From Gemmatimonadaceae bacterium (GTDB taxonomy: Bacteria; Gemmatimonadota; Gemmatimonadetes; Gemmatimonadales; Gemmatimonadaceae): a stretch of DNA of 64,000 nucleotides. The notes under the pieces were generated by a model. It made no database searches, was not told where the DNA came from, and saw nothing but the letters and a program-made list of their open reading frames with translations. Location of the stretch: the NCBI GenBank assembly GCA_014377535.1, contig JACMPK010000024.1:3942-67941 (forward strand). Direction: 5' to 3'. Below are positions 1 to 64,000 of this stretch, piece by piece (the first letter of the stretch is position 1; every line of letters begins with the position of its first letter). The position numbers were made by a program, and so were the translations under genes.

Positions 1-1
1 T

Positions 2-967
2 GAAGGTGGCCGCGAGGGCATGTACGAGTATCTCGTGCCCTCCTGGAAGCGGGACGCACCCGACGCTACCGATCCGATGCCGGCCGCCAACAATGCGCGC
101 GTCGGCAGTACCAGCGGTACCGCACTCCCGGCGCTCGATCGCACACCGAAGTTCTTCATCGGCGGCAAGCAGGCGCGCCCCGACGGCGGCTACACGCTGC
201 CGGTGCGCGGTGCCGACGGCAGCACGATCGGCGAGGTCGGCGACGGCAACCGGAAGGACATCCGCAACGCCGTCAGCGCGGCACTCGCGGCCAAGGGGTG
301 GGCGCGCGCCACGGGCCACAACCGCGCGCAGATCCTGTATTACATCGCCGAGAATCTGTCGGTGCGCGCCAGCGAATTCGCGGGCCGCATCGACGCAATG
401 ATCGGCGGCAGCGGTGGGCAGGTGGAGGTGGAGCGCAGTATCGATCGGCTCTTCACCTACGCCGCATGGGCCGACAAGCACGACGGCGCGGTGCACAGCG
501 TGCCGCTGCGTGGCGTGACGCTCGCCATGAACGAGCCGATCGGCTGCCTCGCCCTGGCCTGTCCCACACCGCACCCGCTGCTCGGCTTCGTGTCACTCGT
601 GGCGCCGGCCATCGCGATGGGCAACACTACGGTCGTCATTCCCAGCGAACGGTATCCGCTCGCTGCAACGGATTTCTATCAGGTGCTCGAGACATCAGAC
701 CTGCCCGATGGTGTGGTGAACATCATCACCGGCGCACGTGACGCACTGGTGAAGACGCTGGCCGAGCACGACGAGGTGGACGGAATCTGGTATTTCGGTC
801 CACGTGCCGGGGCTACCGCAGTGGAACGCGCGTCGGCCGACAACATGAAGCGCACCTGGACCGAATGGACCGCGCGCGATTGGACCAGCGCCGCGCAGGG
901 TGAAGGGCGCGAGTTCCTGCGCCACGCCACGCAGGTGAAGAACATCTGGATTCCGTACGGCGAATAG
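2..967 (+). CDS. aldehyde dehydrogenase family protein, 3' part (5' end lies outside the window)
   Basis: The frame is open from the window edge. It begins EGGREGMYEYL, the conserved C-terminal end of an ALDH fold. A second ALDH-like N-terminal/NAD-binding module follows (KFFIGGK..., MNEPIGCLALACP, VVNIITG). Confidence 0.75.
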   Translation, partial: EGGREGMYEYLVPSWKRDAPDATDPMPAANNARVGSTSGTALPALDRTPKFFIGGKQARPDGGYTLPVRGADGSTIGEVGDGNRKDIRNAVSAALAAKGWARATGHNRAQILYYIAENLSVRASEFAGRIDAMIGGSGGQVEVERSIDRLFTYAAWADKHDGAVHSVPLRGVTLAMNEPIGCLALACPTPHPLLGFVSLVAPAIAMGNTTVVIPSERYPLAATDFYQVLETSDLPDGVVNIITGARDALVKTLAEHDEVDGIWYFGPRAGATAVERASADNMKRTWTEWTARDWTSAAQGEGREFLRHATQVKNIWIPYGE

Positions 968-974
968 CCGGAAC

Positions 975-1565
975 TCAGCGCCTCGCGCCCGTCTCCTGCA
1001 ACCGTCGTTCGGCCACCTGCACGTGATGCCGGTTGTGCAGCAACGTGAACAGCATCATCTCCCGCACCGTCAGCTTGCCCATCAGCGGATGCGGCAGACG
1101 GTGCGCGTCGAGCTGCGTTTCGGTCCAGCGTTCCATTCCCTGCGTGACACCGCGCAGCGTTTCGGAGTGATGATCCATGATCGCGTTCCGACGTGCATCA
1201 TCGCCTGACTCGTGTTCCGGCGATGGGGTGTAGCGTCCAGCGGTTCCGCCCCTGGCCAGGGCCTGCCCGTAACAGCCGGCAATCTGCTCGAAGCTGCGCG
1301 ACGGTGTCGTGGCCGGCCCGAACGCCATTCGCAACGCGACGCGCGGGACCCGCAGCACGGACAACAGCGGCGACATGCTTCGCGTGAGGTGTCGCACATG
1401 TTCTGCCGGCGACCAGTGTGATCCCATCACGGCAAAGAATGAGGTGGTCTCGAATTGCGACCAGTACTCGACCCCGTCCTCGTGCGTCGACTTGAGCGCC
1501 TCGACGATCTCGCGACGGTTCGACAGCGCCCGCATGACAACGGCTTCCTTCACTGCGGTAAGCAT
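975..1565 (-). CDS. DinB family protein
   Basis: 196-aa ORF with a DinB_2-like helical pattern and conserved His clusters (HWSPAEHVRH, LLHNRHHVQ). Confidence 0.75.
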   Translation of the reverse strand: MLTAVKEAVVMRALSNRREIVEALKSTHEDGVEYWSQFETTSFFAVMGSHWSPAEHVRHLTRSMSPLLSVLRVPRVALRMAFGPATTPSRSFEQIAGCYGQALARGGTAGRYTPSPEHESGDDARRNAIMDHHSETLRGVTQGMERWTETQLDAHRLPHPLMGKLTVREMMLFTLLHNRHHVQVAERRLQETGARR

Positions 1566-1752
1566 GGCAACTGGGTGTGACGCGACAGGGCTGGCGTGCA
1601 GGCCTTCAAGCTATCATCGGGAATGGCGCACAGCCTGCAAACTTGCCCAGCGGGGTCATGTGGACCAGCTTTTCTGCGGTTCCGGATCCCGACAGATTCC
1701 CGCTGCCGAGCTGCGTCACTGATCGCACCGGACACACCCTGTTCCGGACGCA

Positions 1753-1797
1753 GTCGTCAATCGTCTTGTCGTCAATCGTCTTGTCCTCGATCGACGC
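1753..1797. repeat. 15-bp tandem direct repeat x3 upstream of the metalloprotease gene
   Basis: GTCGTCAATCGTCTT (1753-1767), an identical copy (1768-1782), and a degenerate third copy GTCCTCGATCGACGC (1783-1797). Confidence 0.7.
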
Positions 1798-1846
1798 GCT
1801 CCTGATTACCGCCGCTCACGCACCACCGCACTAACCGACCTCACGC

Positions 1847-2692
1847 ATGGGTGCTCTCTCGCTTCCACGACTGCTCGGCATCGTCCTGCTGGGACTGGCC
1901 GTGCTCGTGCTGCTCGAGTCGGCGAACCTGCGTCGCCACGGATACGACCTGGACGTGCAGCGCATGGCGGCCGACAGCGTCCAGCATGACGCCGACGCCG
2001 CGCAGCCACTCGCTGCCGACACGCGAGCCGCGTTGGTCGACGCTGCGACGGGCGACTCGATTCAGCGTGCCGACTCGCGCGCCCTGATCAGCTCGCGAAG
2101 CACCGGCACGTTCATCCCCGACATCCTCCTGCTGTCGGACAGCACGCTCCAGCGCTGGCCCGATCGCCGCGCCACACCGCTGCGTGTGTTTCTGAGCGAG
2201 GCAGGCCCGAGTGCGTCCGGCAAGCTGCGCGAGGATTTCCTGCAGGCCGTCCGCGAGGCCTTCACCACATGGGAAGGCGTCGAGCTGCCGATCCGCTTCG
2301 TCTTCGTGGGCGACTCCGCGCTGTCCGATGTCACCGTCTCGTGGGTGACCGATTTCGACGGGGAGCCGGTGCTCGGTCGCACGAAAGTGGTCCGTGACAG
2401 CCGCTACTGGATCATCCGGGCCGACGTGCAGATCGCCACCATGCGGCGCGACGGCACGGCGCAGCTGGATCCCACCGTCGTCCGCGCGCTGGCCATCCAC
2501 GAGATCGGGCATGGCATCGGGCTCGATCATGCGAGCGACACCACCGTGATCATGGCACCGAAGATTCGCGCCCGCGCCCTCACGCTGGGCGACAAAGCCA
2601 CGGCACAGCTGCTCTACAGCGTGCCGCCAGGCTCGGTCCTCACGCGCACACGCGTCGCGCAGCCCGTCGCAGCCACCACCCCGGCGCGCTGA
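1847..2692 (+). CDS. matrixin-like (metzincin, M10-type) zinc metalloprotease
   Basis: N-terminal hydrophobic segment, the extended zinc motif HEIGHGIGLDH, and a downstream Met-turn (VIMAP). Confidence 0.8.
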   Translation: MGALSLPRLLGIVLLGLAVLVLLESANLRRHGYDLDVQRMAADSVQHDADAAQPLAADTRAALVDAATGDSIQRADSRALISSRSTGTFIPDILLLSDSTLQRWPDRRATPLRVFLSEAGPSASGKLREDFLQAVREAFTTWEGVELPIRFVFVGDSALSDVTVSWVTDFDGEPVLGRTKVVRDSRYWIIRADVQIATMRRDGTAQLDPTVVRALAIHEIGHGIGLDHASDTTVIMAPKIRARALTLGDKATAQLLYSVPPGSVLTRTRVAQPVAATTPAR

Positions 2693-2704
2693 CGGCCACC
2701 GTCG

Positions 2705-3928
2705 TCACCACTGCAGCGTGACGGATCGTTCGCGCTGCTTTCGGCTCACGACCAGCGGCACGCGACGCTCGCCACGCGATGCCGCTTGCTGCACCGCCTG
2801 CTGCAGGTCGCGCACGGTCTCCGCAGCGTCGTCGTTGATGCGCATGATCACGTCGCCTCCGCGCAGCCCTGACGACGCGGCCGGCGTTCCCGGCGCGACA
2901 CGCAGCACGAGGATGCCTTCATCCGCGCCGGTCAGCTCTTCCAAATCGGTCGTGACGGTGGTCATGGCCGCGCCCGCGATCGAGTACTCCGATGACAGCC
3001 ATGTCGAGCGCGGAGAGCCACCTGCAGCGGGCGTCGGTGCCCGCATCGACGCCGGTCGCTGCGTCGACGTAATCGTCATGCCCGGCATCCGGTCGATGTC
3101 GATGTTCGGTGCCACACGCGGTGCACCGACCGACACCGAGCAGTCCTCGCTCCAGCAGATGCGCACGTTGCCACCGCGCGAGTCGTAGTAGGTCACGGCC
3201 GGCGACCCGAACGGAAAGCGTTCCGCCTCGACCACCACATTCATCACCCGCTCGCTGCCTCGCCTACGGATGCGCAGCGGCAACCGCTCGCCCGGCCGCA
3301 TCACATCTGCCATCGCGACGGCGCCAGGAAGCGCTTCCCTGCCGAACGCCACGATCGTGTCACCCGCCTCGAGCCCTGCACGCGCGGCCGGACTGCCCGC
3401 GGTGACCGAGGCGATCACCGCGGGCGTCGCGAACACGGTGTACACCGTGCCATCACGCAGCTCGGTGTTCTGTTCGCCCGACAGCGCCACACCGAGATAG
3501 CCACGAGGGCGCGGCCGGGTGCTGAACGTCAGCGCGCGCTGTTGACCGGCCAGTGCGCGCGTCACGTTCGCCATCGCACGTGCACTGGCGATCTGCGCGC
3601 GCAGTTGCGCACGTGCCTCCACATCCACGCTCCGGATCTGCACGCGATCGGCTTCCACCTGCACGCGTGCGATCCCGCCGGCCAGCTCCGCGATCTGCTG
3701 CGACGTGCTGCGCACGATGGAATCGCGCACCCGCGAGTCACTGCGCGCGGCGCGCTCCAGGTCACGCTGCATCCGCGACAGTGCCTTGCCCTGCTGTTTC
3801 AGTGATTCGCGCATCCGCTGCGCGAGTTCGCGCGAACGCGCCTCGGCATCCTGACCATCCTGCGCCCATGCCGTGCCTGCGCAGAGCAGCAGCATGGCCA
3901 GCGTTCCTGCACTTCGTGCGTTCATCAT
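2705..3928 (-). CDS. periplasmic PDZ domain-containing protein (two PDZ-like modules, no protease domain seen)
   Basis: Signal peptide (LLLCAGTAWAQ) and a coiled-coil-like N-region. PDZ-like segments GLEAGDTIVAFG and GLRGGDVIMRIND. Its start overlaps the anti-sigma stop by 1 nt (TGATG). Confidence 0.7.
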   Translation of the reverse strand: MMNARSAGTLAMLLLCAGTAWAQDGQDAEARSRELAQRMRESLKQQGKALSRMQRDLERAARSDSRVRDSIVRSTSQQIAELAGGIARVQVEADRVQIRSVDVEARAQLRAQIASARAMANVTRALAGQQRALTFSTRPRPRGYLGVALSGEQNTELRDGTVYTVFATPAVIASVTAGSPAARAGLEAGDTIVAFGREALPGAVAMADVMRPGERLPLRIRRRGSERVMNVVVEAERFPFGSPAVTYYDSRGGNVRICWSEDCSVSVGAPRVAPNIDIDRMPGMTITSTQRPASMRAPTPAAGGSPRSTWLSSEYSIAGAAMTTVTTDLEELTGADEGILVLRVAPGTPAASSGLRGGDVIMRINDDAAETVRDLQQAVQQAASRGERRVPLVVSRKQRERSVTLQW

Positions 3929-4791
3929 CAGTACTCCAGCACCTGTTGCGACGCCGGCAGCACGGTGGTGAGGCGACGCAGGGTCACCTCGCGCGCGCCC
4001 AGTGTTGCGAGATAGTAGCGATTCATGACCGGATCGTCCGGGGCCTCGTACAGCGCGCGTCGTGCCGTGGCCATCGCAGCATCGAGCACTTCCAGGCGCT
4101 GGCGATAATTCATCGCCGCTGCGGCCGATCCACCGACCTGCCGCGGTGCCAGTGCGCTGTCATGTGCGGCAAGCCACAGCAGCGCACCGCTGTACACCTC
4201 CTCGGCCGAGTTGAGCGTGGCACGCGCATCCTCGGGTGAGCGGAACTGAGGAACGGCCGTGATCGGGGCGGTCGGCACGGCGCGCTGCACCGATGTGATC
4301 ACCGGCGACTGCTCCAGTCCGCCAGGCGCGCCACCTGCGGATGCCCGACCGCCAGCCACACCGATCGTCACCAGCAGCGCTGCGGCCGCTGCCATGCCCA
4401 CCACGCGCATCCACGGCGCAGTGCTCGAACGCCGGGTGATCTGGTGCGCACGCACCGGTTCGCGTGCGGGCGAATATGCTGGGTCACGCCCCACGCTCGC
4501 GGCCGAATCGATCGAGCGAACATGGCCTGCTGTCACGACCGAGTGCGCGACGACAGGTGCAACCGGCGCCATGAGGCCCTCGGCCTGCAGCGCGCCGGCC
4601 AGCTGCTGCCACGAATTGAGCGGTACGATGGGCTGTTCACGTTCCTCGGCCGCGCTCGCCACGATCCGGCGTACAGCCACGAAATCGGCCCGGCAGCGCG
4701 AGCAGAGCTGAAAGTGAGTCATGTCGGCGGTCGTCGCAGGCTCATCCACCAGCGAGGCGATCCGTTCAGGCGAGAGGTGCTGCATATCCAT
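3928..4791 (-). CDS. anti-sigma factor, ZAS-type (HxxxCxxC), single-pass membrane protein
   Basis: H-FQL-C-SR-C motif near the N-terminus and a central TM segment (VVGMAAAAALLVTIGVAGG). It overlaps the 3' end of the ECF sigma gene. Confidence 0.7.
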   Translation of the reverse strand: MDMQHLSPERIASLVDEPATTADMTHFQLCSRCRADFVAVRRIVASAAEEREQPIVPLNSWQQLAGALQAEGLMAPVAPVVAHSVVTAGHVRSIDSAASVGRDPAYSPAREPVRAHQITRRSSTAPWMRVVGMAAAAALLVTIGVAGGRASAGGAPGGLEQSPVITSVQRAVPTAPITAVPQFRSPEDARATLNSAEEVYSGALLWLAAHDSALAPRQVGGSAAAAMNYRQRLEVLDAAMATARRALYEAPDDPVMNRYYLATLGAREVTLRRLTTVLPASQQVLEY

Positions 4792-5344
4792 CTTCCCGAG
4801 TCGATGTAGTCAGGTGGTCCATCAGTGGTGCCAGCAGCCGCCGTAAGCGTGCGCGTGCCTTGAACAACTGCGATTTCGAGCCGCCCGAGGTGATGCCGAG
4901 CTGGCTGGCGATCTCCTCGTGCGTGTAGCCCTCCACGTCGTGGAGCACGAAGACGGTGCGGGCACCTCGCGGCAGCCGATCCAGCGCCTGCGTGATCGAC
5001 TCGCGCACGAAGGGCTGCTCCATGTCGTCCTCGACCATCGCCGTCGCTTCCGTCAACTCCTCGTGCACACCGGTCAGCCGCCGCGCCCGCCGCATGGCAT
5101 TCAGTGTCCGGTTCACGGCAATCCGGTGCGCCCAGGTCGAGAACTGCGAGTCACCGCGAAAGGTTGGCAGCGCGCGGAAAATCTGGATCCACACGTCCTG
5201 CGCGACATCCGCCGCCTCGTCAGGGTCGTGCACGAGGCGCCGCACCACGGCGTCCACCCGTGGTGCATGCTCGGCCCAGAGCGCTCGCATCGCCAGTTCA
5301 TCCCCGGCGACGGCTCGCGCGATCAGCTCCTCATCGGTAGTCAA
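4766..5344 (-). CDS. RNA polymerase ECF-type sigma-70 factor
   Basis: 192 aa with region 2 (DVAQDVWIQIFRALPTFRGDSQFSTWAHRIAVN) and region 4 (VFVLHDVEGYTHEEIASQLGITSGGSKSQLFKAR). Confidence 0.9.
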   Translation of the reverse strand: MTTDEELIARAVAGDELAMRALWAEHAPRVDAVVRRLVHDPDEAADVAQDVWIQIFRALPTFRGDSQFSTWAHRIAVNRTLNAMRRARRLTGVHEELTEATAMVEDDMEQPFVRESITQALDRLPRGARTVFVLHDVEGYTHEEIASQLGITSGGSKSQLFKARARLRRLLAPLMDHLTTSTREDGYAAPLA

Positions 5345-5611
5345 CGGCGCGGTACGGTCGGACGGTGGGGCGGGCTTCCAGCGCCGAAGCGTGGGTGACG
5401 ACGTTCCTGATCATGCTGACACGGAACCCACGGCGAGGGTTTACCGGCGACGATCCGACGGCGCCGATTGTCAGCGCGGCCGAGGAAGCGCGGTGGCTGA
5501 CGCATTCGCGCACAACGGCAGCTGAACCAGCGTGGATTCAGGCCCGCGCGGCGCCGCGACGTTGGCAGGCAACTTCACGTGAGACGGCGCAAACCTCTGT
5601 GACGGTTACAC

Positions 5612-5640
5612 TTGACGCACCAGCAACCTACCCGTACCAT
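5612..5640 (+). promoter_or_regulatory. candidate sigma-70 promoter (TTGACG-N17-TACCAT) upstream of the serine hydrolase gene
   Basis: TTGACG at 5612-5617, a 17-nt spacer, and TACCAT at 5635-5640. It lies about 100 nt upstream of the 5743 start. Sequence match only. Confidence 0.3.
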
Positions 5641-5742
5641 GCAGATACGGCTCAGGCGGAACGTTCCGCGAGGAGCGTCGTCTCATATGTGATCAAGCGC
5701 ACCGGCCGTCAGATCATTCGCTGACCTGCCGATGCTCTTGGT

Positions 5743-7338
5743 TTGTACCGTCGCTCGTCCTGCCGCCGCACGATTCCCGGAGTGCACGTGATCGTCAAGG
5801 TCGCAACTGCAATCACGCTCGGTCTCGCTTCGCTGCCCACGAGCAATGTGGCAGTGCGCGGCGACGGCTTGCCCAAGGCGCGGCCGGAAGCCGTCGCGAT
5901 GAGCGCGCTGCGTCTCGACGCCATCACGCGCGTCGTACGGCGCGGTATTGCGGAAGGTGGATTTCCCGGTGCAGCCGTCGTCGTCGGTCGACGCGGCTCA
6001 GCGGTCTACTCGCAGGGTTTCGGCAAGCTGTCATGGGGCGCCAACGCTCCCTTGGTCTCGCCCGATCGTTCTGTTTATGATCTCGCCAGTCTCACGAAAG
6101 TCATCGGCACGACCACTGCGATCATGCTTCTCTACGACGAGGGCCGGATCAAGCTCGACGATCGTGTCAGCACGTTTTTCCCCGAATTCACGGGCGGCCT
6201 GAAGGATCAGGTCACGATTCGTGATCTGCTCACGCACCGCAGCGGCCTGCCCGCCGGACGCGACCTCTGGCGTCTGGCCTGGTCGCCCGCCGACGCGCAG
6301 CGCATGGTGCTCGGCACGCCGCTGGAGTACGCCCCGGGCTCTCATTACGTCTACTCGGATCTCGGCGCCGACATTCTTGGCTTCGTCGCTGAGCGCGTCA
6401 GCGGTCGCAAGTTGGATGCTCTGCTGCAGGAGCGGGTCTTCACGCCGCTCGGCATGACCGAGACCTGGTACCGTGTGCCTGCAAACGTGCGCGAGCGCAC
6501 CGCGCCAACAGCCACCATGTCGGTGCGCGGTTACTCGCTGCAGGGCGACGTGCACGACGAGAATGCGCACGCGCTGGGCGGCGTCGCGGGACACGCCGGC
6601 CTGTTCAGCACGGCCGGCGACCTGTCCGTCTTCGCCACGATGATGCTCAACAAGGGCACCTACCTGGGCACGCGCATCATCAGCGACAGCACAGTCGAGC
6701 GGTTCACCGCCCGCGCAGCTGGCTCGCGCGCGCTGGGTTGGGACACCTGCGCGGGCCACAATGGCGTGGGCTGCGGCCGCTTCATGTCAGGGCGCGCCTA
6801 CGGGCACACCGGCTTCACGGGCACCTCGATCTGGATCGACCCCGAACGCGACATGTTCGTCGTGCTGCTCACGAACCGCGTGTTCGAGTCACGCGCGCGC
6901 CGGCCCGAGCGCGTGATCTCGGACGTTCGCGCCGACCTGGCTGACGCGTCGGCATGGGCCGTCACGGAGCCGGGGCTCGCCGTCGACGTGGACGGTGATC
7001 CTGCGTTCCGCGCCGACTACGCCACCGGTTGGAATCCGGCACCGGAGCCCCGCTACCGCCCGACCTCGGGCTGCACGGTGAGTCGCGGCCGCGCGCTGGC
7101 ACGGAAGTCGGCAGGCCGCAGCGCGCGCAGCAAGCGCGCCGCCTGCAGCGCGTCGAAAGGCAGGGCCAGCGCTCGCGCGACCGCGGCGCGTCGCGATCGC
7201 ATATCGTCGGCCAGTGCGCGACGAAGCGCATCGAGCCGCCGAGGCACCGCGTCAGCCCGAAAGAGCACCGCCTCGGCAAACCGCGGTAAAGCCGCTCGCT
7301 CCAAGGCGACGACGGCCGCAAGGAAAAAGCGCCGCTGA
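5743..7338 (+). CDS. serine hydrolase (beta-lactamase / PBP4-type fold) with an Arg/Ser/Ala-rich C-terminal tail
   Basis: SxxK motif (ASLTKVIG), beta-lactamase-family conservation to about residue 410, then a low-complexity basic tail of about 110 aa. The start could instead be GTG 5788. Confidence 0.75.
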   Translation: MYRRSSCRRTIPGVHVIVKVATAITLGLASLPTSNVAVRGDGLPKARPEAVAMSALRLDAITRVVRRGIAEGGFPGAAVVVGRRGSAVYSQGFGKLSWGANAPLVSPDRSVYDLASLTKVIGTTTAIMLLYDEGRIKLDDRVSTFFPEFTGGLKDQVTIRDLLTHRSGLPAGRDLWRLAWSPADAQRMVLGTPLEYAPGSHYVYSDLGADILGFVAERVSGRKLDALLQERVFTPLGMTETWYRVPANVRERTAPTATMSVRGYSLQGDVHDENAHALGGVAGHAGLFSTAGDLSVFATMMLNKGTYLGTRIISDSTVERFTARAAGSRALGWDTCAGHNGVGCGRFMSGRAYGHTGFTGTSIWIDPERDMFVVLLTNRVFESRARRPERVISDVRADLADASAWAVTEPGLAVDVDGDPAFRADYATGWNPAPEPRYRPTSGCTVSRGRALARKSAGRSARSKRAACSASKGRASARATAARRDRISSASARRSASSRRGTASARKSTASANRGKAARSKATTAARKKRR

Positions 7339-7393
7339 CCGCTCTGCAGCGTCGGCCGAACCAGACGCACGCCAGACCAAATCGTACATCGTG

Positions 7394-7428
7394 CTGCCGC
7401 CACTGTTTTGGGCGGCAGTGTCGTTTTC
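7394..7428 (+). terminator. intrinsic terminator-like hairpin downstream of the hydrolase gene
   Basis: Stem CTGCCGCC (7394-7401) / GGCGGCAG (7411-7418), followed by TGTCGTTTTC. Confidence 0.55.
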
Positions 7429-7468
7429 AGGCCACGCGACTTGCGCGCGTCCCTGGACGCGTAGATTA

Positions 7469-7870
7469 ATGCTGATGGAAACGCCCCAGCATCTTCCGAT
7501 CGCCACTCCCCAGGCACCCGCACCCACAGTGACGGTCGCCGAGTCGCCAGTTGTGGAAACGACATCCGCGAGTGGCGTCACGCTGGATCAGGCGAAGCTC
7601 GTGCTGCGGCGCGTGAAGGATCCGGAACTGAACCTGAACATCGTGGACCTCGGATTGATCTACGACATCCAGGTCAACGGCTCCGACATCAACGTCGACA
7701 TGTCGCTCACGTCGCCCGGCTGTCCGTCCGGCCCCGAGATCATGGGTGAGGCGGAGAAAGAGCTGCGGACCGTGCCCGGCGTCGGCGAAGTCAAGATCAA
7801 CCTGATCTGGTCACCGCCATGGACGCCCGACCGGATCGAGCCACGCGTTCGTACCTACCTCGGCTTTTGA
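7469..7870 (+). CDS. DUF59 (MIP18/SufT-like) Fe-S cluster assembly protein
   Basis: VKDPELNLNIVDLGLIYDI...SLTSPGCPSGPEI...IWSPPWTPDRI is the typical DUF59 pattern. Start chosen at internal ATG 7469; the upstream part of the ORF looks non-coding. Confidence 0.85.
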   Translation: MLMETPQHLPIATPQAPAPTVTVAESPVVETTSASGVTLDQAKLVLRRVKDPELNLNIVDLGLIYDIQVNGSDINVDMSLTSPGCPSGPEIMGEAEKELRTVPGVGEVKINLIWSPPWTPDRIEPRVRTYLGF

Positions 7871-8394
7871 TGATAGGGCGCGCCTGCTGCGCGCTCGGGC
7901 TGACTGCCACGCTGACCGCCTGCGGTCCCGCCGACCGGGAAAACAAACTTGCGCCACGCGACAGCGCCGGTGTCGTCAGAGCCGGAACTGGCCCCGGCCC
8001 GGCACTGCTGCCCGCCTGTCCCGGCACCGGACACTGGGAACCGTGCACAGTCTTCGATCGACTGGAGCGTGCCGGTCTCGCACCGCAGCGGGGCGACTCG
8101 CTGCGACTGGCCTTTCTCACGGTCGACGGAGAGACCTGGCGTCTCGGTGCCGCCACCATTCACGTTTTTCGCTATCGTGACAGTCTCGCGCGCCACGGCG
8201 ACTTCGCGGCGCTCGACAGTCTGCATGCTCGACCGACCGGCGACACCGTCACATCCTGGCCGAGCACACCGACCGTTCTCGTGAACGACAACCTGCTCGC
8301 CATCCTGCTCAGCGAAAACGAGGAGCAGGTGGAGCGTGTGACCCTTGCACTGACCGCGGGTCCGCCACCGAAGGCGCCCGCCGCACCGAAGTGA
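7870..8394 (+). CDS. hypothetical lipoprotein
   Basis: Lipobox-like N-terminus (MIGRACCALGLTATLTAC). The ATG overlaps the DUF59 stop (TGATG). Confidence 0.5.
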   Translation: MIGRACCALGLTATLTACGPADRENKLAPRDSAGVVRAGTGPGPALLPACPGTGHWEPCTVFDRLERAGLAPQRGDSLRLAFLTVDGETWRLGAATIHVFRYRDSLARHGDFAALDSLHARPTGDTVTSWPSTPTVLVNDNLLAILLSENEEQVERVTLALTAGPPPKAPAAPK

Positions 8395-8399
8395 TCGCC

Positions 8400-10079
8400 A
8401 TGCGTCCTGCCATCCGTTCCGCCCTGCTGGTGCTGCTCGTCGCAGCCTGTGCCCGTCGCTCCCCCGACCCCGCGCCCGTGCCGTCCGCACCGCGGCCGGC
8501 AAAGCCCGGAGACGTGATGGTGGACCCCCGTCGTGTCGATGTGCCCGACGAGCGGACGACACGGCTCCGCGGCGCGATCTCGCTGCCGGCTGCACCCGAG
8601 GTTCCGCGCGAGTTCCGCGCATCATGGGTTGCCACGGTGGACAACATCGACTGGCCGTCACGCCGCGACCTCACCACGGCGCAGCAGCAGCAGGAACTGA
8701 TTGCGATGCTTGATCGCACGAAGGCGCTGGGCATGAACGCGATGGTCTTTCAGGTGCGACCAGCGGCCGACGCCATGTATCCGTCGTCGATCGAGCCCTG
8801 GTCTGTCTACCTCGCCGGCGCGCAGGGCCGCGCACCGTTGCCGGCGTGGGATCCGCTCGCCTTCGTGGTGCGCGAGGCACATGCGCGCGGCATTGAGCTG
8901 CATGCATGGTTCAATCCCTACCGCGCGCGTCATCCCAGCGACAGGAGCGCGCTCGACCCGACACACATCGCATCGGCACGACCAGCACTCGTGAAGCGCT
9001 ACGGCAGCTACCTGTGGATGGATCCGGGTGAGCCCGCCGTGATCGAGCAGTCGCTCCGCGTCATCGAAGATGTCGTGCGCCGCTACGACGTGGATGGCGT
9101 GCACATCGACGACTACTTCTATCCCTACAAGGAACGAGACCGGAACGGAACGCTGATCCCGTTCCCCGACGACGAGAGCTACGCGGCCTACACGCAAACG
9201 GGCGGTGCGCTGCAGCGTGATGACTGGCGTCGCGCAAACGTCGACACCTTCGTGAAGCAGATGTACGACCGCGTGAAGCAGGCGAAGCCCTGGGTGAAGG
9301 TCGGCATCAGCCCGTTCGGCATCTGGCGCCCCGGCTATCCGTCCGATGTGCGCGGCTTCGACAGCTACGTGGAGCTGTACGGCGACTCGCGGAAGTGGCT
9401 GCGGGAAGGCTGGCTGGACTACGCCACGCCACAGTTGTACTGGCCCGTCGCGAAAGTGGGCCAGCCGTACCCCTCCCTGCTTCGCTGGTGGGTGGGCGAG
9501 AACGTGAAGGGCCGCCACATGTGGCCAGGCAACTACACGAGCCGCGTCGGCACAGCGGCGGCATGGACCGCCGATGAGCTGGCGAACCAGATCGCGGTGA
9601 CCCGCGGCCAATCAGGTGCAACCGGCAACGTGCATTTCAGCATGGCAGCATTGATGCCATCGAAGCCCGGCGCCGCATCGGCTGTCGAGCGCGACGCGCT
9701 CGCATCGCGTCTGATGCGCGAGCTCTATGCGACACCCGCCCTGATACCTGCATCGCCGTGGCTGTCCAGCGCCCTCGTGAAACTGCCACCACCGGTGATC
9801 ACTGTGGACCCGGACACGCGCACCGGCGCAACATTCCTGACCGCGACGCTGCCGCAAACGCAGATCGCGCGCACCTGGATCGTCTCGCGTTGGGACGGTC
9901 GCCGCTGGTCCACGGAGCTTCGTCCCGCCAACGGACAGACGCTCACAATCGCTCTTGCCTCCACCGCAGACGAAGGCGTGGGCTACTGGATCAGCTGGAC
10001 CGACCGCGTCGGCCTGGAAAGCCCGCGCATCGGCTGGCTTCGCACCAGTGACAACATCACGCAGCAGTTCGGGAATTAG
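8400..10079 (+). CDS. glycoside hydrolase-like family 10 (GHL10 / YngK-type) lipoprotein
   Basis: Lipoprotein signal (LLVLLVAAC). FRASWVATVDNIDWPS and WFNPYR motifs are typical of GHL10 TIM-barrel proteins. An alternative GTG start at 8391 overlaps the upstream stop. Confidence 0.75.
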   Translation: MRPAIRSALLVLLVAACARRSPDPAPVPSAPRPAKPGDVMVDPRRVDVPDERTTRLRGAISLPAAPEVPREFRASWVATVDNIDWPSRRDLTTAQQQQELIAMLDRTKALGMNAMVFQVRPAADAMYPSSIEPWSVYLAGAQGRAPLPAWDPLAFVVREAHARGIELHAWFNPYRARHPSDRSALDPTHIASARPALVKRYGSYLWMDPGEPAVIEQSLRVIEDVVRRYDVDGVHIDDYFYPYKERDRNGTLIPFPDDESYAAYTQTGGALQRDDWRRANVDTFVKQMYDRVKQAKPWVKVGISPFGIWRPGYPSDVRGFDSYVELYGDSRKWLREGWLDYATPQLYWPVAKVGQPYPSLLRWWVGENVKGRHMWPGNYTSRVGTAAAWTADELANQIAVTRGQSGATGNVHFSMAALMPSKPGAASAVERDALASRLMRELYATPALIPASPWLSSALVKLPPPVITVDPDTRTGATFLTATLPQTQIARTWIVSRWDGRRWSTELRPANGQTLTIALASTADEGVGYWISWTDRVGLESPRIGWLRTSDNITQQFGN

Positions 10080-10322
10080 TAGCAGATTGGAATGGCGTGC
10101 GGATTACCGCTCACCGCTGACGGCGTACGGATCTGACGCAGAACGGCTCGATGCAGAACGGCTGAACAACGGTTCAATTCATGTCTGCCAGTTCCACTTC
10201 CGCGAGAAGGCTTTGTGCCAGCATCGTACTTTTTGGAAACGGCAGCGACAATGGCAACAGCTTTGACGCAGAACTGCCACAAGGCGCAAGACTGCAGGTG
10301 CACTCATTGCGGTCAGCGCCGT

Positions 10323-10355
10323 CAGCACATGTCCGCTGCATGCGGACATGTGCTG
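10323..10355. other. perfect 14-bp stem hairpin in a 0.5-kb non-coding gap
   Basis: CAGCACATGTCCGC-TGCAT-GCGGACATGTGCTG, with no flanking T-run. Confidence 0.6.
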
Positions 10356-10602
10356 TCCTGAGAACAGCACCAGCGGCCCCTTCGCTGACATCACCAGTCG
10401 ACCGCGCTCGCGGCACTGAGCCTCGCGTCCACGCAAGCAGTTCCAAAAAAATCGACGCACGCACCTGTACGCGATCGCGCCGGTAACTGACCGCGAAGGG
10501 CCGAACTGCTGTTCTCTGTTCAACGCAGTGCTGCGTCAGTTCAGTACTGCGTCAAACCCGGTGTGTTTCAGCCGTTGCCATTCAGCAATCACCACCGGAC
10601 TG

Positions 10603-11802
10603 TCAGTCCCGGTACGGCGACTCGTCAGCCGTGGCGGCGACTGGCGCCGGTGCCACGGCCGCAGGCTTGGCAGCGACCGGCGACGGTGCTGTGAGCGCCC
10701 GCAGCACGCCGGGGCCGAGCAGGTCGGCTTGCCAGCGGCGCAGATCAGGAATTTCATACAGCTCATCCATCGTCGTCGGCATCCGACGCGCGATCGTCTC
10801 GAGCTTCTCGCGCGAGCAGAGCACACCCGGATCCAGTTCGAGTCGCGTGGCGACTTCGTCGCGCACGGTGCGCATGCGTGCCGCGCGGTCATCGAACTCC
10901 GGGTCCTTCTCCCATCGCGGCGCTTTCGGGAATTTCGGCAACTCCGCCTCGTCCAGTGCCATCGCGCGCGTGACGCACGCCAGCACGACCTCGCCGCGTT
11001 GCTCCAGCACGCCGCGCGGCATGCCCTTGATCACGCCGAGTGCCTGGCGCGTCGTCGGCTGCGTCCGTGCGATCTCCAGCAAGACGTCGTTGCTCACCAC
11101 GCGGAACGTGGCGCGGTCCAGTTCCTTCGCGACGCCGTCCCGCCACGGCACCAGTTCGCGCAGTACCGCGAGCTCACGGCGCTTGAGATCGCGCGCGCCC
11201 TTCAACTTCAGAAAGTTCTGCGACGAATCCTCGGCCGACCACTGCGTCTGCTCCAGGCGCGTGAACTCTTCCTTCGCCCAGCTCAGGCGACCCTTGGCAT
11301 CCAGCTCCCCATGCAGGATGTCGCGCAATGCGAGCAGGTACATCGTGTCCTGCGAGGCGTACTGCAGCATGCCGTCGCTCAGTGGGCGCAGGCTCCAGTC
11401 GGCGCGCTGGAACTTCTTGTCCAGCGAGATGCCGAAGTGCAGCTCCAACAGCGCCGCGAGTCCGAACGCCTTGTAGCCGAGCAGCTGCGCGGCGATGCGC
11501 GTGTCGAAGATGTGGCGCGTCGCCCAACCGTAGTCCTGCCGCAGCAGTCGCAGGTCGTAATCGGCATCATGAAACACGATCTCGACACCGGGACTTTCCA
11601 CGAGCGGGCGCAGCGACGACAGGTCGCCAGTCGGCAGCGGGTCCACGATGGCCGTCGCATCGCGCGTGGAGAGCTGCATCAGGTAGACGCGGTCCACGAA
11701 GCGGTGGAAGCTTGCCCCTTCGGTATCGAGTGCGATGCTGGGGGCTCCAGCAATCTCTGCAGCAAAACCGGCCACCGCGTGCGCGGTATCGAGGTACTGC
11801 AT
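10603..11802 (-). CDS. rnd: ribonuclease D
   Basis: The DEDD 3'-5' exonuclease N-terminus (IALDTEGASFHRF...LMQLSTRD) aligns with the E. coli RNase D start, and an HRDC-like C-terminal region is present. Start set at the internal ATG (MQYLD). Confidence 0.88.
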   Translation of the reverse strand: MQYLDTAHAVAGFAAEIAGAPSIALDTEGASFHRFVDRVYLMQLSTRDATAIVDPLPTGDLSSLRPLVESPGVEIVFHDADYDLRLLRQDYGWATRHIFDTRIAAQLLGYKAFGLAALLELHFGISLDKKFQRADWSLRPLSDGMLQYASQDTMYLLALRDILHGELDAKGRLSWAKEEFTRLEQTQWSAEDSSQNFLKLKGARDLKRRELAVLRELVPWRDGVAKELDRATFRVVSNDVLLEIARTQPTTRQALGVIKGMPRGVLEQRGEVVLACVTRAMALDEAELPKFPKAPRWEKDPEFDDRAARMRTVRDEVATRLELDPGVLCSREKLETIARRMPTTMDELYEIPDLRRWQADLLGPGVLRALTAPSPVAAKPAAVAPAPVAATADESPYRD

Positions 11803-11884
11803 GATGTGGCTTGGCGGGCGAGGTGGCATCCACAAGGATATCCGCCCCTGCCTATCGTGGCGCGCGTCGTGCAAGATTCAGCGT

Positions 11885-12706
11885 ATGGAACAGACTTTGT
11901 CATTGCCGCACGGAACACTCGCGTGGAACGACGTCGGACCGCATCGCGGATCGCAGACCGTCGTCCTGCTGCACGGATTTCCCCATGACCGCGGGCTCTG
12001 GGATGCGCAGCGTGACGCATGCGAAACAGCGTTCCCCGATACCCGCTTTCTGATGCCGGACCTGCCGGGCTTCGGACGATCAGCGCCACTCACCACGCCC
12101 GGCATGGATGGGTACGCCGATGCGGTGGCTGCGATGTTGGATGCGGCCGGCGTGACCCAGGCGGTCATCGGCGGGTTGTCGATGGGCGGGTACGTCGCAT
12201 TCGCTTTCTGGCGTCGCCATGCCGCGCGTGTCCGCGCACTGATGCTCATGGACACGAAGGCCGGCGCGGACAACGAGGCCGCGGCAGCGAAGCGCCGCGA
12301 GCTGATCGCGTCGGTGCAACGAGATGGCGTCGGCGCACTCGTCGACAGCCTTGTGGCCTCGCAACTCGGACGCGCGACCCGCGAACGCGATCCGGCACTC
12401 GTGGAGCGCGTGGGTGTGATGCTGCGCCGCGCTCCGGCCAGCGGCGTGGTGAGTGCCGCACAGGCCATGATCGATCGTCGCGACTCGACCGGCACGCTGG
12501 AGACCATCACGGTGCCAACCCTGGTGCTGGTCGGCATGGACGACGAACTCACGCCCGTCGCAGAGTCGATCGCCATGTCCTCGGCCATCCCGGGATCACG
12601 CCTCGTGACGATTCCGGATGCGGGTCATCTCGCGCCGCTTGAACAGCCGCAGGTGGTCAATGCGGCGACCGCGGAATTCCTGGACGTGGCGGTGCGCGAG
12701 AACTGA
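11885..12706 (+). CDS. alpha/beta fold hydrolase
   Basis: VVLLHGFPHD, nucleophile elbow GLSMGG, and C-terminal IPDAGHLAPLEQP. Confidence 0.85.
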   Translation: MEQTLSLPHGTLAWNDVGPHRGSQTVVLLHGFPHDRGLWDAQRDACETAFPDTRFLMPDLPGFGRSAPLTTPGMDGYADAVAAMLDAAGVTQAVIGGLSMGGYVAFAFWRRHAARVRALMLMDTKAGADNEAAAAKRRELIASVQRDGVGALVDSLVASQLGRATRERDPALVERVGVMLRRAPASGVVSAAQAMIDRRDSTGTLETITVPTLVLVGMDDELTPVAESIAMSSAIPGSRLVTIPDAGHLAPLEQPQVVNAATAEFLDVAVREN

Positions 12707-12726
12707 CTGGCGCCGCACACGCACGA

Positions 12727-12990
12727 TCAGCGCGTGGGGCGGCCCGGCGGTGTGTCGCTCTTGAAGACGTCGCGGTTGATCTGCACGTATTTCACCATCG
12801 CGGCCGGCACGTCTTCTTCGGGGAAGATGGCAGTCACCGGGCACTCCGGCTCACAGGCGCCGCAGTCGATGCATTCGTCGGGCTGGATGAACAGCTGTTC
12901 CGGACCTTCATAGATGCAGTCCACGGGGCAGACGTCGACGCACGCCTTGTCCTTGGTATTGATGCAGGCTTCGGTGATCACATACGGCAT
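12727..12990 (-). CDS. ferredoxin (4Fe-4S/3Fe-4S, FdxA-like)
   Basis: MPYVITEACINTKDKACVDVCPVDCIY...CIDCGACEPECP cysteine pattern. Confidence 0.9.
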   Translation of the reverse strand: MPYVITEACINTKDKACVDVCPVDCIYEGPEQLFIQPDECIDCGACEPECPVTAIFPEEDVPAAMVKYVQINRDVFKSDTPPGRPTR

Positions 12991-13137
12991 ATGCGCAGTC
13001 CGACGATTGAAAGTCTTCTGAGGGAAGCGGGCTCGAATCCCGCTGGAACGACCGGTGATGCTGCTGCAGATGGATCTATGCAGTTTTTCTGCCGACGCAA
13101 CACATGTATAACGCGCATGCCGTCGACAGCGATCCCG

Positions 13138-13440
13138 CTAACTGCGCCACGGGGCGACGCCGCTCTTCCGCTTCAGGTCCGGGTTCCAGCGATACAGCGT
13201 GCAGGTGCGCCCAATGACCTGGACGACTTCGGCGCTGGTCGCGTCGGCGATTCGCGCAGCGGCCGCCCTGGGGGTCTCGTCCGTGGTCTTTGCGAGCTGA
13301 ATCTTCACCAGCTCGCGGGTGCGGAGTGCATCATCGATGGTGGCGACGATGTTGTCGGTCACACCCTGATGCCCGATATGCACCGCCGCGCTCAGGTGAT
13401 GCGCCTCACCGCGCAGCGCTGCGCGGTCCTTGCTGGTCAT
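13138..13440 (-). CDS. yhbY: ribosome assembly RNA-binding protein YhbY (CRM domain)
   Basis: LRGEAHHL..VHIGHQGVTDNIV..IDDAL..RELVKI...IGRT..LYR pattern. Start at internal ATG 13440, just after the upstream stop. Confidence 0.85.
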   Translation of the reverse strand: MTSKDRAALRGEAHHLSAAVHIGHQGVTDNIVATIDDALRTRELVKIQLAKTTDETPRAAAARIADATSAEVVQVIGRTCTLYRWNPDLKRKSGVAPWRS

Positions 13441-13442
13441 GG

Positions 13443-14108
13443 TCAACGCAACGCTCCCGGGAGCTGGAGAAACGGCTTCGGATCGATGGGGACACCGTCC
13501 CACAGTCGATTGCGATCGAGCAGCCGCATGATCTGGAAATGGAGGTGCGGCACATCCGGCGGCGCATTCCCCGTAGTCCCAACGTAACCGAGGATGTCAC
13601 CCCGCCGCACTCGCTGCGCCACGTGCAGGTCAGGGGCGTAACCGTCGAGATGGGCGTAGTAATAGACGAACCGGTCGTCAGGATCCGTGGCGTAGATGGT
13701 GATGCCACCAAGTGTGCTGACGCCCAGACGCCGGATCACACCGTCATCCGCGCTGATGACGAGCGTGCCGCGCGGCGCCATGATATCGGCGGCATTGTGC
13801 CGCCGCGCACCACTCCGTCCATCGGAGAATGTCGCCCCCACATCGGCTGGATACTTGCCGAGCACCGGAACCACGAGCACGCGGGCGCGCAGACGGTCGG
13901 CGTCCTCGAGGGTGACGACGCCTTTTGCGGGATCGTACAGCGCGAGGTCGGCTACTGGCCCAACCTGCGCTGGCACCGGTCGTGATGATTCGAACCACGT
14001 GTCTCGGTTAGCGCGCGCCGGCGGCCTGCCACTGCGACATGAAGATGCCAGTATCAGAGCAGCAACGCAGCAAATACGAAGATTACGCAACAACGTCCCT
14101 GCGTAGCG
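13443..14108 (-). CDS. M23 family metallopeptidase (lipoprotein)
   Basis: YYYAHL...GDILGYVGTTGNAPPDVPHLHFQI M23 motifs and a lipobox-like LILASSC. The exact start is uncertain (GTG 14108 or nearby TTG). Confidence 0.8.
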   Translation of the reverse strand, partial: RYAGTLLRNLRICCVAALILASSCRSGRPPARANRDTWFESSRPVPAQVGPVADLALYDPAKGVVTLEDADRLRARVLVVPVLGKYPADVGATFSDGRSGARRHNAADIMAPRGTLVISADDGVIRRLGVSTLGGITIYATDPDDRFVYYYAHLDGYAPDLHVAQRVRRGDILGYVGTTGNAPPDVPHLHFQIMRLLDRNRLWDGVPIDPKPFLQLPGALR

Positions 14109-14415
14109 CACTGGCCTCGGCAGAAAACCCGTCCGGATAGCGTGTGCGCAACTTGTCCACGTTGCGCTGCGCCACATCATCCAGTGACATACCCATGGCC
14201 GTCGCCATGCCGGCGACATACCACATCACGTCGCCCAGCTCCTTCATCACCTCGTCAGGGTCCAGTGGCTTGCCGTGGAACAGATGCTTCTTGAGCATGT
14301 CCGCCGTCTCGCCCGCTTCACCGGCCAGACCCAGCGCCATGTTCGAGAGCTGGTCGGCATGGGTACGGGTGCCGATCGTGCGTGCGGCGAGCTGCTGATA
14401 CTCGTCGAGGGTCAT
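14083..14415 (-). CDS. MazG-like nucleotide pyrophosphohydrolase domain protein
   Basis: LDEYQQLA...LGLAGEAGE..D..KK...ELGDVMWY pattern. Start at the internal ATG (MTLDEY). Confidence 0.8.
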   Translation of the reverse strand: MTLDEYQQLAARTIGTRTHADQLSNMALGLAGEAGETADMLKKHLFHGKPLDPDEVMKELGDVMWYVAGMATAMGMSLDDVAQRNVDKLRTRYPDGFSAEASALRRDVVA

Positions 14416-14518
14416 GAATCGCGTGGCGCAGGGGAAAGAGTCCGGATCGAATGCAGTAGAATTTACCGAACGCCGCGCCTGTCGGGCGACCTGCCTCATC
14501 GTTTCACGGAGATCGTAC

Positions 14519-14902
14519 ATGCCACTCGTCACCATCGTCACCGGCGTCCTGCTGTCGGTCCTCGGCCTCATGGGCTACCTCTTCAGTGACTCGAGGAGCC
14601 TGACGGCACTCATTCCCCTCGCGTTCGGATCGCTGCTGGAATTCTGCGGCGTGCTCGCCCTGAATCCGGCCATGAAGAAGCACGCCATGCACGGTGCGTC
14701 GGTGCTCGCCCTGCTCGGCGTGCTTGGCTCGGCGCGCGGGCTGCCCGGATTCTTCGCGATCCTGAGCGGTGACCAGGTTGCGCGCCCGCTCGGCGCGCTC
14801 GTGCAGGGCGCCATGTTCGCGATCTGCCTGATCTTCCTGGTGCTCTGCATCCGGAGCTTTCGCGCTGCCCGCAAGACACGACAGGCTGGCGCGACCGCCT
14901 GA
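14519..14902 (+). CDS. hypothetical membrane protein (4 predicted TM segments)
   Basis: 127-aa hydrophobic ORF starting MPLVTIVTGVLLSVLGL. Confidence 0.55.
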   Translation: MPLVTIVTGVLLSVLGLMGYLFSDSRSLTALIPLAFGSLLEFCGVLALNPAMKKHAMHGASVLALLGVLGSARGLPGFFAILSGDQVARPLGALVQGAMFAICLIFLVLCIRSFRAARKTRQAGATA

Positions 14903-14941
14903 GGCGCCGCGGCTGGAATGGCTCATTCTGCTTCACTGGCT

Positions 14942-15069
14942 GGAACGGCAACGGCCCTGACGCAGCGCAGCGGCTTCGCCATATATGAACCGGATTGAAC
15001 GGAAAACGGCGGCTTCGCCATGCGGAACGGCCGTGAACAGCGAACAGCTGCGTGCCGTTGCCGATCTCC
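14942..15069. repeat. inverted repeat with GGCAACGGC arms, possibly related to the CGGAG-octamer element family
   Basis: Left arm GGAACGGCAACGGCCCTGACGCAGCG (14942-14967). The reverse complement of the right arm is GGAGATCGGCAACGGCACGCAGCTG (15045-15069). It lies between convergent genes. Confidence 0.35.
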
Positions 15070-15079
15070 GCCGCGCCGG

Positions 15080-16066
15080 TCAGCGTTTCTCGACCGTGAA
15101 GCCGCTGGCGAAACGTGCGAAGCTGACGGAGTCCGTCATGCGCAGCGCCGCCCACGTTTCCATGGCCGGTCGCAGGCTGTGCACGATGATTTCATGCGTA
15201 CCGTCGCCGTCGACATCGAGCACCGAGATCAGCTCGTGGAGCGGATACGACAGGTCGCGGAGGCGGCCGCTGCGTGTCTTGCCGGTGGACCTGACCAGCA
15301 CGACCTTCTCGATCGTTTCGGGCGTGATCGCGAGAGGACGGATGGCGATCAGGGCGCGGAATGTGCCGAAGCAGCCGTATACGACGCTGACTGACGTGTC
15401 TTTCGACGGCGTGTAGCGAGCGACGGTTGCCGAGATCGCGGTGGTGTCGCCGGGATCGCAGGCCGCGGCGGCGTTGCGCCGCGGTGTGCGTGGCGGCATG
15501 CCTCGCCACTCGACCGGCATGGCGGTGCCGAGTATTGCGCTGGCCGGTGCATTCAGGCGTGCCACGATGCGACGACCCGTGACACGCAGGTCAGCCACTG
15601 TCACGCTCATCGCACCAGCGGGGCCGTGGAGCGTGAACGGCATGCCCGGCTGGATCGGGCTGCGGGCGGCGAGCATGCGGACCAGTGCCGACTGTGCCGC
15701 CGATGAGCTGCTCACGCCGTCGTCGATACGGCCGATGTCCACGGCCGGTGCGCTGTCGACCAATCGGGCCATGAACCAGCGCTGTGTGCGCGGGGCGAAG
15801 ACGGCACGTTCGGCGAGTGCCGCCGATTCGCCGTCGAGCGGTGCCTTCGCGTCGGTTGGCAACAGCGCGAGCATCACGGTGGTGCTGTCGATGGGCGGTG
15901 CGGGCACCGTGTCCGGCCGTTCGCCGGCGGCGGAGTCGACCGCCGGCAGCGAGTCGACGGTAGCGGTGGCCTGCGGACTGCCGGGTGACGCGCCATCGGG
16001 TGCGCGGCATGCCGCGAACGAAAGCGTGAGTGCCGCAGCCGTCACGAGTCGATGCGGCGTGTGCAT
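15080..16066 (-). CDS. hypothetical lipoprotein (contains a DVDGDGTHEIIV FG-GAP/VCBS-like motif)
   Basis: Lipobox LTLSFAAC. Abuts the FHA gene with no gap. Confidence 0.5.
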   Translation of the reverse strand: MHTPHRLVTAAALTLSFAACRAPDGASPGSPQATATVDSLPAVDSAAGERPDTVPAPPIDSTTVMLALLPTDAKAPLDGESAALAERAVFAPRTQRWFMARLVDSAPAVDIGRIDDGVSSSSAAQSALVRMLAARSPIQPGMPFTLHGPAGAMSVTVADLRVTGRRIVARLNAPASAILGTAMPVEWRGMPPRTPRRNAAAACDPGDTTAISATVARYTPSKDTSVSVVYGCFGTFRALIAIRPLAITPETIEKVVLVRSTGKTRSGRLRDLSYPLHELISVLDVDGDGTHEIIVHSLRPAMETWAALRMTDSVSFARFASGFTVEKR

Positions 16067-16897
16067 TCAGTCCAGGTACTGCAGCAGCGGGGCGATCAAG
16101 CCATAGCGCCAGGCCAGGACACCACCGAGTCCGAGCAGCAGCAGCAGCGCGATTCCTGTGATCGCGCGCTGCCAGGTGCGACGCTGGCGCACTTCACGCT
16201 CCTCGCGGCGCTCGACGACGCCCAGCTTACCCGTCGGCACATGACGGGTGTAATGGTTCGAACGCATCGCGATCGCCGTCTCGAGCGCTCGGCGCACTGG
16301 CGGATCCACCGTGAACCAAAGCACCGTGCGGCCGATGCCGATCGCGTCGCCATCGGACAGGCGCGTGGCGCGCTCGACCTTGTTGCCGTTCAGCAACATC
16401 AGCGCGCCAACCTCGGGCAGCAGGCGGATTGCATCGCCCTCACGCTCGAGGCGGGCGTGGACCTTGTGCACCTCGGGCTCCTGCACCAGCACCGTACTGC
16501 CCGCCTCGCGCCCGATCGTCGTGGCGTCCTGCCCGATGGCGTAGATGCGATCGCGTCGTGCGTCGCGCAGCCAGCCTGTGCCGGTCCCCGTGACCGACAG
16601 CGGCGCCTCCGACACGAAGCGGAATTCGTGCGAGGACGCCATCACGATCGTGTCGCCGGGCTGCAGACGGTACGGCTCGCCGGTGAGCGACTCGCCGTTG
16701 ACCCTGATGTCCGCGTCCACGTTCGCACGACTGATCGTAGCCGTGCCAGACGAAACATCGGACATCACCAGCGCGTGCAGGCGGAGCAGGTCGGGTTCGC
16801 GGATGCGCCAGGTCGCTTCGACACCGCTTCCGATGGACAGGACGCCCAAACCGAGGGGTCGCGTCTGATCGCCGAAGATGAGATGGGCCATCTGCAC
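16067..16897 (-). CDS. tandem FHA domain-containing membrane-anchored protein
   Basis: Two FHA-like modules (SIGSG...RLHALV...VNGESL...GDTIV and TIGRE...VHARLE...LNGNKV...GDAIGIG), plus a C-terminal TM segment (AITGIALLLLLGLGGVLAW). Confidence 0.7.
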   Translation of the reverse strand: MQMAHLIFGDQTRPLGLGVLSIGSGVEATWRIREPDLLRLHALVMSDVSSGTATISRANVDADIRVNGESLTGEPYRLQPGDTIVMASSHEFRFVSEAPLSVTGTGTGWLRDARRDRIYAIGQDATTIGREAGSTVLVQEPEVHKVHARLEREGDAIRLLPEVGALMLLNGNKVERATRLSDGDAIGIGRTVLWFTVDPPVRRALETAIAMRSNHYTRHVPTGKLGVVERREEREVRQRRTWQRAITGIALLLLLGLGGVLAWRYGLIAPLLQYLD

Positions 16898-17252
16898 GCT
16901 GGAGTGACATCAACGAAGGCAACGAGCCTTCCGGTCGGAGGTCCGAACCCGGGCTGCAAAGATAACCGGAGCCACGCCTTCGCGGACGACGGGACGCATT
17001 TCGGTGAGAACGAGCGAACTGCTGGCGGCGAACGGGCAGCACAACGGAGGCGTCTCTCGCGTGTCAGGTGCCTGGCTGCCCGAGCATGCGAGCGTCCGTT
17101 CGGTGTCCGCAGGCGCGCCGAGCGCGCGTACATGAAATGTTCCCAACCGTTCCCGCCTCGGGCCTACGACGTTGCAGCGAATGCATGAGGTCAGACACTT
17201 CCCGTGATCGAACAGCCGTGTTGGGGTGGGCGATGGCTGGGCTTTCACGTAG

Positions 17253-17276
17253 TTCGTCAACAGTTTTGTTGACGAA
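17253..17276. promoter_or_regulatory. SufR-type operator: TTCGTCAACA-GTTT-TGTTGACGAA palindrome containing CAAC-N6-GTTG
   Basis: Perfect 10+10 inverted repeat, 28 nt upstream of the sufR ATG. The core CAAC(17258-61)-N6-GTTG(17268-71) matches my recollection of the cyanobacterial SufR operator. Confidence 0.6.
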
Positions 17277-17296
17277 TTGCCGGATTCGACTAGCTT
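17269..17296 (+). promoter_or_regulatory. candidate suf promoter (TTGACG-N16-TAGCTT) overlapping the operator
   Basis: The -10-like box ends 7 nt before the sufR ATG (17304), which would give a leaderless or near-leaderless mRNA. Sequence match only. Confidence 0.3.
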
Positions 17297-17303
17297 GCGC
17301 CAC

Positions 17304-18014
17304 ATGGAAGAAGTTGGGACGTCTCTGGTTGGATACCGAGGTATTCAGGCCGAACTGCTGCTGGCGCTGAAGAAGCACCAGCCATTGACGGCGCGTGAGT
17401 TGGCCGCCCGGTTCGACCTGACGCCCAACGCCATGCGCCGGCATCTGGAAACGTTGGAGGCAGCCGGCTTGGTGCGCCACGCCCGCGAAGTGCGGGGCGT
17501 GGGTGGTCCGGTGCACGCATTTTCACTGTCCGGGGGCGGTGAGGCGCTGTTTCCGCGCCAGTACGCGACGGTGCTGCTGGAAACGCTGGATTCGATTGCC
17601 AGCGAGCATGGGCGCGGTGGCGTGAGCGATTTCTTCCGTCGAAAGTGGACATCGCTAGCGGCCGAGGCGGCGCCGGCGCTGCAGCAGCTCCCGTTGTCGG
17701 AGCGTGTGCAGCTGCTGGCCGAGCTGTGGACGTCTATGGGCTACATGGCGGAAGCCGATGTGGATGTGGATTCGGGGCTTCCGGTTCTGCGCAAGCACAA
17801 CTGCGCGATCCGGGCGGTCGCGGAGCAGTATCCGGAGATCTGTGCGACCGAGGCGGCGTTCATCGCCGACGTCGTCGGGATTCCGGCTGAACGTCGCCAG
17901 CACATTCTGGCGGGGTGCAACACCTGTGAGTACGTGATGGGGCGCGCGCAGCAGGCCTGCGCCCCGACAGATCAGGCAACGAGCAACGCCGGTGATCGGC
18001 GTGGAGAGGCATGA
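17304..18014 (+). CDS. sufR: SufR-like Fe-S cluster biogenesis transcriptional regulator (ArsR/DeoR-type wHTH plus Cys-rich sensor domain)
   Basis: N-terminal wHTH ([30 protein letters not shown]). C-terminal C-X12-C-X24-C-X2-C. Sits immediately upstream of sufB. Confidence 0.75.
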
Positions 18015-18018
18015 CCCC

Positions 18019-19452
18019 ATGAGCACCGAAATCGAGGCCCTCGTCGGCCGAGAGTACCAGTACGGCTTCGTCACCGACATCGCGGCCGACACGATTCCGC
18101 CCGGATTGAGCGAGGATGTGGTGCGCCTGATCTCGGCCAAGAAGCGGGAGCCGGAGTGGCTGCTCGAATGGCGATTGAAGGCGTATCGCCGCTGGTTGAC
18201 GATGAAGGAGCCGACGTGGCCCAATGTTCACTATCCCGCGATCGACTATCAGGCGGTCCGCTACTACTCCGCCCCGGTGACGGCCAAGCCGCTCGGGTCG
18301 CTGGACGAGGTGGATCCGACGCTGTTGGAGACGTACAAGAAGCTCGGCATTCCGCTGGGCGAGCAGAAAATGCTGGCCGGGGTGGCCGTCGATGCGGTGT
18401 TCGACAGCGTGTCGGTGGGCACCACGTACAAGGCCGAGCTGGCGAAGCATGGCATCATTTTCTGCAGCTTCAGCGAGGCGGTGCACGAGCATCCGGAACT
18501 GATCCGGAAGTACCTGGGCAGCGTCATCCCGTACAGCGACAACTTCTTCGCCGCGCTGAATTCTGCGGTCTTCAGTGATGGCAGCTTCTGCTACATCCCG
18601 AAGGGCGTGAAGTGTCCGATGGAACTGAGCACGTACTTCCGCATCAACGCAGCGGACACGGGCCAGTTCGAGCGCACGCTGATTGTGGCCGAGGAGGGCG
18701 CCAGCGTGAGCTATCTGGAAGGGTGCACGGCGCCGAAGCGCAGCACGAACCAGCTGCACGCGGCCGTGGTGGAGCTGATTGCGCTGGACGACAGCACGAT
18801 CAAGTACAGCACCGTGCAGAACTGGTATGCCGGTGACGAGAACGGCGTGGGCGGCATCTACAACTTCGTCACCAAGCGCGGCAAGGCGATGAAGAATGCG
18901 AAGATCTCGTGGACGCAGGTCGAAACGGGGTCGGCGATCACGTGGAAGTACCCGAGCGTGATTCTGCAGGGCGACAACTCCGTCGGCGAGTTCTACTCGG
19001 TGGCCGTCGTCAACAACATGCAGCAGGCCGACACGGGCACGAAGATGATTCACATCGGCCGCAACACGAAGTCGAACATCGTGTCGAAGGGCATCAGCGC
19101 CGGACGCGGGCAGAACAGCTACCGCGGCATGGTGAAGGTGCTGCCGAAGGCGGCGGGTGCACGCAACTACACGCAGTGTGACAGCATGCTGATCGGCAAT
19201 GCATGCGGTGCTCACACCTTCCCGTACATCGAGATCAGCAACAACACGGCGACGCTGGAGCACGAGGCGTCGACGACGAAGATCGGGGAAGATCAGATCT
19301 TCTACCTGAAGCAGCGCGGCATGAGCGCGGAGAATGCGGTCAGCATGATCGTCGCCGGCTTCTGCAAGGAAGTGTTCAAGGAACTGCCGATGGAATTCGC
19401 GCTCGAAGCGCAGCAACTGCTTGGCATCACACTCGAAGGCTCCGTCGGCTGA
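18019..19452 (+). CDS. sufB: Fe-S cluster assembly protein SufB
   Basis: Very strong SufB conservation ([33 protein letters not shown]). GGAGAGG SD lies 10 nt upstream. Confidence 0.95.
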
Positions 19453-19499
19453 GCCGAACGCCACTCCGATCTCCACACACGTAGCAGAGAGACACGATC

Positions 19500-20248
<749 letters not shown>

Positions 20249-20252
<4 letters not shown>

Positions 20253-21571
20253 GCATGACGCACTGGCAGGCGGCGTTCGCTGCCCGCATCGCGCGCGACG
20301 AGCCGCAGTGGCTCGCCCCGATGCGCGCGGCCGCCATGACGTCGTTCAATGCGCTGGGCTTCCCGACGACGGCGCTCGAGGACTGGAATTACACGTCCTT
20401 GTCGTCGATCGCCGAGGTGCCGTTTACCGTCGGCGCGAGTGCGTCGTCCACAACAGTCGCCGACCTCACGCCGTACATGATCAATGCCGAGTGGCCGACG
20501 ATCGTGCTGCTCAACGGCAGCTACTCGCCGTCCCTGTCGTCGCTGGACTCGATTCCAGCCGGCATGCTGGTGATGGACCTGGCGCAGGCCACGCGCGAGC
20601 AGCCCGCCCTGATGCAGCAGCACTTCGGCACGGTCGCGACGAGCGAGCACGCGATGACGTCGATGAACACGGGCCTGATGCAGGATGGCGTGTTCGTGCA
20701 TGTGCCGAAGCACGTCGAGTCCGAAACGCCGATTCACATCCTGCATGTGTCGGATGCGGCGGCGGCGATGTCGGCAAAGTTTCCACGTACGCTGATCGTG
20801 GCGGAGGCATTCGCGAAGGCGACGGTGCTGGAAAGCTTCGTCGGCATGGCCGATGTGGCGTACTTCACGAACCATGTGGCCGAAGTGGTCGTCGGTGAGC
20901 ACGCGACGATCACGCACACGAAGATTCAGCGCGAGTCGGACCTGGCCACGCACGTGAGTACCACGGAAGTGCACCAGGCGCGCAACAGTCATTACGTGAA
21001 CTTCTCGATGGCGATGGGCTCGAAGCTGAGTCGCACCAACGTGTACACGGTGCTGGATGGCGATGGCGGCGGCGTGACGCTGAACGGCCTGTACCTGGGC
21101 AAAGGCACGCAGCACACCGATCACCAGACGCGCATCGAGCATGCGCAGCCGAACTGCTTCAGCCGCGAGCTGTACAAGGGCGTGCTGGACGACGCCTCGC
21201 ATGCGGTGTTCAACGGCAAGGTGTACGTGCACCCGATTGCGCAGAAGACCGACGGCAAGCAGAGCAACCACACACTGCTTCTGTCACCCGATGCCAGGAT
21301 CGACACCAAGCCGCAGCTGGAGATCTTTGCGGACGACGTGCGCTGCACGCATGGCGCGACGGTGGGTCGCATGGACGAGGCGGGCCTGTTTTACATGAAG
21401 AGTCGCGGGGTGCCTGCAGAGACGGCACGTCGGCTGCTGACGTATGCCTTTGCGGCCGACGTGCTCGAGACGATCGAGAACGAGACGGTGAAGCAGGCGC
21501 TGGAGCAGCTGACGCTGGAGCGGTATGCCGGCTCCGGCAACAACACCGCACACGCTGCACGCGAGCACTAG
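20249..21571 (+). CDS. sufD: Fe-S cluster assembly protein SufD
   Basis: SufB/D beta-helix C-terminal conservation (LEIFADDV.C.HGATVG..DE...FY..SRG). Overlaps sufC by 4 nt. Confidence 0.9.
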
Positions 21572-22024
21572 ATGTCCGGTCTCGACGAGCTTTATCAGAG
21601 CATCATCCTGGATCACAACCGGCGGCCGCGCAATTACGGCGAGCCAGCGGTCTGCACGCATCGCGCGAGTGGGCGCAACCCGCTCTGCGGCGATGAGGTG
21701 ACGGTCTGGATGAACGTCGAGGATGAGGTGATCACGGAGGTGAAGTTCGTCGGCCAGGGCTGCGCCATCTCCAAGGCGTCGTCCTCACTGATGACGGAAG
21801 CCATGCTGGGCAAGTCGCGCACGGACGCGCTGGCGATGTTCGATCGGGTGCATGAATTGCTCACCGGCACGCTGGATCCGATGGCAGAGCGGAAGACGCT
21901 GGGCCAGATCGCGGCACTTGGTGGTGTGTCGCGCTTCCCGATCCGCGTGAAGTGCGCGTCGCTGGGCTGGCATGCGTTCCGCAATGCGCTGCTGCACCCA
22001 GAGCCGGTACCATGCACGACGTGA
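21572..22024 (+). CDS. sufU: SUF system NifU-family sulfur-transfer/scaffold protein SufU
   Basis: Aligns by eye with B. subtilis SufU: LY..II.DH...PRN.G, NPLCGD, GQGCAIS.AS.S, FP.R.KCA.L.W. Confidence 0.88.
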   Translation: MSGLDELYQSIILDHNRRPRNYGEPAVCTHRASGRNPLCGDEVTVWMNVEDEVITEVKFVGQGCAISKASSSLMTEAMLGKSRTDALAMFDRVHELLTGTLDPMAERKTLGQIAALGGVSRFPIRVKCASLGWHAFRNALLHPEPVPCTT

Positions 22025-22362
22025 CGCGAGCCGGCAACGCGTACGAAGTCGTGGCGCGGGTGAACGAGCTGGCGACCGGTACCATGCAGGCCGTGGTGCT
22101 GAGCACGGGCGAGAAGGTCTGTTTGATCCGCACTGCGGCCGGCTACTGCGCCCTGGCTGATCGGTGCTCGCACCGCGATTTCCCGCTGTCGGCAGGCGAG
22201 GTCACGAGCGACGGCTTGATCGAATGCTCGTGGCACGGCGCACAGTTCGATCCTGTGACCGGCGTGATGCTCACCGGTCCGGGTGGAGATGACGTGAAGA
22301 CGTACGACGTCCGTATTGAAGACAATTCGATCATGATTGCCCCGACGAGTGCTCCACGATGA
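22012..22362 (+). CDS. Rieske (2Fe-2S) domain protein
   Basis: CSHRD...CSWHGAQFD (CxH...CxxH). Start at internal ATG 22012, overlapping sufU by 13 nt. Confidence 0.85.
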   Translation: MHDVTRAGNAYEVVARVNELATGTMQAVVLSTGEKVCLIRTAAGYCALADRCSHRDFPLSAGEVTSDGLIECSWHGAQFDPVTGVMLTGPGGDDVKTYDVRIEDNSIMIAPTSAPR

Positions 22363-23585
22363 CTTTTCTTGCTCCACGCAGCGATTTCCCCCTGCTCGCC
22401 GACACGCCGACCCTGCACTACCTGGATTCTGCCGCGACCGCGCAGAAGCCACGAGTGGTGTTGGACGCACTGCAGCAGTTCTACGAGCGTGACAATGCCA
22501 ATCCGCACCGCGGTGCGTACGAGCTCTCGGCGCGTGCGACGGAGCGGTACCATGATGCGCGCGCGACGATCGCGACGTTCATCGGTGCGACGGATGCCGA
22601 CTGCACGCTGTTCGTGCGAGGCACGACCGAAGCGATGAACCTGATCGCGTACGGCTGGGGTGATGCGCACATCGGCGCCGGCGATGCGATCGTCGTGACT
22701 GCGATGGATCATCATGCGAGCTTCGTGACCTTCCAGCAGCTTGCGAAGCGCACCGGTGCCGAGTTCCGCATCGCGGAGCTGACGGACGACGGGCGCATCG
22801 ACATGACATCGCTGCGGTCGATGCTGGATTCGCGCGTGAAGCTCATTTCATTTCCGCACGTCTCCAACGCCTTGGGCACGATCAACCCCGTGACGGAGAT
22901 CGTGGCACTCGCGCATGCCGTCGGCGCCGTGGTGGTGTGCGATGGTGCGCAGGCGGTGCCGCACCTGGCGGTGGACGTGGAGGCGCTGGGTGTGGATTTT
23001 TATGCGTTCAGCGGACACAAGGTGGGCGGGCCGATGGGCATCGGCGTGCTGTGGGGCCGCCGCGCGCTGCTGGAGTCGATGTCGCCCTGGCAGTTCGGTG
23101 GCGACATGATCGAGATCGTGGGTGATCAGGTGACGACGTTCAACACGCTGCCGCACCGGTTCGAGGCTGGCACGCCGAACGCCGCCGATGCGGTCGGCCT
23201 GGCGGTCGCCTGCGACTATCTCACGGCACTCGGCATGGATCGCGTGCGTGCACACGAAGTCGAGCTGACCGCGCTGCTGCTGGATGGGCTGCAACTGCTG
23301 GATGGCATCCGCATCTTCGGGCCCATGCATGCGCAGGAGCGCAGTGGCGTGGTAAGCTTCGCGTTCGAGGATGTGCATGCCCACGACCTGGCCACCATTC
23401 TCGACGAACATGGCGTCTGTGTGCGCGCCGGGCACCATTGTGCACAGCCGCTGATGCGCCGCCTTGGTGTGCCGGCCACCGCGCGCGCCTCGGTCTGGGT
23501 GCACACCACCCCAGACGACCTGCACGCGCTGATGACGGCGCTGCAGCATGCCAAGTCGTTGTTCGCCGATGTCGCCCTCCGCTGA
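22359..23585 (+). CDS. sufS: cysteine desulfurase SufS (group II)
   Basis: NANPHRG, FSGHK..GP.G.G.L, RAGHHCAQP active-site region. Overlaps the Rieske gene by 4 nt. Confidence 0.95.
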   Translation: MTFLAPRSDFPLLADTPTLHYLDSAATAQKPRVVLDALQQFYERDNANPHRGAYELSARATERYHDARATIATFIGATDADCTLFVRGTTEAMNLIAYGWGDAHIGAGDAIVVTAMDHHASFVTFQQLAKRTGAEFRIAELTDDGRIDMTSLRSMLDSRVKLISFPHVSNALGTINPVTEIVALAHAVGAVVVCDGAQAVPHLAVDVEALGVDFYAFSGHKVGGPMGIGVLWGRRALLESMSPWQFGGDMIEIVGDQVTTFNTLPHRFEAGTPNAADAVGLAVACDYLTALGMDRVRAHEVELTALLLDGLQLLDGIRIFGPMHAQERSGVVSFAFEDVHAHDLATILDEHGVCVRAGHHCAQPLMRRLGVPATARASVWVHTTPDDLHALMTALQHAKSLFADVALR

Positions 23586-24060
23586 CCCCACGCCGCCGGT
23601 ACCGCTCAAAGCAGGGACACCACCCGATCCACGGGTGGCGTCACTGTATCAGGAGATCATCCTGTCGCACTACCGCACGCCCAGGCACAAGGGCGTGCTG
23701 AGCGGAGCTGCCGCCGGCGTGGAGCACCAGAACCCGCTCTGCGGCGACACCATCTCCATGCAGGTGCAGGTGGATGACGGGCGCATCACGGATGCGGCAT
23801 TCGTCGCTCGTGCCTGCTCCATCACGCAGGCCACCGCGTCCATGCTGCTGTCTCGCGTGATAGGGTTGAGTGTCGCGGAGGCAACGCAGGTCGTTGCGCA
23901 GGTGGAACGGCTCATCGAGCCGGTCACGCCGTTGAGCGAACCGGACGCCGCGTCACTTGGCGACCTCCGCGCACTGGCGAGCGTCGTCCGTTTCCCGGCG
24001 AGGAAAGCCTGCGTGCGGCTCGTCACCGGTGCGATCTCCGACGCGATCGCATTCCGCTGA
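23569..24060 (+). CDS. second SufU/NifU-like paralog
   Basis: SLYQEIILSHYRTPRHKG, NPLCGD, ARACSITQATASM and FPARKACVRL retain the three SufU cysteines. Overlaps the sufS 3' end. Confidence 0.78.
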   Translation: MSPSADPTPPVPLKAGTPPDPRVASLYQEIILSHYRTPRHKGVLSGAAAGVEHQNPLCGDTISMQVQVDDGRITDAAFVARACSITQATASMLLSRVIGLSVAEATQVVAQVERLIEPVTPLSEPDAASLGDLRALASVVRFPARKACVRLVTGAISDAIAFR

Positions 24061-24249
24061 CCGTCGAGCGGCACAACTTTCTTCGCGCGCACGGCTTTCG
24101 GAATCAGTCGCCGAAATGCCATATATCGTGATCAGCGAACGTGACCGAACACGATCGGCGAGCCGACACTGCACCTCACGGTCTTTCCCGGTCGGTGATG
24201 CGGCCCATTTCGCCACCGCCACGAACTCCGACATCGTCCCGACACCAAC

Positions 24250-26136
24250 ATGCACAGCACGATCTCGCGCCTGACCCTGGCTTCCGTCCTGCTCTGGGGT
24301 GCGGCGTGTGGCGATGGTGCCACCACGAAGCCCATCGTGACCACCGCCGGCATCTTCGCATCGGCCACACCCGCGGCAGTCTCGGTGGTGCAGGGCGCGA
24401 CGGGCACTGCGGCGATCGCGGTCGCCCGCATCAACTTCGCCGGCGACATACAGCTGACCGCTGAGGGAGTGCCGTCCGGCGTCACGGCGACGTTCACGCC
24501 GTCCACGCTGGGTGCCGGCGTGGTGACGAGCAGCCTCACACTCGAAGCCTCGGGCACGACGGCCGTCACCACGACCAGCGTGACGGTTCGCGCACGCGGC
24601 ACCGGCGTCGCGGACGCGACGACTCCTGTCTCGCTCACGGTCACGACGGCGGCAATCAATCCAGCGGTCACGCTCGGCGTGGCGCCGGCTACGGCGTCGA
24701 TCGTTGCAGGGCAGGGTGCGACCGCATCGGTGGCCATCACGCGCTCGACCGGCTACACCGGCGGCGTGAACATGTCGGTGACTGGTGCTCCCACTGGCAT
24801 GACGACGGCGTTCTCGTCGGCCAACCCGATCGCTGCCGCCACGGTGAACCTGTCCGTGACCACGCTCACCTCGGTCGTGCCCGGGCAGTACACGCTGACC
24901 GCACGTGCAAACGCCGCCGGCCTCACGGAAGCCACCGCGACGTATGTCGTCACGGTGGCGGCACCACCGACGAATCGGATCACGTGGCGCTTCTGCAATC
25001 CTGACCTCGCGCCGATCTGGTTTGCATACCTCGATGGCAGCGACGGCACCTGGCAGGCGGCGACCGCGGTCGGCGGTGTGTACGACTTTGCCGTTGGACA
25101 GCCGCAGGTCGGCGTCGCATTGGTGCGGACGCAGCAGGGCCGCACCGTGACCGAGATCCGCTACTACGCGCTGGCTGAAGTCGCGGCGGCGGGCGCCGCC
25201 GGGTGCGGGGCCAATCCCGTCATCGGCCCGGAGGCGCTGGCCCGCCTCATTGCCGGCTTTGCGACGCCTGACGAACTGGCCACGCTGTCGCTGGGTGGCG
25301 TGTCCTCGAGTGTGACCAACAGCGGAACGCCCGCGTTCACGATCAGCCGCGTCGTCGACGGCGCGCTGGACCTGATTGCGGTCCGCGCCGACATCGCCAC
25401 CACCAGCGCCCAGCGCGTCGTGATCACGCGGGGCGTGAACGCGGCGAACGGCAGTTCGCTGGGCACGATCGACCTGGCCGGCGGCACTTCATTCGCGCCG
25501 GCGACTGGCAGCGTCACCGTGACCACTCCGAACGACGGTACGATCACCGGCCGCAACCTCTTCACGACTGCCACGCGATCGAGCGCGGTGTTCAGCACCA
25601 CGTTGCTCTCCAGCGGCCTGCCGACTTCGTATCAGGGCGTTCCGGCGGAACGCATGCTCGCAACCGACCTGCAGCAGATTCAGGCGACGCAGGAAGTGGG
25701 CACGACGCTCACGCGCTTCATCGCCCGCTACACGCGTGGTCCAACATCGGTGAGCATGGCGATGCCGGCAGATCCGGGTTCGCCCGTGATCGCGACAGTC
25801 TCCGGTGCGCCGTACGCACGTGCCTCGGTGAGTGCAGTGGTTCCGCAACCTGCCTTCAACGACCGCTTCGTGATCACGTTCGACCAGCAGGCGCGCGCCC
25901 GGCGCTGGGTGATCACGTCCACCACCGCGAGTCGCGTGAACAGCGGCGCGTTTGCGTTCACGATGCCGGACTTCAGCAGCGTGAACGGCTGGCAGAACAG
26001 CTGGGCGCTGGGCTCGGGCGTCGCTGAGCTGGGGAGCAGCTTCAGCGGCCGGACAGGAGCCGCAAACGACGGCTCACCGATCACCGGCACGACGGCGTAC
26101 ACCATCTCGCGCCAAGGCACATTCACCTTTCCCTGA
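24250..26136 (+). CDS. hypothetical lipoprotein with two tandem Ig-like (about 95-aa, T/A/V-rich) repeats and a C-terminal domain of about 390 aa of unknown function
   Basis: Lipobox LLWGAAC. Internal repeat ...QGATGTAAIAV.R..F.G...L...G.P.G.T..F... seen twice. Confidence 0.6.
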   Translation: MHSTISRLTLASVLLWGAACGDGATTKPIVTTAGIFASATPAAVSVVQGATGTAAIAVARINFAGDIQLTAEGVPSGVTATFTPSTLGAGVVTSSLTLEASGTTAVTTTSVTVRARGTGVADATTPVSLTVTTAAINPAVTLGVAPATASIVAGQGATASVAITRSTGYTGGVNMSVTGAPTGMTTAFSSANPIAAATVNLSVTTLTSVVPGQYTLTARANAAGLTEATATYVVTVAAPPTNRITWRFCNPDLAPIWFAYLDGSDGTWQAATAVGGVYDFAVGQPQVGVALVRTQQGRTVTEIRYYALAEVAAAGAAGCGANPVIGPEALARLIAGFATPDELATLSLGGVSSSVTNSGTPAFTISRVVDGALDLIAVRADIATTSAQRVVITRGVNAANGSSLGTIDLAGGTSFAPATGSVTVTTPNDGTITGRNLFTTATRSSAVFSTTLLSSGLPTSYQGVPAERMLATDLQQIQATQEVGTTLTRFIARYTRGPTSVSMAMPADPGSPVIATVSGAPYARASVSAVVPQPAFNDRFVITFDQQARARRWVITSTTASRVNSGAFAFTMPDFSSVNGWQNSWALGSGVAELGSSFSGRTGAANDGSPITGTTAYTISRQGTFTFP

Positions 26137-26207
26137 ACGAGTCGTGACGCGCGCTTGAATCGCGGCAGACCCGAACGAGGGCACCGCAGTTCACGCATGG
26201 ATACGGA

Positions 26208-26240
26208 ACGCGGGCCCCTCGAATGACGAGGGGCCCGCGT
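26208..26240. terminator. 14-bp perfect hairpin between convergent genes (candidate bidirectional terminator)
   Basis: ACGCGGGCCCCTCG-AATGA-CGAGGGGCCCGCGT. There is no strong T-run on either side. Confidence 0.45.
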
Positions 26241-26257
26241 GTCGCATGTACCGCTGG

Positions 26258-28333
26258 TCAGGGAATCGGCGCCGGTCGTGGAATGCCCAGGTCTTCCATG
26301 CGCGGCAGCGTCTTGTTCCGGCGGTATTGCGCCATTGCCCCGCGTATCCTGTCGCTGCGCTCGATCCAGAGCTGCGCCGCCGCGTCATAGCGATTGGTGA
26401 GGTTGCCGAGGTAGGTGGGCCGGTTCTCGTTGCCCCATGCATGCTCGTACAGTTCGCGGCCCAGCACGTAGCCTTCCTTCAGGTCGCCGATGCGGCCGTT
26501 CAGCGGCGAGTTGATGTCGTTCAGGTCATTGCTGGTCTGCGCGTTGATCGGTGTGCTCGCGCGCGCATACATCTGCGCGATTTCCTCGGCAAACTGGAAC
26601 TTCATGCCGATGAAATCCAGGCGGCGTGCGCCGACTTCCATCGCTTCCAGTGCCGCCTGCTCGCGCAGGTCGGGCTGCTGCGCCTTTGCCTGCGCGATGA
26701 GCACCAGTGCCGATTCGGCCTGAATACGCAGCTGCCGGAGCCCAGGACGAATCTTCGCCGTCACGATCTGGCCTTCGGCGGACCATGGATCCAGCCAGTA
26801 CAGCTCATTGCGACCGTCGCCCTGGTTGGTCTGCACCAGCGCGGCATGCGCGGCAGTCAGCTTGCGTTGCGCCTCGTCGATCCTGCCGGTCGTGTCACCG
26901 TGGAAGATGCGGCCGTACGCGCGCTCGAACTCCGGGATGCTCGACTCACCCTGCTGCCACCCTGCCGCCGCGCCGAACAGCACGCCGTACCAGACCTGCT
27001 CGAAGAGCGCGTCGCCGTCGTCATCCCAGTTCGTGTTCAGCACACCGGTCGCGCCGAACGCCTGCCCATCACGGACGAACGCCTGAATGTTGCGCAGTGC
27101 CACGGCGTTGTTCGGATAGACGTGGTTCCAGTTGTTCACGCCCGGCGCCACCCACGTCTCCATGCCGGCGTCCTTGAACGGCTTCAGGCAGCGCTCGAAG
27201 CCGTTGAACGACCAGTAATCCCAGCAAACCGCGAGCATTTCCTTCGGCAGGATGTTCACCAGCTGCGGTGATTCCATCGCGATGTCGGCCCAGAACAGCA
27301 GCCGCTTGCCCGTCGGCTTCAAGGCGGTATTGATGTCGCGCACGAACTGCAGGTAGACCTTGCCCAGTCCCTCCGCCCGCACGCGGTCACGCGTCTGTCC
27401 ACGCCCGAGCTCCACCGTCTCGTCGGCACCGATGTGCATGAAGCGCGACGGAAAGAGCGTGTCGATCTGTGCAAACCATGACGTGATCAGCTCCATGGAA
27501 CCCGGCTTGCCCGGCGCGAGCACGTGCCCATGCGGCGTCTCGGCGAGGTCGGAGTAGAGCTCGTACTTGAGCACATGATGCAGGTGTCCGAACGCTTCCT
27601 GCTCGGGGATCACGTCGATGTGATACTTCGTCGCATACGACACCAGTTCGCGCACATCCTCGCGCGTCATCGCGCCGCGTGGTGGTGCGATCAGCGGGTT
27701 GCCGGCGTAGGCCAGCGAGTGCTCGAAGTACGGCGAGTAGACGTTCAGCTTGACGGCCGCGAAGCGACGGATCTGCGCTTTCTGGTACGACAGCGTGGGA
27801 ATCGGTCCGCGCGAGATGTCGTCGTGGAAGCCGCGATACTTCATGGCGGGCCAGTCGCGGATCGATGCGGCCTGCAGCACGGCCTTCGCGCCAGTACCGG
27901 TGATCAGCTGCTTCAACGTCTGCGCACCGTAGAACAGGCCACGCGACGTGGCACCGATGATGTGCGCCGCGCTCGAGTCGACGAGCAGCAGGTAGCCTTC
28001 AGCCGTCATCGCCGAGTCGAACACCATCTTGTGGTCGCGCATGACCTGCGTGGCGCGCGCGGTACCCAGTCGAATCAGCTCCACGCGGAAGCGGCCCGTG
28101 GTCGCGATGGTGTCCACTCGGATCCGTCGCTCACCAAGCGACTCAGCGAGGTCGCGCGCGGTGAACGCGTCGTCTGCCGATCCTGTGTGGGTGACAGCGA
28201 GGCCGTTGCCGATGGCGACGCGCATGCCGCGCACCACTTCACGCGGCAGCGGGATCAGCGGAATGGGTGCCGACTGTGCGACGACCGGAGCGGCCGCGGC
28301 GGCGCAGAACAACAAGAAGGCTGGAAATCGCAT
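26258..28333 (-). CDS. beta-N-acetylhexosaminidase (glycoside hydrolase family 20)
   Basis: IRDWPAMKYRGFHDDISRG, HIDVIPEQEAFGH and HIGADE catalytic-region motifs. Signal peptide from the internal ATG (MRFPAFLLFCAAAAAPVVAQ). Confidence 0.88.
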   Translation of the reverse strand: MRFPAFLLFCAAAAAPVVAQSAPIPLIPLPREVVRGMRVAIGNGLAVTHTGSADDAFTARDLAESLGERRIRVDTIATTGRFRVELIRLGTARATQVMRDHKMVFDSAMTAEGYLLLVDSSAAHIIGATSRGLFYGAQTLKQLITGTGAKAVLQAASIRDWPAMKYRGFHDDISRGPIPTLSYQKAQIRRFAAVKLNVYSPYFEHSLAYAGNPLIAPPRGAMTREDVRELVSYATKYHIDVIPEQEAFGHLHHVLKYELYSDLAETPHGHVLAPGKPGSMELITSWFAQIDTLFPSRFMHIGADETVELGRGQTRDRVRAEGLGKVYLQFVRDINTALKPTGKRLLFWADIAMESPQLVNILPKEMLAVCWDYWSFNGFERCLKPFKDAGMETWVAPGVNNWNHVYPNNAVALRNIQAFVRDGQAFGATGVLNTNWDDDGDALFEQVWYGVLFGAAAGWQQGESSIPEFERAYGRIFHGDTTGRIDEAQRKLTAAHAALVQTNQGDGRNELYWLDPWSAEGQIVTAKIRPGLRQLRIQAESALVLIAQAKAQQPDLREQAALEAMEVGARRLDFIGMKFQFAEEIAQMYARASTPINAQTSNDLNDINSPLNGRIGDLKEGYVLGRELYEHAWGNENRPTYLGNLTNRYDAAAQLWIERSDRIRGAMAQYRRNKTLPRMEDLGIPRPAPIP

Positions 28334-28436
28334 GCTGGAATGTGCCACGTCGCGGCAGCAAAATCCTCCCGCGGCGGCACTGGCGCGACGCGGCGGCAGG
28401 TCCCGCACCTCTGCCCGGCCTCAGTATGTTCAGCCG

Positions 28437-29030
28437 ATGCTTCTCGACATTCCTGACGGCGACTTCGCGGCGTATCTCTTCGACCTGGACGGCACACTGG
28501 TCGATTCGATGCCGGTGCACCTGCGTGCGTGGGAGATCGCACTGCGTCGCGTTGGGCTCATGGTGCCGTTCGACGAGGCATACTTCTATTCGCTGGGCGG
28601 CGTGTCGACGCTGGAATCGGCGGTGATTTTTGCGCAGCACTACGGGCTGACGTTCGACGCGCACGTGCTCGTGGAGCAGAAGGAGCACCTGTACCTGGAG
28701 ATGCTGCCCGAGGTGCGTGTCATTGAACCGGTGGCCGACTTCGCGCGGCGTGTCGCCCTGTCGCGACCAGTTGCGATCGTGACCGGTGGCGGCCCCGAGA
28801 TCGCATTGCCGGCACTGGATGCGACGGGGCTGCGGTCGCTGTTCCCGGTCGTGATCACACCGCAGGACGTGGCACCCGGTCGCGGAAAGCCGGCGCCCGA
28901 CATGTTTCTGCTGGCCGCGGAGCGACTCGGCGTGCACGCGTCGCACTGCCTGGTGTTCGAGGATGCGCTGCCGGGCGTCGCGGCAGCGCGTGCGGCCGGC
29001 ATGCAGGTAGTGACGGTGCCGCGACGCTGA
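28437..29030 (+). CDS. HAD family hydrolase (beta-phosphoglucomutase-like subfamily IA)
   Basis: YLFDLDGTLVDS motif I, VTGG, GKPAPDMF, and FEDALPGVAAARAAGM motif IV. Confidence 0.85.
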   Translation: MLLDIPDGDFAAYLFDLDGTLVDSMPVHLRAWEIALRRVGLMVPFDEAYFYSLGGVSTLESAVIFAQHYGLTFDAHVLVEQKEHLYLEMLPEVRVIEPVADFARRVALSRPVAIVTGGGPEIALPALDATGLRSLFPVVITPQDVAPGRGKPAPDMFLLAAERLGVHASHCLVFEDALPGVAAARAAGMQVVTVPRR

Positions 29031-29092
29031 GCTGCGGACGTAAACCGTGGATGTGCACTGCGACGCCGCACGCGGTCGCGGCCGACCAGAGG

Positions 29093-29956
29093 TCAGACCG
29101 GCAATGCCGCTGCGCCGTTCCTGACGCTCGCGATGTAGTCGCCGCGCAGCTGCATGGTGACCGTGCCGGGCGAACCGCTCGCGATCGCGATCCCGTCGAC
29201 CCGCACGATCGGCATCACGAACGCTGTCGCCGCCGTCAGGAACAACTCGTCTGCACCGTGCAGCTCGGCCGAGGCGATGCTGCGCTCGATGATCGCGATG
29301 TGACGCGCGGCAGCCAGTGCAAACGTGCGCTCGCGCGTGATGCCCGGCAGCACCTCGGTGCCCAAGGCATGCGTGACGAGCATGCCATCCTTCACCATGA
29401 ACAGCGTCGCCGCACCGCCCTCGGTCAGATGTTCGCCTTCGACCATCAGCGCCTCGAATGCATCGGCCTCACGCGCCGCCTGCTTGGCGAGAACCTGCGG
29501 CAACAGCGCGATGCTCTTGATGTCGCGGCGCGCCCAGCGCTGGTCAGGCACCGTGATGGCCGCGGCACCCGCGACGGCACGTGGATGCTCGATCACGGCC
29601 AGCGAACGCGCATACGCGATGATCGTGGGCACCTGCACCGCAGGGAACGCGAAGTCGCGCTCGGCCGCGCCGCGCGTGACCTGCAGGTATACCAGCCCCT
29701 CGGTGACGCCGTTGCGCAACGCGAGCTCCAGCAGCATCCGGTGCAGGTCGGGCCGCGGCATCGGTGACGCGAGCCTGATCTCGTGCAGGGAGCGATCGAG
29801 GCGGTCGAGGTGTGGCCCGTCGTCCACAAATCTCCCATCCACCAGCGCGATCACTTCGTACACACCGTCGGCAAAGAGAAAGCCGCGGTCGAAGATGGAA
29901 ACGGTGGCCTGGGCCTCGGGGACGAAGGCGCCGTTGACGAAGGCGATGCGTGTCAT
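29093..29956 (-). CDS. class IV aminotransferase (D-amino-acid / branched-chain type)
   Basis: FVNG.FVP...A.VSIFDRGFLFADGVYEV and LPGITR patterns. Confidence 0.85.
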   Translation of the reverse strand: MTRIAFVNGAFVPEAQATVSIFDRGFLFADGVYEVIALVDGRFVDDGPHLDRLDRSLHEIRLASPMPRPDLHRMLLELALRNGVTEGLVYLQVTRGAAERDFAFPAVQVPTIIAYARSLAVIEHPRAVAGAAAITVPDQRWARRDIKSIALLPQVLAKQAAREADAFEALMVEGEHLTEGGAATLFMVKDGMLVTHALGTEVLPGITRERTFALAAARHIAIIERSIASAELHGADELFLTAATAFVMPIVRVDGIAIASGSPGTVTMQLRGDYIASVRNGAAALPV

Positions 29957-30025
29957 GAGCGTGAACATACAACGCGCACATCCCGTGGCTGACGCGTTCG
30001 CCCCTGCGGCCGGTAGCTTTCGCAC

Positions 30026-30559
30026 ATGCGATGGTCACTGCCTGCGCTCTGGTCCGCCGTGGAGCGCTTTGCGCACGCGCGTGGTGCAATCCCTGCCACG
30101 TTCCTCTGGAATCTGGCCCAGGGATCGGTGGTGCCCGGTCCGTCGGATCTGCTGATGGTGCCACTGGCCATTGCCGATCCGCCGCGCACGCGCGTGCTGG
30201 CCTGCACCGCCGTACTCGCGTCGGTGATAGGCGGATGCATTGCCTACGGGCTCGGCGCGGTCGCATTCGCCACGGTCGGCACGCCGCTGCTGCACGCGAT
30301 CGGTATCTCCGACGCGATGCTTGCCCGCATCATGACATTGATGCTGGAACGGGGCTGGATCTTCGTGATCGGCAGCGCGTTGACACCGCTCAGCACGAAG
30401 GCGCTGGCGATGACCGCCGGCGCCGTCGCGATGCCGTTTCCGGTGTTCGCATTCGCGCTGGGTGCAGGTCGCGTGGTGCGTTACGTGATCATCGTGCTGC
30501 TGCTGGAGGCGAGCGCAGGTACGCTGCTGACGCTGCGAAGGCGGCTGCTGAAACACTGA
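30026..30559 (+). CDS. YqaA/DedA-like (SNARE-associated) membrane protein
   Basis: 177-aa polytopic ORF with a YqaA-like N-terminal pattern (NLAQGSVVPGPSDLLMVPL). Confidence 0.65.
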   Translation: MRWSLPALWSAVERFAHARGAIPATFLWNLAQGSVVPGPSDLLMVPLAIADPPRTRVLACTAVLASVIGGCIAYGLGAVAFATVGTPLLHAIGISDAMLARIMTLMLERGWIFVIGSALTPLSTKALAMTAGAVAMPFPVFAFALGAGRVVRYVIIVLLLEASAGTLLTLRRRLLKH

Positions 30560-30589
30560 CACTGCCGCTTCACGCCTGTCATGCCGGCG

Positions 30590-31207
30590 TCACGCCGCCG
30601 TCGTGACGGCTCCGCGTTCCACGCGCACCTGCACGCTGCCCGGCAGCATCGCTTCTGCTGCATCATGCGTGACGAGCAACGTCGTCATGCCATGTTCGCG
30701 GGCCCACGACAGCACCGCCGTACGCACACCGCCGCGGAGCGCGCTGTCCATCGCGGCGAACGGCTCGTCCAGCAGCAGCGTGCGTGGTGCACGCGCCAGC
30801 GCACGCGCCAGTGCCACCAGCTGACGCTCGCCGCCGCTGAGCGTCGGCACGGGCTTCTGCACCAACGCGTCGATATGCAGCACGCGCATGAGTGCCTGCA
30901 CCACCGCCGCATCGCGCGCCCCGTACTCCACGTTCTGTCGCACCGTGAGATGCGGAAAGAGCCACGCCTGCTGGTAAACGAGTCCCACGCCGCGCTGCTC
31001 CGGTGCGACGCGCGTCACGTCGCGGGCATCCAGCACGATCGTGCCGCCGCTCAGCGGGCGCACGCCGGCAATGGTTTCGAGCAGCGTGGTCTTGCCGGCA
31101 CCGGTGGGTCCGGTCACCACGCCAACGCCGCCCGCCGGCACGCGAAACGACGCGCCGTCAAGCGTGAAACCTGCGACGCGAACCGTGAGCAAGGTGATGT
31201 CGATCAT
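30590..31207 (-). CDS. ABC transporter ATP-binding protein (Mo/W-type importer, short form without a TOBE domain)
   Basis: Walker A GPTGAGKTT, signature LSGGERQ, Walker B LLLDEPFAAMD. The ATG overlaps the permease stop (ATGA). Confidence 0.88.
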   Translation of the reverse strand: MIDITLLTVRVAGFTLDGASFRVPAGGVGVVTGPTGAGKTTLLETIAGVRPLSGGTIVLDARDVTRVAPEQRGVGLVYQQAWLFPHLTVRQNVEYGARDAAVVQALMRVLHIDALVQKPVPTLSGGERQLVALARALARAPRTLLLDEPFAAMDSALRGGVRTAVLSWAREHGMTTLLVTHDAAEAMLPGSVQVRVERGAVTTAA

Positions 31208-31992
31208 GCGCGCTCCGGCCGGCGTGCCATGCGGATCATCAGCAGTACGCCGGGCGCCACGCACACCAGCGCGGCTGCCACGGGCAGCACCGATCGCAAA
31301 CCGTAGGTGACATAGCGATCGTACGCCAGCACGCTCGCCACACGCGGATGATACGTCACGATCACGATGGCGCCGAACTCGCTGGTCGCGCGCGCCCACA
31401 TCGTCGTGCCGGCGTTCACGATGCCGTTGCGGGCCAGCGGCAGCGTCACGCGACGAATCGCCATCACGCGATCATCGCCCAGCGTGCGCGCCACCGCTTC
31501 CAGTCGCGCATCCACGCGTGCAATGCTCTCGCGAGCGCCGAGGATGAACAGCGGCGCACTCACCACCAGCATCGCGACCACGATGCCGAGCGGTGAGTTC
31601 ACCACCGACAGCCCGACCGGTGCGAGTAGCGCACCCACCGCGCTCTCGCGACCCATCGCCAGCAGCAGTGCCATGCCAATCACCGGGTGCGGAATGACGA
31701 GTGGCAGCTCGAGCAGTGCTTCCACCAATGCACGTCCGCGAAATGGCACGCGCGCGAGCAGGTATGCCACCGGAATGCCGCCGAGCACTGCGAGCACCGT
31801 CGCCAGCGTCGCACACAGCATGGTGAGCCCGATTGCCTGCAGCACCTCGCGATCGGCGAATGCGCCGGCGATGCCCGCGAGCCCTGCGCCGGCCACCAGC
31901 GTGCCGGTCGGCAGCACCAGCGACAGCACGAGCAATGATCCGAGCAGTGTCGCGACGGCCGTCAGCAGCACGCGTGACAGGGACGCGGTCAC
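31204..31992 (-). CDS. ABC transporter permease (CysTW/ModB/WtpB family)
   Basis: Six-TM ORF with an EAA-like loop (ESIARVDARLEAVARTLG). Confidence 0.85.
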   Translation of the reverse strand: MTASLSRVLLTAVATLLGSLLVLSLVLPTGTLVAGAGLAGIAGAFADREVLQAIGLTMLCATLATVLAVLGGIPVAYLLARVPFRGRALVEALLELPLVIPHPVIGMALLLAMGRESAVGALLAPVGLSVVNSPLGIVVAMLVVSAPLFILGARESIARVDARLEAVARTLGDDRVMAIRRVTLPLARNGIVNAGTTMWARATSEFGAIVIVTYHPRVASVLAYDRYVTYGLRSVLPVAAALVCVAPGVLLMIRMARRPERA

Positions 31993-32942
31993 TGCGGCAG
32001 TACGATCCGGGAGGGGACCGCCACCACGCGCGGCGTACCCAGCACATCCAGTCCGGCGCGACGCATGATGCGCACGCTGGTGGAGTCCAGCAGTCGAGCG
32101 GCGAGCACCGTAGCCTGGATCAGGTCAGGTCCGTTGCTGACGGCAGCCATGGCATACCGGATCGGCATGCCACGAATCGTGATCGGCTCGTTGGGCATCT
32201 CGCCGGTGATCGCGACCGACGCGCGGCGATATGAAGCAGAGTCACTCTCGGTTCCGAAGTCGAGACGATCACCGATGCGCACGTACGGCAGCTTCAGTGC
32301 GCGGGCCAGCGACTCATAGCACCAGGCCGCGTCGGCGTCGCCGCTTTCCAGCAGGGCCGCGAGATCCGCCTCGTTACCGCGGAGCAGCGAGGCGGGTGAC
32401 GCGGATGCCAGCTTGGCCGCGATCCCCGGCCGATCGAGCTCCAGTTCGGCCAGCTGCCAGACCATCTGCGTGCGATAGCCAAGTGGTGCGCGCGCGGGAT
32501 CGGCCCGCGCCACGCGGAGCCGGCCCGTGCTGACCACATCGGCCCAGTTGGCGGCCGTGATCGTGTCGGTCGTCGGCAGGCGGCGAGACAGCGCCAGCAC
32601 CACGCGATTGCGCGCGAAGGTGGTGGCGGACATCACGTATTGCGGGATGAGCAACCGTTCCAGCTCGTCCGCGTCGGCAGTCACGATCAGGTCCGGCGTG
32701 CGACGCAGCGCAATCACGGATCGAAGCAATTCGCGGGAGCCCATGATCTCCATCCGCACACTGGGTCCACCCGCGGCGGCGATCGAGTCCAGTGCCTCGC
32801 GCAGCGGTCGTGCGAGGCTGCCGGCGGCGAAGATCGTGAGCTGGCGTTCCGGCGCCACGTCCCTCGCGCCGCAGCCCCAGGCGCCGCACAGCAGGAGCGT
32901 CGTCACCATCTGGCGAACAGGCCGGCGAACAGGAATAATCAT
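31989..32942 (-). CDS. molybdate/tungstate-type substrate-binding protein (WtpA/ModA-like)
   Basis: Lipoprotein-like N-terminus, FAAGSL and the ADP..APLGYRT motif. Overlaps the permease by 4 nt. Confidence 0.7.
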   Translation of the reverse strand: MIIPVRRPVRQMVTTLLLCGAWGCGARDVAPERQLTIFAAGSLARPLREALDSIAAAGGPSVRMEIMGSRELLRSVIALRRTPDLIVTADADELERLLIPQYVMSATTFARNRVVLALSRRLPTTDTITAANWADVVSTGRLRVARADPARAPLGYRTQMVWQLAELELDRPGIAAKLASASPASLLRGNEADLAALLESGDADAAWCYESLARALKLPYVRIGDRLDFGTESDSASYRRASVAITGEMPNEPITIRGMPIRYAMAAVSNGPDLIQATVLAARLLDSTSVRIMRRAGLDVLGTPRVVAVPSRIVLPQ

Positions 32943-33217
32943 GTCACGAACTTACGGCGTGGGCCTGTGCAGGCGCACCAGCAAAAGGTCGACGGGACAG
33001 TCGCAGCGATAGGTACCGTGCTCGCGCGGACGCCGCGGCTCACGAAGAGCGTGCCGCCGTCAGGCAACGCATGTTTGCCGGCGCGACGTCAGCGCCACGT
33101 CCGTGCGCACCGGTCGAAACAGGCACGACGAGCGCACGTAGATTCACCTGCACGACCGGACTGTTCCGATTCGCGCCAGTTTCCTCGCGATCATCCCTGC
33201 GACTCCTTCCGCCCCTC

Positions 33218-34183
33218 ATGGTTGACCTGGCAATAGATATCCGCGGCGTCACGAAGCGATATGCCGAGCATGTCGCGGTTCGTGACCTCTCGCTGCAAGT
33301 GCCGCGCGGCGCCGTGTACGGACTGTTGGGCCCCAACGGGGCCGGCAAGACGACCACGATCCGCATGATCCTGGACATCATCGCGCCCGACGAAGGCACT
33401 ATCACGCTCTTCGGCAAGCGACACACCGACACGGGCGTGCTGGATCGCGTGGGCTACCTGCCCGAGGAGCGTGGCCTCTACAAGAAGATGAAGGTGCGCG
33501 ACGTTCTGAAATTTCTGGCGGAGCTCAAGGGTATCGACGGCAGCGAAGCGGAGCGGCGCATCGAGGCGTGGATGGAGCGCATGTCGCTGAAGACCGTCGA
33601 CAAGGACTGGGGAAACTCGAAGGTGGACGAACTCAGTCGCGGCATGCAGCAGAAGGTGCAGTTCATCGGCACGCTGATCCACGATCCCGATCTCGTGATC
33701 CTGGACGAACCGTTCAGCGGACTGGATCCGATCAACGCGCAGGCGCTGAAGGACACGGTCGTGGAACTGAAGGCGCGCGGGAAGACCGTGATCTTCAGTA
33801 CGCACATCATGGACAATGCCGAGAAGCTCTGCGACTCCATCTGCATCATTGCGCAGGGGCAGAAGGTGCTGGACGGCGCCGTCTCCGACGTGAAGGCGGC
33901 GCATGCAGGCCGCACGGTCGCGGTCTCGTTCGACGGCGCACCCGGTTCGGCGGTCGACGCGATTCTGCGCGACACGACGCTGATCGCGAGCATGGACGAC
34001 CAGAATCGCTTCCTGGAGCTGGAACTGGCCGACGGCGCATCGAGCAGCGAGCTGCTGCAGCGACTCGTGCACGCCGGCGCGTCACTGCAGCGGTTCGAGC
34101 GTGTGCAGCCATCGCTGCATCGCATCTTCCTCGAGAAGGTCGGGGCCACCGGAGTCGAAGCGGGGATGAGTGGACATGGGTAA
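33218..34183 (+). CDS. ABC transporter ATP-binding protein (ABC-2 / NatA-like exporter)
   Basis: GPNGAGKTT, LSRGMQQK, ILDEPFSGLD. Confidence 0.9.
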   Translation: MVDLAIDIRGVTKRYAEHVAVRDLSLQVPRGAVYGLLGPNGAGKTTTIRMILDIIAPDEGTITLFGKRHTDTGVLDRVGYLPEERGLYKKMKVRDVLKFLAELKGIDGSEAERRIEAWMERMSLKTVDKDWGNSKVDELSRGMQQKVQFIGTLIHDPDLVILDEPFSGLDPINAQALKDTVVELKARGKTVIFSTHIMDNAEKLCDSICIIAQGQKVLDGAVSDVKAAHAGRTVAVSFDGAPGSAVDAILRDTTLIASMDDQNRFLELELADGASSSELLQRLVHAGASLQRFERVQPSLHRIFLEKVGATGVEAGMSGHG

Positions 34184-35486
34184 GCTCAAGGCGATCATCC
34201 GGCGTGAGTACCTGGAACGCGTCCGCACGAAGTGGTTCGTCATCGCGACGCTATTGGGCCCGCTGCTGTTTCTGGCGATGACGGTGATCCCGGTGCTGTT
34301 CGTCTCGCGCACGAAGGCCTCACCGTCGTCGTCGAACATCACGATCATCGATGCGACCGGTGCCGCACTGGGCAAACGCGTCGCACAGGCGCTGCAGGAT
34401 ACGGTTGCCGTCAAGCCAGTCGTGACGACGGTTCCGCTGCAGGAAATTGCGGCCGCCGAATCGCTGGCCACGAAGGCGATCATCGCCGAGCAGCGGCAGG
34501 GATACCTGATCCTGGACACCGCCACGATGAGCGGACGTGCGGCGCGTTACACGGGGCGCAACACGTCCACCGTGCCGGACATGCGGCGCATGGACGATGC
34601 CGTGCAGAAAGCGCTGCTCGAGCTGCGGCTGGAAGGTGCCGGCATCAGTGCCGCGCGCATTGATTCGCTGACCAAGTTCAACGTGCAGCTCGACAAGACG
34701 CAGCTGAGCAGCAAGGGCCGCGAGAAGTCAGGTGTGGGCGGCGCGATCGTGGGCCTGCTGGTGGCGTTCCTGCTCTACATCGTGCTGCTGCTGTACGGAC
34801 AGACGGTGTTGCGCAGCGTGATCGAGGAGAAGACCACGCGGGTGGCCGAGGTAGTGATCAGCAGCGTACGCCCCGAGATTCTGCTGGCCGGCAAAATCAT
34901 CGGCATTGGTGCCGTGGCGATGACGCAGCTCGGCGTCTGGATCGGCAGCTCGGCATGGCTCGGCGCCAACGTGGTGCCGATGCTGGTGAAGCGGAGCGTG
35001 ACGGGTGACAACGCCGCCGCCAGCGCGCGGACCTCCAGCGAGCTGATGTCGGGACTGCCCAGCTTCTCGTTCGGCCTCATTGGCGCGGTGCTCTTCTTCT
35101 TCGTCGCGGGTTACGTCTTCTATTCGTGCCTGTATGCCGCAGTGGGCAGCACGGTGAACAGTGAGTCCGAGGCGCAGCAGGCCGCGACGCCGGTCGCGAT
35201 GCTGCTGATCGTGAGCGCGATCTTCATCCAGCCCGTCGCACTGGCGCCGCAAAGCACGCTGGCCTCGGTGATGTCGATGCTGCCGTTCGCTGCGCCGATC
35301 ATGATGCCCATGCGCATGAGCCTCATCGCCGTGCCGGCGTGGGAGATTGCAGTGAGCATGATCGGCATGGTGGTGGCCTGCCTCGCCGCGATCTGGTTCT
35401 CGGCGCGCATCTATCGCGTGGGCCTGCTGATGTACGGCAAGCGACCCACGGTGCGTGAGCTGTTCAAGTGGCTGCGCTACGCCTGA
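34170..35486 (+). CDS. ABC-2 type transporter permease (NatB-like)
   Basis: N-terminal TM, large extracytoplasmic loop, then 5 C-terminal TMs. Overlaps the ATPase gene. Confidence 0.8.
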   Translation: MDMGKLKAIIRREYLERVRTKWFVIATLLGPLLFLAMTVIPVLFVSRTKASPSSSNITIIDATGAALGKRVAQALQDTVAVKPVVTTVPLQEIAAAESLATKAIIAEQRQGYLILDTATMSGRAARYTGRNTSTVPDMRRMDDAVQKALLELRLEGAGISAARIDSLTKFNVQLDKTQLSSKGREKSGVGGAIVGLLVAFLLYIVLLLYGQTVLRSVIEEKTTRVAEVVISSVRPEILLAGKIIGIGAVAMTQLGVWIGSSAWLGANVVPMLVKRSVTGDNAAASARTSSELMSGLPSFSFGLIGAVLFFFVAGYVFYSCLYAAVGSTVNSESEAQQAATPVAMLLIVSAIFIQPVALAPQSTLASVMSMLPFAAPIMMPMRMSLIAVPAWEIAVSMIGMVVACLAAIWFSARIYRVGLLMYGKRPTVRELFKWLRYA

Positions 35487-35508
35487 TGCACGACTGGCCG
35501 TCAGGCGC

Positions 35509-35775
35509 ATGACATTGCGTCCCATCCGCGACACGCGGCTCTGGGTGGAAGACACCGGTGGCAATGGTCCATCGAGCAGGTGTACGATGACATGGTCGCG
35601 CTGAACGCGGGTCCGGTAAACGTCGCGACATCTTCCTCGGCAGCGTGATCCAGCGGCCAAGGCGAGGCGGGAGCATGCGTTGATTGCCGGATGCGAGCTG
35701 CGAATCATTCCGCGTGCGGGTCACAGTGCGCCGGTCGAGGAACCGGCGGCGCTGTCGGCGTTCTTCGCGCGGCAT
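35509..35775 (+). pseudogene. decayed alpha/beta-hydrolase remnant (about 270 bp left of an expected ~800-bp gene; frames broken)
   Basis: N-terminal-like MTLRPIRDTRLWVEDTGGNGP, a mid fragment IEQVYDDMVAL in another frame, and C-terminal-like ELRIIPRAGHSAPVEEPAALSAFF in a third frame. Confidence 0.5.
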
Positions 35776-35829
35776 GCGTCGCGAGGCATTCGTGGCGTGA
35801 CTCGGAAGCCGTCGCGCGGGCAACGTCTT

Positions 35830-36028
35830 ACTCCGCTCACACGGAGCCGCGGAGGCACGGAGGGCTCGCGCGCGTCGCGACGCCTTGCGTCTCGACGCAG
35901 ACGAAAAAAGCTGTCGGAACTGCGTTCGTGTACACGCAGCTCCTACAGCTTTTTCTGCCTCCAGCAGTCTTTCAGGACTGACGCGACACCCGTATCTCCG
36001 TGCCTCCGCGGCTCCGTGTGAGCGGAGT
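35830..36028. repeat. CGGAG-octamer palindromic element, copy A (MITE/REP-like, 199 bp)
   Basis: Perfect 33-bp terminal inverted repeats: ACTCCGCTCACACGGAGCCGCGGAGGCACGGAG (35830-35862) and its exact reverse complement (35996-36028). Internal hairpin AAAAAAGCTGT...ACAGCTTTTT. Confidence 0.85.
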
Positions 36029-36081
36029 TCAGCCGCGGAGTTCTTGAACGTCGAAGTGCGCGATGGTTCGAAGACGCCGGG

Positions 36082-36498
36082 CTATGCGCAGTACTGGTCA
36101 AACGCACCCACGAGGTCGTGCGAAATCTCGTCTGCGGTGCGGCCTTCGATCTGGTGACGCTCCAGCATGAACACCACCTTGCCGTCCTTCATCAGCGCGA
36201 TGCTCGGGCTGCTCGGGCGGTACCCCGTCATGTAGCTGCGGGCGGCCTGCGTCGGCTCGGGGTCCTGACCGGCGAAGACCGTCACACTCTTGTCGGGCGT
36301 GGCCGTGTGAGCCAGCGCCGTCTTGATCGCGGGGCGCGCGTTCCGGGCTGCGCAGCCGCACATGCTGTTGACCACTACCAGCGTCGTACCGTCGGCACTT
36401 TTCAGCGCCTGATCGACATCGGCCGCGCTCTTCAATTCCTGCACACCGAGATCGGTCAGCTCGGCGCGCATCGGGGCAATGAAACGTTCGTCGTACAT
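36082..36498 (-). CDS. bacilliredoxin (BrxA/BrxB, DUF1094 family)
   Basis: Aligns along its whole length with B. subtilis YphP/YqiW: TTLVVVNSMCGCAA (CGC active site), TVFAGQD, PSSPSIAL. Confidence 0.9.
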   Translation of the reverse strand: MYDERFIAPMRAELTDLGVQELKSAADVDQALKSADGTTLVVVNSMCGCAARNARPAIKTALAHTATPDKSVTVFAGQDPEPTQAARSYMTGYRPSSPSIALMKDGKVVFMLERHQIEGRTADEISHDLVGAFDQYCA

Positions 36499-36538
36499 GG
36501 GTCCAGCTCCTGCCAGAAAGTGAATGAGCAGCGACAGA

Positions 36539-36934
36539 CTAGAACAGGATGTCGTCGGCTACGTTCGTGTCGCGAACCAGCGCCAGGATGGCGGCTTGCG
36601 GCACCACCAAATATCGCTCGTTCTCGAAAGTGATTTCCACACTCGCCTTGCGGAAGAACAGCGCATAATCGCCCTTCCGTGCCTGCATCGGGACATGTCG
36701 CGCACCGCCTGGTCCCGGCTGCGCGTTCTTCCACGGCTCGTCGCTGTCCTGCGACGCCAGGTCCGGCATCGGCAGGCCGGGACCCGTCGCGACGATGCGA
36801 CCGCCCTGCACCGCCTGATTGTCCACGGCAGTCGGCGGCAGGTACAGGCCCACCGACGAACGCTCCTCTCCCTCCTGAATGGAAACGAGCACCCGGTCGC
36901 CGACGACGATGAGTTCCTTGTTCTTCTTCCGCAT
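36539..36934 (-). CDS. GroES (Cpn10)-family protein with an internal insertion
   Basis: GDRVLV...SSVGLYLP...QGGRIVATGPG...KGDYALF...YLVVPQAAILALV follows the GroES pattern, with about 25 extra residues after GPG. Confidence 0.65.
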   Translation of the reverse strand: MRKKNKELIVVGDRVLVSIQEGEERSSVGLYLPPTAVDNQAVQGGRIVATGPGLPMPDLASQDSDEPWKNAQPGPGGARHVPMQARKGDYALFFRKASVEITFENERYLVVPQAAILALVRDTNVADDILF

Positions 36935-37012
36935 GACGATCCCGATCAAACCCGGTCGTCAGGAAGTCCGACGACCACTGCCCCAAAGTTACACCGCCAC
37001 CGCTGGGCTGGC

Positions 37013-38446
37013 TCAGCGATTGCCGGCTGCACCGGCGGCTGTCGACCGCTTCACGAGGTGAAACCGCGTCTGCCGCTGATACCCCCAGCGCACCACGCCG
37101 GCCCCATCGAGAATCACATCCTCTTCCTGTCCCACGCGCACCATCTGGTTGCCCCACTCCGGCACCTTCGAGGCCGACTGCAGCTCGATGGAGAACCAGG
37201 TGCCGGGCTGCATCACATGGTCGCCGCGACCCGGCACGCCATCCTGATAGTCCCACAACCCGATCAGCGGGCCGGCGCCATGCCCATGCATCCCGATCGG
37301 ATGCGAGTAGATGGTGCCCACGATGCTGTCGCGCGTCATCCGCTGCCGCGATGACTGCAGCACCTCGTTGCCGCTGCGGCCCGCCTTGATCTCAGAGAAC
37401 ACGATGTCCTGCAGGCGATTCGTGGTTGTCAGCGCGGCGCGCAGGCCGACCGGCACCTCGGTCTCGCCGTCCTTCAGCACGTAGCCCATGTGCTGCGTGT
37501 CGGTGTTCAGGCGCATCGCCGTGATCCCGAAGTCGCAATGCAGCACGTCGCCCTTCTGGATCACGGGGTCGTCGCCAAGCTGCTGATCGGTGGATCCGCG
37601 GCGCTGCACGTCGACCGACGGGTGGAACCAGGTCGTGAGCCCGTAATCCGCCATGCGCTGGCGCATCCACCAGACCACGTCGCTGGTGCGCGTGACACCG
37701 GGCGTGATGACGCGCCCCGAGAACGCCTCCTCGATGATGTCCCAGGTGAGGCGGTTCATTCGCGTGAACGTCGCCTCTTCCTCGGGCTGCCGGATCGCGA
37801 TCAGGTCGACGGCCAGGCGACCTGCAGTCACGATCTCCGGACGCCAGTCGCCAACCGGCTTCAACACCTCGCGCGACAGCATGCCCGTGTACTCACCAAG
37901 TGTCAGCCCATCAGCGAAGGCGAAGGTCGTGTCGATGTTCAGCGCGATGCGCTTCGGCTTGCGGTCCAGGATGACCTTCGTGAGCACGTCCCACTGCGCC
38001 GAGCCCCAGAGTTCGGCGGTCGTGCGGCCGGAGCTGACGTTGGTGGCGGCGATCTGCGAGCGCACCGCCGTGAAGACGCCTCCCTGCGACGTGCCGCCGA
38101 GTGCGAGTCGCTCGATGCCCTTGTCACCACCGAGATCGTGAAAGACGTAGATGGTGCGTCGGCGCGCATTGAGCGTGGTGGGCGATACGATCGACGAGAA
38201 CACCGGATCCTCGTTGTACTCGCGCATCGGCACGATCCACATGTCCACGCTGTCGCGTTTCATCAACGCGGGCAGCGTGCGTTCCATGCGCAGCGTGAGC
38301 CACTGCTGCTGTGCCGCGGCCCATTCTTTTTGCGTACCGAGGGGACGGCGCGCGTCGCTGTCGCGAAGATGCGGCCCGACCTGTGCGACGAGCGGCGTGG
38401 CCAGCAGGCTGGCCGCAAGCATGAGGCGATGTGCGGCGCGGCGCAT
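37013..38446 (-). CDS. M24 family metallopeptidase (Xaa-Pro aminopeptidase-like), secreted
   Basis: Signal peptide, then the pita-bread fold motif series (GDVLHCDFG, YSHPIGMHGHG, FSIEL). Confidence 0.82.
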   Translation of the reverse strand: MRRAAHRLMLAASLLATPLVAQVGPHLRDSDARRPLGTQKEWAAAQQQWLTLRMERTLPALMKRDSVDMWIVPMREYNEDPVFSSIVSPTTLNARRRTIYVFHDLGGDKGIERLALGGTSQGGVFTAVRSQIAATNVSSGRTTAELWGSAQWDVLTKVILDRKPKRIALNIDTTFAFADGLTLGEYTGMLSREVLKPVGDWRPEIVTAGRLAVDLIAIRQPEEEATFTRMNRLTWDIIEEAFSGRVITPGVTRTSDVVWWMRQRMADYGLTTWFHPSVDVQRRGSTDQQLGDDPVIQKGDVLHCDFGITAMRLNTDTQHMGYVLKDGETEVPVGLRAALTTTNRLQDIVFSEIKAGRSGNEVLQSSRQRMTRDSIVGTIYSHPIGMHGHGAGPLIGLWDYQDGVPGRGDHVMQPGTWFSIELQSASKVPEWGNQMVRVGQEEDVILDGAGVVRWGYQRQTRFHLVKRSTAAGAAGNR

Positions 38447-38518
38447 GGGAAAAGCTCCTGTGTCGAAAGACGTGAGTCGTGTACGGTCCGTTCTGCTGCT
38501 GGTCGTGCGGCTGACGTC

Positions 38519-39049
38519 CTACCGATCGTCCTTCTTATCGTCCTTCGGATCGTCGATCACGGTGTCGCCGGCAGCCCTGACGGAACGACGGATGCCCTGC
38601 ACCACGATCGCGAGGATGCCGGCATAAATGGTCAGTGCCACGACGTGCCAGCTGACCACCTTCGCGGCGATGCTGCCAAGATCACTCCAGGTGGCCAGCG
38701 TGCTGCCGTACGGCTCGCGCGCCAAGGAGATCAGCAGCGCCGACATCGAGACTTCGGTCAGACATTCGACCAGCGCGAATACAGGCACCCGCCAGAGCCA
38801 GCGCTTGAGCGGAAAGTTGCCCAGGTGAAGCGTCGCCATACCGAAGAACACCAGCACGCCAAGCGCGATGACCGAGCCGAAAAAGAGCGGCGAGTCAGTC
38901 GGGCCCGTGCCCAGGAAAAGCGCACGACAGAGTCGCCACGCGACGCCTGTGAGCATTGCCATCGCGACGAGCGACCGGCTGAACTTGCGCACAGCACTCG
39001 CCTCGTAGGCGTCCCAGACTCCGGTGGCCGGAGGCGCGAAGCGGACCAT
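38519..39049 (-). CDS. hypothetical membrane protein
   Basis: 176-aa ORF with 4-5 hydrophobic segments and an acidic/basic tail (DDPKDDKKDDR). Confidence 0.5.
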   Translation of the reverse strand: MVRFAPPATGVWDAYEASAVRKFSRSLVAMAMLTGVAWRLCRALFLGTGPTDSPLFFGSVIALGVLVFFGMATLHLGNFPLKRWLWRVPVFALVECLTEVSMSALLISLAREPYGSTLATWSDLGSIAAKVVSWHVVALTIYAGILAIVVQGIRRSVRAAGDTVIDDPKDDKKDDR

Positions 39050-39195
39050 GCGCGCAAGTTGACGACCGAGCGCGTCAGACGGAAGGCGATGCGCAATATG
39101 ACGGCACAGGCAGGGGGGTGTTTTCTGCTGCCTGGGCCGAGGTTCACCACGTCAATTGTGGCACCGGCGCGGCGAGAAACGTGCGATGCGATGCC

Positions 39196-40236
39196 CTACG
39201 GCGCGAGCCGCTCGGCGATGAAGCGCAGGCTCTCCGGCAGGTGCGCGCGCCAGTAGACCCAGTCATGCCGGCCGCTCCACTCGGCGTACGTCAGCGGCAC
39301 ATGCAAAGCCTGCATGTTCTCGCGGAACGAGCGGCTCATGGGCAGCAGCTGATCTTCCGTTCCGACGTCCACGAACAGCGAAGGCAGCGGATCGCCGCGC
39401 CGGAGCAACTGCTGCACCAGGTGTGTGGGGTCGCGCGCGATCCACGACACGGAATCGGCGCCGAATGCGGGCTCCATTCTCGTCCAGCGTGCGCCTGAGG
39501 CGGTGCGCAGCTCGTCGCGCGTGCGTGCATCGCGCATCGTCACCCTGCCGGTCGTCGGCACCGTGCTGCTGTCGGTCATGAGTGCCGGTCGCAACACGCC
39601 GCTGTGACTCGCCGCGACGGAGAATGTCAGCGGATTGCGCGCAGCGATGCTGATCGCGCCATAGCCGCCCATGCTCAGCCCCGCGATGGCGCGCGACTCG
39701 CGACGCGGCAGTGTGCGAAATGCCGCGTCGGTGAACGCCAGCACGTCATGCACCACATAGTCGTCGTACTTGGGCCAGGGCACGCAGTAGGTGTCGGCAT
39801 TCTCCTGGCGTGGCGTGCGACGGCATGCCGCCACGTCGTTCAAGGCATGCCATGTGGTCCACCACCCGTCGTCGCCATCGGGCATCACCACGATCATCTC
39901 GCGCATGCCCGCCGTCACGAGCGAGTCCATCATGTGGGCCAGCGCTCCCTGTGCCGTCCAGTCGGTCTCGCTGCCCCAGCTCCCGTGCAGGTACACCGCC
40001 ACCGGATAGCGACGCGTTGCCGCAGTGCTCGCGTCGTACGACGGCGGCAGGTACACAACCATCGTCTTCGTGATGCCGAGTGCCTGCGACCAGAATCGCA
40101 CCGGCTCGACACGACCCGTGCGCACTGCCGACATGACCTGGGCCTGCACGCTGGCCGTACAGGTCGCAACCGCCAGCATCAGGCATGCGAGGTGGCGCAT
40201 CATGATCGAGAGTGGTGACAGGGTGCTGTGCTGCAC
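39196..40236 (-). CDS. esterase family alpha/beta hydrolase (PF00756-like 'putative esterase')
   Basis: Signal peptide, YLHG.., the nucleophile elbow GLSMGGYGA, and a C-terminal HDW motif. Confidence 0.78.
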   Translation of the reverse strand: MQHSTLSPLSIMMRHLACLMLAVATCTASVQAQVMSAVRTGRVEPVRFWSQALGITKTMVVYLPPSYDASTAATRRYPVAVYLHGSWGSETDWTAQGALAHMMDSLVTAGMREMIVVMPDGDDGWWTTWHALNDVAACRRTPRQENADTYCVPWPKYDDYVVHDVLAFTDAAFRTLPRRESRAIAGLSMGGYGAISIAARNPLTFSVAASHSGVLRPALMTDSSTVPTTGRVTMRDARTRDELRTASGARWTRMEPAFGADSVSWIARDPTHLVQQLLRRGDPLPSLFVDVGTEDQLLPMSRSFRENMQALHVPLTYAEWSGRHDWVYWRAHLPESLRFIAERLAP

Positions 40237-40239
40237 GAC

Positions 40240-41508
40240 TCAGTGCGTGGTCGCATCGCGCTTCAGCCAGACGTAAAGCGGCGTGCCGGCGACGATTGCC
40301 AGAAAGCCCCACATCGCCGACTGCGGCCCGACGCCGTACATCGTCCAGAGCACGAACACGAAGCCGATGGTCGCCTCGACCGTCACGCGCGTCGCACTTT
40401 CCGTAGTGTATCGCTCGGGAAAACGACGCACGAGCAGCAGCTCGGCCGCGCAGGTGTACAGGTGCGGCAGCAGCGTGGTCAGGATCGCGAGTAGCGCCAC
40501 GAAGCTGAAGACGCCGAGCAGCGACTGCGAGAAGTAGAGCAGCAGCAGCGCACTGGGGATCAGCGTGCCGACGATCATCGCAACGTGTGGAGTAACGAAG
40601 CGTGGATGCAGGCGACCGAGCGGCGGAAAGAACAATCCGTCCTGCGCCGCGGTTACGGGAATGCGTCCCGCCATCAGCACCCATCCATTGAGCGTGGCGA
40701 GGTTGGAGCCCAGTGCGACGATGCCGATCGCCATGGCAGCCCACGGTCCGACCGCGCGCGCCATCGCCAAAGCGATCGGGCGAGGACTCTCAGCCAGTTC
40801 ACCCGTCGGTACGGTGCCGACCACCATCAGCGCCGTCAGCAGGAACACCGCCGTCGCGATCCAATAGCCAAGCATCGTGCCGCGTCCGAGGGTCTCCGCC
40901 GAGCCGCGCACCTCGTCCGCGGGCACGGTTGCCGATTCGACGCCCGAAAACGCCCACACCACCAGCGCGCATGCCGGCGCCAGCGCGCCCCAGCCCTGCG
41001 GTGCGAACGGCGTCAGGTTCGCGATGCGGATTTGCGGCAACGCGATTAGTGCGCCGATGACGAGCGGCACCACGGTGAGGAACATCAACGCCACCTGCAG
41101 CCGTGATCCGTGCTGCACGCCGATGGTGTTCAGCGCGCAGAATCCCCACAGCAGCAGCTGCGCCAGCATGAACTGCTGCATCGGTGACTCGCGGAACGAC
41201 TCGCTGAATCCCGTCGCGTAGCCGATCACTGCGGTCACGATCGCCGCGTTGCCGATGGTGGCGCTGAGCCAGTAACTCCACACCGTCTGGAATCCGGCGA
41301 AGTCGCCGAACGCCTCACGCACATACACGTACGGGCCACCGGTCCTGGGCCAGCGTGTCCCGAGTCGCGAGTAGGTGCGCGCAATGAAGAAGTAGCCGAC
41401 GGCGGTGATTGCCCATGCGGCCAGTGCGAGCGGTCCTGCCGCCTTCGCCATCGTGGCCGGCAACGTCCAGATCGACGTGCCGACCATGTTCCCCACCGCC
41501 AGCGCCAC
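40240..41508 (-). CDS. APC family amino acid permease
   Basis: 12-TM ORF with an AVGNMVGTSIW TM1 motif. The annotated GTG start probably truncates TM1 (see findings). Confidence 0.85.
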   Translation of the reverse strand: MALAVGNMVGTSIWTLPATMAKAAGPLALAAWAITAVGYFFIARTYSRLGTRWPRTGGPYVYVREAFGDFAGFQTVWSYWLSATIGNAAIVTAVIGYATGFSESFRESPMQQFMLAQLLLWGFCALNTIGVQHGSRLQVALMFLTVVPLVIGALIALPQIRIANLTPFAPQGWGALAPACALVVWAFSGVESATVPADEVRGSAETLGRGTMLGYWIATAVFLLTALMVVGTVPTGELAESPRPIALAMARAVGPWAAMAIGIVALGSNLATLNGWVLMAGRIPVTAAQDGLFFPPLGRLHPRFVTPHVAMIVGTLIPSALLLLYFSQSLLGVFSFVALLAILTTLLPHLYTCAAELLLVRRFPERYTTESATRVTVEATIGFVFVLWTMYGVGPQSAMWGFLAIVAGTPLYVWLKRDATTH

Positions 41509-41552
41509 GACGCCGAGCAGCGTCAGGCGGCGAATGGGCGCGATGCGTTCCG

Positions 41553-42419
41553 TCAGCGGAACACGTGTCCGATGCGCGACCAGCGGATATCGGTGATGAA
41601 TGGCAGCGCGCGATCGGAATCGGCGGCATTGTAGCTGTAGTACACGAAGATGGGGCGACCGCGCAGGTTGCCGCGCGGCACGATACCCCAGTACCGGCTG
41701 TCCTTCGACTCGTAGCGATTGTCGCCGAGCATGAAGAGGTGACCGGCGGGGATCACGAGCGGGCCCCAGTTGTCGTGCGTCGGAACGGCAGGCGGCTCAC
41801 CGAATCGTGAGCCTTTCACTTCGACACGATGCTGCCACTCGAAGAGCGGGTGCGGTTCGTCGGCGCCGAGCTTGCTCGTGCTTTCGTCGGCGCGCTGCGG
41901 AAACGGCGTGCCGTTCACGTGCACCACGCCGTCGCGCATGAAAATCGTGTCACCAGGCGTGCCCCAGAGCCGCTTCACCAGCGTGGGCTGCGGATCGTTG
42001 CCGACCTGCGCCTCATCCGCCTGGTACGGCGACTTGAAGACGACGATGTCCTTGCGCACAGGCTCGGCGTAGCCGGGCAGCGTGAGGTCGGTGAACGGAA
42101 TGTTGGGGCCGTACACCAGGTTGTTCACGAACAACCAGTCACCGACCATCATCTCCGGCTCCATGCTGGGCGACGGGATGCGGTAAGCCTGGAAGAAGAA
42201 GATCCTGATGACGAAGAAGATGAGGATCGGAACGATCCAGCCCTTCAACCCTTCGGTGACCGACGACTTGGCAGCGCTGGTGCCGCGCGCAGCAGCGACG
42301 ACCTTCGATGGCGGGGCGGAACTGGAGTTCTGGTCGGCAGCCACGGGATTTCGATGCAGCGGTAACGGGCGTGAACGGCGGGATGAAACACAATCGAGGG
42401 CCTGCCCCCAGGAGGACAT
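41553..42419 (-). CDS. lepB: signal peptidase I
   Basis: IPSPSMEP (catalytic Ser), VVFKSP, GDNRYESKDSRYWG (box E). Start set at ATG 42419 because TTG 42440 lies inside the upstream terminator. Confidence 0.9.
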   Translation of the reverse strand: MSSWGQALDCVSSRRSRPLPLHRNPVAADQNSSSAPPSKVVAAARGTSAAKSSVTEGLKGWIVPILIFFVIRIFFFQAYRIPSPSMEPEMMVGDWLFVNNLVYGPNIPFTDLTLPGYAEPVRKDIVVFKSPYQADEAQVGNDPQPTLVKRLWGTPGDTIFMRDGVVHVNGTPFPQRADESTSKLGADEPHPLFEWQHRVEVKGSRFGEPPAVPTHDNWGPLVIPAGHLFMLGDNRYESKDSRYWGIVPRGNLRGRPIFVYYSYNAADSDRALPFITDIRWSRIGHVFR

Positions 42420-42437
42420 GCCCTCGATCCGGTCCAG

Positions 42438-42463
42438 CAAAAGATAACCCGCCAGCTGGCGGG
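42438..42463 (-). terminator. intrinsic terminator after the SWIB gene
   Basis: Palindrome CCCGCCAG/CTGGCGGG (42448-42463), followed on the minus strand by TTATCTTTTG. Confidence 0.55.
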
Positions 42464-42472
42464 TGATTCGAT

Positions 42473-42823
42473 TCAGCTCAGGTGCTTCGACACGAGAGCC
42501 GTCATTTCAAACATGGTCACGCTCGACTTGCCGCCAAACACGGCCTTGAGCATGGCATCGGCCACGATGGTCCGCTTGTCCGTGGGCTTCTGCAGGTTGT
42601 TCTTCTTGATGTAGTCCCAGATGTCCTTGGTGACTTCGGTGCGCGGACGCGGGTTCGGGCCAATGACGGCAGCCAGTTCCGGGCTGATGGTCATTGACTT
42701 GTTGAACGCCGTGGCGCTCTTCTTTGCGGCCGGCGCCTTGGCGGCAGCCGTCTTCGCAGGTGCCTTGGCAGCGGCCTTCGTGGCCGGCGCCTTCGTTGCG
42801 GCAGCCTTCTTCGCAGGGGGCAT
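42473..42823 (-). CDS. SWIB/MDM2 domain protein with histone-H1-like Ala/Lys/Pro N-terminal tail
   Basis: MPPAKKAAATKAPATKAAAKAPAKTAAAKAPAAKK, followed by the SWIB core (ISPELAAVIG...RTEVTKDIWDYIKKNNLQ...). Confidence 0.85.
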   Translation of the reverse strand: MPPAKKAAATKAPATKAAAKAPAKTAAAKAPAAKKSATAFNKSMTISPELAAVIGPNPRPRTEVTKDIWDYIKKNNLQKPTDKRTIVADAMLKAVFGGKSSVTMFEMTALVSKHLS

Positions 42824-43003
42824 CGCAGATCCTCGGGACTGAGGGAGGGGCGAGCGACGCTCGCCGATGACGTGGAGCGAGACTCGCGCGCTCATCGTGG
42901 CAGACGACGGCGACTGCCGAACGAAATGACCATGACGGGCGGGAAGGTACACACTGGCTACCCGGGCGCAACAGCAGGTGCACCCACTCGTGCCGCAGGA
43001 GCG

Positions 43004-43900
43004 TCAGGGCGCTGCGACGAACGACCGGAGCAACGCGACCATCCGCTCGTCATCCGGATCGGCGCTAGCGTCGTCCTCGGCGAGCATCTCGATGGCCTGC
43101 GGTGTTTCCAGCAGCAGCGGGATGTCGCGGGTGCGCGGGTCACCAAGCAGCCACCGGAACGCATCGATGCCGATCTCGCCCTCGCCCAGCAGCATGTGTC
43201 GATCCCTGTTCGATCCAAGCGTGCCAAGGCTGTCGTTCAGGTGCAGGAACGAGGGCGGCTCGCCACATGCCTGTTCGAACGCATCCAGCACGCCGATGCA
43301 TGCGTTCTCCGAGGCGCTGATATCGTAGCCCGAGGCGAACAGGTGGCAGGTGTCCAGGCCGTAGCCCGCTCGTGCGCGCAGCGATGGTGGCAGCGAGGCG
43401 AGGATACCCGCGACCTCCTGTACCGTGCGCCCGATCGTGTTGCCGGCGCCGGCGCTGTTCTCGACGAGCAGCTTCGTCGCGCCGTCCACCGTCTCCAGGG
43501 CACGCGTCATGGCCGTCGCGACGCGTGCCACTCCTGCGTCGCGATCATTGTCGGTTGCGGCACCGGGATGAAAGCAGACACCACGCACCTGCAGGGTGGT
43601 GCTGCGTTCCAGTTCCTTCGTCAGTGCGGTCGCGGCACGCTCCCACTTCTCCGCATCCGGCGTCGCGCAGTTCAGCACGTAGCCGGCGTGCACGATCACG
43701 GCCGTGCGCGCGATCCCCGCCTCCGCGAGCGCTGCGTGAAACGCCGTCACCCGTTCCGGCTTCACACCCGCTTTCTCGTTGTAATACTTGGGAATCGCGC
43801 TGAAAATCTGCAGGGCGGTCATACCGGCGTTGCCCGCGCGGCGTGCTGCCATCGGAATGCCGCCGATGTCGATCGTGTGTGCGCCGATCAGTCGTGGCAT
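43004..43900 (-). CDS. nfo: deoxyribonuclease IV (endonuclease IV, AP endonuclease family 2)
   Basis: IGAH.., QIF, HAGYV.N, CFHPG, LENSAG, G.CLDTCH.FA.GYD, H.NDS pattern. Confidence 0.85.
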   Translation of the reverse strand: MPRLIGAHTIDIGGIPMAARRAGNAGMTALQIFSAIPKYYNEKAGVKPERVTAFHAALAEAGIARTAVIVHAGYVLNCATPDAEKWERAATALTKELERSTTLQVRGVCFHPGAATDNDRDAGVARVATAMTRALETVDGATKLLVENSAGAGNTIGRTVQEVAGILASLPPSLRARAGYGLDTCHLFASGYDISASENACIGVLDAFEQACGEPPSFLHLNDSLGTLGSNRDRHMLLGEGEIGIDAFRWLLGDPRTRDIPLLLETPQAIEMLAEDDASADPDDERMVALLRSFVAAP

Positions 43901-43942
43901 GGGTGTGCGTGTCGAAGGGTCAACGTGCGCGGCAGCATGCAC

Positions 43943-44794
43943 TCAGCGCGTCACGATGCGCGCGCGACGCAGCAGGAATGCGCTGCCGGATTGCGAGTCT
44001 TCCGTCCAGCCGACCCACAGCTGGCCGCCCTGCAGTCGCACGATCTGCGGTGCCGACGCCTGCTGCGAGCTGGTGCTGACCGGAATCAGCCGCGCCGTCT
44101 GTTCGAACAGGTGGCCCGACGTGAGCGACATGCTGAGCGCGATGCGCCCCAGCGCACTGTTGGGATCTTCATACGCCACCGCGACGGTGTCACCACGGCT
44201 CGCCACCGTGACCTGCACCGGCTTCTCGCCATACACGATGGCCATGGGCGCCTCGAAGCGACGGAGGCGCGGATCCATGAGGTGCGAGTAAAACAATCCC
44301 GGCCCTTCCGGTGCCACCATGTAGTAGGCGACATGCACGTAGCCGTTCACGCTGTCCACGCTGATTGCCGGTGCGGGCCGCGCGCAGCCGAGCAGCGCCT
44401 TGTCCACGGAATCGACGACCACGCGCTGCACCGCCGCTCCGCTGGAATCGCGCTCCTCGGAGAGCAGCGACGCACTGCTGTCGTTGCGGATTGCCCACCA
44501 GACGGACCACTGCCGGCCACGGACCAGCGGCGCCGTGACGTATGATCCTGGGCAACCCCGGATGTCGTTCGGAACGCCGACCCCCGCGCGCGCCGGCGTG
44601 GTGTCTCCACGTGCGACGACCACCTCCGGCGTCGCGCCCGGAGTCCAGCGGGCGGCATACTGCGCGGCCGAGTCCACGCCGGATGCAATCGGCGTCGGCG
44701 CCTGCCACTCCACCGGTGGCGCATCCCACGAACAACCGGCGACCAGCACCGTCGCAAGCACACCTCGAAACACACTGCTGCACAAAACCGACAT
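43943..44794 (-). CDS. hypothetical lipoprotein
   Basis: Lipobox LVAGCS and a beta-rich sequence; family not recognised. Confidence 0.5.
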   Translation of the reverse strand: MSVLCSSVFRGVLATVLVAGCSWDAPPVEWQAPTPIASGVDSAAQYAARWTPGATPEVVVARGDTTPARAGVGVPNDIRGCPGSYVTAPLVRGRQWSVWWAIRNDSSASLLSEERDSSGAAVQRVVVDSVDKALLGCARPAPAISVDSVNGYVHVAYYMVAPEGPGLFYSHLMDPRLRRFEAPMAIVYGEKPVQVTVASRGDTVAVAYEDPNSALGRIALSMSLTSGHLFEQTARLIPVSTSSQQASAPQIVRLQGGQLWVGWTEDSQSGSAFLLRRARIVTR

Positions 44795-44894
44795 GCGGCC
44801 AATCTACGCGATCTCCGCCACTGCACCGCGCTAGCTTTGCCGAACCGGCCGGGCATGCGCCGCGTGGCCAACTGCCAACTCCACTCCGCACATC

Positions 44895-46553
44895 ATGACG
44901 TCACCCCTCGTCGCGCCAGTCGGTGCCTCGCAGTTCGCCGGCTCGCGCCGGATTCCCGCACCGGTCAACGAGCCGGTCAAGCACTACGCTCCGGGCTCGC
45001 CCGAGCGGTCGGAACTGCAGGCACGACTCGCCAGCATGTCCACCGAGCGTGTGGAGATCCCGCTCGTCATTGGCGGCAAGCGGATCCACACGGGCAACAC
45101 CGCCACGCAGGTCATGCCACATGCACACAGCCACGTGGTGGCCGACTTCCACAAGGCCGGTGACGCGGAGATTGCTGGCGCCATCGCGGCCGCCGCGGCC
45201 GCACAGAAGGAGTGGGCGGCCTGGAGCTGGGAGGATCGCGCCGGCATTTTCCTCAAGGCGGCCGAGCTGCTCACCACCACGCGTCGCCAGACGGTGAATG
45301 CCGCCACGATGCTGGGCCAGTCGAAGACCGCGCATCAGGCCGAGATCGACGCCGCCTGCGAACTGATCGACTTCTGGCGCTTCAACGTGTCGTTCGCGCA
45401 GGATCTCTACGCAGAGCAGCCGATCAGCAGCAGCGCCACCTGGAACCAGTCCGATTACCGGCCGCTGGAAGGCTTCGTGTACGCGGTGTCCCCATTCAAC
45501 TTCACGGCGATCGGCGGCAACCTGCCCGGTGCGCCGGCGCTGATGGGCAACACGGTCATCTGGAAGCCCGCTTCGACGGCGATGCTCTCCGCCTGGTACG
45601 TGATGCAGAACCTGGAGGAAGCCGGCCTGCCGCCCGGCGTCATCAACTTCCTGCCGGGCGATGCAGTGCAGATCTCGAACGCGCTGCTCGCACATCGCGA
45701 CCTCGCCGGCGTGCACTTCACCGGCAGCACCGGCGTGTTCAACGGCATGTGGGAGACCATCGGCCGCAACATGGGCGGCTACCGCAGCTACCCGCGCATC
45801 GTGGGCGAGACGGGCGGCAAGGACTTCATCGTTGCGCACCCGTCGGCCGACCCGATCGCGCTGGCCGTGGCCATCGTGCGCGGCGGCTTCGAGTATCAGG
45901 GCCAGAAATGCTCGGCCGCCAGCCGCGTGTACGTGCCCAAGTCGCTCTGGCCCATGGTGCGCGATCATGTGGCGCAGATGGCGAGCCAGATCAAGGTGGG
46001 CGACGTGCGCGACTTCACGAATTTCATGGGCGCCGTGATCGACAAGCGCGCCTTCGACAAGCACACGGAATACCTCGCCCTCGCACAGCGAGACTGCGAG
46101 ATCGTCACCGGTGGCACGTCGAATGGTGACGTGGGCTACTTCGTGCAGCCCACGCTCGTGCGCACCGACGATCCGTCGCACCGCATGCTGAACGAGGAGA
46201 TCTTCGGTCCGATCGTCACGGCCTATGTCTACGATGACGACAAGTGGCTGGAGACGCTGCAGCTGGTCGACGCCACCAGCCCGTACGCCCTCACGGGTGC
46301 CGTCTGGGCGCGCGAGAAGCAGGCGGTGCTCGACGCGATGTCGATCCTGCGCAACGCGGCTGGCAACTTCTACATCAACGACAAGCCGACCGGCGCCGTG
46401 GTCGGGCAGCAGCCGTTCGGCGGCGCACGTGGTTCGGGCACCAACGACAAGGCCGGCTCCAGGATGAACCTGATGCGCTGGGTCAGCCCGCGTTCGATCA
46501 AGGAGACATTCGTTCCGCCGACGGAATGGCAGTATCCGTTTCTCGGCGAATGA
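44895..46553 (+). CDS. pruA: L-glutamate gamma-semialdehyde (1-pyrroline-5-carboxylate) dehydrogenase, ALDH4A1-type
   Basis: Near-colinear by-eye match to ALDH4-type P5CDH: EGFVYAVSPFNFTAIGGNL, GETGGKDF, YQGQKCSA.SR.YVP, NAAGNFYINDKPTGAVVGQQPFGGARGSGTNDK. Confidence 0.93.
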   Translation: MTSPLVAPVGASQFAGSRRIPAPVNEPVKHYAPGSPERSELQARLASMSTERVEIPLVIGGKRIHTGNTATQVMPHAHSHVVADFHKAGDAEIAGAIAAAAAAQKEWAAWSWEDRAGIFLKAAELLTTTRRQTVNAATMLGQSKTAHQAEIDAACELIDFWRFNVSFAQDLYAEQPISSSATWNQSDYRPLEGFVYAVSPFNFTAIGGNLPGAPALMGNTVIWKPASTAMLSAWYVMQNLEEAGLPPGVINFLPGDAVQISNALLAHRDLAGVHFTGSTGVFNGMWETIGRNMGGYRSYPRIVGETGGKDFIVAHPSADPIALAVAIVRGGFEYQGQKCSAASRVYVPKSLWPMVRDHVAQMASQIKVGDVRDFTNFMGAVIDKRAFDKHTEYLALAQRDCEIVTGGTSNGDVGYFVQPTLVRTDDPSHRMLNEEIFGPIVTAYVYDDDKWLETLQLVDATSPYALTGAVWAREKQAVLDAMSILRNAAGNFYINDKPTGAVVGQQPFGGARGSGTNDKAGSRMNLMRWVSPRSIKETFVPPTEWQYPFLGE

Positions 46554-47509
46554 GCGAATCGACATCGATGACCAGCAACGGCGAGCCTTCGGGTTCGCCG
46601 TTGTTCGTCCACTACTTCACGCTGGACGTCTTCACCGACCAGCGCTTCGGCGGCAACCAGCTGGCCGTGATCCTCGACGCCCGCGGCCTGACCAGCGACG
46701 AGATGCTGCGGGTCACGCGCGAATTCAACTTCTCCGAAACCACGTTCGTCCTGCCGGCTGAAGACGCCGTGATGACGCGACGGGTCCGCATCTTCACGCC
46801 CGGCGGCGAGGTGCCGTTCGCGGGGCATCCCACTGTCGGTACGGCGATCGCGCTGGTCTTCTCGGGCGACGTGACGACCGGCGGCGACGACGTGCAGATC
46901 GTGCTCGGCGAGAACGTGGGACCGGTGCCGGTCACCGTGCGCCTGCGCGACGGCGTGCCGGAATGGGCACAGCTCTCGGTCGCACAGATGCCGAACGAGG
47001 AACCGCCGCTCGATCCGGCGCTGATCTGCGAGGTGCTAGGCCTGCAGCTCTCCGACCTGTTGCCGCTGCAGACGCATGCGCCACGCGTCACGTCGTGCGG
47101 ACTGCCCTTCCTGATCGTGCCCGTTGCAACACGTGACGCGGTGGAGCGTGCGCGTGTGCAGGTGGAGCCTTTCGAGCGGAGTTTCCGCAACACCTCGGCC
47201 GACATGATGCTGGTGTTCGCACCGATCAGCGACACACCGGGCGTGGACATTCACTGCCGCGTGTTCTGCCCGGGCGTTGCCGTACCGGAAGATCCGGCGA
47301 CCGGCAGCGCCAACGCCGCGCTTGGCGGATATCTCGCTGCCCGCACACCGCGCACCGGCACACTGCGCTGGATCACGCAGCAGGGCATCGAGATGGGCCG
47401 GCCGAGCAGGCTGGAGATCGAAGTGGACAAGGTGGGAACCGCGATCACCGCGGTGCGGGTTGGTGGCAGCGCGGTGCTGATGTCGGAAGGGCGGCTGCGG
47501 GTGCGCTGA
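46550..47509 (+). CDS. PhzF family isomerase-like protein
   Basis: FTLDVFTDQRFGGNQLAVI, FNFSETTFV and FAGHPTVGTA patterns. The ATG overlaps the pruA stop (ATGA). Confidence 0.82.
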   Translation: MSESTSMTSNGEPSGSPLFVHYFTLDVFTDQRFGGNQLAVILDARGLTSDEMLRVTREFNFSETTFVLPAEDAVMTRRVRIFTPGGEVPFAGHPTVGTAIALVFSGDVTTGGDDVQIVLGENVGPVPVTVRLRDGVPEWAQLSVAQMPNEEPPLDPALICEVLGLQLSDLLPLQTHAPRVTSCGLPFLIVPVATRDAVERARVQVEPFERSFRNTSADMMLVFAPISDTPGVDIHCRVFCPGVAVPEDPATGSANAALGGYLAARTPRTGTLRWITQQGIEMGRPSRLEIEVDKVGTAITAVRVGGSAVLMSEGRLRVR

Positions 47510-47540
47510 TTCTGGTTCCCTGCTTGCAGCAGACCGCAAA

Positions 47541-47725
47541 CTCTGCTCGCACGGAGCCGCAGATGCACGGAGACGTGCAACAGCGTTCTTGGGATGCACG
47601 GTACGAACGCTGCACTGCAGACCGCGCGCCGCTCTCGTATGTGCTGCGCACAACGCCGAACGCGCATCGCAGTTTGCGAGGCCTTTCCAGCTGAGCGTCT
47701 CCGCTGACTCCGTGCAATCAGAGTC
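47541..47725. repeat. CGGAG-octamer palindromic element, copy B (185 bp, diverged)
   Basis: Left arm ACTCTGCTCGCACGGAGCCGCAGATGCACGGAGACG. The reverse complement of the right arm is ACTCTGATTGCACGGAGTCAGCGGAGACG. It lies between convergent genes. Confidence 0.75.
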
Positions 47726-47755
47726 GACGATGCGAACGCGCACTGGGGCCGTTCG

Positions 47756-48637
47756 TCAGCCGCGCAGGTTGCGCAGATATCGTTCGGGATCTGCCAGAAA
47801 ATCGCGTGTCAGGCGCACATGTTCCGTCTGATCCCATGCGACCTCGGTGATCGGCGTCTCGTCGAACGAATGGATCCTCGCACCCGGAAAGGCGAGCAGC
47901 AGTGGTGAGTGGGTCGCGATGATGAACTGCGCGCCCTCGGCCACGAGGTCGAACATCATGGCCAGCAGCGCGAGCTGCCGTTGGGGCGAGAGCGCGGCCT
48001 CGGGCTCGTCCATCAGGTACAGCCCGCGCGGTACGAGTCGCTGCTGAAAAAAGTTCAGAAACGCCTCGCCGTGCGACCGCGCATCAGGATCGGCACCATA
48101 GCGATTCTCCATATCCTGCAGGCTGGCGCGCACCGGTCCCATGGCGAGCGCCTTTGCATGCGCCGAGCGGTCCGCATACTCTTCCTCCATGCGCGCCAGT
48201 GTCTCCACGAACTCCGCACGCTCGCGCTTGAGCAGATTCTGGAATCCGAAAAAGTCCTCGGCGCGCAGGAAGAATCCGCGGTTGCTGCGCGAACGCCAGC
48301 TGAGCGTGAGCGCACGCGAGAGCTTGAGCTGCTCAGTTAGCGTCGGATCGTCCTGCGCACGACCGGCCGCACCAGCCGACGGCAGTGACGCTGCGATCGC
48401 GATCGCCTCCAGCAGCGTGGACTTGCCCGAGCCGTTCTCGCCCACGAAACAACACACCGGCGCATCGAGGTCGAGCGTACCGAGTGCCGCGATCGTGGGC
48501 ACGGTAAACGGAAACTGCGCGCGCGTCCTCGACCAGTCCGGGTGCGTATGCGTCACGCTGCGCAGCTGCGGTGCGCCGTCGTGCGACACATCGGTCATCG
48601 GTGTTGCGGTCGTGCGCCGTCTCGGTGCGCGCGTCAT
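47756..48637 (-). CDS. AAA/ABC-like ATPase (SMC/RecF-type P-loop, AAA_15/21-like)
   Basis: Walker A GENGSGKST, Walker B/D-loop LYLMDEPEAALSP, H-loop ATHSP. Start uncertain (ATG 48637 or 48598); the longer ORF runs into repeat copy C. Confidence 0.78.
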   Translation of the reverse strand: MTRAPRRRTTATPMTDVSHDGAPQLRSVTHTHPDWSRTRAQFPFTVPTIAALGTLDLDAPVCCFVGENGSGKSTLLEAIAIAASLPSAGAAGRAQDDPTLTEQLKLSRALTLSWRSRSNRGFFLRAEDFFGFQNLLKRERAEFVETLARMEEEYADRSAHAKALAMGPVRASLQDMENRYGADPDARSHGEAFLNFFQQRLVPRGLYLMDEPEAALSPQRQLALLAMMFDLVAEGAQFIIATHSPLLLAFPGARIHSFDETPITEVAWDQTEHVRLTRDFLADPERYLRNLRG

Positions 48638-48699
48638 GTCAGGCGCGGCCGTCAGCAGTGCGCATGGCTCCAGGCTGTGTGCGTGGCTCGCAGATCGTC

Positions 48700-48855
48700 G
48701 ACTCCGCTCACACGGAGACTCGGAGCCGCGGAGGAACAGCATCGGCTGCTGGTGTGACGCCGTTCAAAAGAAATCTGTTGATGAACAACTCGCGCGAACG
48801 GAGGATTGCATGGTCGCACAATCCTCCGCGGCACCGCGGCTCCGTGTGAGCGGAA
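48700..48855. repeat. CGGAG-octamer palindromic element, copy C (156 bp)
   Basis: Left arm ACTCCGCTCACACGGAGACTCGGAGCCGCGGAGG. The reverse complement of the right arm is ATTCCGCTCACACGGAGCCGCGGTGCCGCGGAGG. Inner hairpin GGAGGATTG...CAATCCTCC. Confidence 0.8.
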
Positions 48856-48913
48856 TTGAAAGATCGTACTCTGCGCACGCACCCTCCGAGCCGCACGCTG
48901 TACCGGCACCGAC

Positions 48914-51553
48914 CTAAAACCGCGCACCGAGCGAAAGATCGACGCGCGTGCCCTTGCGTGGGTAGATGCCGCGCGCAGCGTCGACGCGAACGAGCCCGTC
49001 CACGAAGGATGAGCCAAAGCCCCAGCCCGAGATCGGGCGACCCGGCTTCATGACGTCGGCACGGCTACCGGCCCAGCCGAGATCGAGGAACACCGTGCGC
49101 TTTGCACCGACGTTGCCAAATCCAAGCTCGGTGCGTGACAGCCAGTAGGTGTCACCCACACGTGTGCCCGCCAGCTGACCGCGCACCGTGCGCAGTCCAC
49201 CCATGAAGAACTGGCGCTGCAGTGGCACGCTGTTCGTCGCCGTGCCGGCGCTGGCCGTCTGCGCGGCGGAAAACTTCCAGAACAACGGGCGTGACACCGT
49301 GATCTCACCGAGCGCACGCGCGTAGTTGAAGTTGCCGCCAGCAGCCTCGCCGCGAAGGTCGGTGCTCACGCTCCAGCCGCGCGGATCCAGGCCGTAGCTT
49401 GCACGCCATTCACCTGCCGCACCACCGATGCTTCCCTCCTCGGCGATGATGTTGTCCGGCATGACGCGGCGATCCTTGAAAGCGTTCGCGAGGTTGAAGT
49501 TCCACCGCTTGCGCGCATCGTCGTGTCGCTCGCCGAACGCGCGCCATTGCAGCTGTCCGTTCGTCGTCTCCTTCACCCACGTGAACTCTGCGCCCAGCTT
49601 GCGATAGTAGAATCCTTCATCGCGACCATAGAGCAGCGTCGCCATGGACGCGCCGAGCGACAGCGGATCGCCGAAGTCGTTCACGTAGCCAAGGCGGCGA
49701 AACGCCGCAGCCTGGATCGTCGTCCGCCCGTTGGTGCGCGCCAGCCGCAGCTCGCCGTTGGGCTGCCAGTCAGCCACGCCGATACGAGCCGCACCTGATG
49801 CCGTGTAGCCAAGGCCAAGCGGCCAGCGCACCTCACCGCCGAGCGAGAGTCCTTCCACCCGATTGTAGCGCTGCTGCCTGAGACCCACGTCGAACTGCAG
49901 CGGCTGCGGCCCGAACGCCGGCTGCAGCGAGAGCCCCAGCGTGCTCGCCAGTGACTCGGCGTCACGCTGCGAGAACACCGCCTCGTTGGCATCATACGGC
50001 GACTCCGGCAGCTCCTTCGAGGTGGCCAGCGCGGTAGAGTCGCACGGCAGCTTCACGGCGTATTGCAGCGCGCCTTCGTACCGCGATTCCATACGCGTGT
50101 AATAACCACCGCTGCGCGCACACTCCGCGTCGCGCACCTGGCGCCGCGCCGTACGGATGGATGCACGCACCAGCGAATCGCCATAGGCGCGCATCTTCCG
50201 CGCAGCGCGTGACGAGTCGGTGGCGACGGGTACCGGCTTGCCGGCGAGAGCGAGCAGGGAGTCGCGTGTTGCCGCGCGCTGCGTGCGAACGACCGCCACG
50301 AGCGAGTCGCGATGGCTGTCGTACAGCGAGTCGGCGACGTAGCGTGTGCGCACCGCCAGCGCGGTGGTATCCAGCGGCAGCGCCGGTTTCAGTCCATACG
50401 CCTTCAGAAGCGAGTCCTTCACGGCAAGTCGACGCGCACGCGTTTCGCGCAGCTCGTTCACCTCGTCGGTCACCACGTCTTCGCAGGCCGGTGCACAGAT
50501 CTGCATGCTGGGACTGGTGCGCGACGCACTCGCCAGCGTCGGCATCGGCGGCAGCGGACTGGTTCCATCCACGTCGTCGTACTTGTAGCTCTCCTCGATC
50601 CGCACCGGCGTGCGCAGGAATGTCAGCTGCGACGTGCCCTCGGCACGATTGACGCGCGGCAGCCAGAACCTGCCCTCGTACAGGGCGTATTCCACCGTGA
50701 CCAGGTTGATGTCGAAGCGCAGCGGGTTGATGAGGCCGCGCACCAATGCCGGCGGCATTTCATCCTTCGCAGCCTTCACGCGAGCGGCACGGCGCGGCGT
50801 GGTGTCACGCTCGGCTTCCTCGAGCTCCTTCTTCGCGTCGGCAATGGCCTCGGACCAGATCTCCAGCGGTGCCGACAGCCGATAGGCCGCGCGCACCAGC
50901 GATCCGCTGCGCGTGTCGAACCAGAAGCTGCCGACGAAGCTGCGCCACTCCGGGCGCCTCGCGATCACCTTCAGCTCACGCAGCGTGATGCCGTCGCCGG
51001 TCGGCAGCGTGATGCGCAGCGAATCGCCGATCCGGTAGCGGTAGTACGCCTCGCTGCCACTCGCGAGCGGATGAATGAAGCCCTCTGTCTCGTCCACGTC
51101 GCCACGTACGATGCGTGCGTCGCTGCTCGGAATCCAGAGCTGCTCGCGACCGGGAAAATACGGCACCGGAATCAACGATGCAGCCACGCCGCTGACGTTG
51201 ACGTTCTTCGACATCGGCACGGTGGTACGCGATGCGAGCGGCTCGATCCACATGCCCTGTCCGCGTCGCCACTTCACGTTCGACACGTTCTCGGTGCGGA
51301 AGAGCAGCCGGTTCCGCGTCAAAACCGAGGTACCGAGGTTGACCGTGATGCGGGCCTGCGTCTTCGCGTCGTACCCGCGCAGGGCCGAGTCCTGCGAAAC
51401 GCGCGCGCGGCGCGCCAGCTGCAGGAGCGCCCGCGAGGCACTGTCGGAGAACGCGCTCGCCTGCAGCGCCGCGGTGACCGGACGACGGCGAACAGGTTCC
51501 GGCGTGGCGGGTGCGGGCTGCTGGAGCAGCAGGAAGAGTGCAGAAATGATCAT
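48914..51553 (-). CDS. Omp85/BamA-family (surface antigen D15) outer membrane protein
   Basis: C-terminal beta-barrel with the FFMGGLRTVRG L6-like motif and terminal ...SLGARF. Start at the internal ATG (MIISALF). Confidence 0.72.
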   Translation of the reverse strand: MIISALFLLLQQPAPATPEPVRRRPVTAALQASAFSDSASRALLQLARRARVSQDSALRGYDAKTQARITVNLGTSVLTRNRLLFRTENVSNVKWRRGQGMWIEPLASRTTVPMSKNVNVSGVAASLIPVPYFPGREQLWIPSSDARIVRGDVDETEGFIHPLASGSEAYYRYRIGDSLRITLPTGDGITLRELKVIARRPEWRSFVGSFWFDTRSGSLVRAAYRLSAPLEIWSEAIADAKKELEEAERDTTPRRAARVKAAKDEMPPALVRGLINPLRFDINLVTVEYALYEGRFWLPRVNRAEGTSQLTFLRTPVRIEESYKYDDVDGTSPLPPMPTLASASRTSPSMQICAPACEDVVTDEVNELRETRARRLAVKDSLLKAYGLKPALPLDTTALAVRTRYVADSLYDSHRDSLVAVVRTQRAATRDSLLALAGKPVPVATDSSRAARKMRAYGDSLVRASIRTARRQVRDAECARSGGYYTRMESRYEGALQYAVKLPCDSTALATSKELPESPYDANEAVFSQRDAESLASTLGLSLQPAFGPQPLQFDVGLRQQRYNRVEGLSLGGEVRWPLGLGYTASGAARIGVADWQPNGELRLARTNGRTTIQAAAFRRLGYVNDFGDPLSLGASMATLLYGRDEGFYYRKLGAEFTWVKETTNGQLQWRAFGERHDDARKRWNFNLANAFKDRRVMPDNIIAEEGSIGGAAGEWRASYGLDPRGWSVSTDLRGEAAGGNFNYARALGEITVSRPLFWKFSAAQTASAGTATNSVPLQRQFFMGGLRTVRGQLAGTRVGDTYWLSRTELGFGNVGAKRTVFLDLGWAGSRADVMKPGRPISGWGFGSSFVDGLVRVDAARGIYPRKGTRVDLSLGARF

Positions 51554-51721
51554 GGGTGCCTGGTGGTGAACTGGGCGTCGACAGCCTGTACGACAGCGTA
51601 CGCGTACAGGTTCCAGCCGGCCATGTCGGGTAAACAGGCAGTTGCGTGCAGTGCCGCCAACGCAGCGCCGATACTGGCAAGCGAGCGCGATGTTCTGCGC
51701 AGCCCCCAAGCCCACCGCAGT

Positions 51722-52687
51722 ATGCATGAGCCATCACTTCCCGGTGCGGATCGCCGTTCCGCAAACGATCCATCGGGCCTCGAGCGTCGGTTGACGTCCA
51801 TCCTGCAATCATCGCCGGCACCCACTGTCTGCGTGGCTCGAAGCCGCGACGAGGGCGGCGACCTGATGGTCGCCGGCGCGTCGCTGCTGGAGCATGTGCG
51901 CTTCCGCGTTGCCGCGCTGCAGCGATCCGGCATGCGGCGCGACGACATCCTGGCCAGCGATGCCGTCGGCATCGGGCGCGTGGTCGATGCGCTGGCCACC
52001 GTGATGGGCGGTTTCGTGTACTGGCCCTACAGCGACCATCGTCGTATTTCCGAGGGGCCGCTGGTCACGGACTCCGGTGCGCCGCTGGTCTGGCGTCCGA
52101 ATCCGCTGGTCGGCGTGAACCTCGCGCCTGGCATGCCGCACGAGCCGCCAGCCGCGCTGCCCATGCGACTCTCGGTACGGTTGCTCAACGCGATGGCGAA
52201 TGCGGGGCCGCAGGTCCGCGCACTGGCCGACGCGCGCGCCGATGCTCCGCCGTTCGCGATCAATTCGCAAACCATCGGCCGACTGGGCGCCACGTTGCGC
52301 CGCCGCCTTGGCATCAAGCGCCAGAGTCTGCGGTTCTGCGCCGCACCGGCCGAGTCGGCGGCCGGCATTCTGCTCGATATCCTGCCTGCGATCGCCGCGC
52401 GTCAGGTGATGGTGGTGCCGAACGAGCCCGATCCGTCGTCCACGACCATCGTGCGTGCCATCGGCCGCTACCATCCCGACTCGATGACACTGACGCTCGC
52501 GCAGGCCACTGCACTGGTGGACACACCGGCCGACGAGCACACCATGACGGCGATGCGACAGTTGCACCTGCTGATCGCTGACACCTGCCCCGTTCCACTG
52601 CCGCTGCGCGAGCGGCTCACCACGATGGTCGGACGGCTGGACATTGCGTACATCCTGGCCGAGTCGGGTGACGCGTACCTGCTCTGA
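51722..52687 (+). CDS. hypothetical protein, weak resemblance to the N-terminal domain of ANL (adenylate-forming) enzymes
   Basis: Only the 3' third of the 791-aa ORF looks coding. It is divergent from the Omp85 gene. The resemblance is a spacing pattern only (see findings). Confidence 0.45.
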   Translation: MHEPSLPGADRRSANDPSGLERRLTSILQSSPAPTVCVARSRDEGGDLMVAGASLLEHVRFRVAALQRSGMRRDDILASDAVGIGRVVDALATVMGGFVYWPYSDHRRISEGPLVTDSGAPLVWRPNPLVGVNLAPGMPHEPPAALPMRLSVRLLNAMANAGPQVRALADARADAPPFAINSQTIGRLGATLRRRLGIKRQSLRFCAAPAESAAGILLDILPAIAARQVMVVPNEPDPSSTTIVRAIGRYHPDSMTLTLAQATALVDTPADEHTMTAMRQLHLLIADTCPVPLPLRERLTTMVGRLDIAYILAESGDAYLL

Positions 52688-52723
52688 CATGCCGGGCGCG
52701 TGGGACGCGACAGAAGGAACGCA

Positions 52724-52768
52724 CGACAAAATCGAACGGCGCGGCGCTGACGATCTCGCCGCACCGTT
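52724..52768 (-). terminator. intrinsic terminator after the TonB-dependent receptor gene
   Basis: 13-bp stem GAACGGCGCGGCG / CGCCGCACCGTTC with one mismatch, followed on the minus strand by GATTTTGTCG. Confidence 0.5.
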
Positions 52769-52789
52769 CCCGCATCGCTGCCTGTAACG

Positions 52790-55087
52790 TCAGAACTCCC
52801 AGTTGATCCCGATGCTTGGCAGCAGCCCGATGCTCTCGTTGGGCACCGGCGCCCGGCGCCGCGCATCCCACGCGATCTGCGAGACGTTCTTTCGCGCGGT
52901 CGCGTTCTGCACGTCGATGTACGTCACCAGCTGCGACCGGCGGAATACGAAGCGACGGTCGATTCGCAGGTCGAGCGCGAAGAACGGCGGCAGGCGCTCG
53001 CCATCGTTGTAGCGGGTGAAGTCACGCTGCCCGGTTTCTAGGAACGGTGTCGTCGGAAGCCCCGCCGCCGCTCTCACGCGACCGCTGAACTCCCAGCGCG
53101 CATTCGGTCGCCAGCCAAGCAGGCCGTTGAAGACCATGGGTGAATCGAACGAACCGATGGAGGTGCTGCCATCGAGTCCCCGGAACCGCGTGCGATTGTA
53201 GCTGGCGCTGATCAATCCGTAGACAGGCACGTCGCTGAGCCGCTTCTGCAGCAGCACCTCGGCCCCACGCACCGACCCGGTACCCTGTGCGACCAGCGGC
53301 TCCAGTCCGTACGGAATGTCGTTCGTCACATCGTCGAAACCGCTTGGCTGCAATACGGCACGGCGGCGAAATGCGCGTGCCGGATAGTCCGAGTATCGCT
53401 TGCCGTATGTCTCGACCTGCAGCTTCAGGTCGGGACGGAGCAACCGCTGCCAGCCCGCCACCACCTGGTCGGCGCGCAACGGCTGCAGCGTCTGCCGGTT
53501 CTCCGGGTCACCAACCAGCCAGATCGGCTGCGGCGCTTGATAGTATTGGCCGCCGGCGAGTGTGAACGTGTTCACGTCATCCACGCTCCAGGCCAGTGCA
53601 CCACGCGGCGCGATGCGAATTTCGTTGCGCAGGAACTGGTACCAATCTCCGCGCACACCGAGTGTGAGGCGCAGGCGATCCGTGAGCTGCACGCTGCTCT
53701 GCACGTATCCCGCCTGACGGAACGCCGTGAACGACGTGTCCACGCGCAATGATCGCGGCACGCCATTCTGATCCACACGCAACGCCCCGGGCAGCGTGAT
53801 GTCGTAGTCCAGCGCGCCGGCGTACTTCGCCACCAGGCCAGCGGAGAGCTCTGTGCGTGCGGAGAGCTGCAGCGTGAGGTCGGTGCGCAACGACGTCTCT
53901 CCCTCGGTGGACTGCGCGCCGAAGACCTGCTGTGGCGGGTTGGACGAGTCGCGCTGCGCGGCGTCGAAACGGCTCCACGTGCGACCGAGTGTCGTGGTCA
54001 GCACGCCGTTGTGCAGCAGCCGCTTCCAGGTCGCGCCGGCGATGTACTGGTCCTGCGATGACCCAAGTACGCTGGAGTTTTCGAAGCGGTCATCAGCGTC
54101 GTTGTTCTTGAACGTGATCCGGTCGCGCGCACCGACGAAGAGGAACGACAGCTCGTCACGCGCGCTGGGCCGCTGCACGGCCTTCAGCGTCACATCCGTG
54201 TACGCCGGAATGAACGGGAAGCCGACCGCGTTGAACACGAAGTCCAGGTAGCTGCGACGCGCGCTCACCAGCAGCGAGCCATCGTTCGGCAGCGGGCCCT
54301 CGACGATTGCACCGAGTCCCGTGGCGGAGAGGTTCAGCGTCGTCGCGCGCCTCGCGCGATTTCCTTCGCGCAGCGAGATCGTCGTCACGCTGGACGTGCG
54401 GTCGCCATAGCGAACGCCGAAGCCGCCGGCGCTCAGCGCGGCGTCCTTCACGAACTCGATGGGGATCAGTGACACCGGACCGCCGGTGGAGCCCTGCGTG
54501 CCGAAGTGATTCAGGTTCGGCACCTCGATGTTGTCCACTACGAAAAGATTCTCGAATGGCGCACCGCCACGCACCACGAGGTCGTTGCGGCCGGCGGTGG
54601 TCACGCCGACGCCCGGCAGCACGCTCACAGCGCGAATCACATCTTCCTGCACGCCCGGCGTCCGTCGGATCTCCTCGGCGGTGAACCGTTGCGTGCTGAC
54701 CGGCGATTCGCGCGTCGGCTCGAAATAGCTGGGCGCGACATCCACCGTTGCCAGCTGCACCACGCGCGGCTGCAGCTCGATGACCACCGTGGTCGGCTTG
54801 CCGACGCTCACCACGACATCGCTGCGCACGATCGGCGCAAAGCCGATGGCGCGCACCTCGAGCCGCACCACCCCGACCGGCACCCGCAGCGTGAAGCGAC
54901 CATCCGCGCCGGTGACCGCGGCAATGTCGGTGCCGCCAACGCGGATCGACGCGCCTTCGATGGGCTGCTGCGTGGGACCCGATCGCACGCGCCCGTCGAT
55001 CAGGCCCGTGCGTGTCGTCTCCTGCGCCTGCGCCACGGGCGCGCCCGCGAGCAGCGCGACGAGCATCAGGTATGCGCGTTGGCTCAT
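52790..55087 (-). CDS. TonB-dependent receptor with N-terminal carboxypeptidase-regulatory-like domain
   Basis: Signal peptide, a CarboxypepD_reg-like segment (GRVRS...PIEGASIRV...TGADGRFTL), a plug domain, and a 22-strand-type barrel ending INWEF. Confidence 0.88.
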   Translation of the reverse strand: MSQRAYLMLVALLAGAPVAQAQETTRTGLIDGRVRSGPTQQPIEGASIRVGGTDIAAVTGADGRFTLRVPVGVVRLEVRAIGFAPIVRSDVVVSVGKPTTVVIELQPRVVQLATVDVAPSYFEPTRESPVSTQRFTAEEIRRTPGVQEDVIRAVSVLPGVGVTTAGRNDLVVRGGAPFENLFVVDNIEVPNLNHFGTQGSTGGPVSLIPIEFVKDAALSAGGFGVRYGDRTSSVTTISLREGNRARRATTLNLSATGLGAIVEGPLPNDGSLLVSARRSYLDFVFNAVGFPFIPAYTDVTLKAVQRPSARDELSFLFVGARDRITFKNNDADDRFENSSVLGSSQDQYIAGATWKRLLHNGVLTTTLGRTWSRFDAAQRDSSNPPQQVFGAQSTEGETSLRTDLTLQLSARTELSAGLVAKYAGALDYDITLPGALRVDQNGVPRSLRVDTSFTAFRQAGYVQSSVQLTDRLRLTLGVRGDWYQFLRNEIRIAPRGALAWSVDDVNTFTLAGGQYYQAPQPIWLVGDPENRQTLQPLRADQVVAGWQRLLRPDLKLQVETYGKRYSDYPARAFRRRAVLQPSGFDDVTNDIPYGLEPLVAQGTGSVRGAEVLLQKRLSDVPVYGLISASYNRTRFRGLDGSTSIGSFDSPMVFNGLLGWRPNARWEFSGRVRAAAGLPTTPFLETGQRDFTRYNDGERLPPFFALDLRIDRRFVFRRSQLVTYIDVQNATARKNVSQIAWDARRRAPVPNESIGLLPSIGINWEF

Positions 55088-55170
55088 GGAACGTAGAACG
55101 ATGTGCATGGCAGGCAGGCAGCAAGGACCCATGGATGAGCAGTCACGAGTTCGACGCGCGATTTAGGCTG

Positions 55171-55222
55171 CAACGCAAAGGAGCCCGGCACCGCAGCCGT
55201 GAAGGCGCAGGTGCCGGGCTCC
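55171..55222 (-). terminator. terminator-like hairpin after rpmG
   Basis: 12-bp stem GGAGCCCGGCAC / GTGCCGGGCTCC, followed on the minus strand by TTTGCGTTG. Confidence 0.45.
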
Positions 55223-55244
55223 GCGCGTAGCGCGGCACCGTGAC

Positions 55245-55406
55245 TTACTTGGTTTCCTTGAACAGCACGTGCTTCTTGACGACGGGATCGTACTTCTTCA
55301 TCTCGATCCGCTCAGGATGCAGACGTGCATTCTTGGTCTTGTGATACGTGTACGGTGATTCCGTGCTGCGCAACTTGATGTTGATGCGCTTGCCCTTAGC
55401 GGCCAT
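55245..55406 (-). CDS. rpmG: 50S ribosomal protein L33
   Basis: [61 protein letters not shown] lies 5 nt upstream. Confidence 0.9.
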
Positions 55407-55555
55407 GATGCTCCTCGCGGGGTACTGGTTCCTGTAGCCTCCAAACGTATAACGGCCCAGTTCGGGATGCGAGGGGTGACTCCGAGCAAATTCGCGATCG
55501 TCTTCCAACCGAACGGCCCTCCGCGCCGGCGTCGAGGGCTGCTACACTGCGCTGC

Positions 55556-57034
55556 ATGACTGCCCCGACTGCAAATCCGCTCACCGCACCCGTGCCCGCC
55601 TCCGGTGACTTCGACGCCGCCGTGCTCGAAGCCGGCGTCGACCGAATCTTGACGCTCTTCCAGAGGCTGCATGACGCAGGCGCGTTGCCGCCGGTACTGA
55701 GCCAGGTCACGCCTGGCACGATTGCGGACCAGCTCCCCGCGCTCCCTCCACGCGTCGCCGAGCCGATCGAGACGATCCTTGGCGACGTGGAGCGGATCAT
55801 CGTGCCTGGCATCACGCACTGGCATCACCCGTCGTTCTTCGCCTATTTCGCAAACTCGTCCAGTGTGCCATCACTGCTGGGCGAATTCTTGACTTCGGGG
55901 CTGAACGCCAACGCGATGCTGTGGGTCACCAGTCCCGCCGCGACCGAGCTGGAAGAGCGCGTGCTGCAGTGGCTCTGGACCGCGATGGGGCTGCCCGACG
56001 CAACGTCATGGTTCGGCATGATCACCGACACGGCATCCATGTCCACGTTGCTCGCGATCGCGGCGGCCCGTGAGGCCGCGGGCTACGACGTGCGCCGAAA
56101 GGGTCTGGCCGGCCGTGTGGACGTGCCGGTGCTCCGTGTGTACTGCAGCGAGCAAACGCACTCGTCCATCGACAAGGCATGCATCACGCTGGGCATCGGC
56201 AGCGACAACGTGGTGAAGATTCCGGTGGACGATGCATTCCGCATGCGTGTGGACGCGCTGGAGGCGGCGATGACCGCCGATCGCGCGGCAGGCATGCGTC
56301 CGTTGGCCGTGGTGGCGACGATCGGCACGACCAGCACGACCAGCGTGGACCCGGTGCCGGCGATCGCGGACCTGTGCGCGCGCGAGCAGGTCTGGCTGCA
56401 TGTCGACGCCGCTTACGCGGGCGTGATGGGCATCGCACCGGAGTTTCGCTGGGCCCTGGCTGGCGTGGATCGCGCGGACAGCATGGTCACCAATCCGCAC
56501 AAATGGCTGTTCACCACCATGGATTGCAGCGCGTTCTGGACACGGCATCAGGACGTGTTGCGGAGCGCGTTCTCGCTGGTCGCCGAGTATCTCGTGACGG
56601 CGCGCGATCAGCAGGTGGTGAACTACATGGACTACGGCGTGCAGCTGGGACGTCGCTTCCGTGCGCTCAAGCTGTGGATGGTGATGCGCGCCTTCGGCAC
56701 CGATGGACTTGCGTCACGGCTGCGCGATCATTGCGCGATGGCGCGCGAGTTCGCCGCGTGGGTGGATGCCGATCCGGCATGGACGCTGAGTGCGCCGGTG
56801 CCGTTCTCGCTGGTCTGCTTCCGTCATGCCCCCGAAGGCATGAGCGACGCCGATGCAGACGCGATGAACGCGCGCATCCTGGCTGACGTGAACGCGGCAG
56901 GGCGCGTGTTCCTGTCGCACACGCGGCTGCATGGTCGTCACGTGCTTCGGCTGGCGATCGGCAACATCCTGACGGCGCGCGAACATGTCGCGCTGGCGTG
57001 GTCGGAGCTGCAGCGGGCGGCGCGGGCATCATAG
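55556..57034 (+). CDS. pyridoxal-dependent aromatic-L-amino-acid decarboxylase (group II)
   Basis: HWHHPSFFAYF, TSPAATELE, and NPHKWL (PLP-lysine region). Confidence 0.9.
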   Translation: MTAPTANPLTAPVPASGDFDAAVLEAGVDRILTLFQRLHDAGALPPVLSQVTPGTIADQLPALPPRVAEPIETILGDVERIIVPGITHWHHPSFFAYFANSSSVPSLLGEFLTSGLNANAMLWVTSPAATELEERVLQWLWTAMGLPDATSWFGMITDTASMSTLLAIAAAREAAGYDVRRKGLAGRVDVPVLRVYCSEQTHSSIDKACITLGIGSDNVVKIPVDDAFRMRVDALEAAMTADRAAGMRPLAVVATIGTTSTTSVDPVPAIADLCAREQVWLHVDAAYAGVMGIAPEFRWALAGVDRADSMVTNPHKWLFTTMDCSAFWTRHQDVLRSAFSLVAEYLVTARDQQVVNYMDYGVQLGRRFRALKLWMVMRAFGTDGLASRLRDHCAMAREFAAWVDADPAWTLSAPVPFSLVCFRHAPEGMSDADADAMNARILADVNAAGRVFLSHTRLHGRHVLRLAIGNILTAREHVALAWSELQRAARAS

Positions 57035-57036
57035 CC

Positions 57037-57400
57037 TGCAACTGCAGCTGTAACGTCGCCAGCAACGGCAACGGCAACGGTAACGTCAACAGCAACTCCT
57101 CTCACACGGAGTCGCGGATCCACGGAGAACGGCAACAACAAAGGCAACGGCAACTCTTTTCACGCAGAGACAACGGGGCAGCAGAGAGAGCTGAGAAGAA
57201 GCTGTGGGAACTGCGCTCGCGAAACGTCGTTTCCCGGTCAGTGCAGTTTCTCTGCGCCTTCGTTGCCTCTGCGTGAAAAGAGTTGTTGTTGCAGTAACAG
57301 TTGCAGTAGCAGGTGCCGTTCTCCGAGTCTCCGAGGCTCCGCGTGAGAGGAGTTGTAGTTGCCGTTGTAGTGGCCGTTGTCGTGACCGTTATCGGTATCG
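57037..57400. repeat. CGGAG-octamer palindromic element, copy D (expanded ~364-bp nested palindrome with NNCAAC hexamer-repeat arms)
   Basis: Outer hexamer tracts at 57061-57096 and 57355-57400. Octamer TIRs at 57094-57127 and 57321-57354. A perfect 16-bp inner IR CTCTTTTCACGCAGAG (57154-57169) / CTCTGCGTGAAAAGAG (57267-57282). Central GGGAACTGCG motif. Confidence 0.85.
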
Positions 57401-57478
57401 CTCGAGCAGACTTCGGCGTACTAGTTGCCGAGCAGCGAACCGATGGTGCTGGGCGCACCGCCGCCGGTGCGACGCAAA

Positions 57479-58216
57479 TCAGGCCCAGTATTGCCACTTG
57501 CCCGCATAGACGACATACGCGGAAAGACAGCCGTTGGTGACGGCATGTGTCCAGATGAGGTCGGCGATGGATGCGGTCTTCGCCATCCACGCATTGTAGA
57601 TCACACCACACAGCAGGCCCACTTCCCAATACGACCCATGTTCGCTGGCGAACAACAGCGCAGTTGCGACGAACGACAACGTCGTGAAACTCCCGAGCTT
57701 GCGAAGCCTGAAGTCATCGAACGAATCCACTGCACGCGGCAGCCACCCACGCCAGAACAGCTCCTCGAGAATCGGCACCAGCAGCACCGCGCGTGCAGCC
57801 CGCAGCCAGAGCGTCAGCATGTCGCCACGCTCCGCGATGGCCAGTCCAGCAGTGGGATGTCCGACCACCGAATTGTCGAACAGCCAATGCGTACGCCACC
57901 CGGGAAACAGCTCCTCAGGGGCGATCCAGAGCAGGAACACGCCGATACCGATCACGGTCGACATGACGAAGTGCTTTGGCACCAGCTGGATCACGTCACG
58001 ACTGAGCACCAGCAGCGCCGCGACCAGCAGCACGATCCAGAGCGCCGCGTTCCACGGCTGCGGAATACCAAGCGGCTTGATGACGGCCAGCAGCACCATG
58101 AACAACGCAAACGGTGCGACCCACGGAACGGCGGCGCGAACAGGCATGGCGTGCGGGCACGGGATATTTGACCAGCTTCGACGCGAGAATCTACGACGCG
58201 TCATGCGCTGCGGCAC
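57479..58216 (-). CDS. CPBP family intramembrane glutamic endopeptidase (CAAX protease-like)
   Basis: EELFWRGW (motif 1), FASEHG (motif 2), THAVTN (motif 3). Confidence 0.85.
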   Translation of the reverse strand: MPQRMTRRRFSRRSWSNIPCPHAMPVRAAVPWVAPFALFMVLLAVIKPLGIPQPWNAALWIVLLVAALLVLSRDVIQLVPKHFVMSTVIGIGVFLLWIAPEELFPGWRTHWLFDNSVVGHPTAGLAIAERGDMLTLWLRAARAVLLVPILEELFWRGWLPRAVDSFDDFRLRKLGSFTTLSFVATALLFASEHGSYWEVGLLCGVIYNAWMAKTASIADLIWTHAVTNGCLSAYVVYAGKWQYWA

Positions 58217-58257
58217 AGTGCCCGTTGCGGCGCGCTGTCAATGCACTGCGAACCGAC

Positions 58258-58593
58258 AACCCCTCACACGGAGACGCGGAGCCGCGGAGTCGATCGCGGC
58301 GGCAGTCACTGGCAACGGGCAGCGGCAACCCTGACGGCGCCGTCGGTGTGATGCGAACGGAAAACCCCTCACACGGAGCCGCGGAGCCGCGGAGTCGATC
58401 GCGGTGGCAGCGGCTGACGACCGGTGGCGGCACTCTCGACTGCTTGTGGAACTGCTGCTCGCGCGCGCAGTTCCAGAATCCGATGGAAGCCTCGTGCAAC
58501 ACAAAGCATGACGACGGCTACGCCCCACCGCGAGCGGAGCACATCACACGCACGGCACCCCTCCGTGCCTCGGTAGCTCCGTGTGAGTGGAGT
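58258..58593. repeat. CGGAG-octamer palindromic element, copy E (336 bp, left arm tandemly duplicated with a 105-bp period)
   Basis: AACCCCTCACACGGAG(A/C)CGCGGAGCCGCGGAGTCGATCGCGG occurs at 58258-58299 and again at 58363-58404. Right arm CTCCGTGCCTCGGTAGCTCCGTGTGAGTGGAGT at 58561-58593. Central 9-bp stem TGGAACTGC/GCAGTTCCA. Confidence 0.85.
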
Positions 58594-58664
58594 GCAGTTC
58601 GCGACGCACGAACCAATGCCGTCACGCGCCAAAGAAAGAAGCGTACGTGATGCACACGCCATTC

Positions 58665-58710
58665 GCACAAAACAAACCGGGGCCAGGCTGCACTCAGCTC
58701 GACCCCGGTT
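58665..58710 (-). terminator. intrinsic terminator after the RND efflux operon
   Basis: Stem AACCGGGG (58675-58682) / CCCCGGTT (58703-58710), followed on the minus strand by TTTGTTTTGTG. Confidence 0.6.
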
Positions 58711-58734
58711 CCACATGCTCCACCAACTCACAGC

Positions 58735-61700
58735 TCAGTCGCCCATCACCGGCTGCGGCGCGAGGCCAGTGGGAATCTGGTGCTCACCCGTCATCGGCGT
58801 GCTGAACCCGAGACGCCTGCCGAAGAAAGCCCGCACGCTGTCCAGTATCTCGTAGATGGTCGGCACCACGATCAGCGTCAGGATCGTGGACGTGATCACG
58901 CCGCCGATCACCGCGACGCCGAGCGGCTTGCGGAAGTCGGCACCTTCACCCGAACCCAGCGCAATCGGCAACATGCCAGCCACCAGCGCGAACGTCGTCA
59001 TCAGGATCGGGCGCAGCCGGATAGCACCGGCCTCGATCAGCGCCGTACGCAGCGGCACACCCGCCTCTTCACGCTGCCACTTCGCGAAGTCGATGAGCAG
59101 GATCGCGTTCTTCGCCACGATACCAGCCAGCAGGATCACGCCGATCAGCGACATCAGGTTGATGGTCATTCCCGTGATGGCCAGTGCGCCGAACACACCG
59201 ACCAGCGACAGCGGCAGCGACACCAGAATGGCGATCGGGTCGAGGAAGCTGCCGAACTGCAGCACGAGGATCATGTACATCAGCACGATCGCGATTCCGA
59301 GCGCGGCGAAGATGGAGCCGAAGACCTTCGCCTGGTTTTCCGTGTCACCGCCCTGACTGAGCTGCACGCCCGGTGGCATGGGCGTTTCGGCGAAGATCCG
59401 GTTGATGTCTCCGAGTACGTCCGAGTTCGGACGACCGGCAACGTTGGCCTGCACGGTCACCAGCTTGTCGCGATCGAGATGGCTGATGATGGATGGTCCA
59501 AGGCCCTGCTCGACTTTGGCAATCTGGCCGAGTGGCAACGTGGTGGACGGCGCGCCATTCCGGCCGGGAATCACGAGCGGCAGGTTCGTGAGATCCACCA
59601 GACGTTCACGGGCCTCCGGAATGAAGCGCACGCGCACCTTGCGCGTTTCGCCCATCGGGTCGACCCAGTCGCCGGCTTCGACACCGGCAAATGCAGGCCG
59701 CAGTGACTGCGCCACCGACCCGACGCTGACGCCGAGTGAGCTGGCCAACCCTCGGTCAACCTGCACCGTCAGCTCCGGCTTCTGCCCTTTCGTGCTCAGG
59801 CTCACGTCCACGGCGCCAGGCACGGCGGCCACGCGTGGCAGCACCTGCTCCGCATATGCCTGCAGCGTGCGCGCATCGTTGCCTCGCAGCTGCAGCTGGA
59901 TCTGCTTCTGGTCGCCATTGAAGTCGTTCGTGTACACGCTGGCCACCGCGCCGCCGATCCGCGCCATGTCGACGCGAAACCGCGCCGCCACTTCGTCAGC
60001 CGAACGCATGCCCTTCGACTTGCGCTCCGTCTTCGGCAGCAGCTTCACGTACACGTTGCCGGCATCCACTGCGCCGCTGGCCCCGCCGATGGTGGTGAAG
60101 GTGAACACCGCTTCCGGATATGTCTTCGCGAGGCGGACGGCCTCCGTCACCTTGAGGCGCATGTAGTCGAGGTTCGAGCCCGGCGGGGTCTCGATCTTCA
60201 CGTTGATCTCGGAGTTGTCCTCACCCGGGAAGAAGCTCGTGCCGACCTTGCGAATGTCGAGCAGCGCCTTGCCGCGCTCGACGCCAAGCAGGGACTGCGC
60301 CAGCGACGGCAGCGCACCGATGCTCACGACGCCAAGCACCAGGAAGAGCACACCAGCGCCTGCACGCACCACCAGCGGCAGCGACTTGCGCGTGTCGAAC
60401 CAGACACCCAGGAGCACCAGGCCCATGGCCACGGCGAAACCGACCACACCGGAGATCGGCAGCGAGAACGCAGCGAAGAACACGCCGACGGCGAGGATCA
60501 TCATGGCCAGCCGATGATCGAGCGCCCAGGCAATCACGCCACGATACTTCTGCGTAGTGCGGTTGAACCAGTTGTTGAACTTGTCGAGCTGCCTGGTGAT
60601 CCACCACTTCTGGTTCTCGGGCTGGTGCGGATCGGGCCAGTAGGCCGACAGCATGGGGTCCAGCGAAAAACTGACGAAGAGCGACACCAGCACCGAGCAG
60701 GCGATCGTGAGCGCGAGCGGCTTGAACCACTGTCCTGCCTCACCATCGAGGAATGCGATGGGCACGAACACCGCCACGATCGAGAACGTCGTCGCGGCCA
60801 CGGCCAATCCAATTTCCGCCGTGCCCTCGCGAGCTGCAGTCATGTGGTCCTTCCCCATCTCCACATGTCGCACGATGTTCTCGCGCACCACGATCGCGTC
60901 GTCGATCAGGATGCCGATGGCCAGCGACAGGCCAAGCAGCGACATCGTGTTGAGCGTGAAACCGAAGGCGTAGACGGCCAGAAAACTCGCGATCACGGAG
61001 ACCGGCAATGCCATGCCGGTGATCACGGTGGAGCGCCACGAATTGAGGAAGAGGAATACCACCAGTACGGTCAGCGCCGCGCCTTCTATCAGCGTGCCTT
61101 GCACATTCTTGACGCTGGCGTCCACGCGCTTGCCCGAATCCTTGATGACCTTCAGCTCCACGCCCGTCGGCAGCGTCGCCTGGATCTTCTCGACGGCCGC
61201 GATCACCTTCTGCGTGACTTCGGTGGTGCTGTATCCGCTGGACTTGGTCACTTCCAGGCCCACCGCGTCCACGCCGTCCAGCAGGGCCAGGGTGCGCTGT
61301 TCCTCGGTGCCATCCCGGATGTCCGCGACCTGGCCCAGACGAATCAGCTGCGAGCCGCGCTGCACGATCGCGATGTTCGCAAAATCCTGCACATCCTCGA
61401 GGCGACCGCTGAGGCGGATGGTGCGCTCGTCGAGCACACCGGTCAAACTGCCCACGGGCACCGCGAGGTTCTGCTGCTGCAGCGCTGCCACGACTTCCGT
61501 CACGCTGATGTTGTTGGCCTGCAATGCAGCCGGGCGAAGCTCCACCATCATCTCGCGCTTCACACCACCCGTCACGTCGACCTTCGCCACGCCGGATATG
61601 GCGCGCAGTTCACGCGTCACGCCGGGATCGGCGAGCAGCGTGAGCTGCGGTGCCGTGAGCGACTTCGACGACATCGCGATCTGCACGACCGGACGATCCG

Positions 61701-62100
61701 TCGGATTGAACTTCTGGAGAATCGGTTCCTTCATCTCGGCGGGCAGGTCGTTGCGCTTCAGGTTGATCGCATCACGGATCTCCGTCGTCGCCTCCTGCAT
61801 GTTCTTGCCGAACTTGAAGAACGTGACCACCGATGCGAATCCGTCGCGCGCCTCGCCCTGCACCTTGTCGACGCCCGGGATGCCCGTGATCGCCTCTTCC
61901 ACCTGATCGAGCACCTCACGCTCGACCTGGTCCGGACTGGCGCCCGGGTAGACGATCGTCGTGAACACGATCGGCGGCGCCACCTCGGGGAACTCGTCGG
62001 TTTGCAGCTTGCCATACGCGAACAGCCCACCGACCACGAGGATCAACATCGTGACGATGGTGACCAGGGGCTTCCTGATCGCGAAATCCGATATCCACAT
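58735..62100 (-). CDS. efflux RND transporter permease subunit (HAE1/AcrB-like) with an extra hydrophobic hairpin after TM7
   Basis: 1121 aa with typical AcrB-family N-terminus and TM2-6/TM8-12 blocks. An insertion of about 70 aa holds two hydrophobic segments. Confidence 0.93.
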
Positions 62101-62105
62101 ATCTG

Positions 62106-63320
62106 CTACCTCGAACCGGTGGTGGCCTTGGGCGACGCCGACTTGCTGTCCTGATCATTCACGTTTGACACACGAACCTGCTTGCCCTCGCCGATCGCCT
62201 GCGCCGCGCCCAGCAGCACCGTGTCACCACGCTGCAGGCCCTGCGTGATCTCGTAGTTCTCGCGCTGCTCGTCACGGATGCCGAGCGTGACGGAGATTCG
62301 CTCCACCCGTCCGCCGCGCACCCGCATCACCGTCGGCGTGGCTCCGCGCTGGTCGATCGCCGTTGCCGGCAGCACCACGGCGTTGCGACTCTCCGTGTTC
62401 ACGCGGCCTTCGGCGAACAGGCCACCCACGAGCGTGCCGGCACCGTTCGGGATCGACGCGAGGATCTGCACCTGACGCGTCGTCGGGTCAGCCACCGGGC
62501 TCACGCGAGTGACCGTGCCGGTGAACTTGCGATCACCGTATCCGCTGACGCTGAATGCCACCGGCATGCCGATGCGGATCTGTCCGATCTGTCCAGCCGG
62601 TACCGCGGCCTCGAGACGCATGCTCTTCGGATCGACGACCGTGAAGAGCGCTGCACCTGGCTGCACCACATCACCGGCGCTCACCACCTTGCCCGCCACC
62701 ACGCCGGCAAACGGCGCGCGCACGGTCGCGCTCCGGAGCTGCTTGTTCGCCGCTGCATACGCTGACTTCACGTTCGCCAGCTGCGCCATGGCCGTGGAAT
62801 ACTGCAGTCGCGTGTTCTCGAGATCGCGATCCGCAATCGCTCCCGCCGCGTTCAGCCGCTCGGCGCGATCGAGTTCCTTCTTCGCCTGCGCGGCCTGCGC
62901 GGCCGAGGCCGTCACGCCTGTACGCGCCGACAGCTCTGCCGCGCTGGCCGTGGTCGCATCGATTTGCGCGAGCGGTGTGCCGGCCGCGACACGCTGACCA
63001 GGTTCGACGTACACCTGGATCACGCTGCCCGAAACTTCTGCACGCACCGAGGCGGTGCGCTCCGCATTCAGCTCCCCGGAGATGGACGGGCCGCTTGCAA
63101 TGCGCATCGTATCCACGACCGCGATGTTCTCGGCACTGATCAGCGTGGGCTGTTCCGGCGCCTGTGCCGCCGCGTTCTCCTTCTTTCCACAGCCGGCGAG
63201 GCTCAGCGCGCCCGTCGCGAGCAACAAGCCAAGACCGATCGAGCGCGATGCGCGACGCGACGTGTTCATGCAAGCGGCGCGCGTGGCGCCAGAGGATATG
63301 TTCGTCATTGTGAGTGTCAT
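62106..63320 (-). CDS. efflux RND transporter periplasmic adaptor (membrane fusion) subunit
   Basis: Lipobox LSLAGC with barrel-sandwich/coiled-coil/beta-barrel order. GGAG SD lies 9 nt upstream of ATG 63320. Confidence 0.9.
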   Translation of the reverse strand: MTLTMTNISSGATRAACMNTSRRASRSIGLGLLLATGALSLAGCGKKENAAAQAPEQPTLISAENIAVVDTMRIASGPSISGELNAERTASVRAEVSGSVIQVYVEPGQRVAAGTPLAQIDATTASAAELSARTGVTASAAQAAQAKKELDRAERLNAAGAIADRDLENTRLQYSTAMAQLANVKSAYAAANKQLRSATVRAPFAGVVAGKVVSAGDVVQPGAALFTVVDPKSMRLEAAVPAGQIGQIRIGMPVAFSVSGYGDRKFTGTVTRVSPVADPTTRQVQILASIPNGAGTLVGGLFAEGRVNTESRNAVVLPATAIDQRGATPTVMRVRGGRVERISVTLGIRDEQRENYEITQGLQRGDTVLLGAAQAIGEGKQVRVSNVNDQDSKSASPKATTGSR

Positions 63321-63325
63321 GTGAA

Positions 63326-64000
63326 TTACTCCGGTCGGCCCGAAATGCCTGTGCCGGCATTCGACGCGCTTCTCGGTGCACCACCCGGTGCGGTCGGGCC
63401 GGGCTGACCGCCCTGCTGGTCTGCACCAGTGTTCAGCTGTGACTGCTGCGCCGCACCGCCTGCCGCCGATGTGCCACCGCCCGAGCCAAGTGGCAGGTCA
63501 CGCAGCAGCGTCATGCGAAGCCGTGCAAGCTGCAGGTCCTTCGCCGCCTGCAGCCGGTTGGCTTGCGACTGGATCGTGAGGTTGCGTATGTCGCTCAACT
63601 CGAGCTGCGTCGAAATGCCGTTCGTGTAGCGCACCTCGGCGATGCGGAGCGCCTTGTCGGCCTGTTCCTCGGTGCCGATGCTCGAGAGCCAGTTGGATTC
63701 GGCCTGCTCCAGGCTGCGCAGCGCGAGCTGCACGTCGAGCGATGCGGCACGCTTGCCCTGGCTCAGGCGGGCACGCGCATCGGCCAGATTGGCCTTCGCC
63801 ACCATCACGTCGCCGGTAATGCGCCCGCTGGTCCACAGCGGCACCGACATGCCCAACGCAACCGTCCAGCCGGGATAGAAATCGGCGAACGAGCGCGGGA
63901 CGATCTGTGCGTTGGAGGGATAGGCAAAGCGTTGATAGTTGGTGGACAGCGTGAGCGACGGCAGCCGTTGCAACGCTGCATTCTCCACGGCGCCCTGCTG
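63326..64000 (-). CDS. TolC-family outer membrane efflux protein, 3' part (5' end outside the window)
   Basis: The frame is open to the window edge. It has TolC-like coiled-coil repeats and a Gly/Gln/Pro-rich C-terminal tail. Confidence 0.78.
   Translation of the reverse strand, partial: QQGAVENAALQRLPSLTLSTNYQRFAYPSNAQIVPRSFADFYPGWTVALGMSVPLWTSGRITGDVMVAKANLADARARLSQGKRAASLDVQLALRSLEQAESNWLSSIGTEEQADKALRIAEVRYTNGISTQLELSDIRNLTIQSQANRLQAAKDLQLARLRMTLLRDLPLGSGGGTSAAGGAAQQSQLNTGADQQGGQPGPTAPGGAPRSASNAGTGISGRPE

Follow-up and report, generated by a model that had tools for sequence, protein, structure and literature searches.

The five palindromic elements that punctuate one region of a Gemmatimonadaceae genome raise the question of what kind of element they represent and how they came to lie beside genes. 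The stretch of DNA analyzed here (the window; 64,000 nucleotides) is labeled as “Gemmatimonadaceae bacterium”, encodes the proteins MBC7561526.1 and MBC7561509.1, and has a G+C content of 65%; its positions 2568-9658 are syntenic with locus L081 of a Gemmatimonadaceae MAG. The original prediction described five intergenic regions with a common arm architecture, packed densely into 23 kb. This is borne out, as the described arms are present in all five regions (Table 1), whereas the first 35 kb of the window lacks copies even though genes are present there. The elements are 156 to 331 bp long, with no GxxExxY or other coding remnant in any of them, and are bounded by inverted arms of the form ACTCCnC-TCACACGGAG-(nCnCGGAG)n, in which TCAC[AG]CGGAG and two to three further units recur on both sides of every copy. 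The nested inverted arms of element D extend over 91 nt at 75% complementarity, and those of element E over 42-49 nt at 71-73%. A central motif, GCTGTNGGAACTGCG, was thought to be common to A, D, and E; an exact match is present in A and D, but E retains only the TGGAACTGC/GCAGTTCCA stem.

Table 1. Positions in the window, architecture, and gene context of the five elements
Feature	Position	Strand	Description
Element A	35830..36028	none	Intact ORF-less copy; fold z -13.2
Arms of A	35830-35862 and 35996-36028		33/33 nt complementary
Context of A			Convergent: ABC-2 permease gene (stop 35486, +) and bacilliredoxin gene (stop 36082, -)
Central hairpin of A	35905..35954		AAAAAGCTGTCGGAACTGCGT...ACGCAGCTCCTACAGCTTTTT; 21-nt arms, 90%; A-run and T-run at its sides
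Element B	47540..47724		Decayed; left arm ACTCTGCTCGCACGGAGCCGCAGATGCACGGAG, right end ...GACTCCGTGCAATCAGAGT; fold z -1.3
Context of B			Convergent: PhzF gene (stop 47509, +) and AAA ATPase gene (stop 47756, -)
Element C	48701..48856		Arms 48701-48735 and 48822-48856, 87% complementary; inverted repeat 38 nt at 87%; fold z -7.4
Context of C		minus	Omp85-like gene stop (48914) to AAA-ATPase gene start
Element D, outer layer	57095..57353		Arms 57095-57127 and 57321-57353
Context of D			Convergent: AADC gene (stop 57034, +) and CPBP/Rce1-like gene (stop 57479, -)
Inner element nested in D	57153..57284		Second head type: ACTCTTTTCACGCAGAG...CTCTGCGTGAAAAGAGT
Central hairpin of D inner element	57201-57252		GCTGTGGGAACTGCG
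Outermost palindromic layer of D	57040..57395		Hexamers: left (CAACGG/CAACAG)n, right (CCGTTG/TGTAGT)n; fold z -13.2
Element E	58263..58593		Decayed; left arm duplicated (58263-58289, 58368-58394); right arm 58561-58593; fold z -1.8
Central stem of E	58447-58455 with 58467-58475		TGGAACTGC with GCAGTTCCA
Context of E		minus	RND pump gene stop (58735) to CPBP gene start (58216)

The resemblance between the copies exceeds what GC-rich hairpins would be expected to share at random. With at most one mismatch, CTCACACGGAG is matched 10 times against 2.1 expected, a count that none of 100 shuffles reaches, and all ten matches fall within 35.8-58.6 kb. At the same tolerance, CGGAGNNNCGGAG has 29 matches where 10.9 would be expected (0 of 100 shuffles), with all exact matches inside the five elements. 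A coincidence could appeal to the G+C richness of the window; however, these counts beat every shuffle, and an arm pattern with 21 specified bases occurs in more than 119 stretches of other genomes, which refutes chance resemblance and leaves it a negligible probability. Folding separates the copies into two sets: A, C, and D (the last taken as 57040-57395) form long hairpins, whereas the folds of B and E are no more stable than those of shuffled sequence, and these two decayed copies are recognized through the motif only. The suggestion that the repeats might encode a small RNA with repeated GGA motifs is disfavored, and its CsrA-sponge version is likewise rejected, because the GGAG units of the palindromic copies are paired with the opposite arm.

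All five elements are intergenic and interrupt no gene, as had been predicted. They were also said to lie always just after a gene 3′ end. This holds insofar as at least one stop codon lies 6-142 nt from each copy, but C and E are also upstream of a gene start. A Pfam scan of the 10 element-adjacent ORFs, in which the gene pairs around A, B, and D are convergent, detected neither a Y1 transposase nor an integrase, and the flanks of A to E carry no direct repeats; both results support the earlier statement that the window offers no transposase, RAYT, or target-site duplication. Rfam scans at gathering thresholds over the window and 18 related loci returned no such family, as anticipated, and found no rRNA in the window. 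The elements also leave marks on the data themselves: they break short-read assemblies, with contig L001 terminating inside element D, and arm-encoded tails such as ...LRVSVPPCE inflate predicted ORFs.

The gene-bearing partner of this family lies outside the window, in related genomes. At three loci, namely L112 (811-1306), L202, and L201, the termini AACTCCnCTCACACGGAG...CTCCGTGTGAGnGGAGTT surround a GxxExxY ORF, whose family assignment is unambiguous (TIGR04256, E 4.5e-38; PF13366, E 2.9e-37). The head AACTCCnC-TCACACGGAG is common to the window copies and these three cassettes. In an alignment, window element C and a short element in L103 match the three full cassettes at their termini, over about 42 nt on the left and about 45 nt on the right, without the interior. 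The L201 protein (P0007) is MBC7562447.1, from SRA run SRR9661224, a run that also produced a contig with 99.8% identity to the window; given the shared sequencing run and the proximity of the accessions, the L201 cassette almost certainly belongs to the window's own MAG. A tblastn search of the window with a GxxExxY protein query found no match at E<=10, so the window copies are ORF-less derivatives rather than full members, and it is their shared termini that point to a cassette origin. Across about 200 arm-bounded loci, the longest ORF is in nearly all cases a GxxExxY gene or lies antisense to one. At these loci, the few exceptions look spurious; a larger ORF in L099 had no Pfam match, and PADLOC and PHROGs searches returned nothing meaningful.

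The arms covary and are generally associated with GxxExxY genes. Inverted repeats that score above the 99th percentile of shuffles flank 58 of 71 GxxExxY genes from metagenomes, with a median arm score of 41 for a gene's own pair as against 18 for cross-pairs; the median spacing between the end of the left arm and the ATG is 14 nt. Across 34 cassettes, the share of arm cells that pair is 89.5%, compared with 80.7% in shuffles (0 of 500), and double-sided arm changes number 121 where 46.9 are expected (again 0 of 500), controls with slid arms being much lower. At a single fabD/fabG site, 12 cassettes differ in their unit types, with arms that are still 86-97% complementary. Of 45 cassettes, 27 have YTCA in front of the first unit and 35 have TGAN after the last. 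Arm sequences vary between cassettes, whose proteins are 45-60% identical; selection for pairing would explain this variation no less well than recognition by the protein. Only where the GxxExxY gene is intact is the pairing of the arms around it clearly preserved.

The GxxExxY product is about 125 aa long, with D72, E82, and K84 (D..ExK) invariant in 44 sequences. Its AlphaFold model has a pLDDT of 88, and Foldseek against the PDB gave weak matches only (E>=0.017), mostly to PD-(D/E)XK-type nucleases. The weakness of these matches means that no specific function is indicated; the protein has the PD-(D/E)XK nuclease fold of its family and is likely active as a nuclease. The family (TIGR04256/PF13366 PDDEXK_3) comprises 17,027 representatives when clustered at 50% identity (E<=1e-3), and PMC3424549 lists it as lacking a known function and showing “multiple transfers”. 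Our literature search on the arm sequences, GxxExxY biology, and Gemmatimonadetes repeats found no paper describing the hairpin family, the flanking arms, or what GxxExxY does, the IVS and REP/MITE papers being the sole comparators retrieved, and the very widespread hairpin-bounded cassette is apparently undescribed.

The arm core CTCACACGGAG(nCACGGAG)n is nearly unchanged across many phyla and is not lineage-specific. In Sedimenticola, three repeats (L093, L058, and L109) are internal-deletion derivatives of the full cassette L076, with which they can be aligned, different internal segments being missing. Composites of the D and A types recur in L050 and L090 with dissimilar flanks, and the nested build of the inner element of D is also seen in L050, at a non-orthologous locus. 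L081 has an element in one intergenic region where the syntenic region of the window has none, the two intergenic sequences (window 7080-7620) being too diverged to give exact element ends. No direct repeat flanks A to E or the elements in L050, L060, L081, L112, L201, and L202, whose boundaries are not independently defined; beyond the element ends, inverted symmetry continues outward instead. An adapter or assembly artefact is rejected by the occurrence of the motif in a closed 5.8-Mb chromosome (L051) and by the conserved gene contexts.

Taken together, the five elements probably belong to a family of hairpin-bounded mini-cassettes, as non-autonomous members that lack the ORF. In its complete form, of about 500 bp, the cassette comprises a left arm, a leader of about 14 nt, one GxxExxY gene, and a reverse-complement arm. 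The left arm consists of a lineage-specific head (here AACTCCnC), TCA, and two to five tandem 8-nt units of the form n-C[AG]C[AG][AG]A[GT], and the right arm closes with TGA and the head. Loss of the gene would yield arm-loop-arm palindromes as in the window, which may then gain inner hairpins and extra repeat layers. We suppose that copies spread as selfish DNA, most likely mobilized by the GxxExxY nuclease, which would act in trans on their common termini; because no target-site duplication is seen, a cut-and-repair or homing-like route is proposed rather than DDE transposition. Copies would persist downstream of genes because insertion is tolerated there. Where transcribed, their long stems may serve as 3′-end protectors, RNase III substrates, or terminators. 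Hairpins of Correia elements in transcripts are reported by De Gregorio et al. to affect RNase III processing and mRNA stability. The final stage would be decay, as in B and E.

The alternative that comes closest to the placement of the copies holds that they are RNA or DNA structures selected by the host, such as intrinsic or bidirectional terminators, 3′-UTR stabilizers, or RNase III sites, kept locus by locus, with the likeness to cassette arms being secondary. A stop codon is near all five copies, A, C, and D fold very stably, and the core of A, an A-run, a hairpin, and a T-run, looks like a bidirectional terminator. Likewise, short versions in Longimicrobium lie 5-20 nt past stop codons, some followed by T-runs. 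This placement, together with the T-runs in Longimicrobium and in copy A, is equally compatible with a host-selected terminator role. However, a strict consensus terminator scan called none of the central hairpins, so the terminator idea stems from the sequence as read by eye. The original argument that conserved nested stems indicate a selected structure is weakened at the window loci, as decayed stems are seen in B and E and the content of the syntenic intergenic site differs in the related genome. The low arm complementarity of D and E (71-75%), the recurrence of the same composites at unrelated loci, and the absence of copies among the genes of the first 35 kb are also hard to accommodate, and locus-by-locus host selection therefore appears unlikely.

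The elements had also been likened to those of the MITE, REP, and Correia types. The likeness stands for non-autonomous nested palindromes, but the elements are not classical MITEs, and defining REP features are absent. Classical MITEs, the subject of one review (PMC10969869), would be deletion derivatives of insertion sequences moved by a DDE transposase. Like MITEs, including the Correia/nemis elements of Neisseria, the window copies are short (below about 600 bp), multi-copy, intergenic, and free of a transposase or other ORF; they have terminal inverted repeats (arms of 33-49 nt at 71-100% complementarity) and would derive from a longer gene-bearing element. Against this, the palindrome runs on outward where direct repeats would be expected, and the identifiable genes between arms, including those of the gene-bearing relatives, encode GxxExxY/PDDEXK_3 and never a transposase. 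The partner encodes a protein of PD-(D/E)XK fold rather than a known transposase, the arm core crosses phyla instead of keeping to one genus, and element A matched no record of a plasmid collection in a distant BLAST search. As neither a target-site duplication nor a transposase was found, a classical MITE is not indicated, and we regard this origin as very improbable. REP or REPIN elements serviced by RAYT, an IS200/IS605-like tyrosine transposase, are similar in being dense extragenic palindromes near gene ends, often arranged as inverted doublets, without target-site duplications, with one repeat-flanked gene as partner. Yet REPs, as defined in one account (PMC3733652), are imperfect palindromes of 20-40 bp in which a GTAG or CGTC tag defines two super-families, whereas the window arms begin with ACTCCnCTCAC, are not self-palindromes of that size, and lack either tag. 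The associated gene is GxxExxY rather than a Y1 transposase, and REP sequences are lineage-specific in contrast to the phylum-spanning arm core; a RAYT-serviced origin is thus scarcely credible.

The mini-cassette interpretation finds its closest parallel elsewhere, in the ORF-bearing intervening sequences (IVSs) of 23S rRNA genes, such as those of Coxiella burnetii or Leptospira with the S23p ORF. These too are small selfish elements with one short ORF, terminal inverted repeats of about 28 bp, and no transposase, and IVSs without an ORF also exist. A terminal complementary stem like theirs is seen in the folds of A, C, and D and in the full cassettes; the IVS stem is cleaved by RNase III (PMC4990558). 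In contrast, the window copies and cassettes lie in ordinary intergenic DNA rather than in 23S helices 9, 25, or 45, their arms are built of tandem 8-nt units, and the cassette ORF is GxxExxY (PF13366) rather than the four-helix-bundle S23p (PF05635). Integron cassettes with attC sites differ in that here the arms are inverted around the ORF and the copies are dispersed and single. With the GxxExxY cassettes themselves, the window copies share the arm form and the lineage head, but not the ORF between the arms.

These parallels allow a broader and decidedly more tentative proposal: GxxExxY proteins might be the mobility nucleases of phylum-spanning hairpin mini-elements distinct from IS/MITE, REP-RAYT, and group I/II intron systems, and these mini-elements might correspond, in intergenic DNA, to the intervening sequences of rRNA. 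The tandem 8-nt arms could then be what is recognized or processed, and copies lacking the ORF could have been repeatedly exapted as terminators or 3′-end structures. For the very large GxxExxY/PDDEXK_3 family, which has no known function, the location of its genes inside covarying octamer stems, together with the shedding of gene-less palindromes by the cassettes, offers a role that can be tested, namely that of the gene carried by a selfish cassette. The palindromes shed in this way would populate intergenic DNA in many phyla, tying intergenic palindromic repeats to the long-unexplained ORF-bearing rRNA intervening sequences, and could provide many genes with terminators or RNase III sites at their ends.

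The five palindromic elements of the window (A to E) have a common plan; the shared architecture claimed for them is evident in all five regions on reading the sequence. In each, an outer arm of ACTCCnC-TCACACGGAG plus 8-nt units that end in CGGAG faces its reverse complement 90-290 nt away, with inner hairpins in between. Allowing at most one mismatch, CTCACACGGAG occurs 10 times in the window versus 2.1 expected, and CGGAGNNNCGGAG 29 times versus 10.9; both counts exceed every dinucleotide shuffle (0/100 each), so the similarity among copies is indeed beyond random expectation. Clean matches are confined to the five elements, with none in the first 35 kb; the copies are likewise clustered, with none in 1-35000 and five in the next 23 kb. 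On the basis of arm complementarity and fold z-scores, A, C, and D are strong palindromes and B and E are decayed; the left arm of E is present twice. The central motif ascribed to A, D, and E holds for the first two, which contain GCTGTNGGAACTGCG exactly, but E has only a GGAACTGC/GCAGTTCC stem.

Coordinates of the elements and of related features (window positions unless a locus is named)
Feature	Position	Arms	Complementarity	RNA fold z
Element A	35830-36028	33 nt	100%	-13.2
Element B	47540-47724	degenerate; recognized by motif only		-1.3
Element C	48701-48856	38 nt	87%	-7.4
Element D	57095-57353 (fold: 57040-57395)	91 nt, nested	75%	-13.2
Element E	58263-58593	42-49 nt	71-73%	-1.8
Left arm of E plus ~20 nt of interior, tandemly duplicated (period 105 bp)	58263-58394
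Tandem hexamers continuing the palindrome of D: (GCAACN)n on one side, complement on the other	57040-57094, 57354-57395
Outward hexamer extension in L050	L050 6055-6070, 6290-6320
Stretch matched by contig L001	55144-57285
ORF called through an arm (-)	47756-48742
Stretch syntenic with L081	2568-9658
Cassette of L112	L112 811-1306
In-frame arm motifs in L008	L008 5241-5330, ~6967-7060

Comparison with other loci shows that the termini of the window copies are those of full cassettes of the same clade, in which the arms surround a gene of the GxxExxY family (TIGR04256/PF13366). A Sedimenticola MAG has a short ORF, MNENEIRGIAVDCAVKMPMRLGPGLLEFY, between the arms; its sole family match, a weak one, is GxxExxY/PDDEXK_3. 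Full cassettes are present in three lineages: a Gemmatimonadaceae MAG (L112), with the window's exact termini around a GxxExxY ORF (TIGR04256 at 4.5e-38, PF13366 at 2.9e-37); a gammaproteobacterium (L076); and a planctomycete (L032), where two complete short hairpins flank the gene. Two more Gemmatimonadaceae cassettes (L201, L202) have heads as in the window. The L201 protein (MBC7562447.1) lies about 900 accessions from the window proteins MBC7561526.1 and MBC7561509.1, and L201 comes from SRA run SRR9661224, the source also of the contig L001; hence, at least one full cassette is almost certainly present in the window's own genome. The alignments further show that gene loss from cassettes can leave arm-loop-arm repeats. 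The Sedimenticola repeats correspond to the L076-type cassette with differing internal deletions (alignment A3), and C and the short L103 element lack the interior of the three full Gemmatimonadaceae cassettes but match them at both ends, over ~42 nt (left) and ~45 nt (right; alignment A5). A search of the window for a GxxExxY coding remnant found none. The reading of the window copies as nonautonomous elements was broadly right.

The GxxExxY family is very large: clustering at 50% identity gives 17,027 representatives (E<=1e-3), and clustering at 90% gives no fewer than 7,947 clusters (E<=1e-10). Neither the GxxExxY helix nor the canonical D...ExK motif (D72, E82, K84) varies across 44 sequences. 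AlphaFold gives a confident model (pLDDT 88, pTM 0.82), for which only weak structural matches were obtained (E>=0.017): Cas4, lambda exonuclease, CinB, AdnAB, and further nucleases, mostly of the PD-(D/E)XK fold. Residues 56-131 match PDB 6xi1 (E=1.8e-4), a structure labeled "flagellin hook IN motif family." PADLOC and PHROG contain no family for the protein, and one survey lists it under "unknown function, multiple transfers" (PMC3424549). Two tandem domains are found in ~275-aa proteins (P0121, P0123, and others). JGI's name for many members, "iron complex transport system substrate-binding protein," seems to be an annotation mistake.

Scanning metagenomes with an alignment of three GxxExxY proteins recovered 80 loci, whose flanks display the same arm design in many sequence variants, with units including CGCGGAG, CACGGAG, CGCAGAG, CGCGAAG, CACGAAG, CGCAAAG, and CACAGAT. 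The flanking inverted repeat exceeds the 99th percentile of shuffled controls in 58 of the 71 loci with full flanks, and the median flank score is 41 for a cassette's own pair versus 18 for flanks of different cassettes. Among 45 cassettes, the unit arrays are capped by YTCA in 27 and TGAN in 35; the median gap from the left arm to the ATG is 14 nt, so that the final GGAG or GAAG lies at Shine-Dalgarno distance; and the ORF runs on through the right arm in 27. The consensus C-terminal tail ...PSASPRLRVN is translated arm and is disordered in the structure model. When 34 arm pairs are aligned without gaps, 89.5% of cells are paired versus 80.7% after shuffling, and 121 are changed on both sides versus 46.9 (0/500 shuffles reach either value); the covariation score is 0.350 versus 0.188, with slid controls at 0.08-0.18. 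Twelve cassettes (L132, L137, L141, L144, L147, L148, L154, L161, L166, L173, L176, and L187) occupy one site, from a fabD-like stop codon to the fabG start codon (MFDLTG...), with differing unit types and arms that are 86-97% complementary; this shared position reflects either the vertical inheritance of an ancient resident or site-specific insertion. Together, the covariation and the compensated arms at this site indicate that pairing is maintained around intact GxxExxY genes, as RNA or as DNA.

The arm core extends far beyond these loci. An exact scan for CTCACACGGAGNNNCGGAGNNNCGGAG (21 specified bases) against one genome per species yielded at least 119 stretches. The matches listed include Kiritimatiellota, Acidobacteriota, Gemmatimonadota, Planctomycetota, Verrucomicrobiota, Bacteroidota, Chloroflexota, Myxococcota, Spirochaetota, and several orders of Gammaproteobacteria; a few fall in bins of gut Firmicutes and Bacteroidales and seem to reflect mis-binned contigs. 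Nearly all matches listed have the form CTCACACGGAG(nCACGGAG)n, many form +/- arm pairs 35-450 nt apart, and the ACTCCnC head is seen among them only in Gemmatimonadaceae loci. Rfam comparison of the window and related loci gave no family for the elements. Minimal one-hairpin versions, whose left side is a head plus three units and whose right side is two or three units, lie 5-20 nt past stop codons in Longimicrobium/Gemmatimonadales (L005, L024, L040, L051, L065, L100), several followed by a T-run; these look to have been exapted as intrinsic terminators. In a Kiritimatiellota MAG (L008), the motif is in frame within the predicted N-terminal leader (MKNTKSQTSRNLTRRDGGTE...) of two adjacent secreted glycosidase-like genes, before the signal-peptide hydrophobic core; in L108, two NPCBM-domain genes have it ~25 nt ahead of their start codons.

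Pfam analysis of neighboring ORFs upheld the placement of all five window copies outside genes: A, B, and D are each flanked by convergent genes, and C and E (minus strand) each lie between one gene's stop codon and the next gene's start codon. The ATPase ORF seems to run into C only because the arm encodes a false N-terminus, MLFLRGSESPCERS.... Here and in many database ORFs, gene callers read on through arms and create spurious ends, for example MLFLRGSESPCERS as N-terminus and ...LRVSVPPCE or ...PSASPRLRVN as C-terminus. At one syntenic intergenic site, the window and a Gemmatimonadaceae MAG locus (L081; 70-85% identity) do not have the same element content. The proposal that conserved stems reflect a selected structure is unsupported for the window copies: B and E are decayed and the arms of D and E are 71-75% complementary, which argues that most of these copies are probably not under strong structural selection. 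The small-RNA idea is likewise unsupported for them. Long stems in transcripts could protect 3' ends, undergo RNase III cutting, or terminate transcription; IVS stems are RNase III substrates (PMC4990558), and the core of A is an A-run/hairpin/T-run.

The nested composite of the D type, with CACGGAG in the outer layer, TTCACGCAGAG in the inner layer, and a GGAACTGC hairpin at the center, is found again in L050, as is the A-type composite in L090. Neither has flanks similar to those in the window, which shows that such composites moved or were transferred as units. Hexamer extensions also occur in L086 and L090; in these loci, in L050, and in D, short tandem repeats seem to extend the hairpin outward. 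The short-read (Logan) contig L001 agrees with the window at 99.8% identity and stops within D; therefore, the elements break short-read assemblies.

In their workings, the elements are most like MITEs/Correia elements and those IVS of 23S rRNA that carry an ORF. Because they lack target duplications and their parent element lacks a transposase, they are not classical MITEs; nor are they REP/REPIN sequences, having neither GTAG nor CGTC tags, arms that are not self-palindromic, a partner other than RAYT, and an arm sequence not restricted to one lineage. Their location outside rRNA separates them from IVS in the strict sense, and attC cassettes were also rejected as their identity. We propose that the GxxExxY nuclease may act in trans on the common ends, propagating copies. 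No target-site duplication is visible at the element ends, and the symmetry continues outward, which would favor a cut-and-repair or homing-like route over DDE transposition. Harmless insertion would explain why copies persist just past gene ends.

We found no paper on the arms or the cassette architecture; subscription journals and family-entry texts were under-covered, and an earlier description is possible. The main result is the link of these repeats to GxxExxY cassettes, together with an arm design conserved across phyla. If the nuclease does mobilize the elements, the finding would be considerably more significant.
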